Shown here in pieces: positions 1 to 64,000 of a stretch of 64,000 nt of DNA (positions are counted from its first letter, which is position 1; the number at the start of each line of letters is the position of its first letter). The position numbers and the translations under genes are program-made. The notes beneath the pieces were generated by a model, which was given only the letters and a program-made list of their open reading frames with translations, was not told where the DNA came from and searched no databases. The DNA comes from Squalus acanthias (taxonomy: Eukaryota): NCBI GenBank assembly GCA_030390025.1, contig JASTWF010000033.1, positions 2,668,001-2,732,000 on the forward strand. Reading direction: 5' to 3'.

Positions 1-1335
1 CCCAAGTGTTCTTCCACAGACACTTCGTCGACCTGGCCCAGCTCATTCACCAGCACCAGATCCAGCAATGACTCCTTCCTAGTTGGGCCAAGAACATACT
101 GGTCAAGGAAATTCTCCTGAACACATTTCAGAAATTGCTGCCACTCCTTTCCCTTTACACTTGCATTATCCCAATCGATATTTGAGTAAATAAAGTCTCC
201 CAATATCACCACTCTATGGCTCTTGCATATCTCTGTGAATTCCCTGCAGATTTGCTCATCTACATCCCTCTCACTATTTGGAGACCTATAGAATACACCC
301 AATAGCGTGATCATACCATTTTTGCTCCTCAACTCTAAACACATGGATTCTGTCCTTATCCTCTCATGAACTTCATCCATTTCCGACACTACAATGTCTT
401 CCTTAATCAGCACTGCCTCACCACCTTCGTTTTTTCCTTCCCTCTATTCTGAACACCTTGTGCCGTTGAATATTAAGTGCCGAGTCCTCACCTTTTTTTA
501 GACACGTTTTCGTTATTGCCAGAACATCCTATTGCCACACGGCTAATTCTGCCTGTAGATCACCAACAGTATTCACCAAACTTTGTGTGTTTACGTACTT
601 GCATTCACAACCCATTTTTGAATTTTTCGCAGTCTTTCTTAGTCTGTTCCTATCTAATACGGCAATAATTCCGCCTGTAGCACTATTTTCTCTAGTACTA
701 TCCAACACACTCACTCTTTTATGCACCTTATGATTCTTATCTACACCTATATGCTGGTGCCCATTCTCCTGACAAGCTACTTTAAACCCTCCCAAACACC
801 ACGAACAATCCCGCCGCGAGAATATTGGTCCCGGCTCTGTTGAAGTGTAACCCGTCCGGCTTGTACAGGTTCCACCTTCCCCAGAAACGGTCCCAATGCT
901 TCAGGAATCTAAAGCCCTCCCTTCTGCACCATCTCTCCAGCCATGCATTCATCTCTTCTATCCTCCTTTTCCTTTACTCACTAGCACGTGGTATCGGGAG
1001 TAATCCGGAGATTACTACCTTTAAGGACCTGCTTTTTCATATCTCTCCTAGCTCCCTAAATTCTTCCTGCAGGACCTCATCCCTCTGTCTACCTATATCG
1101 TCGGTACCGATATAGCCAACGACCTTTGGCTGTTCACCCTCCCCCTCAGAATATCCTGCAGCCGCTCAATGGCATCCTTGAACTTGGCACCAGGGAGGCA
1201 ACATACCATCCTGGAATCACGTCTAAGGCCGCAGAAACGCCAGTCTGCTCCCCTAACTATCGAATCCCCTACCACTATTGCTCTTCCAATCTTTTTCCTG
1301 CGCCCCACTGTGTAACTGAGCCACCCGTGGTGCCG
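1..1335 (-). mobile_element. CR1-type LINE fragment (ORF1 SGNH/GDSL esterase region and ORF2 endonuclease region), degraded, runs off the window start
   Basis: ORF 1093..1308(-) reads IVVGDSIVRGADWRFCGLRRDSRMVCCLPGA, typical of the CR1 ORF1 esterase. Positions 1-450 on the minus strand resemble the AP-endonuclease region of the other CR1 copies in the window. Confidence 0.85.
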
Positions 1336-1349
1336 TAGAGTGGAGTTGA

Positions 1350-1960
1350 TTCTATCTCTGTATCTGGCGCCGCTTCAGAGGTCTGGTGACTGAACTAAGT
1401 TTGCTGCTGACTCTTTCACATCTCCTTCCCTGTTTTAGTGTGGATGAATGAACTTACTGAGACAGGAATTCATTATTAAATTAATTTAATGTGTTTATGT
1501 TGTATCGGGTTGCACTGTTGGATTCATAAGTACATCTACATATAAGTAGAAGCGATGATGTTGGCGTTTTGTTAATTGAACGAATTCGCCATCTGACGCA
1601 GCACTTCATAATTACATGAGCAAGGACTTCAAGTGTTGTCAGGTCTGTCTGGAAGAGGCATTTCATTCTGTTTGGTGCATGCATTGCAGATGAAGTGAAC
1701 AGTGTTGGTGAACAATGGGAGAATTGGCTGACCTGTAGAAGCACTAAGCTATTCATAGAGGCTTCGCAATTGAACAAACTGACTTCGAGAATAGCACCGT
1801 TTAACACGGGGATGATGAACAGAAAGCAGTCGCAGGATATTAGCAAAGCATCGAATGTTTAATGGGACATTGAGAAAGTGATTGGAAAGAGTGAGTGCGC
1901 CGGAGAGCTGGAGAAGGCATCCGAGAAATGGAAAGGGAGGAGTAGTAGGGACAACGAAAG
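1350..1960 (+). repeat. Paralogous GPCR intron block, copy 1 (others at about 37420-38060 minus and about 61820-62390 plus)
   Basis: GACTGAACTAAGTTTGCTGCTGACTCTTTCACATCTCCTT matches GACTGAACTGAGTTTGCCGCTGACACCTTCACATCTCCTT at about 61832 and the reverse complement near 37990-38035. Confidence 0.8.
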
Positions 1961-2044
1961 ATAGAGCGAGAGAGAGATTGATAGCCAGAGGAAGAGAGGC
2001 AGAGAGAGAGAGAGAGCAGAGAGAGAAATAGCGAGGGGGAGAAG

Positions 2045-2218
2045 CAGCGGTCAAAACGCTGGAACTCCCTCCCGAACAGCACTGTGGGAGTACCTTCACC
2101 ACACGGACTGCAGCGGTTCAAGAAGGCGGCTCACCACCACCTGCTCAAGGGCAATTAGGGATGGACAATAAATGCTGGCCTTGCCAGCGAAGCCCACATC
2201 CCAGAAATGAGAAAAAAA
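2045..2218 (+). mobile_element. 3' terminus of a non-LTR retrotransposon
   Basis: TGGAACTCCCTCCC...TTCAAGAAGGCGGCTCACCACCAC...AATAAATGCTGGCC followed by an A-rich tail. This resembles a LINE ORF2 C-terminus (WNSLP...FK) plus 3' UTR. Confidence 0.65.
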
Positions 2219-2390
2219 TTGTGTTTAAAAAACATTTCTCTGCCCGAAAGCGTTGCCCATGTCCAATAATGAATTTCCACCGTTCGATGAAGTAACAAAT
2301 CTGGAAATTTCAGCCCAGATCCTTTCAAATTGCAGCTTTGGCTCCAGGTCTGACCAGTAATTTATCTGCTTCCTTTTGTCTCTCTTACAG

Positions 2391-3291
2391 TTAACTTGGT
2401 GGCGATTGTGATCCTGTCCCGAGGAAAGTGTGTTCTCTCCAAATGTATCACTCGTTATCTGGTGGGAATGGCAGCGGCCGATCTACTGGTCGTTATCTCT
2501 GAGCCCATATTGGGCTGGATTGCTGCGATTTATTTCCCACATTCATTCCTGAGAATTACTCCCGTGTGTAGTTTTATTGACTTCATGTATTTTGCAACCA
2601 CCGAGACTTCTGTCTGGCTGACAGTCGCTTTCACCTTTGATCGGTTTGTGGCCATTTGTTGTGAGAAGCTGAAAACAAAATATTGCACCGAGAAAACGGC
2701 GGCTGTGGTTATCGGAACAGTGAGTGTGCTGGGCTGTTTAGAGTCTGTCCCCTGGTACTTAATCTATGAACCTTACGATATAATTGATAATATTCCCTGG
2801 TGTTGTAACAATAAACCGACCTTCTCAACTTCCCCCGCATGGGCAGCATTTGAGTTGATTCACCGCATTTTAACCCCTTGTGTCCCTTTCTTTCTAATTA
2901 TTCTACTCAATGTTCTGACGATCAGACGTATTTTTGAGTCTAGTAGAGTCCACAAGGGACTGCGGCGCCGCAGCGATGGAGAGAATCTAAAAGACACAGA
3001 GATGGAGAACCGAAGGAAATCCATGTTTTACTCTTCAGTATATCCGGCAGTTTTATACTGTTATTGTTGACACTGGTTGTATATTACATCTATCAGCGAA
3101 TCACAAAAGTGTAGTACTATTCTCCCACTGACCCTCTTTATGTCACAGAATTCACATCAGGAAAGCTTCAGATGGTCAGTTCCTGCACCAACACGTGTAT
3201 TTATGTCCTGACACAGACTAAATTCAGAGAGAAGCTGAAGTACGCGATAAAATACCCACTCAATGTAATTGTTAAATTAGATAAATCATAG
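2391..3291 (+). pseudogene. GPR139/GPR142-like class A GPCR, exon 2, pseudogenised (exon 1 lies upstream of the window)
   Basis: Acceptor TCTCTTACAG ends at 2390. The frame reads VNLVAIVILSRGKC...AAADL...FTFDRFVAIC...ENRRKS. A 1-nt frameshift occurs at about 3026, after which the shifted frame gives LLFSISGSFILL...SSCTNTCIYVLTQTKFRE, with an in-frame TAG at 3112-3114 and the terminal TAG at 3289-3291. Confidence 0.9.
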
Positions 3292-3769
3292 AAAGCGCTG
3301 ATGGGTATCAAGCACGAGAACTGAATCCCATTTCATACTTCATTCCTTCACTCCACTATGGGCCGAACGTACATTTTATATTTGCAGCATGGAGCCCTGA
3401 AATTACATTAATTCTGATTATGTTATATTTTACTTATGATCGATCTATTGATGCGGGACTCGATCTGCAGATGACACATGAATTTTTGCTCAAAATGGCG
3501 GCACTAAACAGTTCAACTGGCCTTCCAATAAATGGCTGCCCTGCACCGAAAGCAAACTGGGCAAACCCGCCGATCACTGTCGCCGCTGTGGGCCTGATCA
3601 TATTGGGAGCAATGCACATGAATGGAGTTAGAGGGAGAGAACAACCAAAATATATGTGCAGATAGAAAGATAGAGAGATAGGTGACACACTGGAGGCCCC
3701 CAGAGCATGCTGGGGCCCAATATCCCAATGTCTGTCTCCTGTTTTATCTATCTATCGCTCTCCATTTCG

Positions 3770-4410
3770 GCCCCTGCATTTCTCCTCTCTAAAAATCTGT
3801 TTCGCAGTTTAACCCCTCTCCCCATCTCTGTTCCTGATTATTATCTCTCTCCCTCCCTCCAGGTCTCTCTCTCCAACTCTGCCCCTCTGTCTCTCTCTCT
3901 CCATTTCTCTCCCTCTCTATCTATGTCCCTCTTTCTGTCTGTCTATCTCTCTCTCTCCATGTTTCTCCCTATCTATGCCTGTAATCTGTCTTTTTCCCTA
4001 TCCATGGCTGTCTCTCTGCATCTCTCTCCCCACGTGTGTCTATGTGTTTTATTCTCGCTCCCGCGCTGTGTCTGTCTCTGTTTCGCTCTCCCTCTCTTTT
4101 GAATAACAGAGTATAACTTGTGTAACAGAGTGATAGAGGGAGAAGTGTAGAAAGAGTTGGAGATGTAGAGAGGCAGAGACGAGAGTTAAATTGGACGATC
4201 AGGGAATACTGTTGGAAAATTAATTTAGTGTTCTTCGCAGCTTTTCTGCCCTATTTCAACTAAACAATCTTTCAATCTCAGTGATACAGAGGGAGATAGA
4301 AAAAGGTAGAGAGAGAAATGGAGATGTGGGAACAGACAACTGAGGATGTAGAAAGCGATAAGGACAGAGCGGTACGGGGAGAGAGATGGAGATTCAGAGA
4401 GGGAGAGGCG
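3770..4410. repeat. Low-complexity (CT)-rich tract followed by (GA)-rich tract
   Basis: Degenerate TCTC/CTCT runs at 3770-4100 and AGAG-rich sequence at 4130-4410. Confidence 0.7.
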
Positions 4411-4619
4411 GATTTTACATTGGACGCTCAGAAGAACACTCTAAAATTTCAACACCGGGACCCTCGCAGCCTGTACCCCTGAGCTACATCCCCATTTGTC
4501 CTTCAATATGTTCTTCCATCCAGCATATCGCAGACCTTCACTTTTATTCTTTTGTCCCATTCCACAATCCTTTTTCTCATGACTCTGTACTTGTTTACAA
4601 ACGATTAAATCTCCAACTT

Positions 4620-4735
4620 CATCCAGTTGTTTTGCAAGGTTATCGACCTGAGGCGTTAACTTCGTTTCTCTCTCCGCAGATGCTGCCTGACCTGCTGAGT
4701 ATTTCCAGAATGTTGTGTTATTATTCAAATTTGCT
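4620..4735 (+). mobile_element. Degenerate terminal fragment of a Penelope-like or related retroelement
   Basis: AAGGTTATCGACCTGAGGCGTTAAC...CAGATGCTGCCTGACCTGCTGAGTATTTCCAG resembles a common shark repeat end. A short reverse-strand remnant occurs at about 14620-14655. The family assignment is from memory. Confidence 0.45.
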
Positions 4736-5109
4736 ATGAATTGCAATTGCTGAGAACTACTACCCAGAAACTGGAACTGCAACAGAGTGAGAAAGAATCC
4801 TTCAGAATTCTAAATACATATAAAGCGTAGGAGGATAGCTAGGGAAAAGGCTGGGCCTATTTTACAGAGGCCGGGGTCGGGAGGAGCAGGTTCCGGGAGA
4901 GGGAAGCAAAAAGTATTTGTAGTGTGACGTCACCAAAAAGCAGGAAAGTGATTGGTTGGTGAGTGCTTTCGTTCTCAATTTTTCTAAACTTAAATTTTGT
5001 GGTTTCTACGGTCTCTTTGTGTAGCGGGGACTACTGTTAAGCAAGGACACTTGAGTTTTCTCACTTAATTACAATGTAATTGGTGGGATCCATTTAATTT
5101 TAGATAGAA

Positions 5110-5800
5110 TCCCCTATCGCTCTTTCTCTCCCACTCTTTTTCCTCCACTACTGTGCAGCTGAGCCACTCGTAGTACCACGGATTGGCTTTTGCTGCATCC
5201 CCCTGAAAAACCTTCTCCCCCAGCAGTATCCAAAAGGTAAAATCTGTTGGAGAGAGTGATGGACCCAGGTGACTCCTGCACACACTTCCTAGTTCTTTTA
5301 ATCTCTCTGGCGTTCACCCATTTCCTGTCTGCCTGTGCACTCTTACCTGCGGTGTGACCACCTCGTTAAACATGCTGTCCCCGAAGGTCTCAGCTTCGCA
5401 GATGCTCCGCAGTGACTGCAGCCACAGCTCCAGCTCCGAAACTCATATTTCGAGTAGCTACAGCTGGAGACACTTCCTGCACATGTGTTCGCCCTGGACA
5501 CCAAAAGTTTCCCTGCCTTCCCACATAGCACAGGAGGAGCACTCCACGTTGCCGAGCTGCCTTGCATGTTCTACCCTTAATTTACCCTCTTTACTTCCTT
5601 TAAATTAAAGAATATTAGATACACTAGGGAGCTTACTTCCCTTTAAACACTACTTACTCTAAACTGGAGACTTTTCTTTTAATTTAACTGCTGGACTGTA
5701 GAAATACGCACCAGGTCCTACTGACCAATCAGCTCATTTCCTGGTTATGACGTCACTTTAGTGGTTTCGCAGTTGTTGTTGTTTGACTGCTCCCGCGCCC
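5110..5800 (-). mobile_element. CR1 5' fragment (ORF1 N-terminal Cys-rich region and part of the 5' UTR)
   Basis: 5340-5570 is similar to the CR1 ORF1 at 18850-19063 (VECSSC.MWE...CRKC.QL). Confidence 0.75.
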
Positions 5801-6016
5801 GGACTCTTTCCTTGGTGTAAAGTTAGAACCAATTACCAACTCGCAGCACTCTGTTTAAACCGCACTTTTATTTTTCTCCAGATGCGGTTGGGGGCTGTCA
5901 CAGAGCTGAACTCCCGCTGGTTCTCTGTCCCTTCTTGTGCAGCTTTTTAGCTCCTGCTCTCCTGGAAGCTTACAAGGATAGAAACAGAAAGGTACACCAC
6001 CCTCACCGAACTCCAT

Positions 6017-6460
6017 CACTCACCAAACTCGCAGCTTAACACTCTGTTCCGATCTGCAATCCCTGACAAACTGCACACCAGCCTCCCTTATTTATACTGC
6101 TGTGATTTAAATAAGTGAGCTCTCTGGCAGTTACAGAACCAAATTAGAGCAGTTAATTAATTAATTACTCTCAGCTGCTCTCCAGCACAGAGCTTGCTTA
6201 GCCCTGCCCAAGCCTGGAAGAAACTTAAAACTTGAAACAGTAAATTTAAATGTAAGTTAAATGCTAATTGCAGCACACATGACCAGATTTTATTAAAAAA
6301 AGAGATTAACCTTTAAGATTCACTCCCTCACTCAGCAACCTCGCAGTTTAACACTCGGTTCCGATCTGAACTCCATGACAAACTGCACTATAGCCTCCCT
6401 TATTTAAACTGCTGTGATTTAAATAAGTGAGCTTTCTGGCAGTTTCAGAACCAGATTACA
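6017..6460. repeat. Direct repeat of about 135 bp, two copies (about 6017-6148 and 6329-6460)
   Basis: Both copies contain CTCGCAG..TAACACTC.GTTCCGATCTG...GACAAACTGCAC...GCCTCCCTTATTTA.ACTGCTGTGATTTAAATAAGTGAGCT.TCTGGCAGTT.CAGAACCA. Confidence 0.85.
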
Positions 6461-7269
6461 ACGAATTAAAAGCACACAAACAGAACTTTCGTCCCAGCAG
6501 GTCTATGCAGTTGATTATGAGCACACGGGACTACTCCTACCTTATTTCATCTCACACAATAGCATAATATTCATTTCTCCCTTTGGTACTTATTTGCCTC
6601 CAATTTAATGTAAATATGATCTTCGCTCAACAACTTGATGTTAGCGAGTACAACATTCTCAATACACGTTGGGTAATGAAGTTTCTCCTGAACTTCTTAA
6701 TGGTTTTATTACTAACTATCTTATAATTATGGCCCCTAGTTCTGGACTCACCTACAAGTGGTAACATCCTCTCTCCGTGTAAGCTATCGAAGCACTTCAT
6801 AATTTTAAAGATATCTGTCAGGTCATCAAGGCATTAGTGCAAAGAATGTGGTAGCGAATCAGTAAAAGCTGCTGTGATTCTCTATCGCACGGGACCAATT
6901 GGTTCTTCTACATTGGGGCTTTCTGTGTGCTTCAATGATCCCAGTAAAAGTGAGTAATAAAATAGCTTAGCATCGGTAAAAAGCATCATGTGTGAGTAAG
7001 TACAATAACTAACAATAAAACAGTGTAACCCGGGATCTAACAATAGCTACACTCATGATGTGAACTGGATATTCGTGTTTCTGCTCGTGTCCCATATGCC
7101 TCACCAGCCTTTCAAAATTCGGAAACAGGAAGCAATTGGCCAGATGAAAAAAATACAAGTCGATCGGCACCTTTATTTCACAACAAATAAATGCACAGAC
7201 AGCAGGTGTGGCGAGATACATGAATTTGAACCGCAGGGTCGATCTTATGTAATGATACAATTAAATAAC

Positions 7270-8300
7270 AAGCAGCACTTCCCCACTTCTCAAAGTTAGA
7301 AACGCTTTTGAGAAGGTAAATAGTGAAAGAAAAATGCCTCTTCTGATTTGATAAGAATCAGAATAGAATCGAGGTCATCGTGGAGAAAGTTAGAAGACAT
7401 GTTTTCACAAACGGAAATAATGATCTATAGAGGTATAAAATGGCACCAAAAGGGTAGAAAATAAATTAATGAGGGGAAAATGCAATTGGAAAAAAACTTG
7501 CAATTGATATCAAAACTACCGTCAAACGTTTTAATTAATATAGTAAGACAAATGAGTTGAAAATGTAAATGAGGGCCCGTTAAAGGCAGTCAATATTGAT
7601 CAGTAGAAACTTGCTCTATGAGAACTTTGAATCTGTTTCACTTAGAATAACTAGGAAAAATTACAAGCGGTTTAAAGGAACCTAAAGATAAGTCAAACGG
7701 AGGAACATATTGGATTTAATAACATGAAAAATGTATGAGAGAACCTAATTGAAATTAAGATAAACAAATCTGAAGGACATGAAGGCTTCCAAACAAGGGA
7801 ATGGAATGAACCAGGTGGGGAAATTGCAGGAACATTATTCATTATTTTCCAAACTGTCTACATTCGGGAATTGTGCCTGTGGATTGAACAATTGTAACTG
7901 CCACTCCATTATTGAAGGAGAAACCAGGAGAGAAACCCAGTAATAATAGTCTTGCCGAGTAACATCAGTTGTGGGAACTTATTCCAATTCATCACCAGAA
8001 ACAAATTGACTGAACACTTGGAAAATATCATCTGATCAAAGCATAATGAAGGGAAGGTCCTGCTTGAATAAACGAGTCGAATCTTTTCAGAAGGACAATA
8101 GCAAGCTGAGCAGGGGAGCGTCTATGGATGATTTCTACCTGAACTCTCAAATCCATCAGACAAGGATATTTGTAAAGTTAAGAGCAAACGGAATTTGAGG
8201 TAACCTTGTGACTTGGGTTGGTCATTGAATGGGAATTCGGAGACGGAGAGTAAGGAGAAAGGATTCGTTTTCTGATTGGCGATATTTGACAAGTGGTGTA
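7270..8300 (+). mobile_element. Highly degraded CR1 ORF2 (RT) fragment
   Basis: Remnants of the VTPLFKKG, GNYRPVSLTS and KGRSCLTN coding segments, e.g. AATTGTAACTGCCACTCCATTATT and GAAGGGAAGGTCCTGCTTG. Confidence 0.65.
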
Positions 8301-8319
8301 ATCAGATAAAACTGAGGGA

Positions 8320-9115
8320 GTAATGAATCAGACACAGTGGAATCAATATCTGGTGAATTCGACAAATATACTTTCGGGAATTAGAAAATTATGAATCAGA
8401 CACTGAAATTCGACAAGTCAAATAGAAGCATTAATGAATCAGACACTGGTGAATAAAACATTGCACGCTCAGACAATTAACATTCAAGCAATAATAAATC
8501 AAACTGTCGGAAAACAAAATCTGGAAATGTAGAGAATTAAACATTAACAAATAACGAAGCGTACAGTGGGGAATAAGAAAAGCTGGGCAATTAAAGAATG
8601 ACAAATCGGGTAAAGAGGAATTAGAAATTGGTAAATGAAAAAAACTGGGCAATTGCTCAAATACAAATCAGACAATGATGATTCAGACAGGGCCAATCAA
8701 ACACTGGAGCAAAAGGCAATCGAATGTTTGATTATCAGCAATCAGAAAATAGGGTTTTAGACAATTAGAAATCAGGAAATAATGAATCAGATACTGAGGA
8801 ATGAAAAACTGGAGAAATAGTCAACAAAACGTCAGATAATGACGATTCAGACATTGAGGAATCAGTGCCTGGAAAACTGAAGAATTAAAAATATCGGAGG
8901 ATGATTCCGACCCTCAGGAATCAAAACCAGAGAATTGAACAAATACATTCTGGAAATCATGAGGCAGATACTGGGGAACGGTAAACTGGAGAATTCGACA
9001 ATTAAAACATCGGCGATAATGGATCAGACACTTGAGAATAAAAATTACGCAACCAGACAAGTATTGATCGAGAAATGACGATTCCTACACTCGGAATAGA
9101 AAAACTGGAAAACTA
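8320..9115. repeat. Old degenerate minisatellite, period about 59 bp
   Basis: Recurring AATGAATCAGACACT...GAAT.AAAACTGGAGAATTCGACAA motif at about 8322, 8390, 8433, 8781, 8838, 8899, 8958, 9018 and 9074. Confidence 0.7.
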
Positions 9116-10049
9116 TTGCATTCTTAGGCTTCATTTGTTGAGCACGAGCGATGGTCATGAAGTGGTCAACGACCCCATTGTAATCTTCATGGTTCTGCTG
9201 TATTCATGTCAACCATGACTGCAGTTAATGGTCATCAACAGCGGGTGGTCCCCCTACGATGGGCCACTAACCTTGTACGAGGGGGCGTGACGTTAAAGTA
9301 AAGTGGAGTTGGGAAGCTGTGGGACATATCTAGCTTCAGGTTCATAGCTCGAGTGCAGCATAAGCACCGGCATAGACTCGTTTGGCCGAATGTCCTATTT
9401 ATGTGCTCTATACTCTATGTAATTCTATATATCACGCCATGATGTTGGACAATTAATAAAAGGAATCCTCATGTCATTCTGTCCTGTGAAACGGCCAGAA
9501 GAATTATTTTCCATCAAAACTCATTCTGAGCCCCGACACCAACAACACCCGCCACCAACACCCCATCACCATTCCGCCACCATCCCCCATCTCCACCACG
9601 ACCCCAGATGAAGAAGAAAAAGAGATGCGCCGCAGAAATTCCAATCATAGCTAAAGCGATTTTAAGGAACACTGAGCCAGCAATTTAACGGCTATTCCTT
9701 TTACTGCTCCTGAAACCATGGTCTGGGGATGAACATATTTGCGTCTGGAGTGCGAAGGTGCAGTTTTCAGTCTTCAGCTCACTTTCCAATTGATCAATTT
9801 TTCCTTTTTGAAGTAATGTAAAGAGACTGGTTCTCCTACTCCTGGACCCGCCTCAACACTAATCTTTGAAATGTCAGCACACGCATCCCAGGTGGAGCCC
9901 GGGATTAATCTGCCTTATGGTTCCCTGTCTCATATTTAACCGATGCTTTCCCAATACCTTAACATTTCGCCTTCTGACAATAGAGACGCTAGGGTAGTTC
10001 TACAATTCGGGGATTTGAATTAAAATCGGCGTTCGGGATTTGTGCCTTT

Positions 10050-11790
10050 CGATTCGAAGTTTGCAAATGTCGTTCCATTGAGGGAATGATGAAACAGGAG
10101 GGGGAAAGGAAACTACAGGCCTGTCAGTTCAACGTTAGTTGAGTGAAAGTTACTGGAATCGATCATCAGGAACGAAGTGGCTGAGCAATTTACCAAGTTT
10201 GAGCTCAGGTTAGGAGAGTCAGACTGCACTGGTGAAGGGAAGGGCATGTCTGTGTAACCCAGTTGAGTTGGATGAGGCGTTCACTAGCAATGTGGACAGG
10301 GGACTGTCTATGGATGTTGCGTAAAAAGACTTTCAAAAGGTATTTGATAGGATTCGGCAAATCCAAAATGTTACTGCCCGTGTCCTAATTTGCACCAAAT
10401 CCCGTTCACCTAGCAACGCTGTGCTCGCTGACCGACATTTGCTCCCCGTTAAACATCGCCTCGATTTTAAAATTATCATCTATGTTTTCAAATGCCTCCA
10501 TGGCCTCGCCCCTCCCTATCTCTGTAATCTCCACCAGCCCAAACCCTACCTCCCCACCCCCCCGTGCGAGGTACTTGCGCTCCTCTAATTCTGCCCTCTT
10601 GAGCATTCCCGATATTAATCTCTCCACCATTGCAGGCCGTGTCTTCTGTTGCCTAGGCCCCAAGCTATGGAATTTCCTCTTCGCCTCTCTATCGCTCTTT
10701 CCTCCATTACGACGCTCCTTAAAAGCTACTTCTTTGATCAAGCTTTTGGTCATCTGCCCTAATATCTCCTTATGTGGCTCGGTGTCAAATGTTGTTTTAG
10801 AACGCTGCTGTGAAGCGTTTTACTACGTTACAGGTACGATGTCAACACAAGTTATTCTGGTTGTTGTTATTGGAGGTAACCTGCTGACGTGGCTTCGTAA
10901 TTGGATGCGAGGGTAAGGATAACGGAAATTACTCTGTTTTCATAATGCAACGTGGTCTTCCCCAAGAATCTGTTCCGGTGTCTCAGCTTTTCAACATCTA
11001 CATCAATGACTTGGATTAAGGAACAGACAGTTCGATATCAACATTTGCAGTTTACACTAAATTACGAAATGGAATAAGTCATGTAGATTGAAGCAGGAAG
11101 TTACAAATTATAGACAGAAGGAGCGAGCGAGTAAAACTGTGGCAGATAAATTTCAAAGTGGGGAAGTGTCAGCTAATCGACTTTGCATCAAAGCAAGAAA
11201 AATCGAAATATTTCCTTGCTGACGAGAGACTAGAAACTAGAAACAGCAAAACGATTTGGATATCTGGATACATATTTGGATTTGGATATCTAGATACAAA
11301 AATAACTAAAAGCGAATGTACAAGTTCAAATCTTCATCAAAACGCTTTTGGAATGTTGGCCTTTATCTCAACGGGGCTGGATTAAAATGGGGCGCAAGTC
11401 ATTCTTCAGTAGTCCAGAGCTTTGCTCAGACCACATCTAGGGTACCACGTTCAGTTTTGGGAACCGCACCTCAGGCAGGATATATGGGCCTTGGTGGGGT
11501 TCATTGCAGATTCAGCAGAAAGATTCTAGGGCTTAATGAGTCAAATTAAGAGGATAGTTTGAATAAACTTGGGTTATATTCCCTTGAGTTTAGAAGATAT
11601 AGAGATCTTATTAAGACGCTGCAGATAATAAAATGATTCTATAGAGTAGATACAGAAAAAGTGTTTCATCTGGTTGGGGAATCCATAATAAAGGAGCATA
11701 ATATTAAAAATAGAGCAACATGACAGCCATGATCAAATTGAATGGTGGAACGGTCTCGCGGGAATTAATGGCTTATTGCTGTTCCTACTG
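10050..11790 (+). mobile_element. Degraded CR1 3' half with a nested L2-type 3' fragment at about 10360-10870
   Basis: GGAAACTACAGGCCTGTCAG (GNYRPV), GACTTTCAAAAGGTATTTGA (DFQK.FD), and the CR1 3' end CAGCCATGATCAAATTGAATGGTGG. The nested piece ends in GTTGTTGTT and matches 27540-28270. Confidence 0.75.
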
Positions 11791-12879
11791 ACCACTGTTG
11801 GTCGTCGGCCAGTCGTTTTAGAGACTGACCAGTTTTCATTCTAAGGGGATTGAAAGTTCATAATCTACCCACATGCCAACATTCTGTGTAACGTGCATGA
11901 ATGGAAAATAGGACCTCTAACCTGCTTCTTTCGTGGTGCTTCCACTTACCCATAAACAACGACCACCGGGAGAGGTGTCGCTGCGATTTCAATTAATTCC
12001 TCTTTCGGGGAAAAGGGCATGGAAGAGTGAAATGATCGTCCACTTGCATAGAATTTCGTATTGTATGCACTCTGCTCCTCAGGAGGACATGCAATTATTG
12101 ATGTAGATAATGCTGAAGTGCTATTGCAGCGGGAGTTGACGGAGATCAGCATGTGGATATTCTGGAGATGAAAATCCGCTGGTTTTTGACAGTGGTGACC
12201 CGTTGCCTCCAGTCTACTCCCGCTACTTGGGGATATTCCACTGAGACTGATGTTCCGCAGGGCCTTGTTCGAAGGGAAGGCGCCAATACATATGGCGGGA
12301 GCAGGAACGGTCATTTAGACACTTCCGGTCCTCTGAAATAATGGAGCAGCTGCAATGAGTACAGACCAGCCCAGAGCTCTCCTGGCAGAGGTCTACATCA
12401 CGACCTACCTTGACAATCCTCATCAGCTCATTAAATTACATTTGAGTCTGCAGTGCCATGACGGGTTGGAGGAGGTGTCTCTAACGCATGCGTCGTCCAC
12501 CAAAGTAAAATCTTCTTAGGACATTTGCTTGTGTCAGCAATTACTCCAACTCACGTTCAGTGAAATTTGCAGACATACTTCTTTCTCTCTTTTGCCATGT
12601 CAGATTCTCCCAGTTTACTTTCTGTTATCCCGTAGCTCCTGCCCAGATATTGTAGTTGACCAATCAATATTCAGATCAGCCGGTCTCTGAAAACACCGGT
12701 AGGGCAGCAGCAATGCTGGCGGGAGGAAGAAGCCATCGATTGAAATCCTCCAGTTCACTTGGATTTTAAAAAGCTCATGTCCATCAGTCATCCTGGGCCT
12801 AATACCTGTCCACAGAGCCTTTCCAAATTCAAACAAAGTGATCTTGATTGTAAAGCTCGAGATATTTCTTCAGATATTT

Positions 12880-13778
12880 TTATTGAAATAATTTCCCATT
12901 TAGTGAAAACAGATATTTCATCCCACTCTTCAGCTCCTCTCTGAATTTATTCTGAGTTAGTCCATAGATACACGTGTTTGTACATGAACAAAGAAGCTGC
13001 AGCATGAATCCAACCTGCTGAACCCTGTACACCGGTGTAATGAGATATTTGTCTGTATAATTATAGTTTTCCACTGGCCACATTATTGAATGCACTACAT
13101 ATACCATCCATAAGAGTATAAAATTGCCAGATAGAGCGAACAGCAATATCATGGATTTTCTCCGGTTCTCCATCTCTCGGTCATTCTGATTCTCACTGTT
13201 GCTCCGGAGTCCCCTGCGGACTCTATTTGCTGCTAAAATGTGTCTGACCGTTAGAGTATTGAACAACAGAATTACAAAGATCGGCAATAAAGGGGTTAAA
13301 ATACTGTCAATCCACTCATATGTCCTCCACAAGGGCGTAGTACCGAAGTTTGTCTTTGGAACACAATACCACGGAACTTGGTCAATTATAAAGTAAGGCT
13401 GGTATATAAAGTAAAAGGGGACACTTCTAACACAGCTCACCAGGCACACGGCTGCGATAACCACAGTCGCAGCTCTCTGAGTGCAATATTTTGCTTTGAG
13501 CTTCTGACAGCAAATGGCTATAAATCGATCAAAGGTGAAAGCGACCGTAAACCATACCGAACAGTTAATGGATGCAATGCACAGAACAGTTAATAGAGAG
13601 CACACAGGAGTGATGAACAAGAAACTAACAGGAAAATACATATTATTAATGCGATTCAGAATTACGTCAGTGACAACCACCGTCAGATCGGCCGCTGCCA
13701 TTCCCACCAGGTAGCGAGTGATGCATTTGGAGAGACCGCACTTTCCTCGGGACAGGATCACAATGGCCACCAAGTTAA
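12880..13778 (-). CDS. GPR139/GPR142-like orphan class A GPCR, exon 2 (intact; joins exon 1 at 20707-20638 to give 322 aa)
   Basis: Acceptor TTTCTTACAG lies immediately upstream on the minus strand (CAG = 13781-13779). The 899-nt exon is open to TAA at 12880. Motifs NLVAIVIL, AAADL, FTFDRFIAIC, LTPLLP, ENRRKS, FILLW and NTCIY are present. 70+899 = 969 nt, in frame. Confidence 0.93.
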
Positions 13779-15042
13779 CTGTAAGAAATACGGATAAAAT
13801 AAAGGACCTTCGACTTTGCAAACTCTTCAGTTTAGCAGAACCTCGTGTGTTAATTACAGCCTGGTTGCTATCTGCCGTTGGGAAAGGAATTTTTCACTCG
13901 TAGACGCGCATTTCTTTTCATATTATGAAAGTAACCAACAAATTGCTAAAATCAGGAAATAGAGAAACGGGAATATTTTTTTTAAATGAGCTCGATAAAA
14001 TTCACTGCAGACCAAGACAGATTAACTTCAAATGGACTGTACAAATAATGTTAATAAGTAAAATGCCTAAAGACTGTGATGATTACAGTGAAAAGCAATA
14101 ACAATTAATTACACAAAGTTATAATAACTTGAGTGGATAAGAAAATATTTTATTTGAAATGACTAGATTATTGTGACTTGTCAGTGATGTGAAATAAAAA
14201 ATAAAGCCACAACATCAATAACGAACTATAAGATTATCGTGTTGGGGAATGAAATGAAACAAAATAAATTCATAAACAATTGCCGAGTTAAATAAGAGGA
14301 GTGCCGTTACCGAGAGTAAAATTATTAACGTTTGCGAGATTACACTAAAGGCAAGATATAAAGCATCAAAAGCCAAGAATGTATTCAGAGATGAGCATTA
14401 TGTAAGAGTCAGCAGTACAGAATCAATAATCAATTGAACGTTGATGTTAAAAAATTTATAATAACGTTTTGGAAAGCTACACGCACAGGGACAAATAAAG
14501 CAACAGTAACAAATAATAATTTGAGACAAGAAGTAACATTAAAAGCAATAGAAATATCGTGGAATTGTGAAATTCTTATATGTAGGAAGTGTAAAAAAAT
14601 ACAAACAACAGAGAATCAAAGAGAAAATGCTGCAAACACTCAGCAGGCCGGGCAGTTTGGTGGACAGAGGAGAGGAGGCAAAGTGTGTGCTGCAGAGCCG
14701 GGATGGTGGGAAAGATTGTCTGACAGGTAATCAAACATCAATGAACTGCGGGAACAGTGACAGAAATCTAAAGAAATGAAATTCAATAAAGAATCAGCAG
14801 CTCACAGTGACGAGACAAATGAAACAGGAATATCGGTAAAGATGTTGCAAAGAACAATACATTCCACAAGTTTAGACAATGAACACAGTGATACATTAAT
14901 TAAAGAAAAGCGTTTAAAAAAATAAAAAGTGGCATATTGATTTGAGTGGTTGCAAGAAAGTAGCAATAGATCAGAAACAGCAAATACAAATTATGAAAAC
15001 ATAGTATTCTGAAATTATAACAAAATCAACAATGATTTCAGG

Positions 15043-18000
15043 CATAGAAACATGGAAACATAGAAGATAAGAGCAGGAGTAGGCCATTCGGCCCCTCGAG
15101 CCTGCTCCAACATTCAATGAGATCATGGCTGATCATCCAAATTCAGTACCCTGTCCCTGCTTTCTCCCCATATCCCTTGATCCCCTTAGCCTTAAGAAAT
15201 ATATTTAACTCCTTCTTGAATATATTTAATGAATTGAATTCAATGGTCTTCTGTGGAAGGGAATTCCACAGCTTCACCACTCTCTGGGTGAAGAAATTCC
15301 TCCTCATCTTAGTCCTAAATGGCTTCCCCCTTATCTTTAGACTGTGACCCCTGGTTCTGGACTGCCCCGCCATCGGGAACATCCTTCCTGCATCTAGTCT
15401 GTCTAGTCCTGTTAGAATTTTTTAAGTTTCAATGAGATCCCCTCTCATTCTTCTAAACTCTAGCGAATACAAGCTCAATCGATCCAATCTCTCTTCATAC
15501 GAAATTCCTGCCATCCCAGCTATCAGTCTGGTGAATCTTCGCTGCACTCCCTCCATGGCAAGAACTTCGTTCCTCAGATAAGGCGACCAAAACTGCATAC
15601 AATACTCAAGCTTTGGTCTTACCAAGGCCCTGTACAACTGCAGCAAGACATCCTTGCTCCTGTACTCGAATCCTCTCGCTATGAAGGCCAACATACCTTT
15701 TGGCTTCTTAACCGCCTTCTGCACCTGCATGCTTACCTTTAACGACTGGTGCACAAGGACACCCAGGTCTCGTTGCACTTCCCATTTTCCCAATCTTTTG
15801 CCGTTCAGATAATAATCTGCCTTCCTGTTTTTGCCACCAAAGTGGATAACCTCCCATTTATCAACATTATACTGCATCTGCCATGCTTCTGCCCAATCAC
15901 CTAACCTGTCCAAATCATACTGGAGTTTCTCTGCATCCTCCGCACAGCACACACGCCCACCCAGCTTTATGTCATCTTCAAACTTGGAGATATTACATCT
16001 AGCTCCCTCGTCTAGATCATTAATATATATTGTGAATAACTGGGGCCCTAGCACCGATCCCTGCGGTCCCCCACTAGTCACTGCCTACCACTCGGAAAAT
16101 GACCCATTTATTCCAACTCGGTGCTTCCTGTCTTCCAACCAGTTCTCTATCCAAGACAGTACATTACCCCCAATCCCATGTGCTTTAAATTTGCACGCTA
16201 ATCTCTTATGCGGGACCTTATCGAAAGCCATCTGAAAGTCCAAATACACCATATCCAATGGTTCAACTTATCTGTTCTACTAGTTACATCCTCAAAAATT
16301 CCAGTAGATTAGTCAAGCATGATTTACCTTTTTTAAATCTATGTTGACTTTGTCCGATCCTGTCACTGTTTTTCAAGTGCTCTGCTATTACATCTTTTAT
16401 AATGGACTCCAGCATTTTCCCAAATATCCATGTCAAGGCTTACCGATCTATAATTCGCCGTTTTCTCTCTACCACCTTTTTTAAATAGTGGGGTTACATT
16501 AACTATTCTCCAATCCATGGGAACAGTTCCAGAATCTATAAAATTTTGGAAGATGACCAGCAATGCATTTACTATTTCAAGGGCCACATCCTTAAGTACC
16601 CTAGGATGTAAATTATCAGGCCCACCGGTTTTATCGGCCTTCAATCCTGTCAATTACACTCACACCATTTCCCTCCAAATACTGATTTCATTCAGTTCCT
16701 CCCTCTCATTAGAACCTATGTTCCCTGACATCTCTGGGAGGTTATTTGTGTCCTCCTTTTTGAAGACAGAAGCAATGTATGTATTTAATAGATCAGCCAT
16801 TTCTTTGTTCCCCATTATAAATGCCCCTCATTCTGACTGCAAGGGACCTACACTTGACATCACCAATCTTTTTTTCTTCTCTTATATATAGAAGCTTTTA
16901 CAGTCAGTTTTTATGTTCCCTGCAAGCTAACTCTCATACTCTACTTTCCCCCTCTTAATTAATCCCTTTGTCCTCCTTTGCTGAATCCTAAACTGCTCCC
17001 AATCCTCAGGTTTGCTGCTTTTTCTGGCCAATGTATATGTCCTCTCCTTGGATCTTATGATATCCCTAATTTCCCTTGTTAGCCACGTTTGATTCACCTT
17101 TTTTGTTTTATTTTTATGCCAAACAGGGATGAACAAATTCTGCAGTTCATCCATGCGATCGTTAAATGTTTGCCATTGCCTATCCACCGTCAGCTCTTTA
17201 AGTAACGTTCCCCAATCTATCGTAGCCAACTCGCGCCTCATACCATCATAGTTTCCTTTATTTAACTTCAGGACCTTAGTCTCTGAGTCAACTACTTCAC
17301 TCTCCATCTTAATGAAGAATTCTATCATATTATGATCGCTCCTCCCCAAGGGGGCCTCTCACAACAGGATTGCTAATTAATCCTTTCTTGTTACATAATA
17401 CCCAGTCCAAGATGGCCTGATCTCTAGTTGATTCCTCGAAATATTGGTCCAGGTAACCACCCGTATACTCTCTAGGAATATCTCCTCCACAGTATTTTTA
17501 CTAATTTGGTTAGCCCAATCTATATGTAGATTAAAGTCACCCATGATAACTGCTGTGCCCTTATTGCACTCGTATCTAATTTCCCGTTCAATGCCATCCC
17601 CAAACTCAGCATTACTGTTTGACGGTCTGTATAAAACTCCCACTAACATTTTCTTCCCCTTGGTTTTTCTCAGCTCTACCCATACCGATTCCACATCATA
17701 AGACCTAATATCCTTCCTTACTATTGTGTTAATCTCCTCTTTAACCAGCAATGCTACACCACCTCCTTTTCCTTTTTGCCTGTCCTTCCTGAATATTGAA
17801 GACCCCTGGATGTTGAATTCCCAGCCTTAGTCACCCTGGAGCCATGTCTCCATCTTCCCAATTATATCATATCCGTTTACATCTATTTGCGCAGCTAATT
17901 CATCCACCTTATTGCGAATGCTCCTTGCATTAAGACACAGAGCCTTCAGGCTTATTTTTTAAACACTCTTAGACCATTTAGAATTATTGCTTACTGTGGC

Positions 18001-19501
18001 CATGTTTGATTTACACCCTTGATTTCTCTGCCTTCCACTTTTGCTTTTCTCCTTCCTGTCTTTTGTTTCTATCCTTGCTTCCCTTTCCTATGTCTCCCTG
18101 CACAATTTCCCAATCCCCTGCCATTTTTGTTTAAACCCTCCCCAACAGCACGAGCAAACACTCTCCCTCGGACATCGGTCTCGGTCCTGCCCAGGTGCAA
18201 ACCGTCCAGTTTGTACTGTTCCCACCTCCCGCAGAACCGGTTCCAATGTCCCAGGAATTTGAATCACTCCCCCTTGCACCATTCTTCTAGCCACGTATGC
18301 AGCTGAAATATCCTTATATTTCTACTCTGCTTAGTACGTGGCACTGGTAGCAATCCTGACATTACTTCCTTTGAGGTCCTATTTTTTAATTTACCTCCTA
18401 ACACCCAATATTCAGCTTTTAGGACATCATGCCGTTTTTTACCTGTATCGTTGGTACCTATCTGCACCACGACAACTGGCTGTTCACCATCACCCTCCAG
18501 GATGCCCTGCAACAGCTCCAAGAAATCCTTGATCCTTGCCCCAGGGAGGCAACATACCATCTGGAATCTCGTTTTCGGCCACAGAAACGGCTATCTATTC
18601 CCCTTACAATAGAATGCCCATATCACTATAGCTCTCCCACTCTTTTTCCTCCCCTCCTGTGCTGCAGAACCACCCATGGTGCCAGGATGTTGGTTGCTGC
18701 TGCCTTCCCACGATAGGCCATCCCCCTCAACAATAAATAAAGTGGTATATCTGTTTGAGAGGGGGATGGGCACAGGGAACACCTGCACTACCTGCCTGTG
18801 CCTACTACTCTGCCTGGCGGTAACCCATTCCCTTCCTGCCTGTGCAGCCTTTACCTGCGGTGTGACCAAATCATTAAGTGTGATATTCTCGACGTCCTCA
18901 GCATCGCGAATGCTCCAGTATGCTCCAGCGCCGCAATGCGGTCTGCCAGTAGCTGCAGCTGGATACACTTCCTGCACACATGGCAGTCAGGGACTCTTGA
19001 AGTGTCCCTGATTTCCCACATCACGCAGGAGGAGCATTCCACGGGGCCGAGCTGTGCTGCCAAGACTTACCATTTAACTAATTTAAATTAAATTGCATCA
19101 AATCAATACCACCAATTACACTACAAGAAAATGTTATACTCAAGGGCCCTTGTTTACTCGCTCTCCCCGCTACACAACAGAGAACTTAGAAACTATAACC
19201 ACAAAATTAAGAACATCTAAACTTGATAAACTTTTAAACTTAACTGTCAAACTATAGAGTGGTATAAATACTCACTAGGCCGTACTCACCCTGCTGGTTC
19301 CTCTTGCCCGCGTCAATTTTTGAATCGTGACGTGGCTGTGGAAAGCCGCCGCCGGTCTGTGAGATTGGTAAACCAATGTAAAAAACCCGCGAAAGTGAGT
19401 TTAAATACTTACTGTTCTCTCCTGTTGCTCCCGACACCGGCCTCTGTAAAAAAGCCCGCGAAAGTGAGTTTAAATACTCACTGATCTCTCCTGTTGCTCC
19501 G
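15043..19501 (-). mobile_element. Near full-length CR1 LINE (5' UTR, ORF1 zinc-finger/esterase, ORF2 EN-RT, 3' tail), disrupted, inside the GPCR intron
   Basis: RT 15422..16081 (PQGSVLGPQLFTIYINDL), EN 17377..17751 (IMGDFN) and 16927..17349 (SDHNM), ORF1 18264..19063. The 3' tail reads CATAGAAACAT on the + strand. Possible 5-bp TSD GGCAT at 15041-15045 and 19502-19506. Confidence 0.93.
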
Positions 19502-20637
19502 GGCATTATATCAAAAGGAAAAAATAAAATAATAACATGAAATAATGAATTGAGATGTCACATTAAAAGTGAAATTCTAGCCGTATTGATCGTGTATTAT
19601 CAGATGAAAACTGACTTCAATACAAAGGAAACCAGCCTTGCGAATATCGGGAGGCCGATCCGCCACCCTCAGCTTTGCGACCCAGTCGAAGTTGAATTTC
19701 ACCCCACAGTATTAATCGTGTGCAATGCACACTGGCCCAATGGACGGAGATATTAAATTAAACATTATTTATGTTAAGGTTTGTGTTTCTGCAAAATTTT
19801 ACACGAATTTACAAGCCGAAAAATTAAGAATATTTTTTCAGTGCCATAATGTTTGTTCAGCAGATAATACCCTATTACTCCCCAGTTACATCTAGTCCAA
19901 CAAGGCCTAACTTTTAATGGGGTATTTAAAAGCGATATTAACACGGAAAACTCCAAGTTTTTCTGAGTTTCAATTTCACTGATTACACTGTTTGCCGGTT
20001 GTGGGGGCCGGGCACAGCGCCGCCTGCGTCGAAGCAGTGAATGACAGCGCAAGTTCAGGATTTCTGCGATTGATGCGCATGAGCTACATCCTGACCTTGC
20101 TTTCAGTTTCAAAGGAGTAATGACAGCAGACGCTGATAGTTGGCTATATTACTCACTACAAATTCTGGGGCGATACCACAGATTCTCCGCGGTACACCCG
20201 GTGCAGCGACTTTCTAGTTCCATGGCAAGTATTGGTAGAAACCAGCAAGTAGAAGTTTATTAATTACACTACACAACTGACATTATAACACGCTGCCCTG
20301 TGAATGAAGAAATATGTGATCACGACTGGAATGGGTTCGATCTGGTTATTCTTGCAGCCAGTTGAAAAACCGGATTACTTTCAGTGTGACATAATTCAGT
20401 ATAAATGCATTGAATTCGAACGATTTCACTTTCAAAGGGCTCAACCATATAAGCAAAAACGGGAACGCGAGTACAGCGAGAATGATTTCTTGGCCTCTAC
20501 ATTTCAATGATCTAGCTGAATAGAAGATTGTGTAGAAAACAAATTGGGACAAAGCTACCACAGCACTGGCGACGCTGCAGGAGCGGTCATCATTACATAG
20601 CGTTTTACACCATTAATAGCAGGCTTTAATATCTTAC

Positions 20638-20707
20638 CGGTGACTCCAAAGGTTGCAAGCACAGGGTAGTAAAGGCGTTCGATCTGATATAATACGGGAT
20701 ATCCCAT
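20638..20707 (-). CDS. GPR139/GPR142-like GPCR, exon 1 (MGYPVLYQIERLYYPVLATFGVT), phase-1 intron
   Basis: ATG at 20707, 70 nt long, followed by donor GTAAG (20637-20633). Homologous 70-nt exons occur at 38601 and 61233. Confidence 0.9.
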
Positions 20708-21129
20708 TTTCTGCGAGAAACAGCGATATCTGTGGTGCCGAAAAGAAGGATGCAAATAACCAAATATTACGATTAGTTCAAAGGAATCAGACTTATTCCC
20801 GAGGAAAACTTCCACGGAGCCAATTCTCTGGAATATACCATCAGTGATATTAGTTACATTCGGTTTAACAACAAGATTCAGTAAACCATTTAGACTCCTC
20901 TTTTATTATGCAATGGAATATATTATTATCAGTATTCAAACACATAAGATTTATTATTGTTTTCTATTTATTCACAATAAATAAAAATAAAACTCTGTTC
21001 CCGAAGCACTAGTGTTGAATTATGGGGAAGTCTTATTTATAGGCTGCATTTTAATTATCACATGGGCAATCCTGTCAATTCTGTAGTTACTAATCCAGAA
21101 TTTGCACTGAAAGTAGTGTAATTGCAGAA

Positions 21130-22350
21130 TGGAGATCAATCAGGCTACGTTACAGAAACAGAGTGTGGAAGGTAAGGGTAACGACTCAAGGCCAAGGGTG
21201 GGCCGTGATGTTCCACAGGGATCGGTGCTGGGACCAGTGTTGCTCATCGATTACATCAACGATTTGGACTCAGGAATCAGAAGTCAAATTTCAAAAACTG
21301 CGTCTGACACCAAATTTCGTGTTATTATTAATAATTAGGAATGATGTGTAACAACAGAAGACAGGATTAGAACAGAAATAGGAGCAGGCGTTGTCCACAC
21401 GGCGCTCGAGCTTGCTCCGCCATTCAATAACATCATGGCTGATCTTTCTCCTCAACTCAACTTTCCCGCCCTATCTCCATATCCCTTGATTAAGTAAGAG
21501 TTCAAGAGGAATGATTAAACTTGAGGAATGGGCGTGTCATTGGCAAACGAATTCCAATATAGGTAAGTGAAAAGCGGTGCATGTTGTTAGGAAGATAAAG
21601 GAGACCACATACTGCTTGAATAATAAGAGTCTAAATGAGGTAGTAGAGCAAAGGAATTTTGCGCAACAGATAAAAAAAATCACTAAATATAGCGGCACAG
21701 GTCCATCATGTCATAACAAAAGTAAAACAAGCACCAGGTTTCATTTCCAGGCAGATAGAATATTAAGCATGTATCGAACATTGGCCAGACCATATTTGGA
21801 GCATTGTGCACCGCTCCGATCTTATTATTATAGAAATTCTATACAAGCACTGTAAATAAGATTCAAAAACATTGACAATTATGATAACAGAACAGATGGG
21901 ATATACTTATCAGCAAAACCTGAAAAGGATGGGTCTCTTTTCACTATAAACTAGAAGGCTGAGTGGTGACCTGATAGATGTGGTTAAGATTATGAAGGAA
22001 TTTGAGAGGGTAGACGGAGAACATGGTTCCACTTGTGAGGAGTCTAAAACTAGCGGTCATTAATATAAGATAGTCACGGTTAAAACCAATTGGTCAAATC
22101 AAGGGAAAATTCTATCCGCAAATAGTGGTAAGAATATGGAACGAGGCCTCCCAAGAATTAGTTCATTATAATAGTGGAGATGCATTTAAGGGAAAGCTAG
22201 ATAAGCACATGAAATAGTAAGGCATAGAAGGATAGGCTTATAGGGTTAGAGGAAGTGGTTGTGGGGAGGCTTGTGTGGAGCATAAACGCCGACATTGACC
22301 AGTTGGGCGGAATGGTGTGTTCTGTGCTGTAGACTGTATGTAATGCCATG
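21130..22350 (+). mobile_element. Degraded CR1 3' portion, with a short antisense CR1 tail nested at about 21365-21495
   Basis: ORF 21129..21338 contains VPQGSVLGPVLLIDYINDL. ORF 21577..21855 contains YRTLARPYLEHC. A CR1-like 3' end lies near 22290-22350. Confidence 0.75.
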
Positions 22351-22789
22351 GAATTATATGATTCAAAGAGGCAACTGGAGGCCGAGCAAGTGTGTGAGAT
22401 TAGGAGGAAGAAAAGGAAAAACACACGGAGGAGCTGGAGGCGTGTTACAGAAAGACGGTTTGGTAAAGTGGACAAACTGTAACAATGGATGAGGAGACAG
22501 AGGATTCAATGCAGCGCGAGGAGTGGCTGGGATCCACAGTGAGAGACTGCTGCAGAGTGTTCGATGAAGTCTAACCTACAGGTCCCACTAACACAACTCA
22601 ATGAATCAAATTAATCATTACTTTATCTGGTTATTGTTGGTCGGAAACAGCTCGTGTGTATAAAAGGACTTAATTACATCCCTTTTGCATGTTCAATTAA
22701 AATTTAATTAAAATGTATTATTGAAAACCATTCTTTTCTTCATCAAATTCAGCTGACGGTGCTTTTAAAATACAATAGCTTAATCAGAG

Positions 22790-23560
22790 AATCAGAGAAT
22801 CATAGGATGTTGCGGCACATATGGAGTCCAATCGGCTCATTGTGCCTGTGCTGGCTCTTTGGTAGAGCTATTCAATTAATATCACTCCCCTTCTCTTTTA
22901 ACTAGTCCTGTAAATTTTTCCCTTCAATTATTCATCCAATTTTCTCAGGAATGTTACGATTGATTCTGCTTCCTCCAAACTTTCAGGCATTATATTCCAA
23001 ATCACAGTAGCTCGATGTGTAAAAATATGTTTCCTCACATCGCCTTTGGTTCTATTGCCAATCACCTTATATATTTGTTCCCCAGTTACTGACTCTTAAG
23101 CCACTGGATCCAGTTTCTGCTTATTTACTCTACCAATACCATTCTTGACTTTGTACTCCACTCTCAACTCGCATTCTAACCTTCTCTTCTCTACAGACAA
23201 CATCCTCAGCTTCTTCCGTTTCTCCACATAAACAAAGTCACTCACGAACTACCTCCTCTTTGAAGGCCATGTCAGGTCCAATTACTGTTTTGCCAGACAA
23301 TTTTTGAATACAAGCCGCCTGGACCAGACCCTTTTTCTCCTTATTAAAGCTAGCCCTCTTCCAGTTAAGAATATTTAAGCTTGATTTGAACTTGTCCCGT
23401 TTCATAGCTATTCTAAACCGGAACATATTCTGATCACTGTTCCCCAAATGCACTCCAACTGAAACATGCTCCAAATGCCCCATTTCATTTCCCAGAAGTC
23501 GATCCAGCATTGCTTCCTTCCTCGTTGGGCTGGAAGATTCTCTGTTGTCTCCTTCCCTGT
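22790..23560 (-). mobile_element. Degraded CR1 fragments
   Basis: ORF 23238..23510(-) contains HLGNSDQNMFRF (endonuclease SDH region). A CR1-like tail lies at about 22790-22870. Confidence 0.6.
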
Positions 23561-24014
23561 ATTTCCTGGCTTATTATATAAACTCTGTAGCGTAGTAGCT
23601 CCTCTATTGTTCCTTAATTCTAACCTAATAACACTGCTGTAGAAATTGGTCTCACACAGTGCCGCAAAGCGTGCGGTGTCGGATGGACTGCCGATTATAC
23701 TCAGAGCCAGATCGTGAGTTCCATAGACTGCAATGGAACTCAATATCATGCGCTGGGTATAACGGACGGCCGAGCAGATACCGCCCGATTTGTGCCACCG
23801 CCACGTACGAATTTTTAGGCCATTGTCTTTGTCCGTTCAACTGCATCATTAACCCCTGCCAAGGCAATAATAGGCTATTTTCGCAATACTGCCCACCCGT
23901 CGTTTACCTTTTCTATCTTTCTTGAATACGTTGTAGTCAGTAATAGTAACTTTCCATTACTCCCCTTCTTTGAAGCAGTCTCAATTATTGCCACTATATC
24001 TTACTCCAAGGGGC

Positions 24015-27000
24015 CAAATTAAAAAGCAGAACCTCGAGGGTAATAATCTCTGGATTACTACCTGAGCCACGAGCAAATTTGGCTAGGGGAAATAAAATCA
24101 TGGAGTTGAATGCGTGGCTCAAAAACTGGTGTGGGAAAAATGGGTTTTGCTTCTTGGGACACTGGCACCAGTACTGGGGCAGGAGAGAGCTGTTCCGTTG
24201 GGATGAACTTCACTTGGCCAGTGCTGGGACTAGTGTCCTGGCGAATCGAATAATTGGGCTGTGGAGAGGGCTTTAAACTAATTAGTGTGGGGGAGGTTTC
24301 AGGAGAGCAAAAAATAAAAATGACAACAGAGAGGGTCATAGACATAGGTAGCAGTAGGAGAATCACAAATCAGAGCGTGGCAGGAAGGGACAGAGTGTGT
24401 GGAGTAAAAGGTAAAGTGGTAAAAAATGAAAAAGCAGGAACTAAGTGCCACAAAGCATATTTGAAAGTTCTCTATCTGAATGCACGTAGCATTCGTAACA
24501 AAATAGACGAGTTAATGGCACAAATAACTACATATGGTTATGATATTGTGGCCATTACAGAAACATGGCTGCAGGGTGACAATACCTGGGAATTAAACAT
24601 AACAGGTTATTTAACGATCAGGAAGGACAGGCAGGAAGGAAGGGGAGGTGGGGTGGCTATGTTAATAAAAGGAAGGAAACACTGTAATACAGAGTAATGA
24701 TATTGGGTCAAAAAATCATGATAATGAAACAGTTTGGGTGGAGATAAGGAATAATAAGGGGAAAAAAACACTAGTGGGCGTAGTCTATAGGCCTCCGAAC
24801 AGTTGCAACTCTGTTGGACGGAGTATCAATCAGGAAATAGTTGAGGCATGTAATAAGGGAACATCTATAATTATGGGGGATTTTAACTATCATATTAATT
24901 GGACAAATCAAATGGGGCAGGGCTGCCTTGAGGATGAGTTCATTGAGTGTATTAGGGATGGGTTTCTTGAGCAGTATGTAACTGAACCGACCAGGGGGCA
25001 AGCAACCTTAGATCTGGTCCTGTGTAACGAGACAGGATTAATTAAAAATGTCCTAGTAAAGGATCCCCTTGGAATGAGTGACCATAACATGGTTGAATTC
25101 CATATTCAATTAGAGGGTGAGAAGGTTGGATCTCAAACAAGCGTGCTAAGCTTGAATAAAGGAGACTATGAAGGTATGCGAGCGGAATTGAGTAGAGTGG
25201 ATTGGGAAAATAGATTAAAGGGTAAGACGACACATGATCAGTGGTGTACATTCAAGGAGTTATTTTACAACTTCTAAAAAATATATATTCCACTGAAAAG
25301 AAAAGGGTGTAAAAGAAAGGACAGTCATCCGTGGCTAAGTAAAGAAATTAAGGATAGTATTCGACTAAAAACAAGGGCATATAAGGTAGCGAAATCTAGT
25401 GGGAGGACAGAGGATTGGGAAAACTTTAAAAGGCAGCAAAAAATAACAAAAAGATTGATTAAGAAAGGGAAGATAGATTATGAAAGTAAATTAGCAAAAA
25501 ATATAAAAACAGATAGTAAGATTTTTTATAGTTATATAAAAAGGAAAAGGGTGGCTAAAGTAAATGTTGGTCCCTTAGAGGATGAGACCGGGAAATTAAT
25601 GGTGGGAAATATGGAGATGGCAAAAACACTGAATGAATATTTTGTATCAGTCTTTACAGTAGAGGACTCTAAGAATATCCCAACACTGGACAAACAGGGG
25701 GCTATAGGGGGAGAGGAGCTAAACACGATCAAAATCACTAAGGAAGTGGTACTCGGTAAAATAATGGGACTCACGGCGGATAAATCACCTGGACCTGATG
25801 GCTTACATCCTAGAGTCTTGAAGGAAGTGGCGCTAGGAATTGTAGATGCATTGGTAATAATTTTTCAAAACTCCCTGGATTCCGCTAAGGTCCCGGCAGA
25901 CTGGAAAACGGCTAATGTAACACCCTTATTTAAAAAGGGCAGCAGACAGAAGGCTGGTAACTATAGACCGGTTAGCCTAACATCTGTGGTAGGTAAAATT
26001 TTGGAGTCCATTTTTAAGGAAACAGTAACAGGACATTTGGATAATCATAATTTAATAGGACAAAGTCAGCATGGTTTTACGAAAGGGAAGTCATGTTTGA
26101 CAAATTTGCTGGAGTTCTTTGAGGAAGTAACATATAGAGTGGATAAAGGGGAACCAGTGGACGTAGTGTATTTAGACTTCCAAAAGGCATTTGACAAGGT
26201 GCAACACAAAAGATTATTGCTTAAGGTAAAAAATCACGGGATTGGGGTAATATTCTGGCATGGATAGAGGATTGGCTATCTAACAGAAAGCAAAGAGGTG
26301 GGATAAATGGTTCATTCTCAGACTGGCAATCAGTAACTAGTGGTGTTCCACAGGGGTCAGTGCTGGGTCCCCAACTCTTTACAATCTATATTAACGATTT
26401 GGAGGAAGGGACCAAGTGTAACATATCAAAATTTGCAGATGATACAAAGATGGGAGGGGAAGTAATGAGTGAGGAGGACATAAAAAACCTGCAAGGGGAC
26501 ATAGACAGGCTAAGTAAGTGGGCAGAGATTTGGCAGATGGAATACAACACTGGAAAGTGTGAGGTGATGCACTTTGGCAGGAAAAATCCTAGAGCAATTT
26601 ATTATCTTAATGGCAAGAAACTGGAGAGTACTGAAGTGCAAAGGGATCTGGGGGTCCTGGTGCACGAAACTCAAAATGTTAGTATGCAGGTGCAGCAAGT
26701 GATTAAGAAGGCAAATGGAATGTTGGCTTTCATTGCTAGGGGGATAGAATATAAAAATAGGGAGGTATTGCTTCAGTTGTACAAGGTATTGGTGAGACCG
26801 CACCTGGAATACTGCATACAGTTTTGGTGTCCTTACTGAAGGAAAGACATCCTTGCTCTCGAGGCAGTGCAAAAAAGGTTCACTCGGTTAATCCCGGGGA
26901 TGAGGGGGTGGTCATATGAGGAGAGGTTGGGTAGATTGGGACTCTACTCATTGGAGTTCAGAAGAATGAGATGCGATCTTATTGAAACATATAAGATTGT

Positions 27001-27512
27001 GAAGGGGTTGGATCGGGTGGATTCGGGGAGGATGTTCCCGATGACGGGTGAGATTAGAACTAGGGGACATAGACTTAGAATAAGGGGCTGCTCTTTCAAA
27101 ACTGAGATGAGGAGGAACTACTTCACTCAGAGGGTGGTAGGTCCATGGAATATGCTGCCACAAAAAGCTGTAGAAGCTACATCATTAAATAAATTTAAAA
27201 CAGAAATAGACAGTTTCCTAGAAGTAAAGGGCATTAAGGGTTACGGGTAGCGAGCAGGAATTTGGACATGAGTCTAGGTTCGGATCGGTCATGGCCCTGT
27301 GGGTAGTGGAGCGGGCCCAGGGACCGTGTAGCCTGATTCTGCTCCTATTTCGTGTGTGCAATTCTGTTAGATGCAGGAGATGGTTCTGTGATAGATAGTA
27401 GATTGTCGGTTAGGATCAGATCAGCCATGATCTTATTGAATGGCGGAGCAGGCTCGAGGGGCCGATTGGCCTACTCCTGCTCCTATTTCTTATGTTCTTA
27501 TGTTCTTATGTT
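24015..27512 (+). mobile_element. Relatively young 5'-truncated CR1 LINE (end of ORF1 esterase, ORF2 EN-RT with a few stops/frameshifts, 3' tail)
   Basis: DELHL (esterase), YLNARS/ITETWL, MGDFN, SDHNM, NYRPVSLTS, DFQKAFD and FADD motifs appear in consecutive ORFs. The element ends in (TTCTTATG)n at 27487-27512. Confidence 0.95.
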
Positions 27513-27539
27513 CAACGATTCCATCCCTCTCCCTGTCAA

Positions 27540-28270
27540 CTGTCTGACGCCGAATTAGATTGTTTGTAAACTTGGTTCGACCCCCATTGATGAATTTCCA
27601 ACAAATTATCCGCGACATAAATAAATCCGCCTACTTGCAACTTCGTAATTTCCATTGCCCGTGACCGCACTTGTATCAGCTCATCTGCTGCTGAAACCCT
27701 CATTTGTTAATTTTACATTTAACTATTTTAACGCATCCTGTCTGGGCTCCCACGTTCTACCCTACGTGAACTTGACGTCATCCAAAATTCGGCTTCGCAT
27801 GTCCTAACTCGCACCAAGTCCCGTTAACCCATCACCCTGTGCTCGCTGACCTTAATTGGTACCCGCTTAAGCAACGTCTCGATTCTAAAATTCTCATGCT
27901 TGTTTTCAAATACTTCCATGGCCTCGCCCCTCCCTGTCTCTGTGATCTCCTCCAGCCCCGCAACGCCACCCCCCCGCACACCGAAATACCTGCGCTCCTC
28001 TGAGGCTTGCTTCTTGAGTATCCCTGATTTTAATCGTTCAACTGTTGGTGGCTGTGCCTTCAGCTGCCAAGGGCCTCAGATCAGAAATTAACACCATAAA
28101 CCTCACCGCCTTACTACCTCTCTTTCCTCCTTTAAAATGCTTGTTAAAACCTACGTCTTTGACCAAGTTTTTGGTCATCTGTCCTAATGTTTCCTAATGT
28201 GGCTCAGCACTGCTGTGAAGCGCCTTGGGACGTTTTACTATGACAAAGGCACTATATCAGTTGTTTTTAC
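27540..28270 (+). mobile_element. L2-type LINE 3' fragment
   Basis: Similar to 10360-10870 (CCATGGCCTCGCCCCTCCCT.TCTCTGT...CTTTGACCAAG.TTTTGGTCATCTG...CTGTGAAGCG). Confidence 0.65.
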
Positions 28271-29049
28271 TGTTGCACCAAATTTCCACTGTCACCAATT
28301 TCCTCTTACACATTGTATAGCTTGCCACTCAATTTCGCAAATGCTCCATACTCTGCGCACACAGCTCTGTATGTACATACGAAATACGAACATAAGACTT
28401 AGGAGCAGGGGTAGGCCACTCGGCCCCTACAGCCTGCACCGCCATTCAATAAGATCGTGGCTGATCTGATTACTTCACATTTCCATCTACCCCCGATAAC
28501 CTTTCAGCCACTTGCTTATCAAGAATCTATCTACCTCTGCCTTGATAATATTCAATGACTCTGCTTCCATCGCACTCTTAGGAAGAGAGTTGCAAAGACT
28601 CACGACCCTCTGTTAGAAAAAAAAATCTCTTCATTTCTGTCTTAAATTGGCGACCACTTATCTTTAAACAGTGACCCCTACTTCTAGATTCTCCCACAAG
28701 AGGCAACATACTCTCCACATCCACCCTATCAAGTCCCCTCAGGATCTTAGATGTTTCAATCAAGTCACCACTTACTCTTCTAAACTCCAGCGGATAAAAG
28801 CCTAGCCTGTCCAAATTTCCTCATAAGACAACACGCCCATTCCAGGTATTAGTCTAGTAAACCTTCTTTAAACTGCTTCCAACGCATTTACATCCTTTCT
28901 TAAATAAGGAGACCAATACTGTACACAGTAATCCAGAAGTGCCCTGTATACTTGAAGCATAACCTCCCTACATTTGTATTCAATTCCCTCGAAATATACA
29001 ATAACATTCTATTTGCTCTCCTAATTACTTTCTGTACCTGCATACTAAC

Positions 29050-29243
29050 TGTCGTAAGAATGAGCCTTACGCGTGGTGAACTTAAAGTAAGCTTTTATCA
29101 ACTAAAAAGGTGCTACATACAAAAGAGGTCTTACTCTATGACTCTCCAGGATTCAACTGATCAGCCCAGTATTTATCCTGGACTAATCACAGGAAGTGAT
29201 GTAATAAAGTTCAAGTCACAGGAAGCTGTATTGTGTTACCACA
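29050..29243 (-). repeat. 3' LTR of the Gypsy element
   Basis: Direct repeat of 33338-33531 with TG/CA ends and an adjacent PPT. Confidence 0.97.
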
Positions 29244-29308
29244 TTCTCCCCCCGCAAAAAAGATTAGGAGGCCGGGATGAAGTTCGAGTCACAGGAAGCT
29301 GTATTGTG

Positions 29309-32300
29309 TTACCACATTCTCCCTCCATTTCGTAGCCGCTGGACGAGGGAGAGCCGCACCCGTTTGGGTTCTCGTAGCGGTAGAGGGCCCCTAGCCCGTT
29401 TACCCGCCGCGGGCCGTGGACCAGAGTCCGAGTGATCCAGCCCGATCTGTGAGGGGTAAGGACGATCCTGACTGTGTACTGGTGCCCGAACGGGTGTCGG
29501 GCAGGGCTGTGGCAGTTCCGTTTCCGAGCGTATGGTACGGGGTGGATCGTGGCTGCGCGTGCGAGCCCCGACGGGCTCATAGTCAGTCTGCCCCAGGTCG
29601 GCACGCTGGAGTGAGGTACCAGCCGGTGTCAGAGCCAGATCGTGATGAGAGGCACCTGGCGAGCCCAGAGATGTGCCTGGTACAATATCATCCCCTGGTG
29701 TCCCTCTATGTTTCGGCGGGCAGGGAGCCAGATCCCGCAATGACATGGTAGTTTCCCGACCGTCAGGATACCGAATATAGGTGTAGGTAGGGTTGACGTC
29801 AGTGAGCTCAACCTCATCTACCAGGGGGTCATTCTTAGACGCCCGAACATATCTTCGGAGTAGCACTGGTCCCGGTGCAGTCAGCCACGACGGGAGAGAT
29901 ATCCCATAGGATGAGCGCCGCTGAAATCGGAAGAACCGTTCATGAGGCGTCATATTTGTGGCGGTCGAAAGGAGGTACCATGTGGAGTGTAATGCGTCTG
30001 GAAGTACTGCTTCCCATTGCTGGTTGGGTAGGCCCCGAGATCTCAAAGCCAGACGTACCGCATTCCAGATGGTAGCGTTAAAACGCTCGACTTGCCCATT
30101 CCCGACCGGATGATAAGGCGTCGTTCTGCTGGCAGCAATACCCCGTTCGGAGAGATAGGCCTTGAGTTCTCCTGATATAAAAGAAGGGCCCCGATCCGAA
30201 TGAACATAGGATGACATGCCACAGAAAGCAAATACCTGCTCAAGGCAGCTGATAACCGTGGTCGTCAGCATATTGGGGCAGGGAAAGGCAAACGGAAAAC
30301 GGGAATACTCATCGACCATGGTCAATAGATAAGTGTTGCGAGTTGAAGAGGGCAACGGCCCCTTAAAATCGATGCTAAGCCGTTGCATTGGCTGGGTCGC
30401 ATGTATGAGTATACCACCCGAGGGGCGGAAAAACTGAGGTTTCAATTCCGCACAGACTCTGCAGTCCGAGCACATCTTCTTTACATCCCCGGTAGAGAAT
30501 GGGAGATTTCGGGACCGCACGAAGTGTAGCATGCGAGTAACGCCCGGATGACACAACCCATCATGGATGTCTACGAGCGTAGAGGGTGCCATGGCGGAGC
30601 AGAATGCTCGTGTGAGGGTATCCGGAGCCACATTCTCCTTGCCAGGTCGATAGTGGATGGTGTAACCAAAAGAGGCCAATTCCAGCCGCCAAAGCTGGAT
30701 TTTATTATTTTTAATTTTGGTCCGTTTTCGATTATCGAGCATGAAGGCGACCGATCGCTGGTCCGTGATTAAGGTAAAGTGCTGGCGAGCTAGGAGATGA
30801 GTCCACTTCCGTACTGCCTCTATGATGGCTGTAGCTTCTTTCTCGACTGGAGGATAATGTAGCTCAGCCCCTTGAAAAGTCCTGGACAAAAATGCCACCG
30901 GACGACCTTCCTGATTCAGAGTGGCCGAGATCGCCACCTCCGAGGCATCACACTCAACAACAAAAGGAAGACTCTCATCGATGGAGTGAAGAGCCGCTTT
31001 CTCCAACTGTTTTTTCAGGAGGTTAAAGGCTGCAACAGCCGCTGTGTCTAGTGGGAATGTGCTGGCCTTCAGTAGAGGTTGGATTCGGTCCGAGAAGTTA
31101 GGAATCCATTTAGCATAGTATGCAAACAGGCCGAGGGCCCGGCACAAGGAGGCCGGATTCTTAGGTGGCGGGAGTTCTTGGAGTGGGCGAAGCCTTTCAG
31201 GGTCAGGTTTAATGATGCCATTGCCCACACAATAGCCAAGGATGTTGATGGTTGGTTGTGACTCAATGGATTTAGCCGCATTTAATGTCAAATTACGGTG
31301 CTGGAGTGCATCCCAAAATCGTTGGAGATTGGCGTCATGTTCCCGCTGATTGCGACCTGCGACAGTAATATTGTCCAGATAAGGAAACGTATCCTTTAAG
31401 TCTTCCTGTTTGACCAGGTCATCCATTGCTCGCTGGAAGACAGCCACTCCATTAGTGACCCCAAAGGGGAGGCGACGAAATTGATACAGCCGTCCATTGG
31501 CTTCAAAGGCCGTATACTGCTTGTCTGAGACCTTCAAGGGTACCTGATGATAGGCACTTTTCAGATCATATGTTGAGAACACCGTGTACTCAGCCAGTTT
31601 ATTAACCATATCATCGATGCGCGGCAATGGGTATGCGTCCAAGTCCGTATATTGATTGATGGTCTGTGAATAGTCAATGCACAGCCGTTTCTTATGAGGT
31701 TGTAGAGGGTTCTTAACAATAACGACCTGGGCGCGCCATGGCGACGAACAAGGCTCGATGATATCCTCTGCTAAAAGCCGAGAAATCTCAGCCGCAATAA
31801 AAGACTGGTCTTCCTGACTGAAACGTCGTGACTTTGTTATAATCGGTTTGCATCGAGGAGGGATAATGGTAAACAGTGAGGGTTCATCCAGTGAAGCTGC
31901 TGACAATGCACAGAACGGTAATCGAGGTCGTATATTAGAAATAGTGAGTTCAGGTTTGGATCCGCCGAACTCAATGGTGAGCTTCTTATGCTGCTTTTGA
32001 AAATCTAGCCCTAAGATAAGATCACTACATAAGTCCTTGAGCACCGAAAGCCGGGTGGAGGGATACCTGTGACCATTAAGTGTTATTTCAACCATACAAA
32101 AGCCAGAAATTCTGGTATTAAGTGATGACTGCGCCATCGCAATTGCCTGGTCCGATGGGAAAACATGTAGCTTTAACTCTGCAACAATCTGTTCCCTAAT
32201 GAAACTATCAGTGCTACATGAGTCAATTAAGGCATCTAAAGTATGTCCATTAATTGATGCTTTTGTAGCTGCATGGAATATGTTCTGAGGACAAGCAGCT

Positions 32301-33259
32301 GTAATTGGTGTCGTTGCACAAAGAGTGGCTGAAACTCTAGGTGTGTTTCTTCGAGAGAAAACCCGAGAGGAAGCACGATAGATTTTAGCCGGAACATCTT
32401 GATAGGCCCTTACCGGGGCAGTTCGGTAGGACTTAGCTTCATAAGCCCTCGTAGAGGCTCTTGATAGGCAAACCTTTGCAAAATGACCCTTTTTGTTGCA
32501 ATGACTGCAAAACGCATTGCGAGCAGGGCAGAATTTCCGAGGGTGAAACTCATCACCACAAAAGAAGCATTTCTTACATTGCCAAGAGGCTGCCACAGTG
32601 GGGTCATCATCCTCTTCATCAGTGAAGTCATCAGATTGATCGTCAGGGATAAAGTCCTCCCTAATAGAGTTCACCTGTGGCCTCTTAAATTGCCTGACTG
32701 TAGTTAAGGCAGCAGACCGAGGTCTGGGCACTGTATAAAGGTCTGCATTTCTTTTTGCCAGATCTAGAGAGCAAGCCATGTCATAAGCTCTCTGAAGCTC
32801 AATTGTCTTACTTTCCAGTAGACACTGGCGTATAAATGGGGAGGCAAGCCCGCAGATGAAAGCATCACGGATCATTTCTTCACGGTACAGCTCAGCTGAG
32901 GCCGCCTGAAAGTTACAGTCCATACTAAGTCTGCGAAGCTCTTGGAGGAATTTATCAATGGATTCCTCCGGCCCTTGTTGGGCTGTAGCTAGTAGATGTC
33001 TGGCATAGACCTCATTCGGTGTCTTAGTATATAGTCTTTTAAGCGTCCGAATTGCCTCCTCGTAACTGCCCCATTCCTCGACATACTGAAATACATTCGG
33101 GGTGACACAGTTGATGAGTATCCGCAATTTTGAATCATCATCAGCCTTGCAATATTCGAGAAAATTGTCAAACGTGCGATAGCAGTGTTTCCACACCTTA
33201 CCGGCTGCTGGGGTGTTTGGGTCCAAGTCAAGACGCGATGGTTTAAGGATGTTTTCCAT
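29309..33259 (-). CDS. Gag-Pol polyprotein, 1316 aa (zinc knuckles, protease, RT, RNase H, integrase)
   Basis: CFFCGDEFHPRKFCPARNAFCSHCNKKGHFAKVC; ALIDSCS; RLCIDY, YDLKSAYHQ, LPFG, YLDN; ECDAS, EKEATA, TDQ; H..H...C..C; IDFKGP, HSDRG, GQVERFN. The domain order RT-RH-IN is that of Ty3/Gypsy. Confidence 0.95.
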   Translation of the reverse strand: MENILKPSRLDLDPNTPAAGKVWKHCYRTFDNFLEYCKADDDSKLRILINCVTPNVFQYVEEWGSYEEAIRTLKRLYTKTPNEVYARHLLATAQQGPEESIDKFLQELRRLSMDCNFQAASAELYREEMIRDAFICGLASPFIRQCLLESKTIELQRAYDMACSLDLAKRNADLYTVPRPRSAALTTVRQFKRPQVNSIREDFIPDDQSDDFTDEEDDDPTVAASWQCKKCFFCGDEFHPRKFCPARNAFCSHCNKKGHFAKVCLSRASTRAYEAKSYRTAPVRAYQDVPAKIYRASSRVFSRRNTPRVSATLCATTPITAACPQNIFHAATKASINGHTLDALIDSCSTDSFIREQIVAELKLHVFPSDQAIAMAQSSLNTRISGFCMVEITLNGHRYPSTRLSVLKDLCSDLILGLDFQKQHKKLTIEFGGSKPELTISNIRPRLPFCALSAASLDEPSLFTIIPPRCKPIITKSRRFSQEDQSFIAAEISRLLAEDIIEPCSSPWRAQVVIVKNPLQPHKKRLCIDYSQTINQYTDLDAYPLPRIDDMVNKLAEYTVFSTYDLKSAYHQVPLKVSDKQYTAFEANGRLYQFRRLPFGVTNGVAVFQRAMDDLVKQEDLKDTFPYLDNITVAGRNQREHDANLQRFWDALQHRNLTLNAAKSIESQPTINILGYCVGNGIIKPDPERLRPLQELPPPKNPASLCRALGLFAYYAKWIPNFSDRIQPLLKASTFPLDTAAVAAFNLLKKQLEKAALHSIDESLPFVVECDASEVAISATLNQEGRPVAFLSRTFQGAELHYPPVEKEATAIIEAVRKWTHLLARQHFTLITDQRSVAFMLDNRKRTKIKNNKIQLWRLELASFGYTIHYRPGKENVAPDTLTRAFCSAMAPSTLVDIHDGLCHPGVTRMLHFVRSRNLPFSTGDVKKMCSDCRVCAELKPQFFRPSGGILIHATQPMQRLSIDFKGPLPSSTRNTYLLTMVDEYSRFPFAFPCPNMLTTTVISCLEQVFAFCGMSSYVHSDRGPSFISGELKAYLSERGIAASRTTPYHPVGNGQVERFNATIWNAVRLALRSRGLPNQQWEAVLPDALHSTWYLLSTATNMTPHERFFRFQRRSSYGISLPSWLTAPGPVLLRRYVRASKNDPLVDEVELTDVNPTYTYIRYPDGRETTMSLRDLAPCPPKHRGTPGDDIVPGTSLGSPGASHHDLALTPAGTSLQRADLGQTDYEPVGARTRSHDPPRTIRSETELPQPCPTPVRAPVHSQDRPYPSQIGLDHSDSGPRPAAGKRARGPLPLREPKRVRLSLVQRLRNGGRMW

Positions 33260-33325
33260 GATGGGTGATTCCCTGGACCCTTAGTTCCGAGTTCGTCCAA
33301 AAAGTTTGAGTGCGAAGTTTTTCAA

Positions 33326-33336
33326 AGTTGATTAAA
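33326..33336 (-). promoter_or_regulatory. Non-tRNA primer-binding site (TTTAATCAACT), complementary to LTR positions 33381-33391
   Basis: It sits 1 nt inside the 5' LTR boundary, has no TGG, and forms a perfect 11-bp inverted repeat with an LTR-internal sequence. Confidence 0.75.
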
Positions 33337-33337
33337 T

Positions 33338-33531
33338 TGTCGTAAGAATGAGCCTTATGCGTGGTGAACTTAAAGTAAGCTTTAATCAACTAAAAAGGTG
33401 CTACATACAAAAGAGGTTTTACTCTATGCCTCTCCAGGATTCAACTGATCAGCCCAGTATTTATCCTGGACTAATCACAGGAAGTGATGTAATAAAGTTC
33501 AAGTCACAGGAAGCTGTATTGTGTTACCACA
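33338..33531 (-). repeat. 5' LTR of the Gypsy element
   Basis: Direct repeat of 29050-29243, upstream of the gag ATG at 33259. Confidence 0.97.
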
Positions 33532-34712
33532 CTAACATTTTGCGATTCATGCACTGTGACAAACAGATCCCTCTGCATTTAAGAGCTCTGCAATCTCTCA
33601 CGATTTAGATAATATGCTTCTCTTTTATTCTTCCTGCAAAAATGGAAAATTTAACATTTTCCCACATTATTCTATTTACCTTTTACAAGCACTCTACTTA
33701 CAATTAGTCTGTCAACTTCCACCCACAACAATTCTCTCCCAGTCATTCGCCCAATTACAGCTGATTGACTGTTAAATGTAAAGTGCCACTGACTTGCAGA
33801 TTAAAGTAATTTTTTAATGTATTAAAGTAAGAAAAGTATGTACAATTTCAGCTGGATAAGAACACTCTCTGTTGAATTTACTCACTATTTACCACTTTCA
33901 CCAAATCAGTCATTGCGGTTCAGATATCAGGAGAAAGAGTTTGGTCAGGTGCAATTTTGGCCCTTGAAAACTGATTATCGTGATATTGTCAATGAATATA
34001 AGAAAGTGGCGGACATGTTGAATAATTACTTTGCATCAGTATCTGCAGTAGTGGAAGAGGACAACATGCCGGAAATCACAAGCAAACTTATATTGAGTCT
34101 AGGACTCAACAAAATTAATGTATGCAGAATAACAGTGATTGATAAAATAATGTCACGAAAGAGTGACAAATCCCCAGGACCAGATGGTTCCATCCCAGGG
34201 ATTTAAAGGAAGTAGGTGAGCACATTGCAGGTGACTTAACTATAAAGTTCCAAATTTCTCTCGATTCAGGCATTGTCCCTTAATGTTTGGAAAATTGCGC
34301 ATGTCTCTCCGCTATTTTAGAATGGTGAGAGAGGGAAACCAGGAAATTATAGACCAGCTATCCTAAAATCTGTTCTAGGTAAATTACTAGAGTCTATAAT
34401 TAAGGATAGGGTGACTGAACATCTTGAATTTTTTCAGCTGATCAGAGAGAGCCAGCATGTATTTATGAATGGTAGATCATGCCTGACGAAGCTAATCCAA
34501 CTTTTTGACGAGTTGACTAAAGTAGCGCACAGTGGAATGTCAACGGATGTTATTTATATGGACTTCCAGAAGGCACTTGATGAAGTCCCTCATAAGAGCC
34601 TGTTAACTAAGGTTGAAGTGGTCATGATGCGGAGATGCCGGTGTTGGACTGGGGTGGACAAAATTGAGAGGTCGCACAACACCAGGTTATAGTCCAACAG
34701 TTTTATTTGAAA

Positions 34713-34754
34713 TCACAAGCTTTCGGAGCTATCGATTGCTCCTTCTTCAGGTGA
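34713..34754 (-). ncRNA. Second hammerhead motif in the inverted pseudo-LTR copy
   Basis: The reverse complement reads TCAC-CTGAAGA-A-GGAGC-AATCGATA-GCTCC-GAAA-GCTT-GTGA. Confidence 0.72.
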
Positions 34755-36017
34755 AGTAAATTAGATACAGAATCGCCAAAGCATATATAGATAGAAAACA
34801 AAGCATGTGTACCTTACAATTGCAGACCACTAAATTAAATCATCCTGACTATCCCCTATGGACAAGCCCTGCGAATACACAGGATCTGCTCAGACGAGGA
34901 GGAACGCGATGGACACCTACGGACGCTGAAAAACGCCCTCGTAAGAACGGGATATGACGCTCGACTCATCGATCGACAGTTCCGACGGGCCACAGCGAAA
35001 AATCGCATAGACCTCCTCAGAAGGCAAACACGGGACACAACCAACAGGGTACCCTACGTCGTCCAGTACTTCCCCGGAGCGGAGAAACTACGCCATGTTC
35101 TTCGCAGCCTTCAACATGTCATCGATGACGACAAACACCTCGCTAAGGCCATCCCCACGCCTCCACTACTTGCCTTCAAACAGCCGCCTAACCTCAGAAG
35201 TACCATCGTTCACAGCAAATTACCCAGCTTTCAGGATAACAGCGACCACGACACCACACAACCCTGCCATGGCAAACTCTGCAAGACATGCCAGATCATC
35301 AACACAGATACCACCATCACACGTGAGGACACTACCCACCAGGTACATGGTACATACTCATGTGACTCGGCCAACGTTGTCTACCTCATACGTTGCAGGA
35401 AAGAATGCACCGTGGCATGGTACATCGGCGAGACCATGCAGACACTGAGACAACGTATGAACGAGCACCGCGCAACAATCGCCAGGCAGGATTGTTACCT
35501 CCCAGTCGGGGAACACTTCAGCAGTCAAGGACATTCAGCCTCGGATCTGCGGGTAAGCGTTCTCCAAGGCAACCTTAGAAACACACGACAACGCAAAATC
35601 ATCGAGCAGAAACTGATAGCCAAGTTCCGCACTCATGAAGACGGTCTCATTCGGGATCTTGGGTTTATGTCACGATACATGACGTGATCCGGACTCGAGT
35701 CGTCGTTAGCTTGTTCACAGATGTGATTCCCAGTAAAAAAGTAAAAATGTTCCCAGTAAAAAAGTAAAATTTTTAAAGCTTTTCGTTTTACATACAGACG
35801 GCAGCTTTTGACACGTTAGAACCCCTGCGACTACACCTCATTGTCTCAGTTGTATCTTGCTATGTCTTTGATGTGGTACCTTCCTGGCTGACTTAATTAA
35901 CTTTATCACACCTCGGCAGATAGTCAGGATGATTTAATTTAGTGGTCTGCAATTGTAAGGTACACATGCTTTGTTATCTATCTATATATGCTTTGGCGAT
36001 TCTGTATCTAATTTACT

Positions 36018-36059
36018 TCACCTGAGGAAGGAGCAATCGATAGCTCCGAAAGCTTGTGA
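36018..36059 (+). ncRNA. Minimal type I hammerhead ribozyme motif in the Penelope pseudo-LTR
   Basis: TCAC-CTGAGGA-A-GGAGC-(AATCGATA)-GCTCC-GAAA-GCTT-GTGA: core CUGANGA/GAAA, 5-bp stem II, 4-bp stem I and a palindromic AAGCTT stem III. Confidence 0.75.
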
Positions 36060-38531
36060 TTTCAAATAAAACTGTTGGACTATAACCTGGTGTTGTGCGA
36101 CCTCTCAACTAAGGTTGAAGGCCATGGAATTGAAGGCGAATTATTGACCTGTTTCGGAAATTGGCTGAGCGCCAGGAGACAGAGATTGGGGGTAATGGGC
36201 CGTTCATCTAATTGGCAGGATGTAACTAGTGATGTCCCGCAGGGATCTGTGTTGTGGCTTAAACTATAGACTAATTATCAAAGACTCAGACGATGAGATG
36301 GAATGCCACATATCCTAATTTGCTGCTGAAACAGAAAGAGACGGCATTTTAGGCATTGCAGGTGAAAGCATAACATTACAGAGAGATATTGATAGATTAA
36401 GTGCATGGCAAAACTGTGGCAAATGTATTTCAATGTCAGCAAAAGTGAGGTCATCCACTGTGGACCTGAAAAGGATAGAACAGGGTACTTTCTAAATGGC
36501 GAAAAGCGAAAAACAGAGCAGGTCCAAAGTAAGTTGGGGCTCCAGAGACATAGATCATTAAATTGCTATAAACAGTTACAAAAAAACTAATCAGAAATGC
36601 GAATGGAATGCTGGTCTTTATATCTCGAGCAATAGAATACAAGGGGGGAGAAGTAATGCTACAGCTATAAACAGCCCTGGTTAGACCACACCTGCAGTAC
36701 TGTGAGCAGTTCTGGGCACCACACCTTAGGAAGGATATATTGACATTGGTGGGAGGGCAGCGTATATTTACAAGCTTGATAACCAGACACCAGGGGTTAA
36801 ATTACGAGGAGAGATTACACAGGCTAGGGTTTTATTCCCTGAAGTTTAGAAGGTTAAAGGTTGATTTCATCGAAGTTTTCAAGATAATAAGGCGAACAAA
36901 TATTGTAGGTAGGTTTGGGGAGTCCAGGTCCAGGTGCATGGTCTGAAAATTAGAGCCAGAAATTTCAGCAGTGAACTTAGGAAACTCCTCTACACACAAA
37001 GTGTGGTAGTAGATTGGAACTCCTCGCAAATGGCAATTCATACTAGATAAATGGTTAATTTTAAATCTGACATTGATAGATTTTTGTTAACCAAAGTTAT
37101 TAAGGGATATGGGCCAACGGCGGGTATATGGAGTTAGGTCGTAGATCAGCCATGATCTCATTGAACGGTGGAACAGGCTCTAGGGGTAAATGGCCTACTC
37201 CTGTTCCTCTGTTCCGAAGATATTACGGACTATATTTTTAAATAGATTTTAATTGTGTTTAGTTTAACATATAGATTAAGGAAATGGAAGATTCACCGAA
37301 AGGGACTCAGGATCTGACAGGGACATAAACATGAGGAGGATGTCCAACAATTAAAGCTCACCCAATCTGGCGACTCCATAATAACACGATTAAATTATAT
37401 TTTCTATTTATACTTGTACTGGACGTTTCCGAGAGCTCTCTCCGTTGAATCATTCATTCCACGGCATTTCGCTACCCTCCTCAATTGCCCTATCTATCAC
37501 TCTTCTCTCAAACTTTCTTTACTCGTTTTGGTCCCTTTCCCAATGTCCATTTTCACATCCGAATCGATTCCAACATCCGGTAGCTGCCACACTTCACCAT
37601 CCCGTGTTCCTATTCTCAGCCTTAATTTGTTAAACCGCAATATATCTGTGGAAGGCTTTATTCTTTCTACAGATCATCCAATCTCCACCTGTTCCCCCGC
37701 ACGGTTCACGTCATCTGCCATGCATGGAACACAGATAATAGAATGTTTATTTCAGCAAACCTCACGATAATTGAAATTTCTTGGCTTTAATTATAAAGTG
37801 CTGCGTTAGGTGGCGGGTTTTTTCAATTAATAAAACGCCAACATCACCGCTGCTCCTTTTAATCTTCAGATCAATAGAAGTGCTCCTGATTGCAACAGGT
37901 ACAGTGCAAACTGATATAACAGAACCTCAAAACATGTCATTTTTACAATGAATTCCAGTGACAGTCAGTGAATCCATCCACACTGAAGCAGAGAAGGAGA
38001 TGTGAAAGAGTCAGCAACAGACTCAGTTCAGTTGACACACCTCTGAAGCGGCGTCTGATAAAGATACAGTGAAATAATGTTTCATAACAATGATAACCAA
38101 TACATGCATTGGAATCCTAGTAAACTGAACTATGTTATTGGTGAGGGTGAACATTACGCTGCCACCTTGTAATGCAGAGCTCGTAAAGTATTTCATTAGT
38201 CATCAATGCAAACACATTTATGAAATAATATTCCAGATTATTTCCACAAAATGAAATTGATTACAGGCTCTTAGCCCATATACCTGATTCCAACACATCC
38301 CATACAGATATATTCCAGGAGCAATGCCCGGGTTGCATAAACAAAGCCCATTACAGTTATAATTCAGCTCGTACAAGAACGAAAGAGCAAATACTGAATG
38401 CAATCCATGATTCAACCGATAGAACAAAACAGGCGGCTGTGCAAAATCTGTTAGGAGAAACATATATTTGCCAGGCACAGCAGCACAGTTAACACAGATT
38501 TACACCATTAATAGCTGAGATAAATGCTTAC

Positions 38532-38601
38532 CAGGAGCTCCAAATGCTGAAAGAAGAGGATAGTATATCTATTCTACCTGATAGGTTAATGGATATCCCA
38601 T
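38532..38601 (-). pseudogene. GPCR exon 1 with premature stop (MGYPLTYQVE*IYYPLLSAFGAP); no matching exon 2 seen
   Basis: ATG at 38601, TAG at 38571-38569, donor GTAAG at 38531-38527. The paralogous intron continues to about 37420. Confidence 0.88.
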
Positions 38602-38755
38602 TTCCGTGAGAAGCAGCGACTTCTGTTGGAGTAGAACCCACAGCTCCGGCAGTCACTCGGAGCTGATCCATTCCAATGGGTACTGATTTATACAGGGGAT
38701 AAATCTCCACTGACACGGTTATACCCCTGATCATTGCTTTTAGTTACAGTCACTT
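38602..38755 (-). promoter_or_regulatory. Conserved GPCR proximal promoter/5' UTR with TATA box
   Basis: TATAAAT at 38692-38686 (minus). The block is closely similar to 61080-61232. Confidence 0.65.
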
Positions 38756-39249
38756 GAACAAACACATTACATCAGCAGCTTTGACTCTGATGTAAAAAAT
38801 GTGGTGAATAGAACACAAACATCTCAAAGTCCAGGACATCATCTTAATCAGACCTCTCCCGAGAATAAATCTGCAATTTATGCTCATACAGGACTGATCC
38901 AATAATAAGCGGCTTCAGTTACAGTTTTCATGTAATTGTACTGACCATGCTCACTCCTGTCGATTCATTGATAAATGTTGCCGGTGATTTCTAAGCAGTG
39001 TGCATCGTCGAACTCAGGGGCACAAGCCGAAACGTTTCACTCCCTGCAGGTCCACAGTTATAATATGAATAATGAGTCTCTGACGTGAGGATAGTCAAAT
39101 GATACGTTCAGGATTGCAGCCTACAAATGTTGCCGCTTGAAAGTATACTGGATGAAATTAGGGGATGGATGCTGAGAGTGCCCCATTACCATACCTCTCT
39201 CCGCTATTCTCCTGCAGATCTTATTCCTTTTTTTCTAAGTTGGTCCATC

Positions 39250-41340
39250 ATAAGAACATAAGAACATCAAAGTTAGCAGCAGGAGTAGAACATACGGTCC
39301 CTCCAGCTTGATCATCCATTCAATCAGATCATGACTGATCTTCTACATCAACTCCACTTTCCTGCTCTATCCCCATATCCCTTGATTCACTTAGTGCCCA
39401 GAGAACTATCGAGCTCAGTCTTTAATACACTCAAAGACTGAGCATCAACAACCCAATAAAATGAAAACTGTGTATCCCTGAGCTGAGATAATGACCCACA
39501 TTGATCTCGATTAAAATGCAGATGCTTTTCTCATCCACCTCAGCCCGTTGCCATTGGATACCTCACCAATGCCTCTCTCATCTCCAATGTCAAGTCCCCC
39601 AATAACCTCAACGCAGCCATTCTTCCTCCATCCTCCTTCATTGCAACTCATCCAAAACTCTGCTATCTGTCTTTAGCCGGCACCAAATCCGGCGAGACCA
39701 TCCCCCTAGACTTGTCTCACAGTCCTCCAATGCCTAAATGTAATATTCTCATCCTTTGGTTTCAGTCCCTCCCTGGCCTCAACCCTCCCCATTTTACCGC
39801 ACTTCTCAAATCTGCTATAAACCCACCCGTGAGCTCGGCATACAGCTGACAATGGCCTCTCTCGGGGATACTGCCCTCACTTGGTTCCAGTCTTACCTAT
39901 CACGTCATAGCCAGAGCATCTGTAGCAAAGGATTCTAGTCCTAGCCCCGCACCGTGATCTTTGGAGAAACTGAACATTCGACACTTGCCTATCCTCCTCT
40001 TCATAAGCTGCATGCTGCCATTAGACAACATCATCGGCAGGAATGGGGGCAGCTTCCTTTGGCGATATCTTCCGCAGATATGCTATCAGCGTTTTCCTGT
40101 GTGCTAACAACACCCAGCTCACGCTCTCTCGACCCTCCACTACCTCTGTGTTGTTTGCCTGCATGTGCAACCATCTGTTTGGTTAAGCCTCAAATTCCTC
40201 CAATTAAACAGGGGGAAGTACGAAGCCGTAATCTTTCTATCCGCTACAATCTCCATACTCCTGTCTCGGATTCCATTCCCCTCCCTGGCAGTTGTCTCAG
40301 GCTGAATGTGACTTTTCGCAACCTCTGAGCAGTATTCAACAATAAACTGGGCTTCCGGCCCCAAACCTCTCCAACACAAAAGACGCCAACTCCCGCCACT
40401 ATAACATTGTTGGGCTCTGCCCCTGCCTCCGTCTATCTGGCACTAAAACCCTCAATCTAGCGATTGTCACTTCCAGACTTTCCGCCCTCTCCTGCAATCC
40501 GTGGCCTCTTCATTCCACTGACACTGACCTCTTTTCTTGAGACTTCACTTGATTGCTTCCATTTTTACCTGCCTGATCTAAGCCAGACAATCTCCAGCAA
40601 TGGCTTCGCTTCAGGCTCCAGCATCGTTATTTTTGATGAATCCCCACGATCTATCTTTGTTCCTTCTTTTTCCTCATTTACATGCTTCCATTTGGCGATG
40701 TCATCCACAGATATGAAATCAGCTTTTTAATGTATGCAGACAACATCGGCTTTCCCGTTACATCATCTATTTGGGTCACTCATTCCACTGTTGCTCTGTT
40801 GCCAGACTAGTTGTTCAACATCCTGATTCTGACTCATTAGCATTGTCCGCCTATACCCTCCCTCAAATCATCAACTCATGAAACGTGCTTCTGTCACATC
40901 CAGAAGACTGTCCAATTTGCACCTGGCAGACCTTCCATTCTCCACCGTCCTTAAACTTCAGTTCATCCAAAACATTGCAGCCCGTAACCCATCCCACACT
41001 AAGTTTCTCCACCAACCACCCTCTCCTTGCTGACCTAAATTGGATTTAGATCCTACGCTTTACTTACTTCTTCCGCAAGTTTTTCCTTCATTACCTACCC
41101 TTTCCCTATCTTTGTCACCTCCCTCAGCCCTACAATCAGTCTCCCGAATGTTCGTTTTCTCGCCAATCCCATTTTCCCCAGAATTTTGTGCAGTGCCTTT
41201 AGCCATTTAGCCGTCATGCAACAGAATTCGCTCCTCCAGCCCTCTCCGCCTTTAAGCCCGTCCAAAAACCCGACCTTTTGAACTGGGTTTATGGGAGTCC
41301 AACTTCGTCCCACCTATGTTCCACCCTTCGAGAAAGCACG
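39250..41340. mobile_element. CR1 3' tail (39250-39450, minus) followed by degraded L2-type fragments (plus)
   Basis: CATAAGAACATAAGAAC tail. L2-like TALTWFQSYLS in ORF 39756..39938. Confidence 0.6.
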
Positions 41341-41639
41341 AGACACTTGAGTTTATGAATATTTTACAATGAATAATAAACAAGCTTCAAAACCTGTTTT
41401 TTGATGTATTATTTTAGGATCCTCCAAAACGCTTTTACTATTACACATATTGTTTATAATTTTAATTTCAATTTTAGGGTTTCAGCCTGAATTTGGAATT
41501 TCCATTCTTATATCACTCTCTACATTTTCTACTTGAATTTCCAGCCCTTCTATTCCGGTTCCAGAAATGTCGCATTATCCCCTCAGGGAATTACTTCAGA
41601 CCCTATTGTGTAGTGTAATTGTCCTGTTTCTGCCTTATA

Positions 41640-42250
41640 GGATCGTAAGAATTAGGAGCAGGGATATGCGATACAACCCGTCGAGATTTCTCCGCCATTC
41701 ATTAACATCATGTCTGATCTTCGGCTTCAACACCATTTTCCCGCCCGTTCCCGACATTCCTTGATTCCCCTAGAGTCCAAAGAAATATCTATCTCAGCCT
41801 TCAATATATTCAACAACTGAGAATCCTCTGCACTCTGGGGTAGGGAATTCCAATGAGTCACAACCCTCTGAGTGAATAAATTCCTCCTCATCTCAATCTT
41901 AAATGACCGACCGCTTATCCTGAGAATATGCACCGAGGTCTATACTTTCCAGCCAGGGGAAACAACCTCCCAACACTTATCCTGTCAATCCCCCTCAGAA
42001 TCTTAAATGATTCAATGAGATAACCTCTAACTTTTCTAAACTCGAGGGAGAAACGGCTCAATCTATTCCATTACTTCTCATTGGACAATCGTCTTGTCCC
42101 AGGAATCATTGTAGTGAACCAATGTCAGGCTACCTGGCATATAGTACCCTGTTTTTTCTCTCCCTCCTTTGTGGAATAGAGGGGTTACATTTGCTACCTT
42201 CCAAACCGTTGGGAATTTTGGCTGATCACAACCAATGCACCGACTATCTC
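41640..42250 (-). mobile_element. CR1 3' fragment
   Basis: ORF 41727..41933(-) contains RRNLFTQRVVTHWNSLPQ. Confidence 0.8.
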
Positions 42251-43046
42251 TTCAGCCAACGTCACATACATGTGACCCACGTGACGTCACACAAATATGG
42301 TCGACATGCCGTCATACAAACATGGCCGCCTTGTACTTATCTTAGCCCTGCGGTGAATGAAGCCAAAATCTTTTCCCACGTCGCAGGAACCGCGATTATC
42401 CGATTGTCAACATGTGCCCGGGGTTCGGGGTCACGGGCCTGCTCCAGCCGCGCGCTCAGTTTTTTACCTCCAGGGCTGCACAGTCGATTGCGATGTCCTG
42501 AGGTGGCGAAGGACCCTCAATAATTGAAAGTATCCCTTTTCTGTTCGAATAAAACTTTTGTTTCCGCAGCTGAGATAGTGGAGGAAGAACATGATCCAGC
42601 CACAGTCAGCAAATGTTTTTCCTTGAACATTTATTCGTAATTCTTCAGCATGCAGTTTTTTTTTGTTGGTATGCTGAAAATGAAGCAGAGCCGTGGCCAG
42701 AAATTAGTTATCCGTCAATTGACCATACATGGACCAGAGAGCCAGATCACAGGTTTAACATCATCAACCACATGGGCTGAATAGAATCACTGTTAAAAAT
42801 AACTACTTTGCACAACAAGTAAAAACAACATGTAACATGCTGCTTCAGGTTGTTCAGTAAGGTTGGTGCAACGTGCTGTTAGCAGTCAACCTCATTCCTC
42901 TTCTGGTTCACCACAACCCGTTTCGAGTAAGCAGGAAACTATCCGTAGTTTTGTATAACGAATAGACTTTATTGATACACAGTACAAGTGATCAGCCTAA
43001 ATGTGTACTGAGAGTGGGGTTTTGGTATAGGTATCCTTCGAGCCCT

Positions 43047-45776
43047 CTGCAGTAAGGCTGACAGCATTGCTCCTCTATACACCATGTTCTGCAGTAATGC
43101 TGACAGCCTTGCTCCTCTATACAGCATGTTCTACAGTAATGCTGACAGCCTTGCTCCTCTATACACCATGTTCTGCAGTAATGCTGACAGCCTTGCTCCT
43201 CTGTACACCATGTTCTGCAGTTATGCTGACAGCCTTGCTCCTTTATACACCATGTTCTGCAGTAATGCTGACAGCCTTGCTCTTTTATACACCATGTTCT
43301 GCAGTAATGCTGACAGCCTTGCTCCTCTATACACCATGTTCTGCAGTAATGCTGACAGCCTTGCTCCTTTATACACCATGTTCTGCAGTAATGCTGACAG
43401 CCTTGCTCTTTTATACACCATGTTCTGCAGTAATGCTGACAGCCTTGCTCCTTTATACAACATGTTCTGCAGTAATGCTGACAGCCTTGCTCCTCTATAC
43501 ACCATGTTCTGCAGTAATGCTGACAGCCTTGCTCCTCTATACACCATGTTCTGCAGTAATGCTGACAGCCTTGCTCCTCTATACACCATGTTCTGCAGTA
43601 ATGCTGACAGCCTTGCTCCTCTATACACCATGTTCTGCAGTAATGCTGACAGCCTTGCTCCTGTATACACCATGTTCTGCAGTAATGCTGACAGCCTTGC
43701 TCCTTTATACACCATGTTCTGCAGTAATGCTGACAGACTTGCTCCTGTATACACCATGTTCTGCAGTAATGCTGACAGCCTTGCTCCTTTATACACCATG
43801 TTCTGCAGTAACGCTGACAGCCTTGCTCCTTTATACACCATGTTCTGCAGTAATGCTGACAGCCTTGCTCCTTTATACTCCATGTTCTGCAGTAATGCTG
43901 ACAGACTTGCTCCTTTATACACCATGTTCTGTAGTAATGCTGACAGCCTTGCTCCTTTATACACCATGTTCTGCAGTAATGCTGACAGCCTTGCTCCTTT
44001 ATACACCATGTTCTGCAGTAACGCTGACAGCCTTGCTCCTCTATATACCATGTTCTGCAGTAATGCTGACAGCCTTGCTCCTCTATACACCATGTTCTGC
44101 AGTAATGCTGACAGCCTTGCTCCTTTATAAACCATGTTCTGCAGTAATGCTGACAGCCTTGCTCCTCTATACACCATGTTCTGCAGTAATGCTGACAGCC
44201 TTGCTCCTCTATACACCATGTTCTGCAGTAATGCTGACAGCCTTGCTCCTCTATACACCATGTTCTGCAGTAATGCTGACAGCCTTGCTCCTTTATACAC
44301 CATGTTCTGCAGTAATGCTGACAGCCTTGCTCCTTTATACACCATGTTCTGCAGTAATGCTGCCAGCCTTGCTCCTCTATACAACATGTTCTGCAGTAAT
44401 GCTGACAGCCTTGCTCCTCTATACACCATGTTCTGCAGTAATGCTGACAGCCTTGCTCCTCTATACACCATGTTCTGCAGTAATGCTGACAGCCTTGCTC
44501 CTTTATACACCATGTTCTGCAGTAATGCTGACAGCCTTGCTCCTCTATACACCATGTTCTGCAGTAATGCTGACAGCCTTGCTCCTTTATACACCATGTT
44601 CTGCAGTAATGCTGACAGCCTTGCTCCTCTATACACCATGTTCTGCAGTAATGCTGACAGCCTTGCTCCTCTATACAACATGTTCTGCAGTAATGCTGAC
44701 AGCCTTGCTCCTTTATACACCATGTTCTGCAGTAATGCTGACAGTCTTGCTCCTCTATACACCATGTTCTGCAGTAATGCTGACAGCCTTGCTCCTCTAT
44801 ACACCATGTTCTGCAGTAATGCTGACAGCCTTGCTCCTGTATACACCATGTTCTGCAGTAATGCTGACAGCCTTGCTCCTCTATACACCATGTTCTGCAG
44901 TAATGCTGACAGACTTGCTCCTTTATACACCATGTTCTGCAGTAATGCTGACAGCCTTGCTCCTCTATACAACATGTTCTGCAGTAATGCTGACAGCCTT
45001 GCTCCTCTATACACCATGTTCTGCAGTAATGCTGACAGCCTTGCTCCTTTATACACCATGTTCTGCAGTAACGCTGACAGCCTTGCTCCTGTATACACCA
45101 TGTTCTGCAGTAATGCTGACAGCCTTGCTCCTCTATACACCATGTTCTGCAGTAACGCTGACAGCCTTGCTCCTTTATACACCATGTTCTGCAGTAATGC
45201 TGACAGCCTTGCTCCTTTATACACCATGTTCTGCAGTAATGCTGACAGCCTTGCTCCTTTATACACCATGTTCTGCAGTAATGCTGACAGCCTTGCTCCT
45301 CTATACACCATGTTCTGCAGTAATGCTGACAGCCTTGCTCCTCTATACACCATGTTCTGCAGTAATGCTGACAGCCTTGCTCCTTTATACACCATGTTCT
45401 GCAGTAATGCTGACAGCCTTGCTCCTGTATACACCATGTTCTGCAGTAATGCTGACAGCCTTGCTCCTCTATACACCATGTTCTGCAGTAATGCTGACAG
45501 TCTTGCTCCTTTATACACCATGTTCTGCAGTAATGCTGACAGTCTTGCTCCTCTATACACCATGTTCTGCAGTAATGCTGACAGCCTTGCTCCTCTATAC
45601 ACCATGTTCTGCAGTAACGCTGACAGCCTTGCTCCTCTATACACCATGTTCTGCAGTAATGCTGACAGCCTTGCTCCTCTATACACCATGTTCTGCAGTA
45701 ATGCTGACAGCCTTGCTCGTCTATACACCATGTTCTGCAGTAATGCTGACAGCCTTGCTCCTTTATACACCATGTT
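43047..45776. repeat. 42-bp tandem array, 65 copies
   Basis: Unit CTGCAGTAATGCTGACAGCCTTGCTCCTCTATACACCATGTT. 2730 bp = 65 x 42, with substitutions only. Confidence 0.98.
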
Positions 45777-46371
45777 ATGCCTACGTCAACGGTACATGTC
45801 ATAGACAAAACTGTATGACGCACCTACTCCCAAATCCTGTGCAGACAGTCCAGTCATGTAAACGCTTGTAGTTGTTTACCCGAAAGCTACTAAGCATAAA
45901 CAAGGTTTCCTGATCCAACAGTTACTAACATCACTCAAGAATAACCTTTATTTACCTTTATCTTAACAGCTAATAGATTCCTCCTACGCATGTTTTATTA
46001 TCCTCGTCCCTAAATTTATATTTTAAACAATCAAGGGTGACGTCATTACTGTCGTGCATGTCTTTGCACAACACTCAGATCAAGCTATGCCTTCCTCTCA
46101 CGACGCTTCAAAGTCATCCTGTTTATATTGGAAAGCCTGTGCTGCAACATACAAAGATGTTCGACAGCCGTCCCATAATTCCCCAAGATGTCCAGCATGT
46201 ACTGTCAAAATTTTCAACATCAGGTAAAACGACAACAACTTTCTGTCAATTCTATGTAATTCTGTGTAAATGCAGAAAGTTCACTGGCAAAATAAATTGA
46301 TAAATAAGAGCAGGCATTCATCTGACAGATCAGGGAGGAGAGTGTACGGCCTACATTGATTTCTATACATT

Positions 46372-46640
46372 TCAGCCGTGTCTCAGTGGGTGGCACGCTC
46401 GCCTCTGAGTCCGAAGGTTGTGGGTTCAAGTCCCACTCCAAAAACTTGAGCAAAATATCTAGACTGACACTCCAGTACAGAACTGAGGGAGTGCTGCACT
46501 AACGGAGGTGCCAACTTTCGAATGAGACTTTAAACTGAGGCCCGGTCTGCTCTCTCAGGTGGACATAAAATATCACATGGCTCTATTTCGAAGAAGAGCA
46601 TGGCAGTTATCCGGGTATACTGCCCGATATTTGTCCCTGA
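46372..46640 (+). mobile_element. tRNA-derived SINE (SacSINE1/DeuSINE-like)
   Basis: A-box-like TGTCTCAGTGG at about 46379 and B box GGTTCAAGTCC at 46423-46433, followed by a non-tRNA body (GAGGGAGTGCTGCACT...CTCTCAGGTGGAC...CTATTTCGAAGAAGAGCA). Confidence 0.8.
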
Positions 46641-46644
46641 ATCT

Positions 46645-47440
46645 GGTCTTGCTCCTGACATGCACTTCTACACTCCTTTTTGAAACAGGATTGGTCCCCT
46701 GGCTTGGTGGTAATTCCGGATATGGCGGGCCATGAGGTTACAGATTGTCGTGGAATACAGTTCCGCTGCTGCTGATGGCCCACAGCGCTTCATGCATGAC
46801 CAGTTTTGAGCTGCTAGATCTGTTCTGAATCTATCCCGATTGGCACGGTGTTAGTGCCACACAACATGATGGAAGTTTCCTCAGTGTGAAGACGGGACTT
46901 CGTCTCCGCAATGACTGTGCGGTGGCCACTGCTATCAATGCTGTCATGCACTGATGCATCTGTGACAGGTACATTGGTGAGGACGAGGTCAAGTAGGTTT
47001 TTCCCACGTGTTGGTTCTCTCACCACCTGTCGCAGGCCCAGACTGGCAGCTATGTCCTTCTGGACTCGGCCAGCTCGGTCAGTAGTGGTGGTACGGAGTC
47101 ACTCTTGGTGATGGACATTGAATTTCCCTACCCAGAGTACATTCTGTGCCTTGACTACTCTTAGTGTTTCTTCCAATGGTATTAAACATGGAGGAGTACT
47201 GTTTCATCTGCTGAGGGAGGGCAGTAAGTGTTAATGAGCTGGAGGTTTCCTTGCCCATTCTTGACCTGAAGCCATGAGTCAATGTTGAGGAGTACCAGGG
47301 CCACTCCTTCCCGACTGTATACCACTGTGCCGAAACCCCTGGAGGGACTGTCCTGCCGGTGCGACAATATATACCCAGGGATGTTGACAGAGGAATTTGG
47401 GATTTTGGGTGAAAGGCATGATTCTGTGAGTATCACACTC
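46645..47440 (-). mobile_element. LINE AP-endonuclease fragment (family different from the CR1 copies above)
   Basis: ILTESCLS...IPGYILSHRQD and VREPTRGKNLLDLVLTN...SGHRTV in ORFs 47182..47436 and 46814..47026. Confidence 0.75.
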
Positions 47441-48698
47441 CAGGGCGAAAATGGGCTAGTGGGAATCCCAACTCGGAAGATATTGTACCAGGATGTGCAT
47501 CACGAGGTGGTGACGGTCATTTTGAATCTGACTGAAGTGGGACTACTGAACTGGTGCAAACCAGAAACAGTGTGGTTGCATTGGAGGATGATGCTGGAAT
47601 TAATGGAAGGATTTTGGGAAAGAGCTAGCACAACACTTGCGGAATCTGAATTCGAGCCAAAATATCGCAAGGGCTTAGGTCTTTTTTTACGGGTTTAAAG
47701 GGGACCATATCAGAAAGCGACGGGGTCTGATAAATGATGCAGTCACTGTTTTTAATAACGGCAAATCTCTCGTTAATAGTCTGGATTTGGCTAATTTGGA
47801 TCAATCCGTAAAGCAATTAGAAATCGGATAAAGGAAATTCTGAATAAAATGAATGATCTGGAACAAGCGCAGTTGAAGTAGGAGAACATTATCACCATTC
47901 ATCTGCAGGACGTGGTTAGACATTTAAAATTCCAATGTTAAAAACGATAAACCAAATTTTAAAGGAGGATCTGAATGCCTCAATTGAGGCTGCGCAAAAT
48001 GAAGTTTGTGTAATGTATGGACTTGGTTAGTGAAACATGCCCTTGAACACCTGCAGAGCATTGCAGAGGGGAAAATCCCTTATGGGTGAATGATCGACTC
48101 CTGAGGACAATGTCCACTTATCAATTTACTATAACTATGTGCCAATTCAGGGAGTTAGTAGAGGTGTACCCTGTAAAACACGAATGTAAATTACAGGAAC
48201 AGAATGACATCACCTTATGAAGGATGGTATTGTATTATCCCATCCTGCACGAAAAGGCGACCCCAAGTACTCTATTCCGCGTGGAGAATATAGCAGTACA
48301 TCAGAGAATCCTCTTAATACGGTATGACGGACCACCGCATTATGTGACCCGGGTGGATGGGACCACATGCTATTCCACCTCTACCAGAACACCTGGTAGA
48401 GTTAATGGAACGAGTTAATCACTCTCAAAAGCACTTTTAATGCTTGGCGCAGAAAAAACGGAACCTGTGCAAAGAAATATATACGATTGGGGATGATTCG
48501 TCTTGTTGGGAAATCGGTATAAATATTGAGGTTAATCCCTGGATAAGAATTAGCTCCCATGTTTTAGTCATTGTTCAATCGGTGATTGTGTTATAATTAC
48601 TGATAATAACTTATCGAGACAATAGGCGCGGCAAGCAGCAAGCATTTCTGAAGCTGTTGCAGAAGACCCGGAAAGAAGTCGACGAAGACAAAGTTTAA
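47440..48698 (+). pseudogene. Decayed envelope (class I fusion glycoprotein) gene of an endogenous retro-type element
   Basis: Across frameshifts: ILYQDVHHEVVTVILNLT; furin site RKRR (47712-47723) then GLINDAVTVFNNGKSLVNSLDLANLDQSVKQL; heptad-like RIKEILNKMNDLEQAQL; EVCVMYG; VLYYPIL...LFRVENI; TM anchor PWIRISSHVLVIVQSVIVL*LLII; charged tail ending at TAA 48696-48698. Confidence 0.72.
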
Positions 48699-48744
48699 GT
48701 GCCTGTGACCTTAAATTCAGGTACAAACAGTTGAGGGTGGGCTT

Positions 48745-49428
48745 TGTAAGAAGATACGTTTCACGGTAAACTTGACTGAAGCTAAAGTGGCCAAATGTAC
48801 CGACAAATTTTGAGGTCAAATGACTGCTTGGCTAAAACGTTTGTAAAACTTGCAAACTGTTTTTTTCCTCCAAAAGATAATATCCTGAAAATTCTGTGAG
48901 AAACAGGAGTCCACCCTCAGATGCAAAAACATCGTCTTTCTCCAACCCCTGAACGTCTGGCTTTGGTTAACTAAGATTCGAAACAGATAAGAAAGAAAGT
49001 GAGAGAGAGAAAATAACGCTCTTCACTCAGTTCGGGACATGAATGCTGTGGGCGATTTGCCAAGTTTTGAGATATAAATGAAGATGTAGATTGACCACTC
49101 GCGGCTGCAGTCGAAGGGAACTTGGTCAGTTGCCAGTTAAAGTCAGACGTCTAGTCAACGCTAAATTGACCTCTCATTGGTGTTCGCTCGTATGTGGTTG
49201 CTTATGGTCACTTGAGCTTAAAGTAAATGATTTAGAATCGTGCGTCCTTGCTTGTAAAATGTAAATAAATTGATTACGGTTTGTTTTTGGTATTACTTGT
49301 AAGCTCTTTCTGATTTGAAGTAAAGAACAGTTTACACTGAAATCTTTGATTCGATTTGTGTGTTCTGCGGGTCTGAAATTTGGAAACTGTTTTTGACGGG
49401 GCGAGGGGTTATTTCTGCATGTCTTACA
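48745..49428 (+). mobile_element. 3' LTR (684 bp) of the env-bearing element
   Basis: Preceded by the purine tract GAGGGTGGG (48733-48741). Ends are 7-bp inverted repeats TGTAAGA...TCTTACA. TATAAA at 49073-49078 and AATAAA at 49264-49269. Confidence 0.72.
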
Positions 49429-49433
49429 ACATC

Positions 49434-51200
49434 TCCCCCAGTCCAAGTGCCAGACTCAGTGAGAGCAAAAACCTTATTCCCAGTCACAGTGAGAGCTACT
49501 CCCCCAGTCCCAGTCCCAGAGAGAGCTACTCCCACAGTCCCAGTGAGAGTTATTCCCTCAGTCCCAGTCCCAGTGAGAGCTACTCCCCCAGTCCCAGTCC
49601 CAGAGAGAGCTACTCCCCCAGTCCCAGTCCTAGTGAGAGCTACACCCCCAGTCCCAGTCCCAGTGAGAGCTACTCCCCCAGTCCCAGTCCCAGTGAGAGC
49701 TACACCCCCAGACCAAGTCCCAGTGAGAGCTACTCCCCCATCCCAGTCCCAGTGAGAGCTACTCCCCCAGTCCCAGTCACAGTGAGAGCTACACCCCCAG
49801 TCCAAGTCCCAGTGAGAGCTACTCCCCCAGTCCCAGTGAGAGCTACTCCCCCCGTCCCAGTGAGAACTACTCCCCCAGTCCCAGTCCCAGTGAGAGCTAC
49901 TCCCCCAGTCCCAGTGAGAGCTACTCCCCCAGTCCCAGTCCCAGTGAGAGCTACACCCCCAGACCAAGTCCCAGTGAGAGCTACTCCCCCATCCCAGTCC
50001 CAGTGAGAGCTACTCCCCCAGTCCCAGTCACAGTGAGAGCTACACCCCCAGTCGCAGTCCCAGTGAGAGCTACTCCCCCAGTCCCAGTGAGAGCTACTCC
50101 CCCCGTCCCAGTGAGAACTACTCCCCCAGTCCCAGTCCCAGTGAGAGCTACTCCCCCAGTCCCAGTGAGAGCTACTCCCCCAGTCCCAGTGAGAGCTACT
50201 CCCCCAGTCTCGGTCCCAGTGAGAGCTATTCCCCCAGTCCCAGTCCCAGTGACAGCTACTCCCCCAGTCGCAGTCCCAGTGACAGCTACTCCCAAAGACA
50301 CAGTCCCAGTGAGAGCTACCCCCCCAGTCTCAGTGAGAGTTACTCCCCCAGTCCCAGTCCCAGTGAGAGCTACTCCCCCAGTCCCAGTACCAGTGAGAGC
50401 TACTCCCCCAGTCCCAGTCCCAATGAGAGCTACTCCCCCAGTCCCAGTGAGAGCTACTCCCCCAGTCCCAGTACCAGTGAGAGCTACTCACCCAGTCCCA
50501 GTCCCAGTGAGAGCTACTCCCCCAGTCCCAGTACCAGTGAGAGCTACTCCCCCAGTCCCAGTCCCAGTGAGAGCTACTCCCCCAGTCCCAGTGAGAGCTA
50601 CTCCCCCCGTCCCAGTGAGAACTACTCCCCCAGTCCCAGTGAGAGCTACTCCCCCAGTCCCAGTCCCAGTGTGAGCTACTGCCCCAGTCCCAGTCCCAGT
50701 GAGAACTACTCCCCCAGTCCCAGTCCCAGTGTGAGCTACTGCCCCAGTCCCAGTCCCAGTGAGAGCTACTGCCCCAGTCCCAGTGAGAGCTACTCCCCCA
50801 GTCCCAGTGAGAGCTACTCCCCCAGTCCCAGTCCCAGTGTGAGCTACTGCCCCAGTCCCAGTCCCAGTGAGAACTACTCCCCCAGTCCCAGTCCCAGTGT
50901 GAGCTACTGCCCCAGTCCCAGTCCCAGTGAGAGCTACTCCCCCAGTCCCAGTGAGAGCTACTCCCCCAGTCCCAGTGAGAACTACTCCCCCAGTCCCAGT
51001 CCCAGTGTGAGCTACTGCCCCAGTCCCAGTCCCAGTGAGAGCTACTGCCCCAGTCCCAGTCCCAGTGAGAACTACTCCCCCAGTCCCAGTCCCAGTGTGA
51101 GCTACTGCCCCAGTCCCAGTCCCAGTGAGAGCTACTGCCCCAGTCCCAGTGAGAGCTACTCCCCCAGCTCCAATCCCAGTGAGAGCCACTCCCCCAGTCC
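49434..51200. repeat. 24/30-bp C-rich minisatellite
   Basis: Unit GTGAGAGCTACTCCCCCAGTCCCA, with or without an extra GTCCCA. Confidence 0.97.
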
Positions 51201-51435
51201 AAAATGCAGTGACAGAAGTGTGTCCACTAGTTGTCCACACTACGAGCAACAGCACACACATTTCAAAAGCAAGATCGTGCTTGAACAAATCTAATAGAAA
51301 TCTTTGAGGGAGTAACTGCAGCTGTTCAATTTGAACATGGAATCTTCTCGCTCAGTGGAAGAGGTTTCTCCATTTTTCTCACAACGTTCGACTGGATTCT
51401 CATCAGTTACTCCATTTTTCGCACGAGTTCCTGGC

Positions 51436-54400
51436 AGAATCTGAAAACAGGAGTGGATATAAAGAGCGGGAAAATTTGCTGAGAGGCGCGGATATAAAGA
51501 GCGGGAAAATCTGATGAGTGGAGTGGATATAAAGAGCGGGAGAATCTGCTGAGAGTAGCGGAAAAAAGGGCGGGAGAATCTGCTGAGAGGAGCGGATACA
51601 AAGAGCGGAGAATCTGCTGAGAGTAGCGGAAAAAAAGGGCGGGAGAATCTGCTGAGAGGAGCGGATACAAAGAGCGGGAGAATCTGCTGAGAGGAGCGGA
51701 TATAAAGAGCGGAGAATCTGCTGAGAGGAGCGGATACAAAGAGCGGGAGAATCTGCTGAATGGGGCGGATATAAAGAGCGGAGAATCTGCTGAGAGGAGC
51801 GGATACAAAGAGCGGGAGAATCTGCTGAATGGGGCGGATATAAAGAGCGGAGAATCTGCTGAGAGGAGCGGATACAAAGAGCGGGAGAATCTGCTGAATG
51901 GGGCGGATATAAAGATCGGAGAATCTGTTGAGAGGACCGGATATAAAGAGCGGGAGAATCTGCTGAATGGAGCAGATATAAAGAGCGGAGAATCAGCTGA
52001 GTGGAGCGGATATAAAGAGCAGAGAATCTGCTGAGAGGAGCGGATATAAAGTGCAGAGAATCTGTTGAGAGGACCGGATATAAAGAGCGGAGAATCTGCT
52101 GAGAGGAGCGGATATAAAGTGCGGGAGAATCTGCTGAATGGAGCAGATATAAAGAGCGGAGAATCAGCTGAGTGGAGCGGATATAAAGAGCAGAGAATCT
52201 GCTGAGAGGAGCGGATATAAAGAGCGGAGAATCTGCTGAGAGGAGCGGATATAAAGAGCGGAGAATCAGCTGAGTGGAGCGGATATAAAGAGCAGAGAAT
52301 CTGCTGAGAGGAGCGGATATAAAGAGCGGGAGAATCTGCTGAGAGGAGCGGATATATAGAGCGGAGAATCTGCTGAATGGAGCGGATATAAAGAGCGGGA
52401 GAATTTGCTGAGAGGAGCGGATATAAAGAGCGGAGAATCTGCTGAATGGAGCGGATATAAAGAGCGGGAGAATCTGCTGAGAGGAGCGGATATAAAGAGC
52501 GGGAGAATCTGCTGAGAGGAGCGGATATAAAGAGCGGGAGAATCTGCTGAGAGGATCGGATATAAAGAGCGGAGAATCTGCTGAGAGGAGCGGATATAAA
52601 GAGCGGAGAATCTGCTGAGAGGAGCGGATATAAAGAGCGGAGAATCTGCTGAGAGGATCGGATATAAAGAGCGGAGAATCTGCTGAGTGGAGCAGATATA
52701 ATGAGCGGAGAATCTGCTGAGAGGATCGGATATAAAGAGCGGGAGAATCTGCTGAGAGGAGCGGATAGAAAGAGCGGAGAATCTGCTGAGAGGATCGGAT
52801 ATAAAGAGCGGAGAATCTGCTGAGTGGAGCAGATATAAAGAGCGGAGAATCTGCTGAGAGGATCGGATATAAAGAGCGGGAGAATCTGCTGAGTGGAGTG
52901 GATATAAAGAGCGGGAGAATCTGCTGAATGGAGCGGATATAAAGAGCGGAGAATCTGCTGAGAGGAGCGGATATAAAGAGCGGAGAATCTGCTGAGAGGA
53001 GCGGATATAAAGAGCGGGAGAATCTGCTGAGTGGAGTGGATATAAAGAGCGGGAGAATCTGCTGAATGGAGCGGATATAAAGAGCGGAGAATCTGCTGAG
53101 AGGAGCGGATATAAAGAGCGGGAGAATCTGCTGAATGGAGCGGATAAAAAGAGCGGGAGAATCTGCTGAGAGGAGCGTATATAAAGAGCGGAGAATCTGC
53201 TGAGAGGAGCGGATATAAAGAGCGGGAGAATCTGCTGAATGGAGCGGATAAAAAGAGCGGGAGAATCTGCTGAGAGGAGCGGATATAAAGAGCGGAGAAT
53301 CTGCTGAATGGAGCGGATATAAAGAGCGGGAGAATCTGCTGAGAGGAGCGGATATAAAGAGCGGAGAATCTGCTGAATGGAGCGGATATAAAGAGCGGAG
53401 AATCTGCTGAATGGAGCGGATAAAAAGAGCGGGATAATCTGCTGAGACGAGCGGATATAAAGAGCGGGAGAATCTGCTGAGTGGAGCGGATATAAAGAGT
53501 GGAGAATCTCCTGAGAGGAGCGGATAAAAAGAGCGGGAGAATCTGCTGAATGGAGCGGATATAAAGAGCGGAGAATCTGCTGAGAGGAGTGGATATAAAG
53601 AGCGGAGAATCTGCTGACAGGAGCGGATATAAAGAGCGGAGAATCTGCTGACAGGAGCGGATATAAAGAGCGGAGAATCTGCTGAATGGTGCGGATTTAA
53701 AGAGCGGAGAATCTGCTGAGGGGAGCGGATACAAAGAGCGGGAGAATCTGCTGAATGGGGCGGATATAAAGAGCGGAGAATCTGCTGAGAGGAGCGGATA
53801 CAAAGAGCGGGAGAATCTGCTGAATGGGGCGGATATAAAGATCGGAGAATCTGTTGAGAGGACCGGATATAAAGAGCGGGAGAATCTGCTGAATGGAGCA
53901 GATATAAAGAGCGGAGAATCAGCTGAGTGGAGCGGATATAAAGAGCAGAGAATCTGCTGAGAGGAGCGGATATAAAGTGCAGAGAATCTGTTGAGAGGAC
54001 CGGATATAAAGAGCGGAGAATCTGCTGAGAGGAGCGGATATAAAGTGCGGGAGAATCTGCTGAATGGAGCGGATATAAAGAGCGGAGAATCAGCTGAGTG
54101 GAGCGGATAGAAAGAGCAGAGAATCTGCTGAGAGGAGCGGATATAAAGAGCGGAGAATCTGCTGAGAGGAGCGGATATAAAGAGCGGAGAATCAGCTGAG
54201 TGGAGCGGATATAAAGAGCAGAGAATCTGCTGAGAGGAGCGGATATAAAGAGCGGGAGAATCTGCTGAGAGGAGCGGATATATAGAGCGGAGAATCTGCT
54301 GAATGGAGCGGATATAAAGAGCGGGAGAATTTGCTGAGAGGAGCGGATATAAAGAGCGGAGAATCTGCTGAATGGAGCGGATATAAAGAGCGGGAGAATC

Positions 54401-57400
54401 TGCTGAGAGGAGCGGATATAAAGAGCGGGAGAATCTGCTGAGAGGAGCGGATATAAAGAGCGGGAGAATCTGCTGAGAGGATCGGATATAAAGAGCGGAG
54501 AATCTGCTGAGAGGAGCGGATATAAAGAGCGGAGAATCTGCTGAGAGGAGCGGATATAAAGAGCGGAGAATCTGCTGAGAGGATCGGATATAAAGAGCGG
54601 AGAATCTGCTGAGTGGAGCAGATATAATGAGCGGAGAATCTGCTGAGAGGATCGGATATAAAGAGCGGGAGAATCTGCTGAGAGGAGCGGATAGAAAGAG
54701 CGGAGAATCTGCTGAGAGGATCGGATATAAAGAGCGGAGAATCTGCTGAGTGGAGCAGATATAAAGAGCGGAGAATCTGCTGAGAGGATCGGATATAAAG
54801 AGCGGGAGAATCTGCTGAGTGGAGTGGATATAAAGAGCGGGAGAATCTGCTGAATGGAGCGGATATAAAGAGCGGAGAATCTGCTGAGAGGAGCGGATAT
54901 AAAGAGCGGAGAATCTGCTGAGAGGAGCGGATATAAAGAGCGGGAGAATCTGCTGAGTGGAGTGGATATAAAGAGCGGGAGAATCTGCTGAATGGAGCGG
55001 ATATAAAGAGCGGAGAATCTGCTGAGAGGAGCGGATATAAAGAGCGGGAGAATCTGCTGAATGGAGCGGATATAAAGAGCGGGAGAATCTGCTGAGAGGA
55101 GCGGATATAAAGAGCGGAGAATCTGCTGAGAGGAGCGGATATAAAGAGCGGGAGAATCTGCTGAATGGAGCGGATATAAAGAGCGGGAGAATCTGCTGAG
55201 AGGAGCGGATATAAAGAGCGGAGAATCTGCTGAATGGAGCGGATATAAAGAGCGGGAGAATCTGCTGAGAGGAGCGGATATAAAGAGCGGAGAATCTGCT
55301 GAATGGAGCGGATATAAAGAGCGGAGAATCTGCTGAATGGAGCGGATATAAAGAGCGGAGAATCTGCTGAGACGAGCGGATATAAAGAGCGGGAGAATCT
55401 GCTGAGTGGAGCGGATATAAAGAGTGGAGAATCTCCTGAGAGGAGCGGATAAAAAGAGCGGGAGAATCTGCTGAATGGAGCGGATATAAAGAGCGGAGAA
55501 TCTGCTGAGAGGAGTGGATATAAAGAGCGGAGAATCTGCTGACAGGAGCGGATATAAAGAGCGGAGAATCTGCTGAAAGGAGCGGATATAAAGAGCGGAG
55601 AATCTGCTGAATGGTGCGGATTTAAAGAGCGGAGAATCTGCTGAGAGGAGCGGATATAAAGAGCGGAGAATCTGCTGAGAGGAGCGGATATAAAGAGCGG
55701 GAGAATGTGCTGAGAGGAGCGGATATAAAGAGCGGAGAATCTGCTGAAAGGAGCGGATATAAAGAGCGGAGAATCTGCTGAATGGAGCGGATAAAAAGAG
55801 CGGGAGAATCTGCTGAATGGAGCGGATATAAAGAGCGGGAGAATCTGCAGAGAGGAGCGGATATAAAGAGCAGAGAATCTGCTGAGAGGAGCGGATATAA
55901 AGAGCGGGAGAATCTGCTGAATGGAGCGGATATAAAGAGCGGGAGAATCTGCTGAGCGGAGTGGATGTAAAGAGCGGGAGAATCTGCCGAGAGGAGCGGA
56001 TAAAAAGAGCGGGAGAATCTGCTGAATGGAGCGGATAAAAAGAGCGGGAGAATCTGCTGAGAGGAGCGGATATAAAGAGCGGAGAATCTGCTGAGAGGAG
56101 CGGATATAAAGAGCGGGAGAATCTGCTGAATGGAGCGGATATAAAGAGCGGGAGAATCTGCTGAGAGGAGCGGATATAAAGAGCGGAGAATCTGCTGAGA
56201 GGAGCGGATATAAAGAGCGGGAGAATCTGCTGAATGGAGCGGATAAAAAGAGCGGGAGAATCTGCTGAATGGAGCGGATAAAAAGAGCGGGAGAATCTGC
56301 TGAGAGGAGCGGATATAAAGAGCGGAGAATCTGCTGAGAGGAGCGGATATAAAGAGCGGGAGAATCTGCTGAATGGAGCGGATAAAAAGAGCGGGAGAAT
56401 CTGCTGAGAGGAGCGGATATAAAGAGCGGAGAATCTGCTGAATGGAGCGGATAAAAAGAGCGGGAGAATCTGCTGAGAGGAGCGGATATAAAGAGCGGAG
56501 AATCTGCTGAATGGAGCGGATAAAAAGAGCGGGAGAATCTGCTGAGAGGAGCGGATATAAAGAGCGGGAGAATCTCCTGAGAGGAGCGGATAAAAAGAGC
56601 GGGAGAATCTGCTGAATGGAGCGGATATAAAGAGTGGAGAATCTGCTGAATGGAGCGGATATAAAGAGCGGAGAATCTGCTGAGCGGAGCGGATATAAAG
56701 AGCGAGAGAATCTCCTGAGAGGAGCGGATAAAAAGAGCGGGAGAATCTGCTGAATGGAGCGGATATAAAGAGCGGATAATCTGCTGAGAGGAGCGGATAT
56801 AAAGAGCGGAGAATCTGCTGACAGGAGCGGATATAAAGAGCGGAGAATCTGCTGACAGGAGCGGATATAAAGAGCGGAGAATCTGCTGAATGGTGCGGAT
56901 TTAAAGAGCGGAGAATCTGCTGAGAGGAGCGGATATAAAGAGCGGAAAATCTGCTGAGAGGAGTGGATATAAAGAGCGGAGAATCTGCTGACAGGAGCGG
57001 ATATAAAGAGCGGAGAATCTGCTGAATGGTGCGGATTTAAAGAGCGGAGAATCTGCTGAGAGGAGCGGATATAAAGAGCGGAAAATCTGCTGAGAGGAGC
57101 GGATATAAAGAGCGGAGAATCTGCTGACAGGAGCGGATATAAAGAGCGGAGAATCTGCTGAGAGGAGCGGATATAAAGAGCCGAGAATCTGCTGAGAGGA
57201 GCGGATATAAAGAGCGGAGAATCTGCTGAGAGGAGCGGATATAAAGAGCGGAGAATCTGCTGAGAGGAGCGGATATAAAGAGCGGAGAATCTGCTGAGAG
57301 GAGCGGATATAAAGAGCGGGAGAATCTGCTGAACGGAGCGGATATAAAGAGCGGAAAATCTGCTGAGAGGAGCGGATATAAAGAGCGGAGAATCTGCTGA

Positions 57401-59515
57401 GAAGAGCGGATATAAAGAGCGGAGAATCTGCTGAATTGTGCGGATATAAAGAGCGGATAATCTGCTGAGAGGAGCGGATATAAAGATCGGAGAATCTGCA
57501 GAGAGGAGCGGATATAAAGAGCGGAGAATCTGCTGAGAGGAGCGGATATAAAGAGCGGAGAATCTGCTGAAAGGAGCGGATATAAAGATCGGAGAATCTG
57601 CAGAGAGGAGCGGATATAAAGAGCGGGAGAATCTGCTGAATGGAGCGGATATAAAGAGCGGAGAATCTGCTGAATGGAGCGGATATAAAGAGCGGAGAAT
57701 CTGCTGAATGGAGCGGATATAAAGAGCGGGAGAATCTGCTGAATGGAGCGGATATAAATAGCGGGAAAATCTGTTGAGGAGCGGATATAAAGAGCGGAGA
57801 ATCTGCTGAGAGGAGCGGATATAAAGAGCGGGAGAATCTGCTGAGAGGAGCGGATGTAAAGAGCGGGAGAATCTGCGGAGAGGAGCGGATATAAAGAGCG
57901 GAGAATCTGCTGAGCGGAGCGGATATAAAGAGCGGAGAATCTGCTGAGAGGAGCGGATATAAAGAGCGGAGAATCTGCTGAGCGGAGCGGATATAAAGAG
58001 CGGGAGAATCTGCTGAAAGGAGCGGATATGAAGAGTGGGAGAATCTGCGGAGAGGAGCGGATATAAAGAGCGGAGAATCAGCTGAGAGGAGCGGATATAA
58101 AGAGCGGAGAATCTGCTGAGCGGCGCGGATATAAAGAGCGGGAGAATCTGCTGAATGGTGCGGATATAAAGAGCGGGAGAATCTGCTGAGAGGAGCGGAT
58201 ATAAAGAGCGGAGAATCTGCTGAGAGGAGCGGATATAAAGTGCGGAGAATCTGCTGAGAGGAGCGGATATAAAGAGTGGGAGAATCTGCTGAGAGGAGCG
58301 GATATAAAGAGCGGAGAATCTGCTGAGAGGAGCGGATATAAAGAGCGGAGAATCTGCTGAGAGGAGCGGATATAAAGAGCGGAGAATCTGCTGAGAGGAG
58401 CGGATATAAAGAGCGGGAGAATCTGCTGAATGGAGCGGATATAAAGAGCGGAGAATCTGCTGAGAGGAGCGGATATAAAGAGCGGGAGAATCTGCTGAAT
58501 GGTGCGGATATAAAGTGCGGAGAATCTGCTGAGAGGAGCGGATATAAGGAGCGGAGAATCTGCTGAGAGGAGCGGATATAAAGAGCGGGAGAATCTGCTG
58601 AATGGAGCGGATATAAAGAGCGGGAGAATCTGCTGAGTGGAGCGGATATAAAGAGCGGAGAATCTGCTGAATGGAGCGGATATAAATAGCGGGAAAATCT
58701 GTTGAATGGAGCGGATATAAAGAGCGGAGAATCTGCTGAATGGAGCGGATATAAAGAGCGGAGAATCTGCTGAATGGAGCGGATATAAAGAGCGGGAGAA
58801 TCTGCTTAGAGGAGCGGATATAAAGAGCGGTGTATCTGCTGAGAGGAGCGGATATAAAGAGCCGAGAATCTGCTGAATGGACCTGATATAAAGAGCGGGA
58901 ACATCTGCTGAGAGGGGCGGATATAAAGAGCGGGAGAATCTGCTGAGAGGAGCGGATATAAAGAGCGGAGAATCTGCTGAATGGAGCGGATATAAAGAGC
59001 GGAGAATCTGCTGAGAGGAGCGGATATAAAGAGCGGGAGAATCTGCTGAGAGGAGCGGATATAAAGAGCAGGAGAATCTGCTGAAAGGAGCGGATATAAA
59101 GAGTGGGAGAATCTGCTGAATGGGGCGGATATAAAGAGCAGGAGAATCTGCTGAGAGGAGCGGATATAAAGAGCGGAGAATCTGCTGAATGGGGCGGATA
59201 TAAAGAGCGGAGAATCTGCTGAGAGGAGCGGATATAAAGAGCGGGAGAATCTGCTGAGAGGAGCGGATATAAAGAGCGGAGAATCTGCTGAGAGGAGCGG
59301 ATATAAAGAGCGGAGAATCTGCTGAATGGAGCGGATATAAAGAGCGGAGAATCTGCTGAGAGGAGCGGATATAAAGAGCGGGAGAATCTGCTGAGAGGAG
59401 CGGATATAAAGAGCGGAGAATCTGCTGAGATGAGCGGCTATAAAGAGCGGGAGAATCTGCTGAGAGGAGCGGATATAAAGAGCGGATAATCTGCTGAGAG
59501 GAGCGGATATAAAGA
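51436..59515. repeat. 34/35-bp satellite array, about 8.1 kb (roughly 235 units)
   Basis: Unit AGAATCTGCTGAGAGGAGCGGATATAAAGAGCGG(G), with common variant GAATGG for GAGAGG. Confidence 0.98.
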
Positions 59516-59559
59516 ACAGGCACAGTTTCGATGGAGCGAATGACCTCCTTCTGTGATGT

Positions 59560-60590
59560 TGTATGTTTCCATTATGCTCGGAGTTTGAGATTTAAAACAG
59601 GTGTCATCAGCTTCAATGTAAACGTTTGTCCAATATCTGCGAATGAAGGGTCCAGTGGGAAGTATGTTGATGAGCAAGTAGAGAGAGCGAGGATAGATCC
59701 TTGGGAGCCATTTATGGCAACGGGGATGTGGGGTGTGGGAGAAACGCTATTGCTGGAGATCCTCCGGCTCCAATCAAATTGGTAAACGTGGAAACAAGTA
59801 AGGGAAGTCCCACCAAAAGAGAGGCCAGTGACAGAGGAAAGAAGAGGAGACGGATTGGACGAGAGACTGAGAGACTGGAGCTGATCAATGCATGATTGAG
59901 GGTTTCGGTGCCAGATCAGGGACAAGTAGTCATCAGAGGTTACAAAACATCATATTGAGCCTGAGACAACAGGCAGGGCTGAAAATGGAATCGGCGTCAT
60001 GCGTTTGGAGTTTGTGGTGGGGCAGATATGATACCTTCCGCCTTCCTCATGTTTAATTGCTGCAAATCGCAGCTCATGCATAACTGTGGTAGTCTGATAA
60101 CACAGATGTAGTGGAGGTTGGAGAGAGATGGTGGAGCATGTACATGAGGATGAGGGCGAGGAAAGGGGCAAGATTGGAAAGTTCATAGACTGGAGAGTGA
60201 ACGGTGCTGGAGTGAGAAGAGAATCCATTGCTTAAGATGCTCTGGTTTCCATAACATCGGTAAGATTGGGACCAAGAGAGGACAGTCCCAGCGAAATAGG
60301 CCAGTTTCAGAGGTGTGAAGAGAACACGGGTGTGTTGGCTGCAGGTTTGGAGGAGAGGGTGGAGATGGCGAGGGATGAGGCCATGGAGGGTTTTAAACTC
60401 AAGCATCAGAATTTAAACTTAATGCTTTGGGGGGATTGAGAGTCAATGCGGCTCAGTGAGGGCGAGCGGGACTTTGGTAGGTTGGAGATGTGCGGCAGAG
60501 TGCTGGTTCGGTTGACATTGATGGAAGGTGGAGGTTGGGTGGCCGGCCAAGAGTGAGCTGGAGGAAACGTGTCATGAGGTGGAACAGTTC
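59560..60590 (-). mobile_element. Degraded L2-type LINE fragments
   Basis: The reverse complement resembles the L2-like pieces at 39500-41340 and 27540-28270, e.g. GAGGGATGAGGCCATGGAGGGTTTTAAA. Confidence 0.55.
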
Positions 60591-61079
60591 TAATTTTGCT
60601 CGACTTGCTATACCATGTAGAATAAACAGCTAAACATCTGCAGTAAAAAAGTAGAGAGAGGACTTTAAATGGGTCACTTTCCGTGTCCGTCCACTAATAT
60701 CGCCCACAGTAATTTCTAGGCTGCAATCCTGAAAATGGCCTTTAACTGTCCCTGTGCCAGGGACCGAAGCATCATTATTGCATTGGGTAACTACAGGGAC
60801 AGAGTCAAACGTGTCTGCTTGTTTCCCTGGATTCTGTGTACACTGCAGAGAAATAGCTAACATTTATAAATCGTTTGATAGCAGGAAACTTGGTCAATAC
60901 ATTTACATGAAAGCTGTAAATGAAGCCGCTCATTATTGCTGGATGAGTCCTGTATGGGGAGATCTTTCAGCCTTATTCCCGAAAGAGGGCTGATTAAGAT
61001 GTACTCATTGAGATGATTGTGTTGTATGCACCATATTGTTCACTTCGGACTCAATGGTCCTGATGTAATGTGATTGATC

Positions 61080-61232
61080 TAGTGCCTGTAACTAATATCA
61101 ATGATCAGGGGCATAACGGTGTCAGTGGAGATTAACCCCTTTATAAATCAGGGCTCATTGAAATGAATCAGCTCAGAGAGCCTGCCGGAGCTGTGGGTTC
61201 CACTCCAGCAGAAGTCGCTGCTTCTCACAGAA
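61080..61232 (+). promoter_or_regulatory. Conserved GPCR proximal promoter/5' UTR with TATA box
   Basis: TATAAAT at 61142-61148, about 85 bp upstream of the ATG. Paralogous to 38602-38755(-). Confidence 0.65.
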
Positions 61233-63290
61233 ATGGAATATCCAGTAATGCTTCAGATACAATTAATTTTCTATCCTGTGATTTCAGCCGCTGGAGTTCC
61301 TGGTAAGCCGTTATCTCAGCTGTCAATGCTGTAAATCGGTGTTAACTGTGCTGCTGTTCATGGTAATGTTTTTCTCCCTGCATGTTTTCCACTGCCGCCT
61401 GTTCTGTTCCAGCAGTTGAATGAGGGGATGTCTTCAGTCTCTGCTCTTGTGGTCTTGTCGGAGTTTCATTATATCTGTAATGATCGTTGTGTATCCAACC
61501 CTGGCATTGTTACTGGATCATTCCCTGTACTGAATGTATTGGAATCAGGTTAATCAATAGTCTGGGCGAAAAGCAGGTATCAGACCATCAGGAGCTGTTA
61601 ACAGTTTAGGTTTTGGGATTAACCTGTCCTGGAATATTTTTTCATAAATGTGATTTCAGTGATTGATAATGAGAGAGCTCACGGTTTCAGTGTTACAAGG
61701 AGGCAGCGCAATGTCCTCCCTCCCCAGTAACATGGTTCAGTTTAACTGGAATTTCAATGTGTGTGTTGGTTATCACTGTTTTGAAATATTATTTCACTGT
61801 GTGTGTTCCTGACCCCCATCAGAGGTCTGACGACTGAACTGAGTTTGCCGCTGACACCTTCACATCTCCTTCTCCTTCAGTGTGGATGGATTCACTGACT
61901 GTCACTGGACTTCAGTGTAAAATGTAATGTTTTGAGGTGATGTTGTTTCAATCTGCAATGTATCTGTGGGAATTAGCAGCCCTTCTATTGATCTGGAGAT
62001 TGTAGTAGCAGCGGTGAGGTTGCTGTTTTGTTAATTTAGCAACCCCGCCATCTAACGCTGCACTTTATAATTACAGGAGAAGGGACTTCATACATTGTAA
62101 GGACTGTCTGGCAGAGACATTCGATTCTGCTTATTGTATGCAATGCAAATCAATGTAGGTGAACAGGTGGAGACTTGTGTGATCTGTAGGAACAATAAAC
62201 TATTCACAGAGACGTCAGCATTGAACACAATGACTCTCAAAATGCAATCATTGAACACGGGGATAGTGAACAGAAAGCAGGCGCAGCATGTTAGGATTAA
62301 ATGAAAAAAAGCCATTGAGGAAGACATTGGAGACTCGCGGGAGAGCTAGAGAGGAGCGATCGAGAAAGAGTCTGAGAAGTAAAACTAGAGGGAGGGGTGA
62401 GGAAAGAGAGAGAGTGTTCGAGAGAGAGAGAGAGAGATTACAAAGGAAGCCATAAGATATACGGCACAGAAAAATGCCATTCGGCCCAACCAGTTCATGC
62501 TGGCATTTATGCTCGACTCGAGCCTCCTCCCGTCTTTACTCATCTAACTCTATCAGCTCCTGACTCTCCTCCAGCTGCCATATTTCCTTTTTCTTCTCCC
62601 ACTCCAAATCTCACTCACTGGCCCGACCTCCAGCTGCCTCCTCCCGTTAAGTGCCAGCCCCTGTCGGCTCTCTTAACCCAGAGCAAAAACCACCTTCACA
62701 TCACGTCTGTACCCAAACCCCGCCTGCCTTCACTCTGGAGCCCAAATCCGGTTTTATTACATTGGATTCTGACTCCCCAAAGCCCTGCTCCCTTCCACAC
62801 CGGCACTGCGCCGTCACTCCGCCCTTCCAGTGCATCCGGTGCTCACTTTATTCACTGTCTGTATCGAACTCCCAATTCATTCTCCATAAATGTGTTGCAA
62901 ACATTTCTCTGCCCGAAAGCGCTGCCCAGGTCCAGGAATCAGTTACCACCGTTCGATGCAGCAACAAAGCTGGAAATTTCAGCCCAGATGCTGTCAAACT
63001 GTTGACTTGGCTCCAGGTCTGATCACTAATTTCTCAGCTTCCCTTTTTCTCTCTTACAGTTAACTTGGTGGCGATTGTGATCCTGTCCCGAGGAAAGTGC
63101 GGTCTCTCCAAATGCATCACTCGCTACCTGGTGGGAATGGCAGCAGCCGATCTCCTGGTCGTCATGACTGATCCCATATTGAGGTCGTCTACCTGATATA
63201 TTTCCCAGATTCATTCCTGAACATTACTCCGCTGTATACTCTCACACTCTTCCTGATTTTTGCTACAACGATGGTTTATGTCTGGTTCAT
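61233..63290 (+). pseudogene. GPR139/GPR142-like GPCR pseudogene (exon 1 61233-61302; exon 2 from 63060, frameshifted and cut by a CR1)
   Basis: Exon 1 MEYPVMLQIQLIFYPVISAAGVP + GTAAG. Acceptor CTCTTACAG ends at 63059. Exon 2 reads VNLVAIVILSRGKCGLSKCITRYLVGMAAADLLVV, then TGA at 63194-63196 after a frameshift; the shifted frame continues IYFPDSFLNITP...VW until the CR1 tail at about 63288. Confidence 0.9.
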
Positions 63291-64000
63291 AGAAACATCG
63301 AAGATAGGAGCAGGAGTAGGCCATTTGGCCCCACGAGCCTGCTCCGCATTTAATGAGATCATGGCTGATCATCCAAATTCAGTACCCTGTCACTGTTTTC
63401 TCCCCATATTCCTTGATCCCTTTAGCCTTAAGAAATATATCTAACTCCTTCTTGAATATATTTAATGAATTGGCCTCAACTGCCTTCTGTGAAAGAGAAT
63501 TCCACAGGTTCAGCACTCTCTGGGTGAAGAAATTCCGCCTCATCTCAGTCCTAAATGGCTTAACACTTATCCTTAGACTGTGACCCCTGGTTCTGGACAC
63601 CCCCGCCATGGGAAACATCCTTCAAGCATCTAGTCTGTCTAGCCCAGTTAGAATTTTAAAAGTTTCAATGAGATCCCCTCTCATTCTTCTAAACTCCAGC
63701 GAATATAAGCCTAATCGACCTAAACTCTCCTCATACGTCATTCCTGCCATCCCAGGTATCAGCCTTGTGAATCTTCGCTGTACTCTCTACATGGCAAGAA
63801 CATCCTTCGTCAGATAAGTTGACCAAAACTTCACACAATACTCAAGCTGTAGTCTGACCAAGGCGCTGTACAACTGCAGCAAGACATTCTTGCACCTGTA
63901 CTCGAATCCTCTCGCTATGAAGGCCAACATACTATTTGCCTTCTTAACCGCCTGCTGCACCTGCATGCTTACCTTCAGCGAATGCTGCGCAAGGACACCA
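63288..64000 (-). mobile_element. CR1 3' end inserted into GPCR exon 2; same subfamily as 15043-19501
   Basis: ORF 63379..63618 is nearly identical to 15143..15382 (MFPMAG.SRTRGHSL...WNSL). Confidence 0.92.

Follow-up and report, generated by a model that had tools for sequence, protein, structure and literature searches.

The 64,000-nt stretch of Squalus acanthias DNA analysed here (the window) carries four related G-protein-coupled receptor gene units, only one of which is intact, and this raises the question of whether they are local remnants or members of a large receptor family with a sensory task. Ahead of this analysis, an original prediction made from the sequence had proposed a birth-and-death cluster of a chemosensory type.

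Gene units in the window

The four gene units, designated A to D, were predicted to be paralogues of an identical plan in the orientations +,-,-,+. The orientations were borne out, as was a single intact copy among the four (B), but the full two-exon plan was found in B only, and profile searches of the window returned three exon 1s and three exon 2s. The features are listed below.

1352..1848, + strand: A intron segment, homologous to the C and D introns (nhmmer intron profile; 71% to the D intron by blastn)
2391..3291, + strand: A exon 2, pseudogene; one nucleotide missing near 3026, early in-frame TAG at 3112-3114, normal stop at 3289-3291
12880..13778, - strand: B exon 2, intact; 899 nt including the stop; inner half of TM1 to helix 8
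13779..20637, - strand: B intron, phase 1; 6.86 kb; GTAAG...TTACAG; decayed LINE inside at about 15156-17948
20638..20707, - strand: B exon 1, coding, intact; 70 nt (23 codons and 1 further base)
37564..38330, - strand: C intron remnant, homologous to the D and A introns
38532..38601, - strand: C exon 1, gene relic; 70 nt; GTAAG donor; in-frame TAG at codon 11
38602..40689, - strand: region upstream of C, homologous to that of D (73% identity over the proximal 632 bp); TATAAA 91 nt 5' of ATG
59658..61232, + strand: region upstream of D, homologous to that of C in inverted orientation; TATAAA 91 nt 5' of ATG
61233..61302, + strand: D exon 1, coding; 70 nt; open; GTAAG donor
63060..63288, + strand: D exon 2, 5' part only (229 nt); one nucleotide missing near 63192, which creates TGA at 63194-63196; exon interrupted after 63288
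63289..64000, - strand: LINE inserted in D exon 2, antisense to D and reaching the window end; blastn to window LINE copies

As predicted, a 70-nt coding exon 1 followed by GTAAG was present, in three units (B, 20707-20638; C, 38601-38532; D, 61233-61302), and the expected acceptor motif opens three exon 2s, at 2391, 13778 (minus strand) and 63060. No exon 2 of C was detected throughout the window by the profile searches, nor was an exon 1 of A; the latter probably lies upstream of the window start, because the intron homology of A begins at 1352 with LINE sequence upstream of it. The C exon 1 was also considered as an alternative first exon of B, but was rejected as coding since it contains a stop, although its phase fits.

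The paralogy of A and B is far above chance (tblastn E 2e-83), and the open 5' part of A exon 2 matched Pfam 7tm_1 with an E of 2e-20; W6.48 is replaced by L in this pseudogene. The near-invariance claimed for the intracellular segments held for FTFDRF and ENRR in A and B, but neither motif occurs in C or D, and A has SRGKCVLS. LINEs and satellites are abundant in the window. A 26-bp array was looked for upstream of B, C and D and was not found there, and a relationship between the 34-bp and 42-bp arrays was ruled out, as 241 of 500 shuffles scored equally high.

Copy B encodes a class A receptor

Splicing of B in phase 1 yields an open CDS of 969 nt encoding 322 amino acids. The protein contains a class A GPCR domain (Pfam PF00001, 7tm_1; 84 bits against a cut-off of 30.5, E 1.2e-23), and at E<=0.1 the only other Pfam matches were Srx (E 7e-6) and one sub-threshold model, with no OR, V1R or T2R model among them. 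The AlphaFold2 prediction was a seven-helix fold with a mean pLDDT of 85, a Z of about 25-26 to class A receptors and an ECL2 hairpin. The very short N-terminus and the replacement of NPxxY by NTCIY were both confirmed, with 24 residues ahead of N1.50 and NTCIY at 7.49-7.53. The predicted lack of a TM6 proline applies to B, which has V at 6.50, but not to the whole family, since P6.50 was found in 57 of the 312 proteins of the shark-type set described below.

In four of four sequencing runs guessed to be RNA (80% likeness; positions 12800-20900), contigs of relatives covered B exon 2 and none covered exon 1, and no splice joint was among those listed; this pattern speaks neither for nor against expression. 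Full-length Logan proteins were rejected as proof of splicing because they open with intron-like sequence.

Family size and distribution

At E<=1e-20, 2235 of 4006 candidate protein clusters were retained in the search with B and 1795 of 1988 in the search with A, counts that are large and, as far as tested, do not fit a handful of copies genome-wide. The protein lists comprised the best 120 for each query and had one protein in common. Named relatives numbered at least 237 from at least 21 elasmobranch (shark and ray) species, with at least 63 in Heterodontus and at least 48 in Heptranchias, and mostly carry the automatic RefSeq label 'probable GPR139'. The shark-type set used hereafter comprises 312 proteins. 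No taxon is assigned to 67 unnamed representatives in the shark-type clade, nor to the relatives P0352, P0372, P0379, P0380, P0384 and P0386.

Exactly 24 residues precede N1.50 in 109 of the 237 named models, as in B. D2.50, D/E-R3.50, the C3.25-ECL2 cysteine pair, W6.48 and Y7.53 each occur in 301-310 of the 312 shark-type proteins, B likewise having all of them. In the tree, some clades were confined to a single species, the largest numbering 20 proteins (Heterodontus, support 0.96), and the A-type and B-type subfamilies each included sharks and rays. The family size, the three dead units out of four in the window and the species-specific clades together support a large birth-and-death family. 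A metagenome scan returned 25 distant loci, mostly of 25-37% identity, and none of the shark type; these loci were left aside. No account of the expansion was found in the literature, where subscription papers and supplements may mention it; this very large shark and ray receptor family is apparently undescribed.

The sister group of the shark-type clade comprised 20 amphibian proteins from 20 species together with sturgeon, with support of 95/83 and 0.93 in two trees, both built without any GPR139 or GPR142 sequence. The amphibians, Xenopus tropicalis included, gave one match per species. These sister proteins (P0348, P0388-P0407; automatically labelled 'probable GPR139') are 28-34% identical to B and share with the shark-type proteins the short N-terminus, the cysteine pair, the DR motif, W6.48 and N..Y in TM7, but differ in having N2.50 in place of D and an invariable P6.50. 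F3.33, W6.48, N7.39 and a basic residue at 6.51 were kept in 20 of 20 amphibian proteins. The family was originally proposed to be uncharacterised and lineage-specific; the former stands as far as tested, whereas a narrow lineage does not, as the family is elasmobranch-wide and has an amphibian and sturgeon sister.

Relation to GPR139 and other receptors

GPR139 and GPR142 are orphan class A receptors that respond to L-Trp and L-Phe. GPR139 was the nearest solved human receptor, ranking first in four of four sequence searches of the PDB; 7VUG was the best match of B (E 7.6e-8), the family profile (E 8e-16) and the amphibian sister (E 2.6e-13). However, structural alignments to 7VUI/7VUG gave only 20-23% identity between GPR139 and B, and the fold search did not single out GPR139, since many peptide receptors scored equally well (Z 24-26).

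The Trp/Phe site of GPR139 consists of F3x33, H5x43, W6x48 and N7x38 (PMC5430874), and R6x51 also belongs to it (PMC8807744). The B residues at F3x33, H5x43, W6x48, N7x38 and R6x51 are I, D, W, F and Y, respectively, so that B retains one (W6.48) of the four Trp/Phe-site residues; of the 312 shark-type proteins, 3 combine F3.33, W6.48 and N7.39. The aligned GPR139 lacks the cysteines that the shark-type proteins carry at 3.25 and in ECL2. A missing P7.50 with W6.48 kept is common to B and GPR139, which itself lacks the NPxxY proline (F7x50; PMC8807744), and T occupies 7.50 in 287 of 312 shark-type proteins. The shark-type genes exist in many copies, whereas GPR139 is one conserved gene, with high sequence conservation across vertebrates according to the available text of PMC12208981. 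Orthology of the family to GPR139 was rejected on the 20-23% identity and the lost Trp/Phe-site residues, and the RefSeq name 'GPR139' is misleading for shark-type genes. As far as tested, the family is not GPR139 proper and was not placed in a characterised receptor family.

The available text of Rinne et al. 2019 (PMC6504862) describes GPR210A/B as orphan receptors of coelacanth, gar and fishes that lie close to GPR139/GPR142, the same tree neighbourhood as that of the shark-type family; this text does not list amphibians for GPR210, reports no expansion and nowhere contains the word 'shark'. GPR210A/B are defined by Ensembl ids of coelacanth proteins and the family was set beside them by description only; P0352, P0372 and P0384, three of the unnamed relatives, may be GPR210A/B genes.

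The chemoreceptor repertoires OR, TAAR, V1R/ORA, V2R, T2R and nematode srw share with the family a clustered birth-and-death mode, pseudogenes and a short N-terminus, and also a conserved inner face with a variable outer one. The ancestry of the vertebrate repertoires and of srw is, however, different from that of the shark-type family.

Variation of the predicted pocket and the G-protein face

Mean pairwise identity among the shark-type paralogues (n=312) was compared with that among the amphibian sister orthologues (n=20), which served as the control. The predicted pocket positions are those that we take to be the class A consensus, mapped by motif numbering and not measured on the model. 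Identity in the shark-type and amphibian sets, respectively, was 0.40 and 0.96 in the predicted pocket, 0.83 and 0.93 in the G-protein face, and 0.54 and 0.81 in the core. The shark-type values of 0.83 and 0.40 support the prediction that the G-protein face is conserved while the ligand face varies. At matched depth (80-85% core identity), pocket identity was 0.67 in 238 same-species paralogue pairs against 0.97 in 81 amphibian pairs. The excess of pocket variation thus persisted over a depth-matched orthologue control, in a test whose pairs are not independent of one another. In 673 of 718 paralogue pairs, but in 0 of 190 amphibian pairs, the pocket was less identical than the core.

Within the shark-type set, pocket variability did not significantly exceed that of the remaining outer-TM positions (p 0.06-0.14), and the diversification signal therefore covers the whole outer half. 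Polar pocket residues typical of subfamilies persist, e.g., D/H at 5.42 and D at 3.37. For A versus B, a single pair in which A is a pseudogene, dN/dS was 0.31 in the inner half, 0.60 in the outer half and 0.15 in the G-protein face; no value above 1 was obtained from this sole DNA pair, in which pocket dS was saturated. Gene conversion evening out the 5' end of exon 2, hinted at by a low pS, was rejected on same-amino-acid codons, whose third positions differed in 6 of 29 compared with 40 of 122 (p=0.26). At the sequence level, the prediction of ligand diversification among the paralogues is well supported by the pocket gap to the amphibian control, which was also seen in the depth-matched pairs.

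Proposed role of the family

A multigene shark and ray family with pocket diversification is very probable. Within the GPR139/GPR142 branch, an ancient orphan receptor would have duplicated again and again to form a class A repertoire in sharks and rays, and amphibians and sturgeon would still carry it as one conserved gene. All copies may act through one downstream pathway, DRF, the cysteine pair C3.25-ECL2, W6.48, N7.49, Y7.53 and the G-protein face being kept, and the ligands bound deep within the helix bundle may differ between them. Their most likely job would be the sensing of varied external or luminal chemicals in chemosensory epithelium (nose, taste, skin or gut cells), with ligands that, given the ancestry of the family, are probably amino-acid or peptide-like. 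Judged from sequence, the chances of a chemosensory role are about even.

The same pattern of cluster, pseudogenes and pocket would be predicted if the copies were immune or barrier sensors, FPR- or Mas-related-like, detecting microbial or parasite peptides or metabolites in leukocytes, skin or gut. The top fold matches of B are peptide receptors, of which the ECL2 hairpin in its model is typical, and the immune FPR and somatosensory MRGPR families show the same variation pattern. Nevertheless, the closest characterised receptors, GPR139 and the protostome W/Y/F-amide receptors, have neural or metabolic roles and are not chemoattractant receptors, and chemokine receptors rank under GPR139 (E 3e-11 vs 8e-16), which makes an immune role rather unlikely, even though chemokine-type and MRG families are fast-evolving and locally duplicated in other vertebrates (available text of PMC6504862).

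It is less probable still that the copies read the animal's own diversified peptides (neuropeptide, reproductive or pheromonal) instead of environmental chemicals. Peptide sensing, too, would leave this pattern in the sequences. To our knowledge, there is no matching ligand family, and gene death in three of four units together with species-specific bursts would be unusual for dedicated receptors of endogenous ligands. This explanation draws on the F3.33, W6.48, N7.39 and basic 6.51 held throughout the amphibian sister, and on a branch ancestor probably activated by peptides with aromatic C-terminal ends (available text of PMC8557429). A largely passive expansion, in which repeat-driven duplication in LINE- and satellite-rich regions proceeds while fold and coupling are selected and the outer half drifts, would suit the repeat-rich window, the three dead units, the similar pocket and non-pocket outer-TM variation and the A-B dN/dS not exceeding 1, but is improbable in view of the hundreds of open full-length proteins over 21 species, the sharks and rays in both subfamilies, the persisting polar pocket residues and the G-protein face dN/dS of 0.15.

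For the chemosensory reading, a precedent is provided by srw, one of the chemosensory families that arose earlier from peptide-receptor branches (available text of PMC3963977). In the catshark, the OR, ORA, TAAR and TARL families are very small and about 32 V2Rs are present, according to the available text of PMC11979771; genes of the present family are unmentioned in the available main text of the catshark sensory-organ paper. We tentatively propose a further elasmobranch chemoreceptor family of dozens to hundreds of genes per genome, derived from a GPR139-like amino-acid/peptide receptor, which may be the main class A chemosensory repertoire; that the automatic label GPR139 has concealed this putative family in databases is put forward equally tentatively. 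Elasmobranch class A chemoreceptor families are described as very small (PMC11979771, available text), and a family of which one shark has at least 63 distinct members, with a diversified pocket and a conserved signalling face, would rank among the largest receptor repertoires of these animals. If true, a family of sensory or immune detectors would thereby have arisen anew in vertebrates. The single-copy amphibian gene, as in Xenopus tropicalis, offers a laboratory handle on the ancestral ligand.

Receptor gene units in the window

Four gene units of a receptor family, A to D, were recognized in the window, and their exons and the associated elements are as follows.

Exon and element positions of the four receptor gene units
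20707-20638, minus: B exon 1 (coding, 70 nt), intact, followed by a GTAAG donor
Between B exons 1 and 2, minus: B intron, 6.86 kb, phase-1, with a decayed LINE inside
13778-12880, minus: B exon 2, completing an open 322-aa protein
2391-3291, plus: A exon 2, lacking 1 nt near 3026 and carrying a stop at 3112; W6.48 is replaced by L
38601-38532, minus: C exon 1, with a stop at codon 11; upstream and intron homology also kept
61233-61302, plus: D exon 1
From 63060, plus: D exon 2, 229 nt only, with a 1-nt loss near 63192
63289 to window end: LINE at the end of D exon 2

The original prediction of one intact and three dead copies stands because B is open and A, C, and D are broken. The identical plan it ascribed to all four paralogues is whole in B only, since exon 1 of A was not found within the window, exon 2 of C was absent throughout it, and exon 2 of D is truncated. 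C and D are arranged head to head and have about 2 kb of upstream homology in common, including TATAAA 91 nt before the ATG in both; no TATAAA was present within about 250 nt upstream of B.

Protein encoded by copy B

B is a class A GPCR, as indicated by its Pfam 7tm_1 match. The AlphaFold2 model of the exon-2 part (mean pLDDT 85) predicted seven helices (TM1 partial) and helix 8, with ECL2 modelled as a two-strand hairpin. The best solved-structure match by sequence was human GPR139, with an identity of 20-23% by structural alignment, and in the fold search GPR139 was tied with many peptide receptors. Among the Trp/Phe-site residues given for GPR139 in the available part of PMC5430874 (F3x33, H5x43, W6x48, and N7x38), only W is retained in B. 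R6x51 of GPR139 (PMC8807744, available part) is Y in B. The cysteines at 3.25 and in ECL2 are present in B but not in the aligned GPR139. The noted lack of a proline at 7.50 was confirmed in B and also applies to GPR139 according to the same source, and is hence common to both. The proline at 6.50 is likewise missing in B, but this is not a family trait, the position being polymorphic with P6.50 in 57 of 312 proteins of the shark and ray family (shark-type proteins).

A receptor repertoire in sharks and rays

The repertoire to which B belongs is real, large, and misnamed by automatic annotation. At a cut-off of E<=1e-20, the search with B yielded 2235 clusters from 4006 candidates, and that with A 1795 from 1988. 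The best 120 matches of each were inspected; the two sets have one protein in common, and their named matches were from sharks or rays throughout, with no chimaera among the named matches listed, while matches beyond the best 120 include some non-shark relatives. Together with four further proteins, at least 237 named proteins from at least 21 shark or ray species were obtained (Heterodontus, at least 63; Heptranchias, at least 48), the counts, taken from 90%-identity clusters with species labels hand-copied from the search outputs, being minimum values. Most members carry the name "probable GPR139", and a few are labelled GPR15-like, GPR39-like, or tachykinin receptor; the names are therefore automatic. 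N1.50 is preceded by exactly 24 residues in 109 of the 237 models, as in the gene model of B. In the tree, B joined four Pristiophorus proteins (0.997) and A joined Heptranchias, sharks and rays occurred in each of the A-type and B-type subfamilies, and single-species clades reached 20 proteins.

A description of this expansion was not found in the literature, where subscription papers and unread supplements may hold one; the available parts of the zebra shark genome paper and of a GPR139 review (PMC12208981) do not mention it.

Relatives of the family

An unfiltered HMMER search revealed more distant relatives with 24-34% identity, the closest of which, P0348, is a member of a group made up of 20 amphibian proteins (20 species) and one sturgeon protein. 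This set (P0348 and P0388-P0407, outside the window) is a one-per-species conserved orphan GPCR, automatically named GPR139. It has N at 2.50 and a near-invariant basic pocket (R2.61, K6.51, K6.55, R6.59, and R7.35), and no teleost or amniote match was obtained in a word-limited search. Trees and counts were based on 341 of 412 aligned rows, retained at core coverage of at least 85%. FastTree (341 rows) placed the amphibian/sturgeon set as the sister group of the shark-type clade with a support of 0.93, as did IQ-TREE (33 chosen rows) with 95/83; both trees were built without GPR139 and GPR142. The shark-type clade itself was supported at 0.97 (FastTree) and 88/89 (IQ-TREE).

According to PMC8557429 (available part), the sister group of GPR139/142 comprises the protostome receptors for MIP, FMRFamide, and myosuppressin, and the ancestral ligands were likely peptides ending in an aromatic residue. 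The available part of Rinne et al. 2019, which does not cover sharks, gives the names GPR210A/B to orphans of coelacanth, gar, and fishes that lie near GPR139/142. Further unnamed relatives from outside the window were P0352, P0372, P0378, P0381, P0383, P0384, P0379, P0380, and P0386. Most of the P0352 group are without W6.48 and with R6.51, and have a DRNDY-like ECL3 motif in common; the group may represent GPR210 subtypes.

Ligand face and G-protein face

Motif anchors served to number the residues, and for the pocket (34 positions) and the G-protein face (23 positions) we used what we take to be the class A consensus. The tree was used to assign 67 unnamed representatives to the 312 shark-type proteins, which also include 6 sequences taken from Logan or JGI and 2 copies located in the window.

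Mean pairwise identity of pocket, G-protein face, and core
Shark-type proteins (312): 0.40, 0.83, 0.54
Heterodontus only: 0.45, 0.87, 0.61
Amphibian orthologues (20): 0.96, 0.93, 0.81

The proposed conserved G-protein face and variable ligand face were thus borne out. In depth-matched pairs (80-85% core identity, 33 pocket positions), which are not independent of each other, pocket identity was 0.67 in 238 same-species paralogue pairs versus 0.97 in 81 amphibian pairs. The pocket was less conserved than the core in 673 of the 718 paralogue pairs with 75-92% core identity and in 0 of 190 amphibian pairs. F3.33, W6.48, N7.39, and K6.51 are kept in all 20 amphibian proteins; F, W, and N at 3.33, 6.48, and 7.39 co-occur in 3 of the 312 shark-type proteins. 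Against a signal specific to the pocket, pocket and other outer-TM positions did not differ significantly within the shark-type set (p 0.06-0.14), and dN/dS between A and B was below 1 (0.60 outer, 0.31 inner). Gene conversion does not account for the conservation seen at the 5' end of exon 2 (p=0.26).

Possible function of the expansion

The family shows duplication and death, with activation and coupling motifs kept and the outer half diversified, when compared with a sister gene that is single-copy and whose pocket is fixed. Such a pattern would be consistent with many ligands acting through one pathway. We give a chemosensory role an even chance. According to the available part of PMC11979771, the known class A chemoreceptor families of the catshark are tiny, and the sensory reading is therefore attractive, though not proved. 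Nematode srw offers a precedent for the peptide-receptor origin of a chemoreceptor family (PMC3963977, the available part of which does not mention GPR139).

The same repertoire might serve immune or barrier sensing, which we consider rather unlikely. That the ligands are endogenous peptides seems improbable. A largely passive expansion, favored by the non-significant difference between pocket and other outer-TM positions and by the dN/dS below 1, is the least probable explanation.

Repeats surrounding the gene units

The window DNA is shark-type and rich in LINEs and satellites. Three satellite arrays lie between the head-to-head units C and D, where they yield long spurious ORFs, and the 42-bp and 34-bp units are unrelated to each other.

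Repeats and other elements
43046-45780: satellite, 42 bp x65
49478-51200: satellite, about 30 bp x61
51449-59515: satellite, 34 bp x234
24201-27300, plus: near full-length broken LINE, presumably CR1-like, with endonuclease and reverse-transcriptase pieces
15156-17948, 28672-29049, 41847-42065, and 63400-63975: older LINE copies
34839-35684, plus: open stretch of 282 codons that matches GIY-YIG weakly, narrowly missing the cut-off (E 2.6e-4), and which we take to resemble a Penelope-type retroelement fragment
6010-6146 and 6322-6458: local direct duplications between A and B
8407-9111: degenerate repeat between A and B

Follow-up and report, generated by a model that had tools for sequence, protein, structure and literature searches.

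The window, by which we mean the whole 64,000-nt stretch of Squalus acanthias DNA analysed here (contig JASTWF010000033.1, positions 2,668,001 to 2,732,000), harbors on its minus strand an LTR retrotransposon that is complete and measures 4,482 nt (33531-29050). The order PR-RT-RNase H-IN, the TG..CA LTRs and a 5-bp GTTAG target-site duplication identify it as a Ty3/gypsy element (Metaviridae). All features given below lie on the minus strand. The duplication was found by sequence reading at 33532-33536, beside the 5' LTR, and at 29045-29049, beside the 3' LTR. Repeat search combined with sequence reading delimited a 5' LTR of 194 nt (TGTGG...ACGACA; 33338-33531) and a 3' LTR (29050-29243), which are mismatched at 4 of 194 positions (103, 114, 148 and 174). 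Between them, a single gag-pol ORF of 1,316 aa extends over 29309-33259 (ATG at 33259, stop codon TAA at 29311-29309), the frame amounting to 1,323 aa when counted from stop to stop (translation P0001). Two CCHC knuckles are present at 32569-32528 and 32509-32468 (residues 238-251 and 258-271 of P0001). They are followed by Pfam matches, with coordinates converted from P0001 residues, to PR (aspartyl protease; 32263-32000), RT (RVT_1; 31693-31232), RNase H (30976-30668), an integrase zinc domain (30580-30437) and the integrase core (30397-30107). P0001 has no Pfam match to a chromodomain (PF00385) at E<=0.01, in agreement with an earlier note on this DNA, which described a double zinc knuckle and no visible chromodomain.

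The polypurine tract, GGGGGGAGAA (29244-29253; sequence reading), abuts the 3' LTR. Just upstream of this true tract and LTR, an internal duplicate of the polypurine tract and the first ~37 nt of the LTR was recognized by sequence reading (29280-29326), and the gag-pol stop codon sits within it. In contigs of sequencing runs X1 and X5, 39 nt are skipped at this duplicate (joint 29279>29319). Two copies of the word CTTCCTGTGA, ~29 nt apart, are located in the upstream portion of the LTR (33512-33503 and 33483-33474; LTR nt 20-29 and 49-58). On the other strand it reads as an ETS-like word with a GGAA core, and it could be a promoter element.

Self-complementarity at the putative primer-binding site

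Downstream of the terminal CA of the 5' LTR there is a single A (33337), followed by the putative primer-binding site, TTTAATCAACT (33336-33326). This 11-mer is the exact reverse complement of AGTTGATTAAA, an LTR-internal motif and putative self-primer that lies 44 nt upstream (33391-33381; LTR nt 141-151); counted back from the LTR end, the motif begins at base 54. Its last six nucleotides are ATTAAA and its sequence context is TTTTTAGTTG. Pairing ends at 11 bp on both sides, at T/T (33392/33325) and G/A (33380/33337). Sequence reading thereby bears out the central observation of the earlier note, that the primer site lacks TGG and is an exact 11-nt reverse complement of a motif in the element's own LTR. 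When all 4,087 internal 11-mers were compared with the LTR, the primer site alone had a reverse complement there; in mononucleotide shuffles of the LTR, the complement was present in 27 of 200,000. The single-sequence minimum free energy fold of a 76-nt stretch uses the helix (-10.8 kcal/mol, z -1.93), and 7 of 200 shuffles folded as well.

One of the four LTR mismatches falls within the motif, as had also been noticed earlier: at LTR position 148, the 3' LTR copy (29103-29093) reads AGTTGATAAAA, with the hexamer ATAAAA. This T>A change is private to the window insertion, the contigs of two other runs having ATTAAA at the same place (29096).

A young family in the host genome

A 241-nt LTR-leader query returned 1,747 first-look candidates from the 3.71-Gb assembly, and all 40 that were scored were 98-100% identical. 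First-look candidates for a pol query numbered 22,935, some of which may come from other Gypsy families; the 51 matches that were scored all belonged to the family of the window element, 31 of them within a 1,315-aa open frame and 49 with no stop inside the match. The family is young, abundant and recently moving. Both 11-mers were unchanged in 30 of 30 other 5' LTR copies from the genome, so that primer site and LTR motif show no covariation within the family. Since the copies are 98-99% alike and can hold no such signal inside the genome, the test was moved to divergent relatives. A second related family in the same genome was sought with a shark protein of 59% identity, and all 51 scored matches again belonged to the same family, at 61% identity.

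Sequence near-identical to 29050-33531 (0.6-0.72 of sampled words) occurs in runs of five organism codes (A-E), which could mean close host relatives or recent spread. Metatranscriptome run X9 yielded three short internal contigs of the element at a depth of ~3. The contigs of runs X1 and X5, which were guessed to be RNA, also span the element flanks and look like DNA.

Distribution and structure of related elements

A protein search with the RT-IN region scored 8,000 candidates, of which 2,084 matched at E<=0.001, and the best 120 listed were 54-88% identical. Named hosts among these 120 were Trichuris, Palaemon, Caligus, Clavelina, Actinostola, Mytilus and Scyliorhinus, so that cnidarians, molluscs, crustaceans, nematodes, tunicates and a shark are represented among the named host groups. 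Twenty relative proteins were aligned (alignment A1) and served to fetch DNA from metagenome contigs: 600 matched stretches were obtained, 510 of them encoded a relative, and 80 loci were kept. The relatives on environmental contigs are 48-74% identical in RT-IN and show the same layout with different letters; loci at 39-52% identity are for the most part decayed. In loci that retain both LTRs, these measure ~160-225 nt and lie ~3.8-4.0 kb apart. Target duplications of 5 bp set the LTR end at CA in eight insertions, namely the window element and, by visual reading, L037, L038, L039, L041/L042, L054, L057 and L090. None of the 20 aligned relatives has a chromodomain match (PF00385) at E<=0.01. 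The earlier note had proposed a separate self-priming lineage in a vertebrate. The non-chromoviral character of such a lineage is upheld by the element and by 20 of 20 relatives, and the self-complementary design extends beyond vertebrates to relatives from the range of animal hosts named above.

Several ~4-kb environmental contigs (L031, L035, L036, L046, L065 and L092) are circular permutations with one LTR, their ends overlapping inside gag or the LTR, as expected from a collapsed assembly of tandem or one-LTR forms. Among loci shorter than 7 kb, no contigs were found that start at the motif or end in polyA. The WLWD assembly, filed as a metagenome (L037-L042, L054, L057, L088, L090 and L099), contains at least three families, with LTR pairs that are mostly 96-99.5% identical.

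Covariation between the LTR motif and the primer site

In the relatives, the sequence one base past the LTR is the reverse complement of an LTR-internal motif located 24-70 nt upstream, and the letters differ between them. Motif and primer site read TTTAGCTAGTTAAA and TTTAACTAGCTAAA in L032, TGAGTCGTTTAAA and TTTAAACGACTCA in L034, TAAGCTGTTAAAA and TTTTAACAGCTTA in L039, TTTCTAGTCGAATAAA and TTTATTCGACTAGAAA in L057, and ATTATGTTGCTGATTAAA and TTTAATCAGCAACATAAT in L036. Altogether, 19 distinct primer-site sequences were counted. To assess a named helix of 18 pairs, 19 non-identical rows were aligned with MAFFT (A2); these rows are related, and ten of the loci come from one assembly (WLWD) with three families. 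In this helix, 84.9% of cells are paired, as against 26.9-48.7% when the partners are slid by 1-3 columns, and both sides change in 14 of the 18 pairs. The covariation score was 0.441, a value reached by none of 500 shuffles, versus 0.159 after shuffling. The window motif corresponds to A2 columns 8-18, which covary with columns 89-99. With the alignment as its only input, RNAalifold returned a helix of 13 pairs that occupies the same columns, nine of the pairs showing compensatory changes. A covariance model built from A2 recovered cases outside its training set, L094 (44.1 bits) and, with one mismatch each, L070 and L086; it also found the decayed copies L099 and L071.

An independent anchor was provided by the gag N-terminus, located by tblastn and present in 27 of the 80 loci. 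A duplex of 11-19 bp with at most one mismatch lies just upstream of gag in 23 of these 27. The self-complementary design spans the ends of the permuted contigs in L043 and L065, the decayed L099 has a 1-nt deletion in the primer site, and in L098, one of the 27 gag-anchored loci, no self-complementary design was seen. At a finer scale, L037 differs from its sister copies L041 and L054 by T for G in the motif of both LTRs and by a matching A for C in the primer site, a change that is coordinated in three places and was inherited through replication. Across divergent relatives, primer site and LTR motif therefore show strong compensatory covariation, as judged by A2, RNAalifold and gag anchoring. 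The AT-richness of the region (GC 0.31) and the modest fold z-score are what could be said for chance complementarity. That explanation is rejected by the 11-mer and shuffle controls, the A2 covariation, the RNAalifold helix and the gag-anchored loci, and its probability is negligible.

Register of the duplex and competing roles for the helix

The position of the duplex is nearly invariant. The order CA, one base, duplex was found in 17 of the 19 A2 rows, the intervening base being A in 16 rows and T in one. The exceptions are L046, with two bases, and L090, in which the CA is mutated in the 5' LTR and intact in the 3' LTR. DNA synthesis starts where the 3' end of a primer lies, and this accounts for a duplex that adjoins the LTR end in each of the families. 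The fixed register fits a primer and is not explained by a mere regulatory hairpin. Space is also limiting. When one mismatch is allowed, the L037-type, L039-type and L057 families have a duplex that extends as far as the gag ATG, and in L053, L070 and L086 it stops 2-5 nt short, which leaves no room for another primer site. On these sequence grounds, the RNA of the LTR motif is probably the primer of reverse transcription, so that this recently active, chromodomain-less Ty3/gypsy element would use its own RNA and not a host tRNA.

The helix also involves a possible processing signal. Every A2 row closes its 5' arm with a hexamer resembling a polyA signal, either ATTAAA or AATAAA or a variant (GTTAAA and TTTAAA are examples), and (A/G)CC follows. 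In LTR elements, promoter-proximal polyA signals need suppression, as is established for retroviruses. The helix could accordingly be a regulatory fold only, one that hides the polyA signal of the 5' LTR while something else primes. Such an account is unlikely. It offers no alternative primer site, since TGG is found past none of the LTRs and in several families the duplex extends to the gag ATG or stops no more than 5 nt short of it, and it does not say why the 3' arm starts one base past the terminal CA in 17 of 19 rows. Moreover, L032, L039 and L089 carry a further AATAAA or GATAAA down the loop, and there the paired hexamer may not be the working signal. Because the helix always covers a polyA-signal-like hexamer, masking may be a second role, and masking of ATTAAA beside priming is plausible for the window element.

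Another possibility is that the pairing serves a different step, such as genome dimerisation or packaging, RNA circularisation through the 3' copy of R, or assistance in strand transfer, and that the motif is not the primer. If the motif lies in R, it would also be found near the 3' end of the RNA, and sequence alone would not separate the 5' copy from the 3' copy. The argument from register applies here as it does to masking, and pairing in trans or with the 3' copy would still amount to self-priming in effect if a free 3'-OH were placed at the primer site. A role confined to these other steps appears slightly less likely again than masking alone. Priming by the element's own RNA is the reading retained below.

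Host tRNAs as possible alternative primers

A host small RNA with the sequence of the LTR motif, either a tRNA-internal fragment or some other RNA, could in principle take the place of the element's own transcript. Half-tRNA primers are known in copia lineages, according to an excerpt of PMC6317226. Without TGG at the primer site, a match to a tRNA 3' end is impossible. To cover other parts of tRNAs, an Rfam tRNA search of the genome was made, in which 63 of ~369,000 candidates were scored, one array dominating; the 20 loci fetched represent only Lys(UUU) and Cys(GCA) and are a very incomplete sample of the host tRNAs. Within this sample, no complement to the 24 nt past the LTR was longer than 5-6 nt on the sense strand. 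No host tRNAs were found within the window. The 7-nt word TTTAATC at the primer site is identical, not complementary, to the anticodon loop of tRNA-Lys(UUU). The 19 different primer sites each match their own LTR, and they include those of three families in one host assembly. Primer sites that differ between families in one host cannot be explained by a shared host RNA, and host priming is very improbable.

The word TTTAATC forms the first 7 nt of the primer site (33330-33336) and recurs in loci L141, L142 and others, the LTR motif being complementary to the tRNA-Lys(UUU) anticodon loop. Its identity to the loop is judged to be chance, because other families differ there. The tRNA-Lys(UUU) genes themselves are organized in regular arrays with a period of ~1.78 kb on host contigs C29, C2208, C1484 and C1516.

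Transcript start and neighboring stem

The motif begins in a conserved T-rich-AG-T context that resembles an initiator, columns 8-9 of A2 being A and G in 90% or more of the rows. The pairs at A2 columns 5-7 covary as well, and in most relatives pairing runs 2-7 nt further 5' than the equivalent of 33391, which indicates that the RNA starts further upstream in most of them. In Tf1, the primer is the first 11 nt of the mRNA; the extended pairing in the relatives implies, by contrast, that their primer need not be the very first 11 nt and may carry a 5' overhang. A start exactly at the equivalent of 33391 is consequently not favored as a general rule, and for the window element itself a start at precisely 33391 is proposed with much less confidence than the priming role of the motif. 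By visual reading, the TATA-like GATAAATA at LTR nt 67-74 would place the start ~40 nt upstream of the motif, and the weaker GTAAAAC at LTR nt 110-116 would place it at the motif; the reading of TATA-like words and initiator is inconsistent between families, the TATA-like words standing at differing distances.

Directly 3' of the motif, sequence reading suggests a possible, weak small hairpin, GCTTA-CTT-TAAGT (33368-33380). A stem RCCT..AGGY with differing inner letters starts from the first base past the motif in ~11 of 19 families by visual reading, and in fewer by minimum free energy folding. It was seen in L031-L035, L039, L053, L057, L065 and L094 at the same place as 33368-33380 in the window. 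The energies of these stems do not stand out from those of shuffles (fractions 0.08-0.5). A U5-IR-like stem-loop is reported to lie inside the Tf1 fold-back, to judge by the title of a 1998 paper by Lin and Levin, and the RCCT..AGGY stem might be its counterpart.

Discussion

To our knowledge, self-primed reverse transcription is proven only in fission-yeast elements of the Tf1 type. For LTR elements of vertebrate genomes, it was reportedly proposed by Butler and colleagues in 2001, with reference to the Tf1/sushi group.

The sequence features of the window element suggest a similar route. Transcription would begin within the 5' LTR, either at the motif or upstream of it, which would place the motif in R, and the motif would fold back onto the primer site. 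By analogy with Tf1, the RNase H of the element would then cleave the transcript on the motif's 3' side. The new 3'-OH (...UUAAA; RNA ending ...AGUUGAUUAAA) would prime a minus-strand strong-stop DNA of 44 nt, covering the single A and the last 43 nt of the LTR, and this DNA would be transferred to the copy of R at the 3' end of the RNA. One short motif would in this way act both as primer and as polyA signal, and the fold-back could also hide the signal in the 5' copy.

Self-priming of Tf1 and Tf2 is documented in excerpts of PMC4600332 and PMC5341516 as fold-back, RNase H cleavage at the duplex end, extension and transfer to the 3' R, and self-priming has been proposed for Tj1 of S. japonicus. 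As in Tf1 and Tf2 (Schizosaccharomyces pombe) and Tj1, the primer site beside the 5' LTR of the window element complements the element's own LTR-derived RNA and has no tRNA complement, and the core duplex of 11 bp is the same as in Tf1. Unlike these elements, the window element has no chromodomain, two CCHC knuckles and a very short LTR (194 nt) and leader; its putative primer overlaps a polyA-signal-like hexamer, and the duplex of its relatives extends over 11-19 bp. Excerpts of PMC6317226, PMC6934838 and PMC5006619 describe self-priming as a trait of Tf1/sushi chromoviruses from yeast and vertebrates, and as a prediction for plant Tcn1 and TAR. The vertebrate Tf1/sushi elements are chromoviruses, in contrast to the window element and 20 of 20 relatives, which lack a chromodomain match. 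Tcn1 (a plant chromovirus) and TAR (a plant copia element) have the same computational signature according to PMC6317226, in that a tRNA site is lacking and the primer site complements their own LTR; they belong to other superfamilies or clades and other hosts, and neither is a non-chromoviral animal Gypsy element.

The clade is probably the SURL-like Mag C-clade, a placement that follows published descriptions of that clade. None of the names Mag, SURL, Jule, Tf or sushi appeared among the top 120 of each of two protein searches. The accessions of SURL and Mag are M75723 and X17219, as listed in PMC3587641. Mag C LTRs average 174 nt and have the termini TGTNATRT...AYANAACA according to an excerpt of PMC3601003, and excerpts of PMC6238403 and PMC8556966 describe the C-clade as spread metazoan-wide. 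The LTR 3' ends of the relatives, CTACAACA and TCATAACA, match AYANAACA at 6-7 of 8 positions, and the LTR 5' ends TGTGGTAA and TGTTGTGC match TGTNATRT at ~6 of 8. Small size, a single-ORF gag-pol, two knuckles, short LTRs and the spread of the relatives across animal phyla also fit the Mag lineage and, within it, the C-clade. Mosquito elements of the Mag lineage have primer sites for tRNA-Leu, tRNA-Ser or tRNA-Arg, as given in an excerpt of PMC3286476, whereas no TGG-type site is present in the window or in the 19 A2 rows; a self-complementary site would consequently be a departure within the Mag lineage. Full-text searches found no literature that connects self-priming to the C-clade or to Mag, SURL or Jule; the first descriptions of SURL and Jule, Butler 2001 and the Levin papers lay outside the reach of these searches and might mention it.

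The evidence is best read as self-priming of the Tf1 kind in an animal-wide Gypsy clade outside the chromoviruses, with a primer that overlaps the polyA signal. The broader proposition, that a metazoan-wide non-chromoviral Gypsy clade (probably the SURL-like C-clade) gained a compact form of self-priming separately from Tf1/sushi, with one 11-19-nt motif as both primer and polyA signal, we regard as evenly balanced. As the family is young and abundant in the host genome, mapping of transcript ends should be feasible.

If the clade self-primes, the mechanism would be far commoner in animals than has been assumed, and it would have arisen or been kept outside the chromoviruses. Annotation would be affected too, in that tools seeking tRNA primer sites will miss or mis-delimit such elements. 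Small RNAs derived from tRNAs that act at primer sites have been discussed as a defense, according to an excerpt of PMC7472051, and the clade offers a natural test case for defenses of this kind. Elements primed by their own RNA would escape host defense aimed at tRNA primer sites, and the clade would be very successful in a vertebrate genome, as illustrated by ~1,750 first-look LTR candidates and many intact frames.
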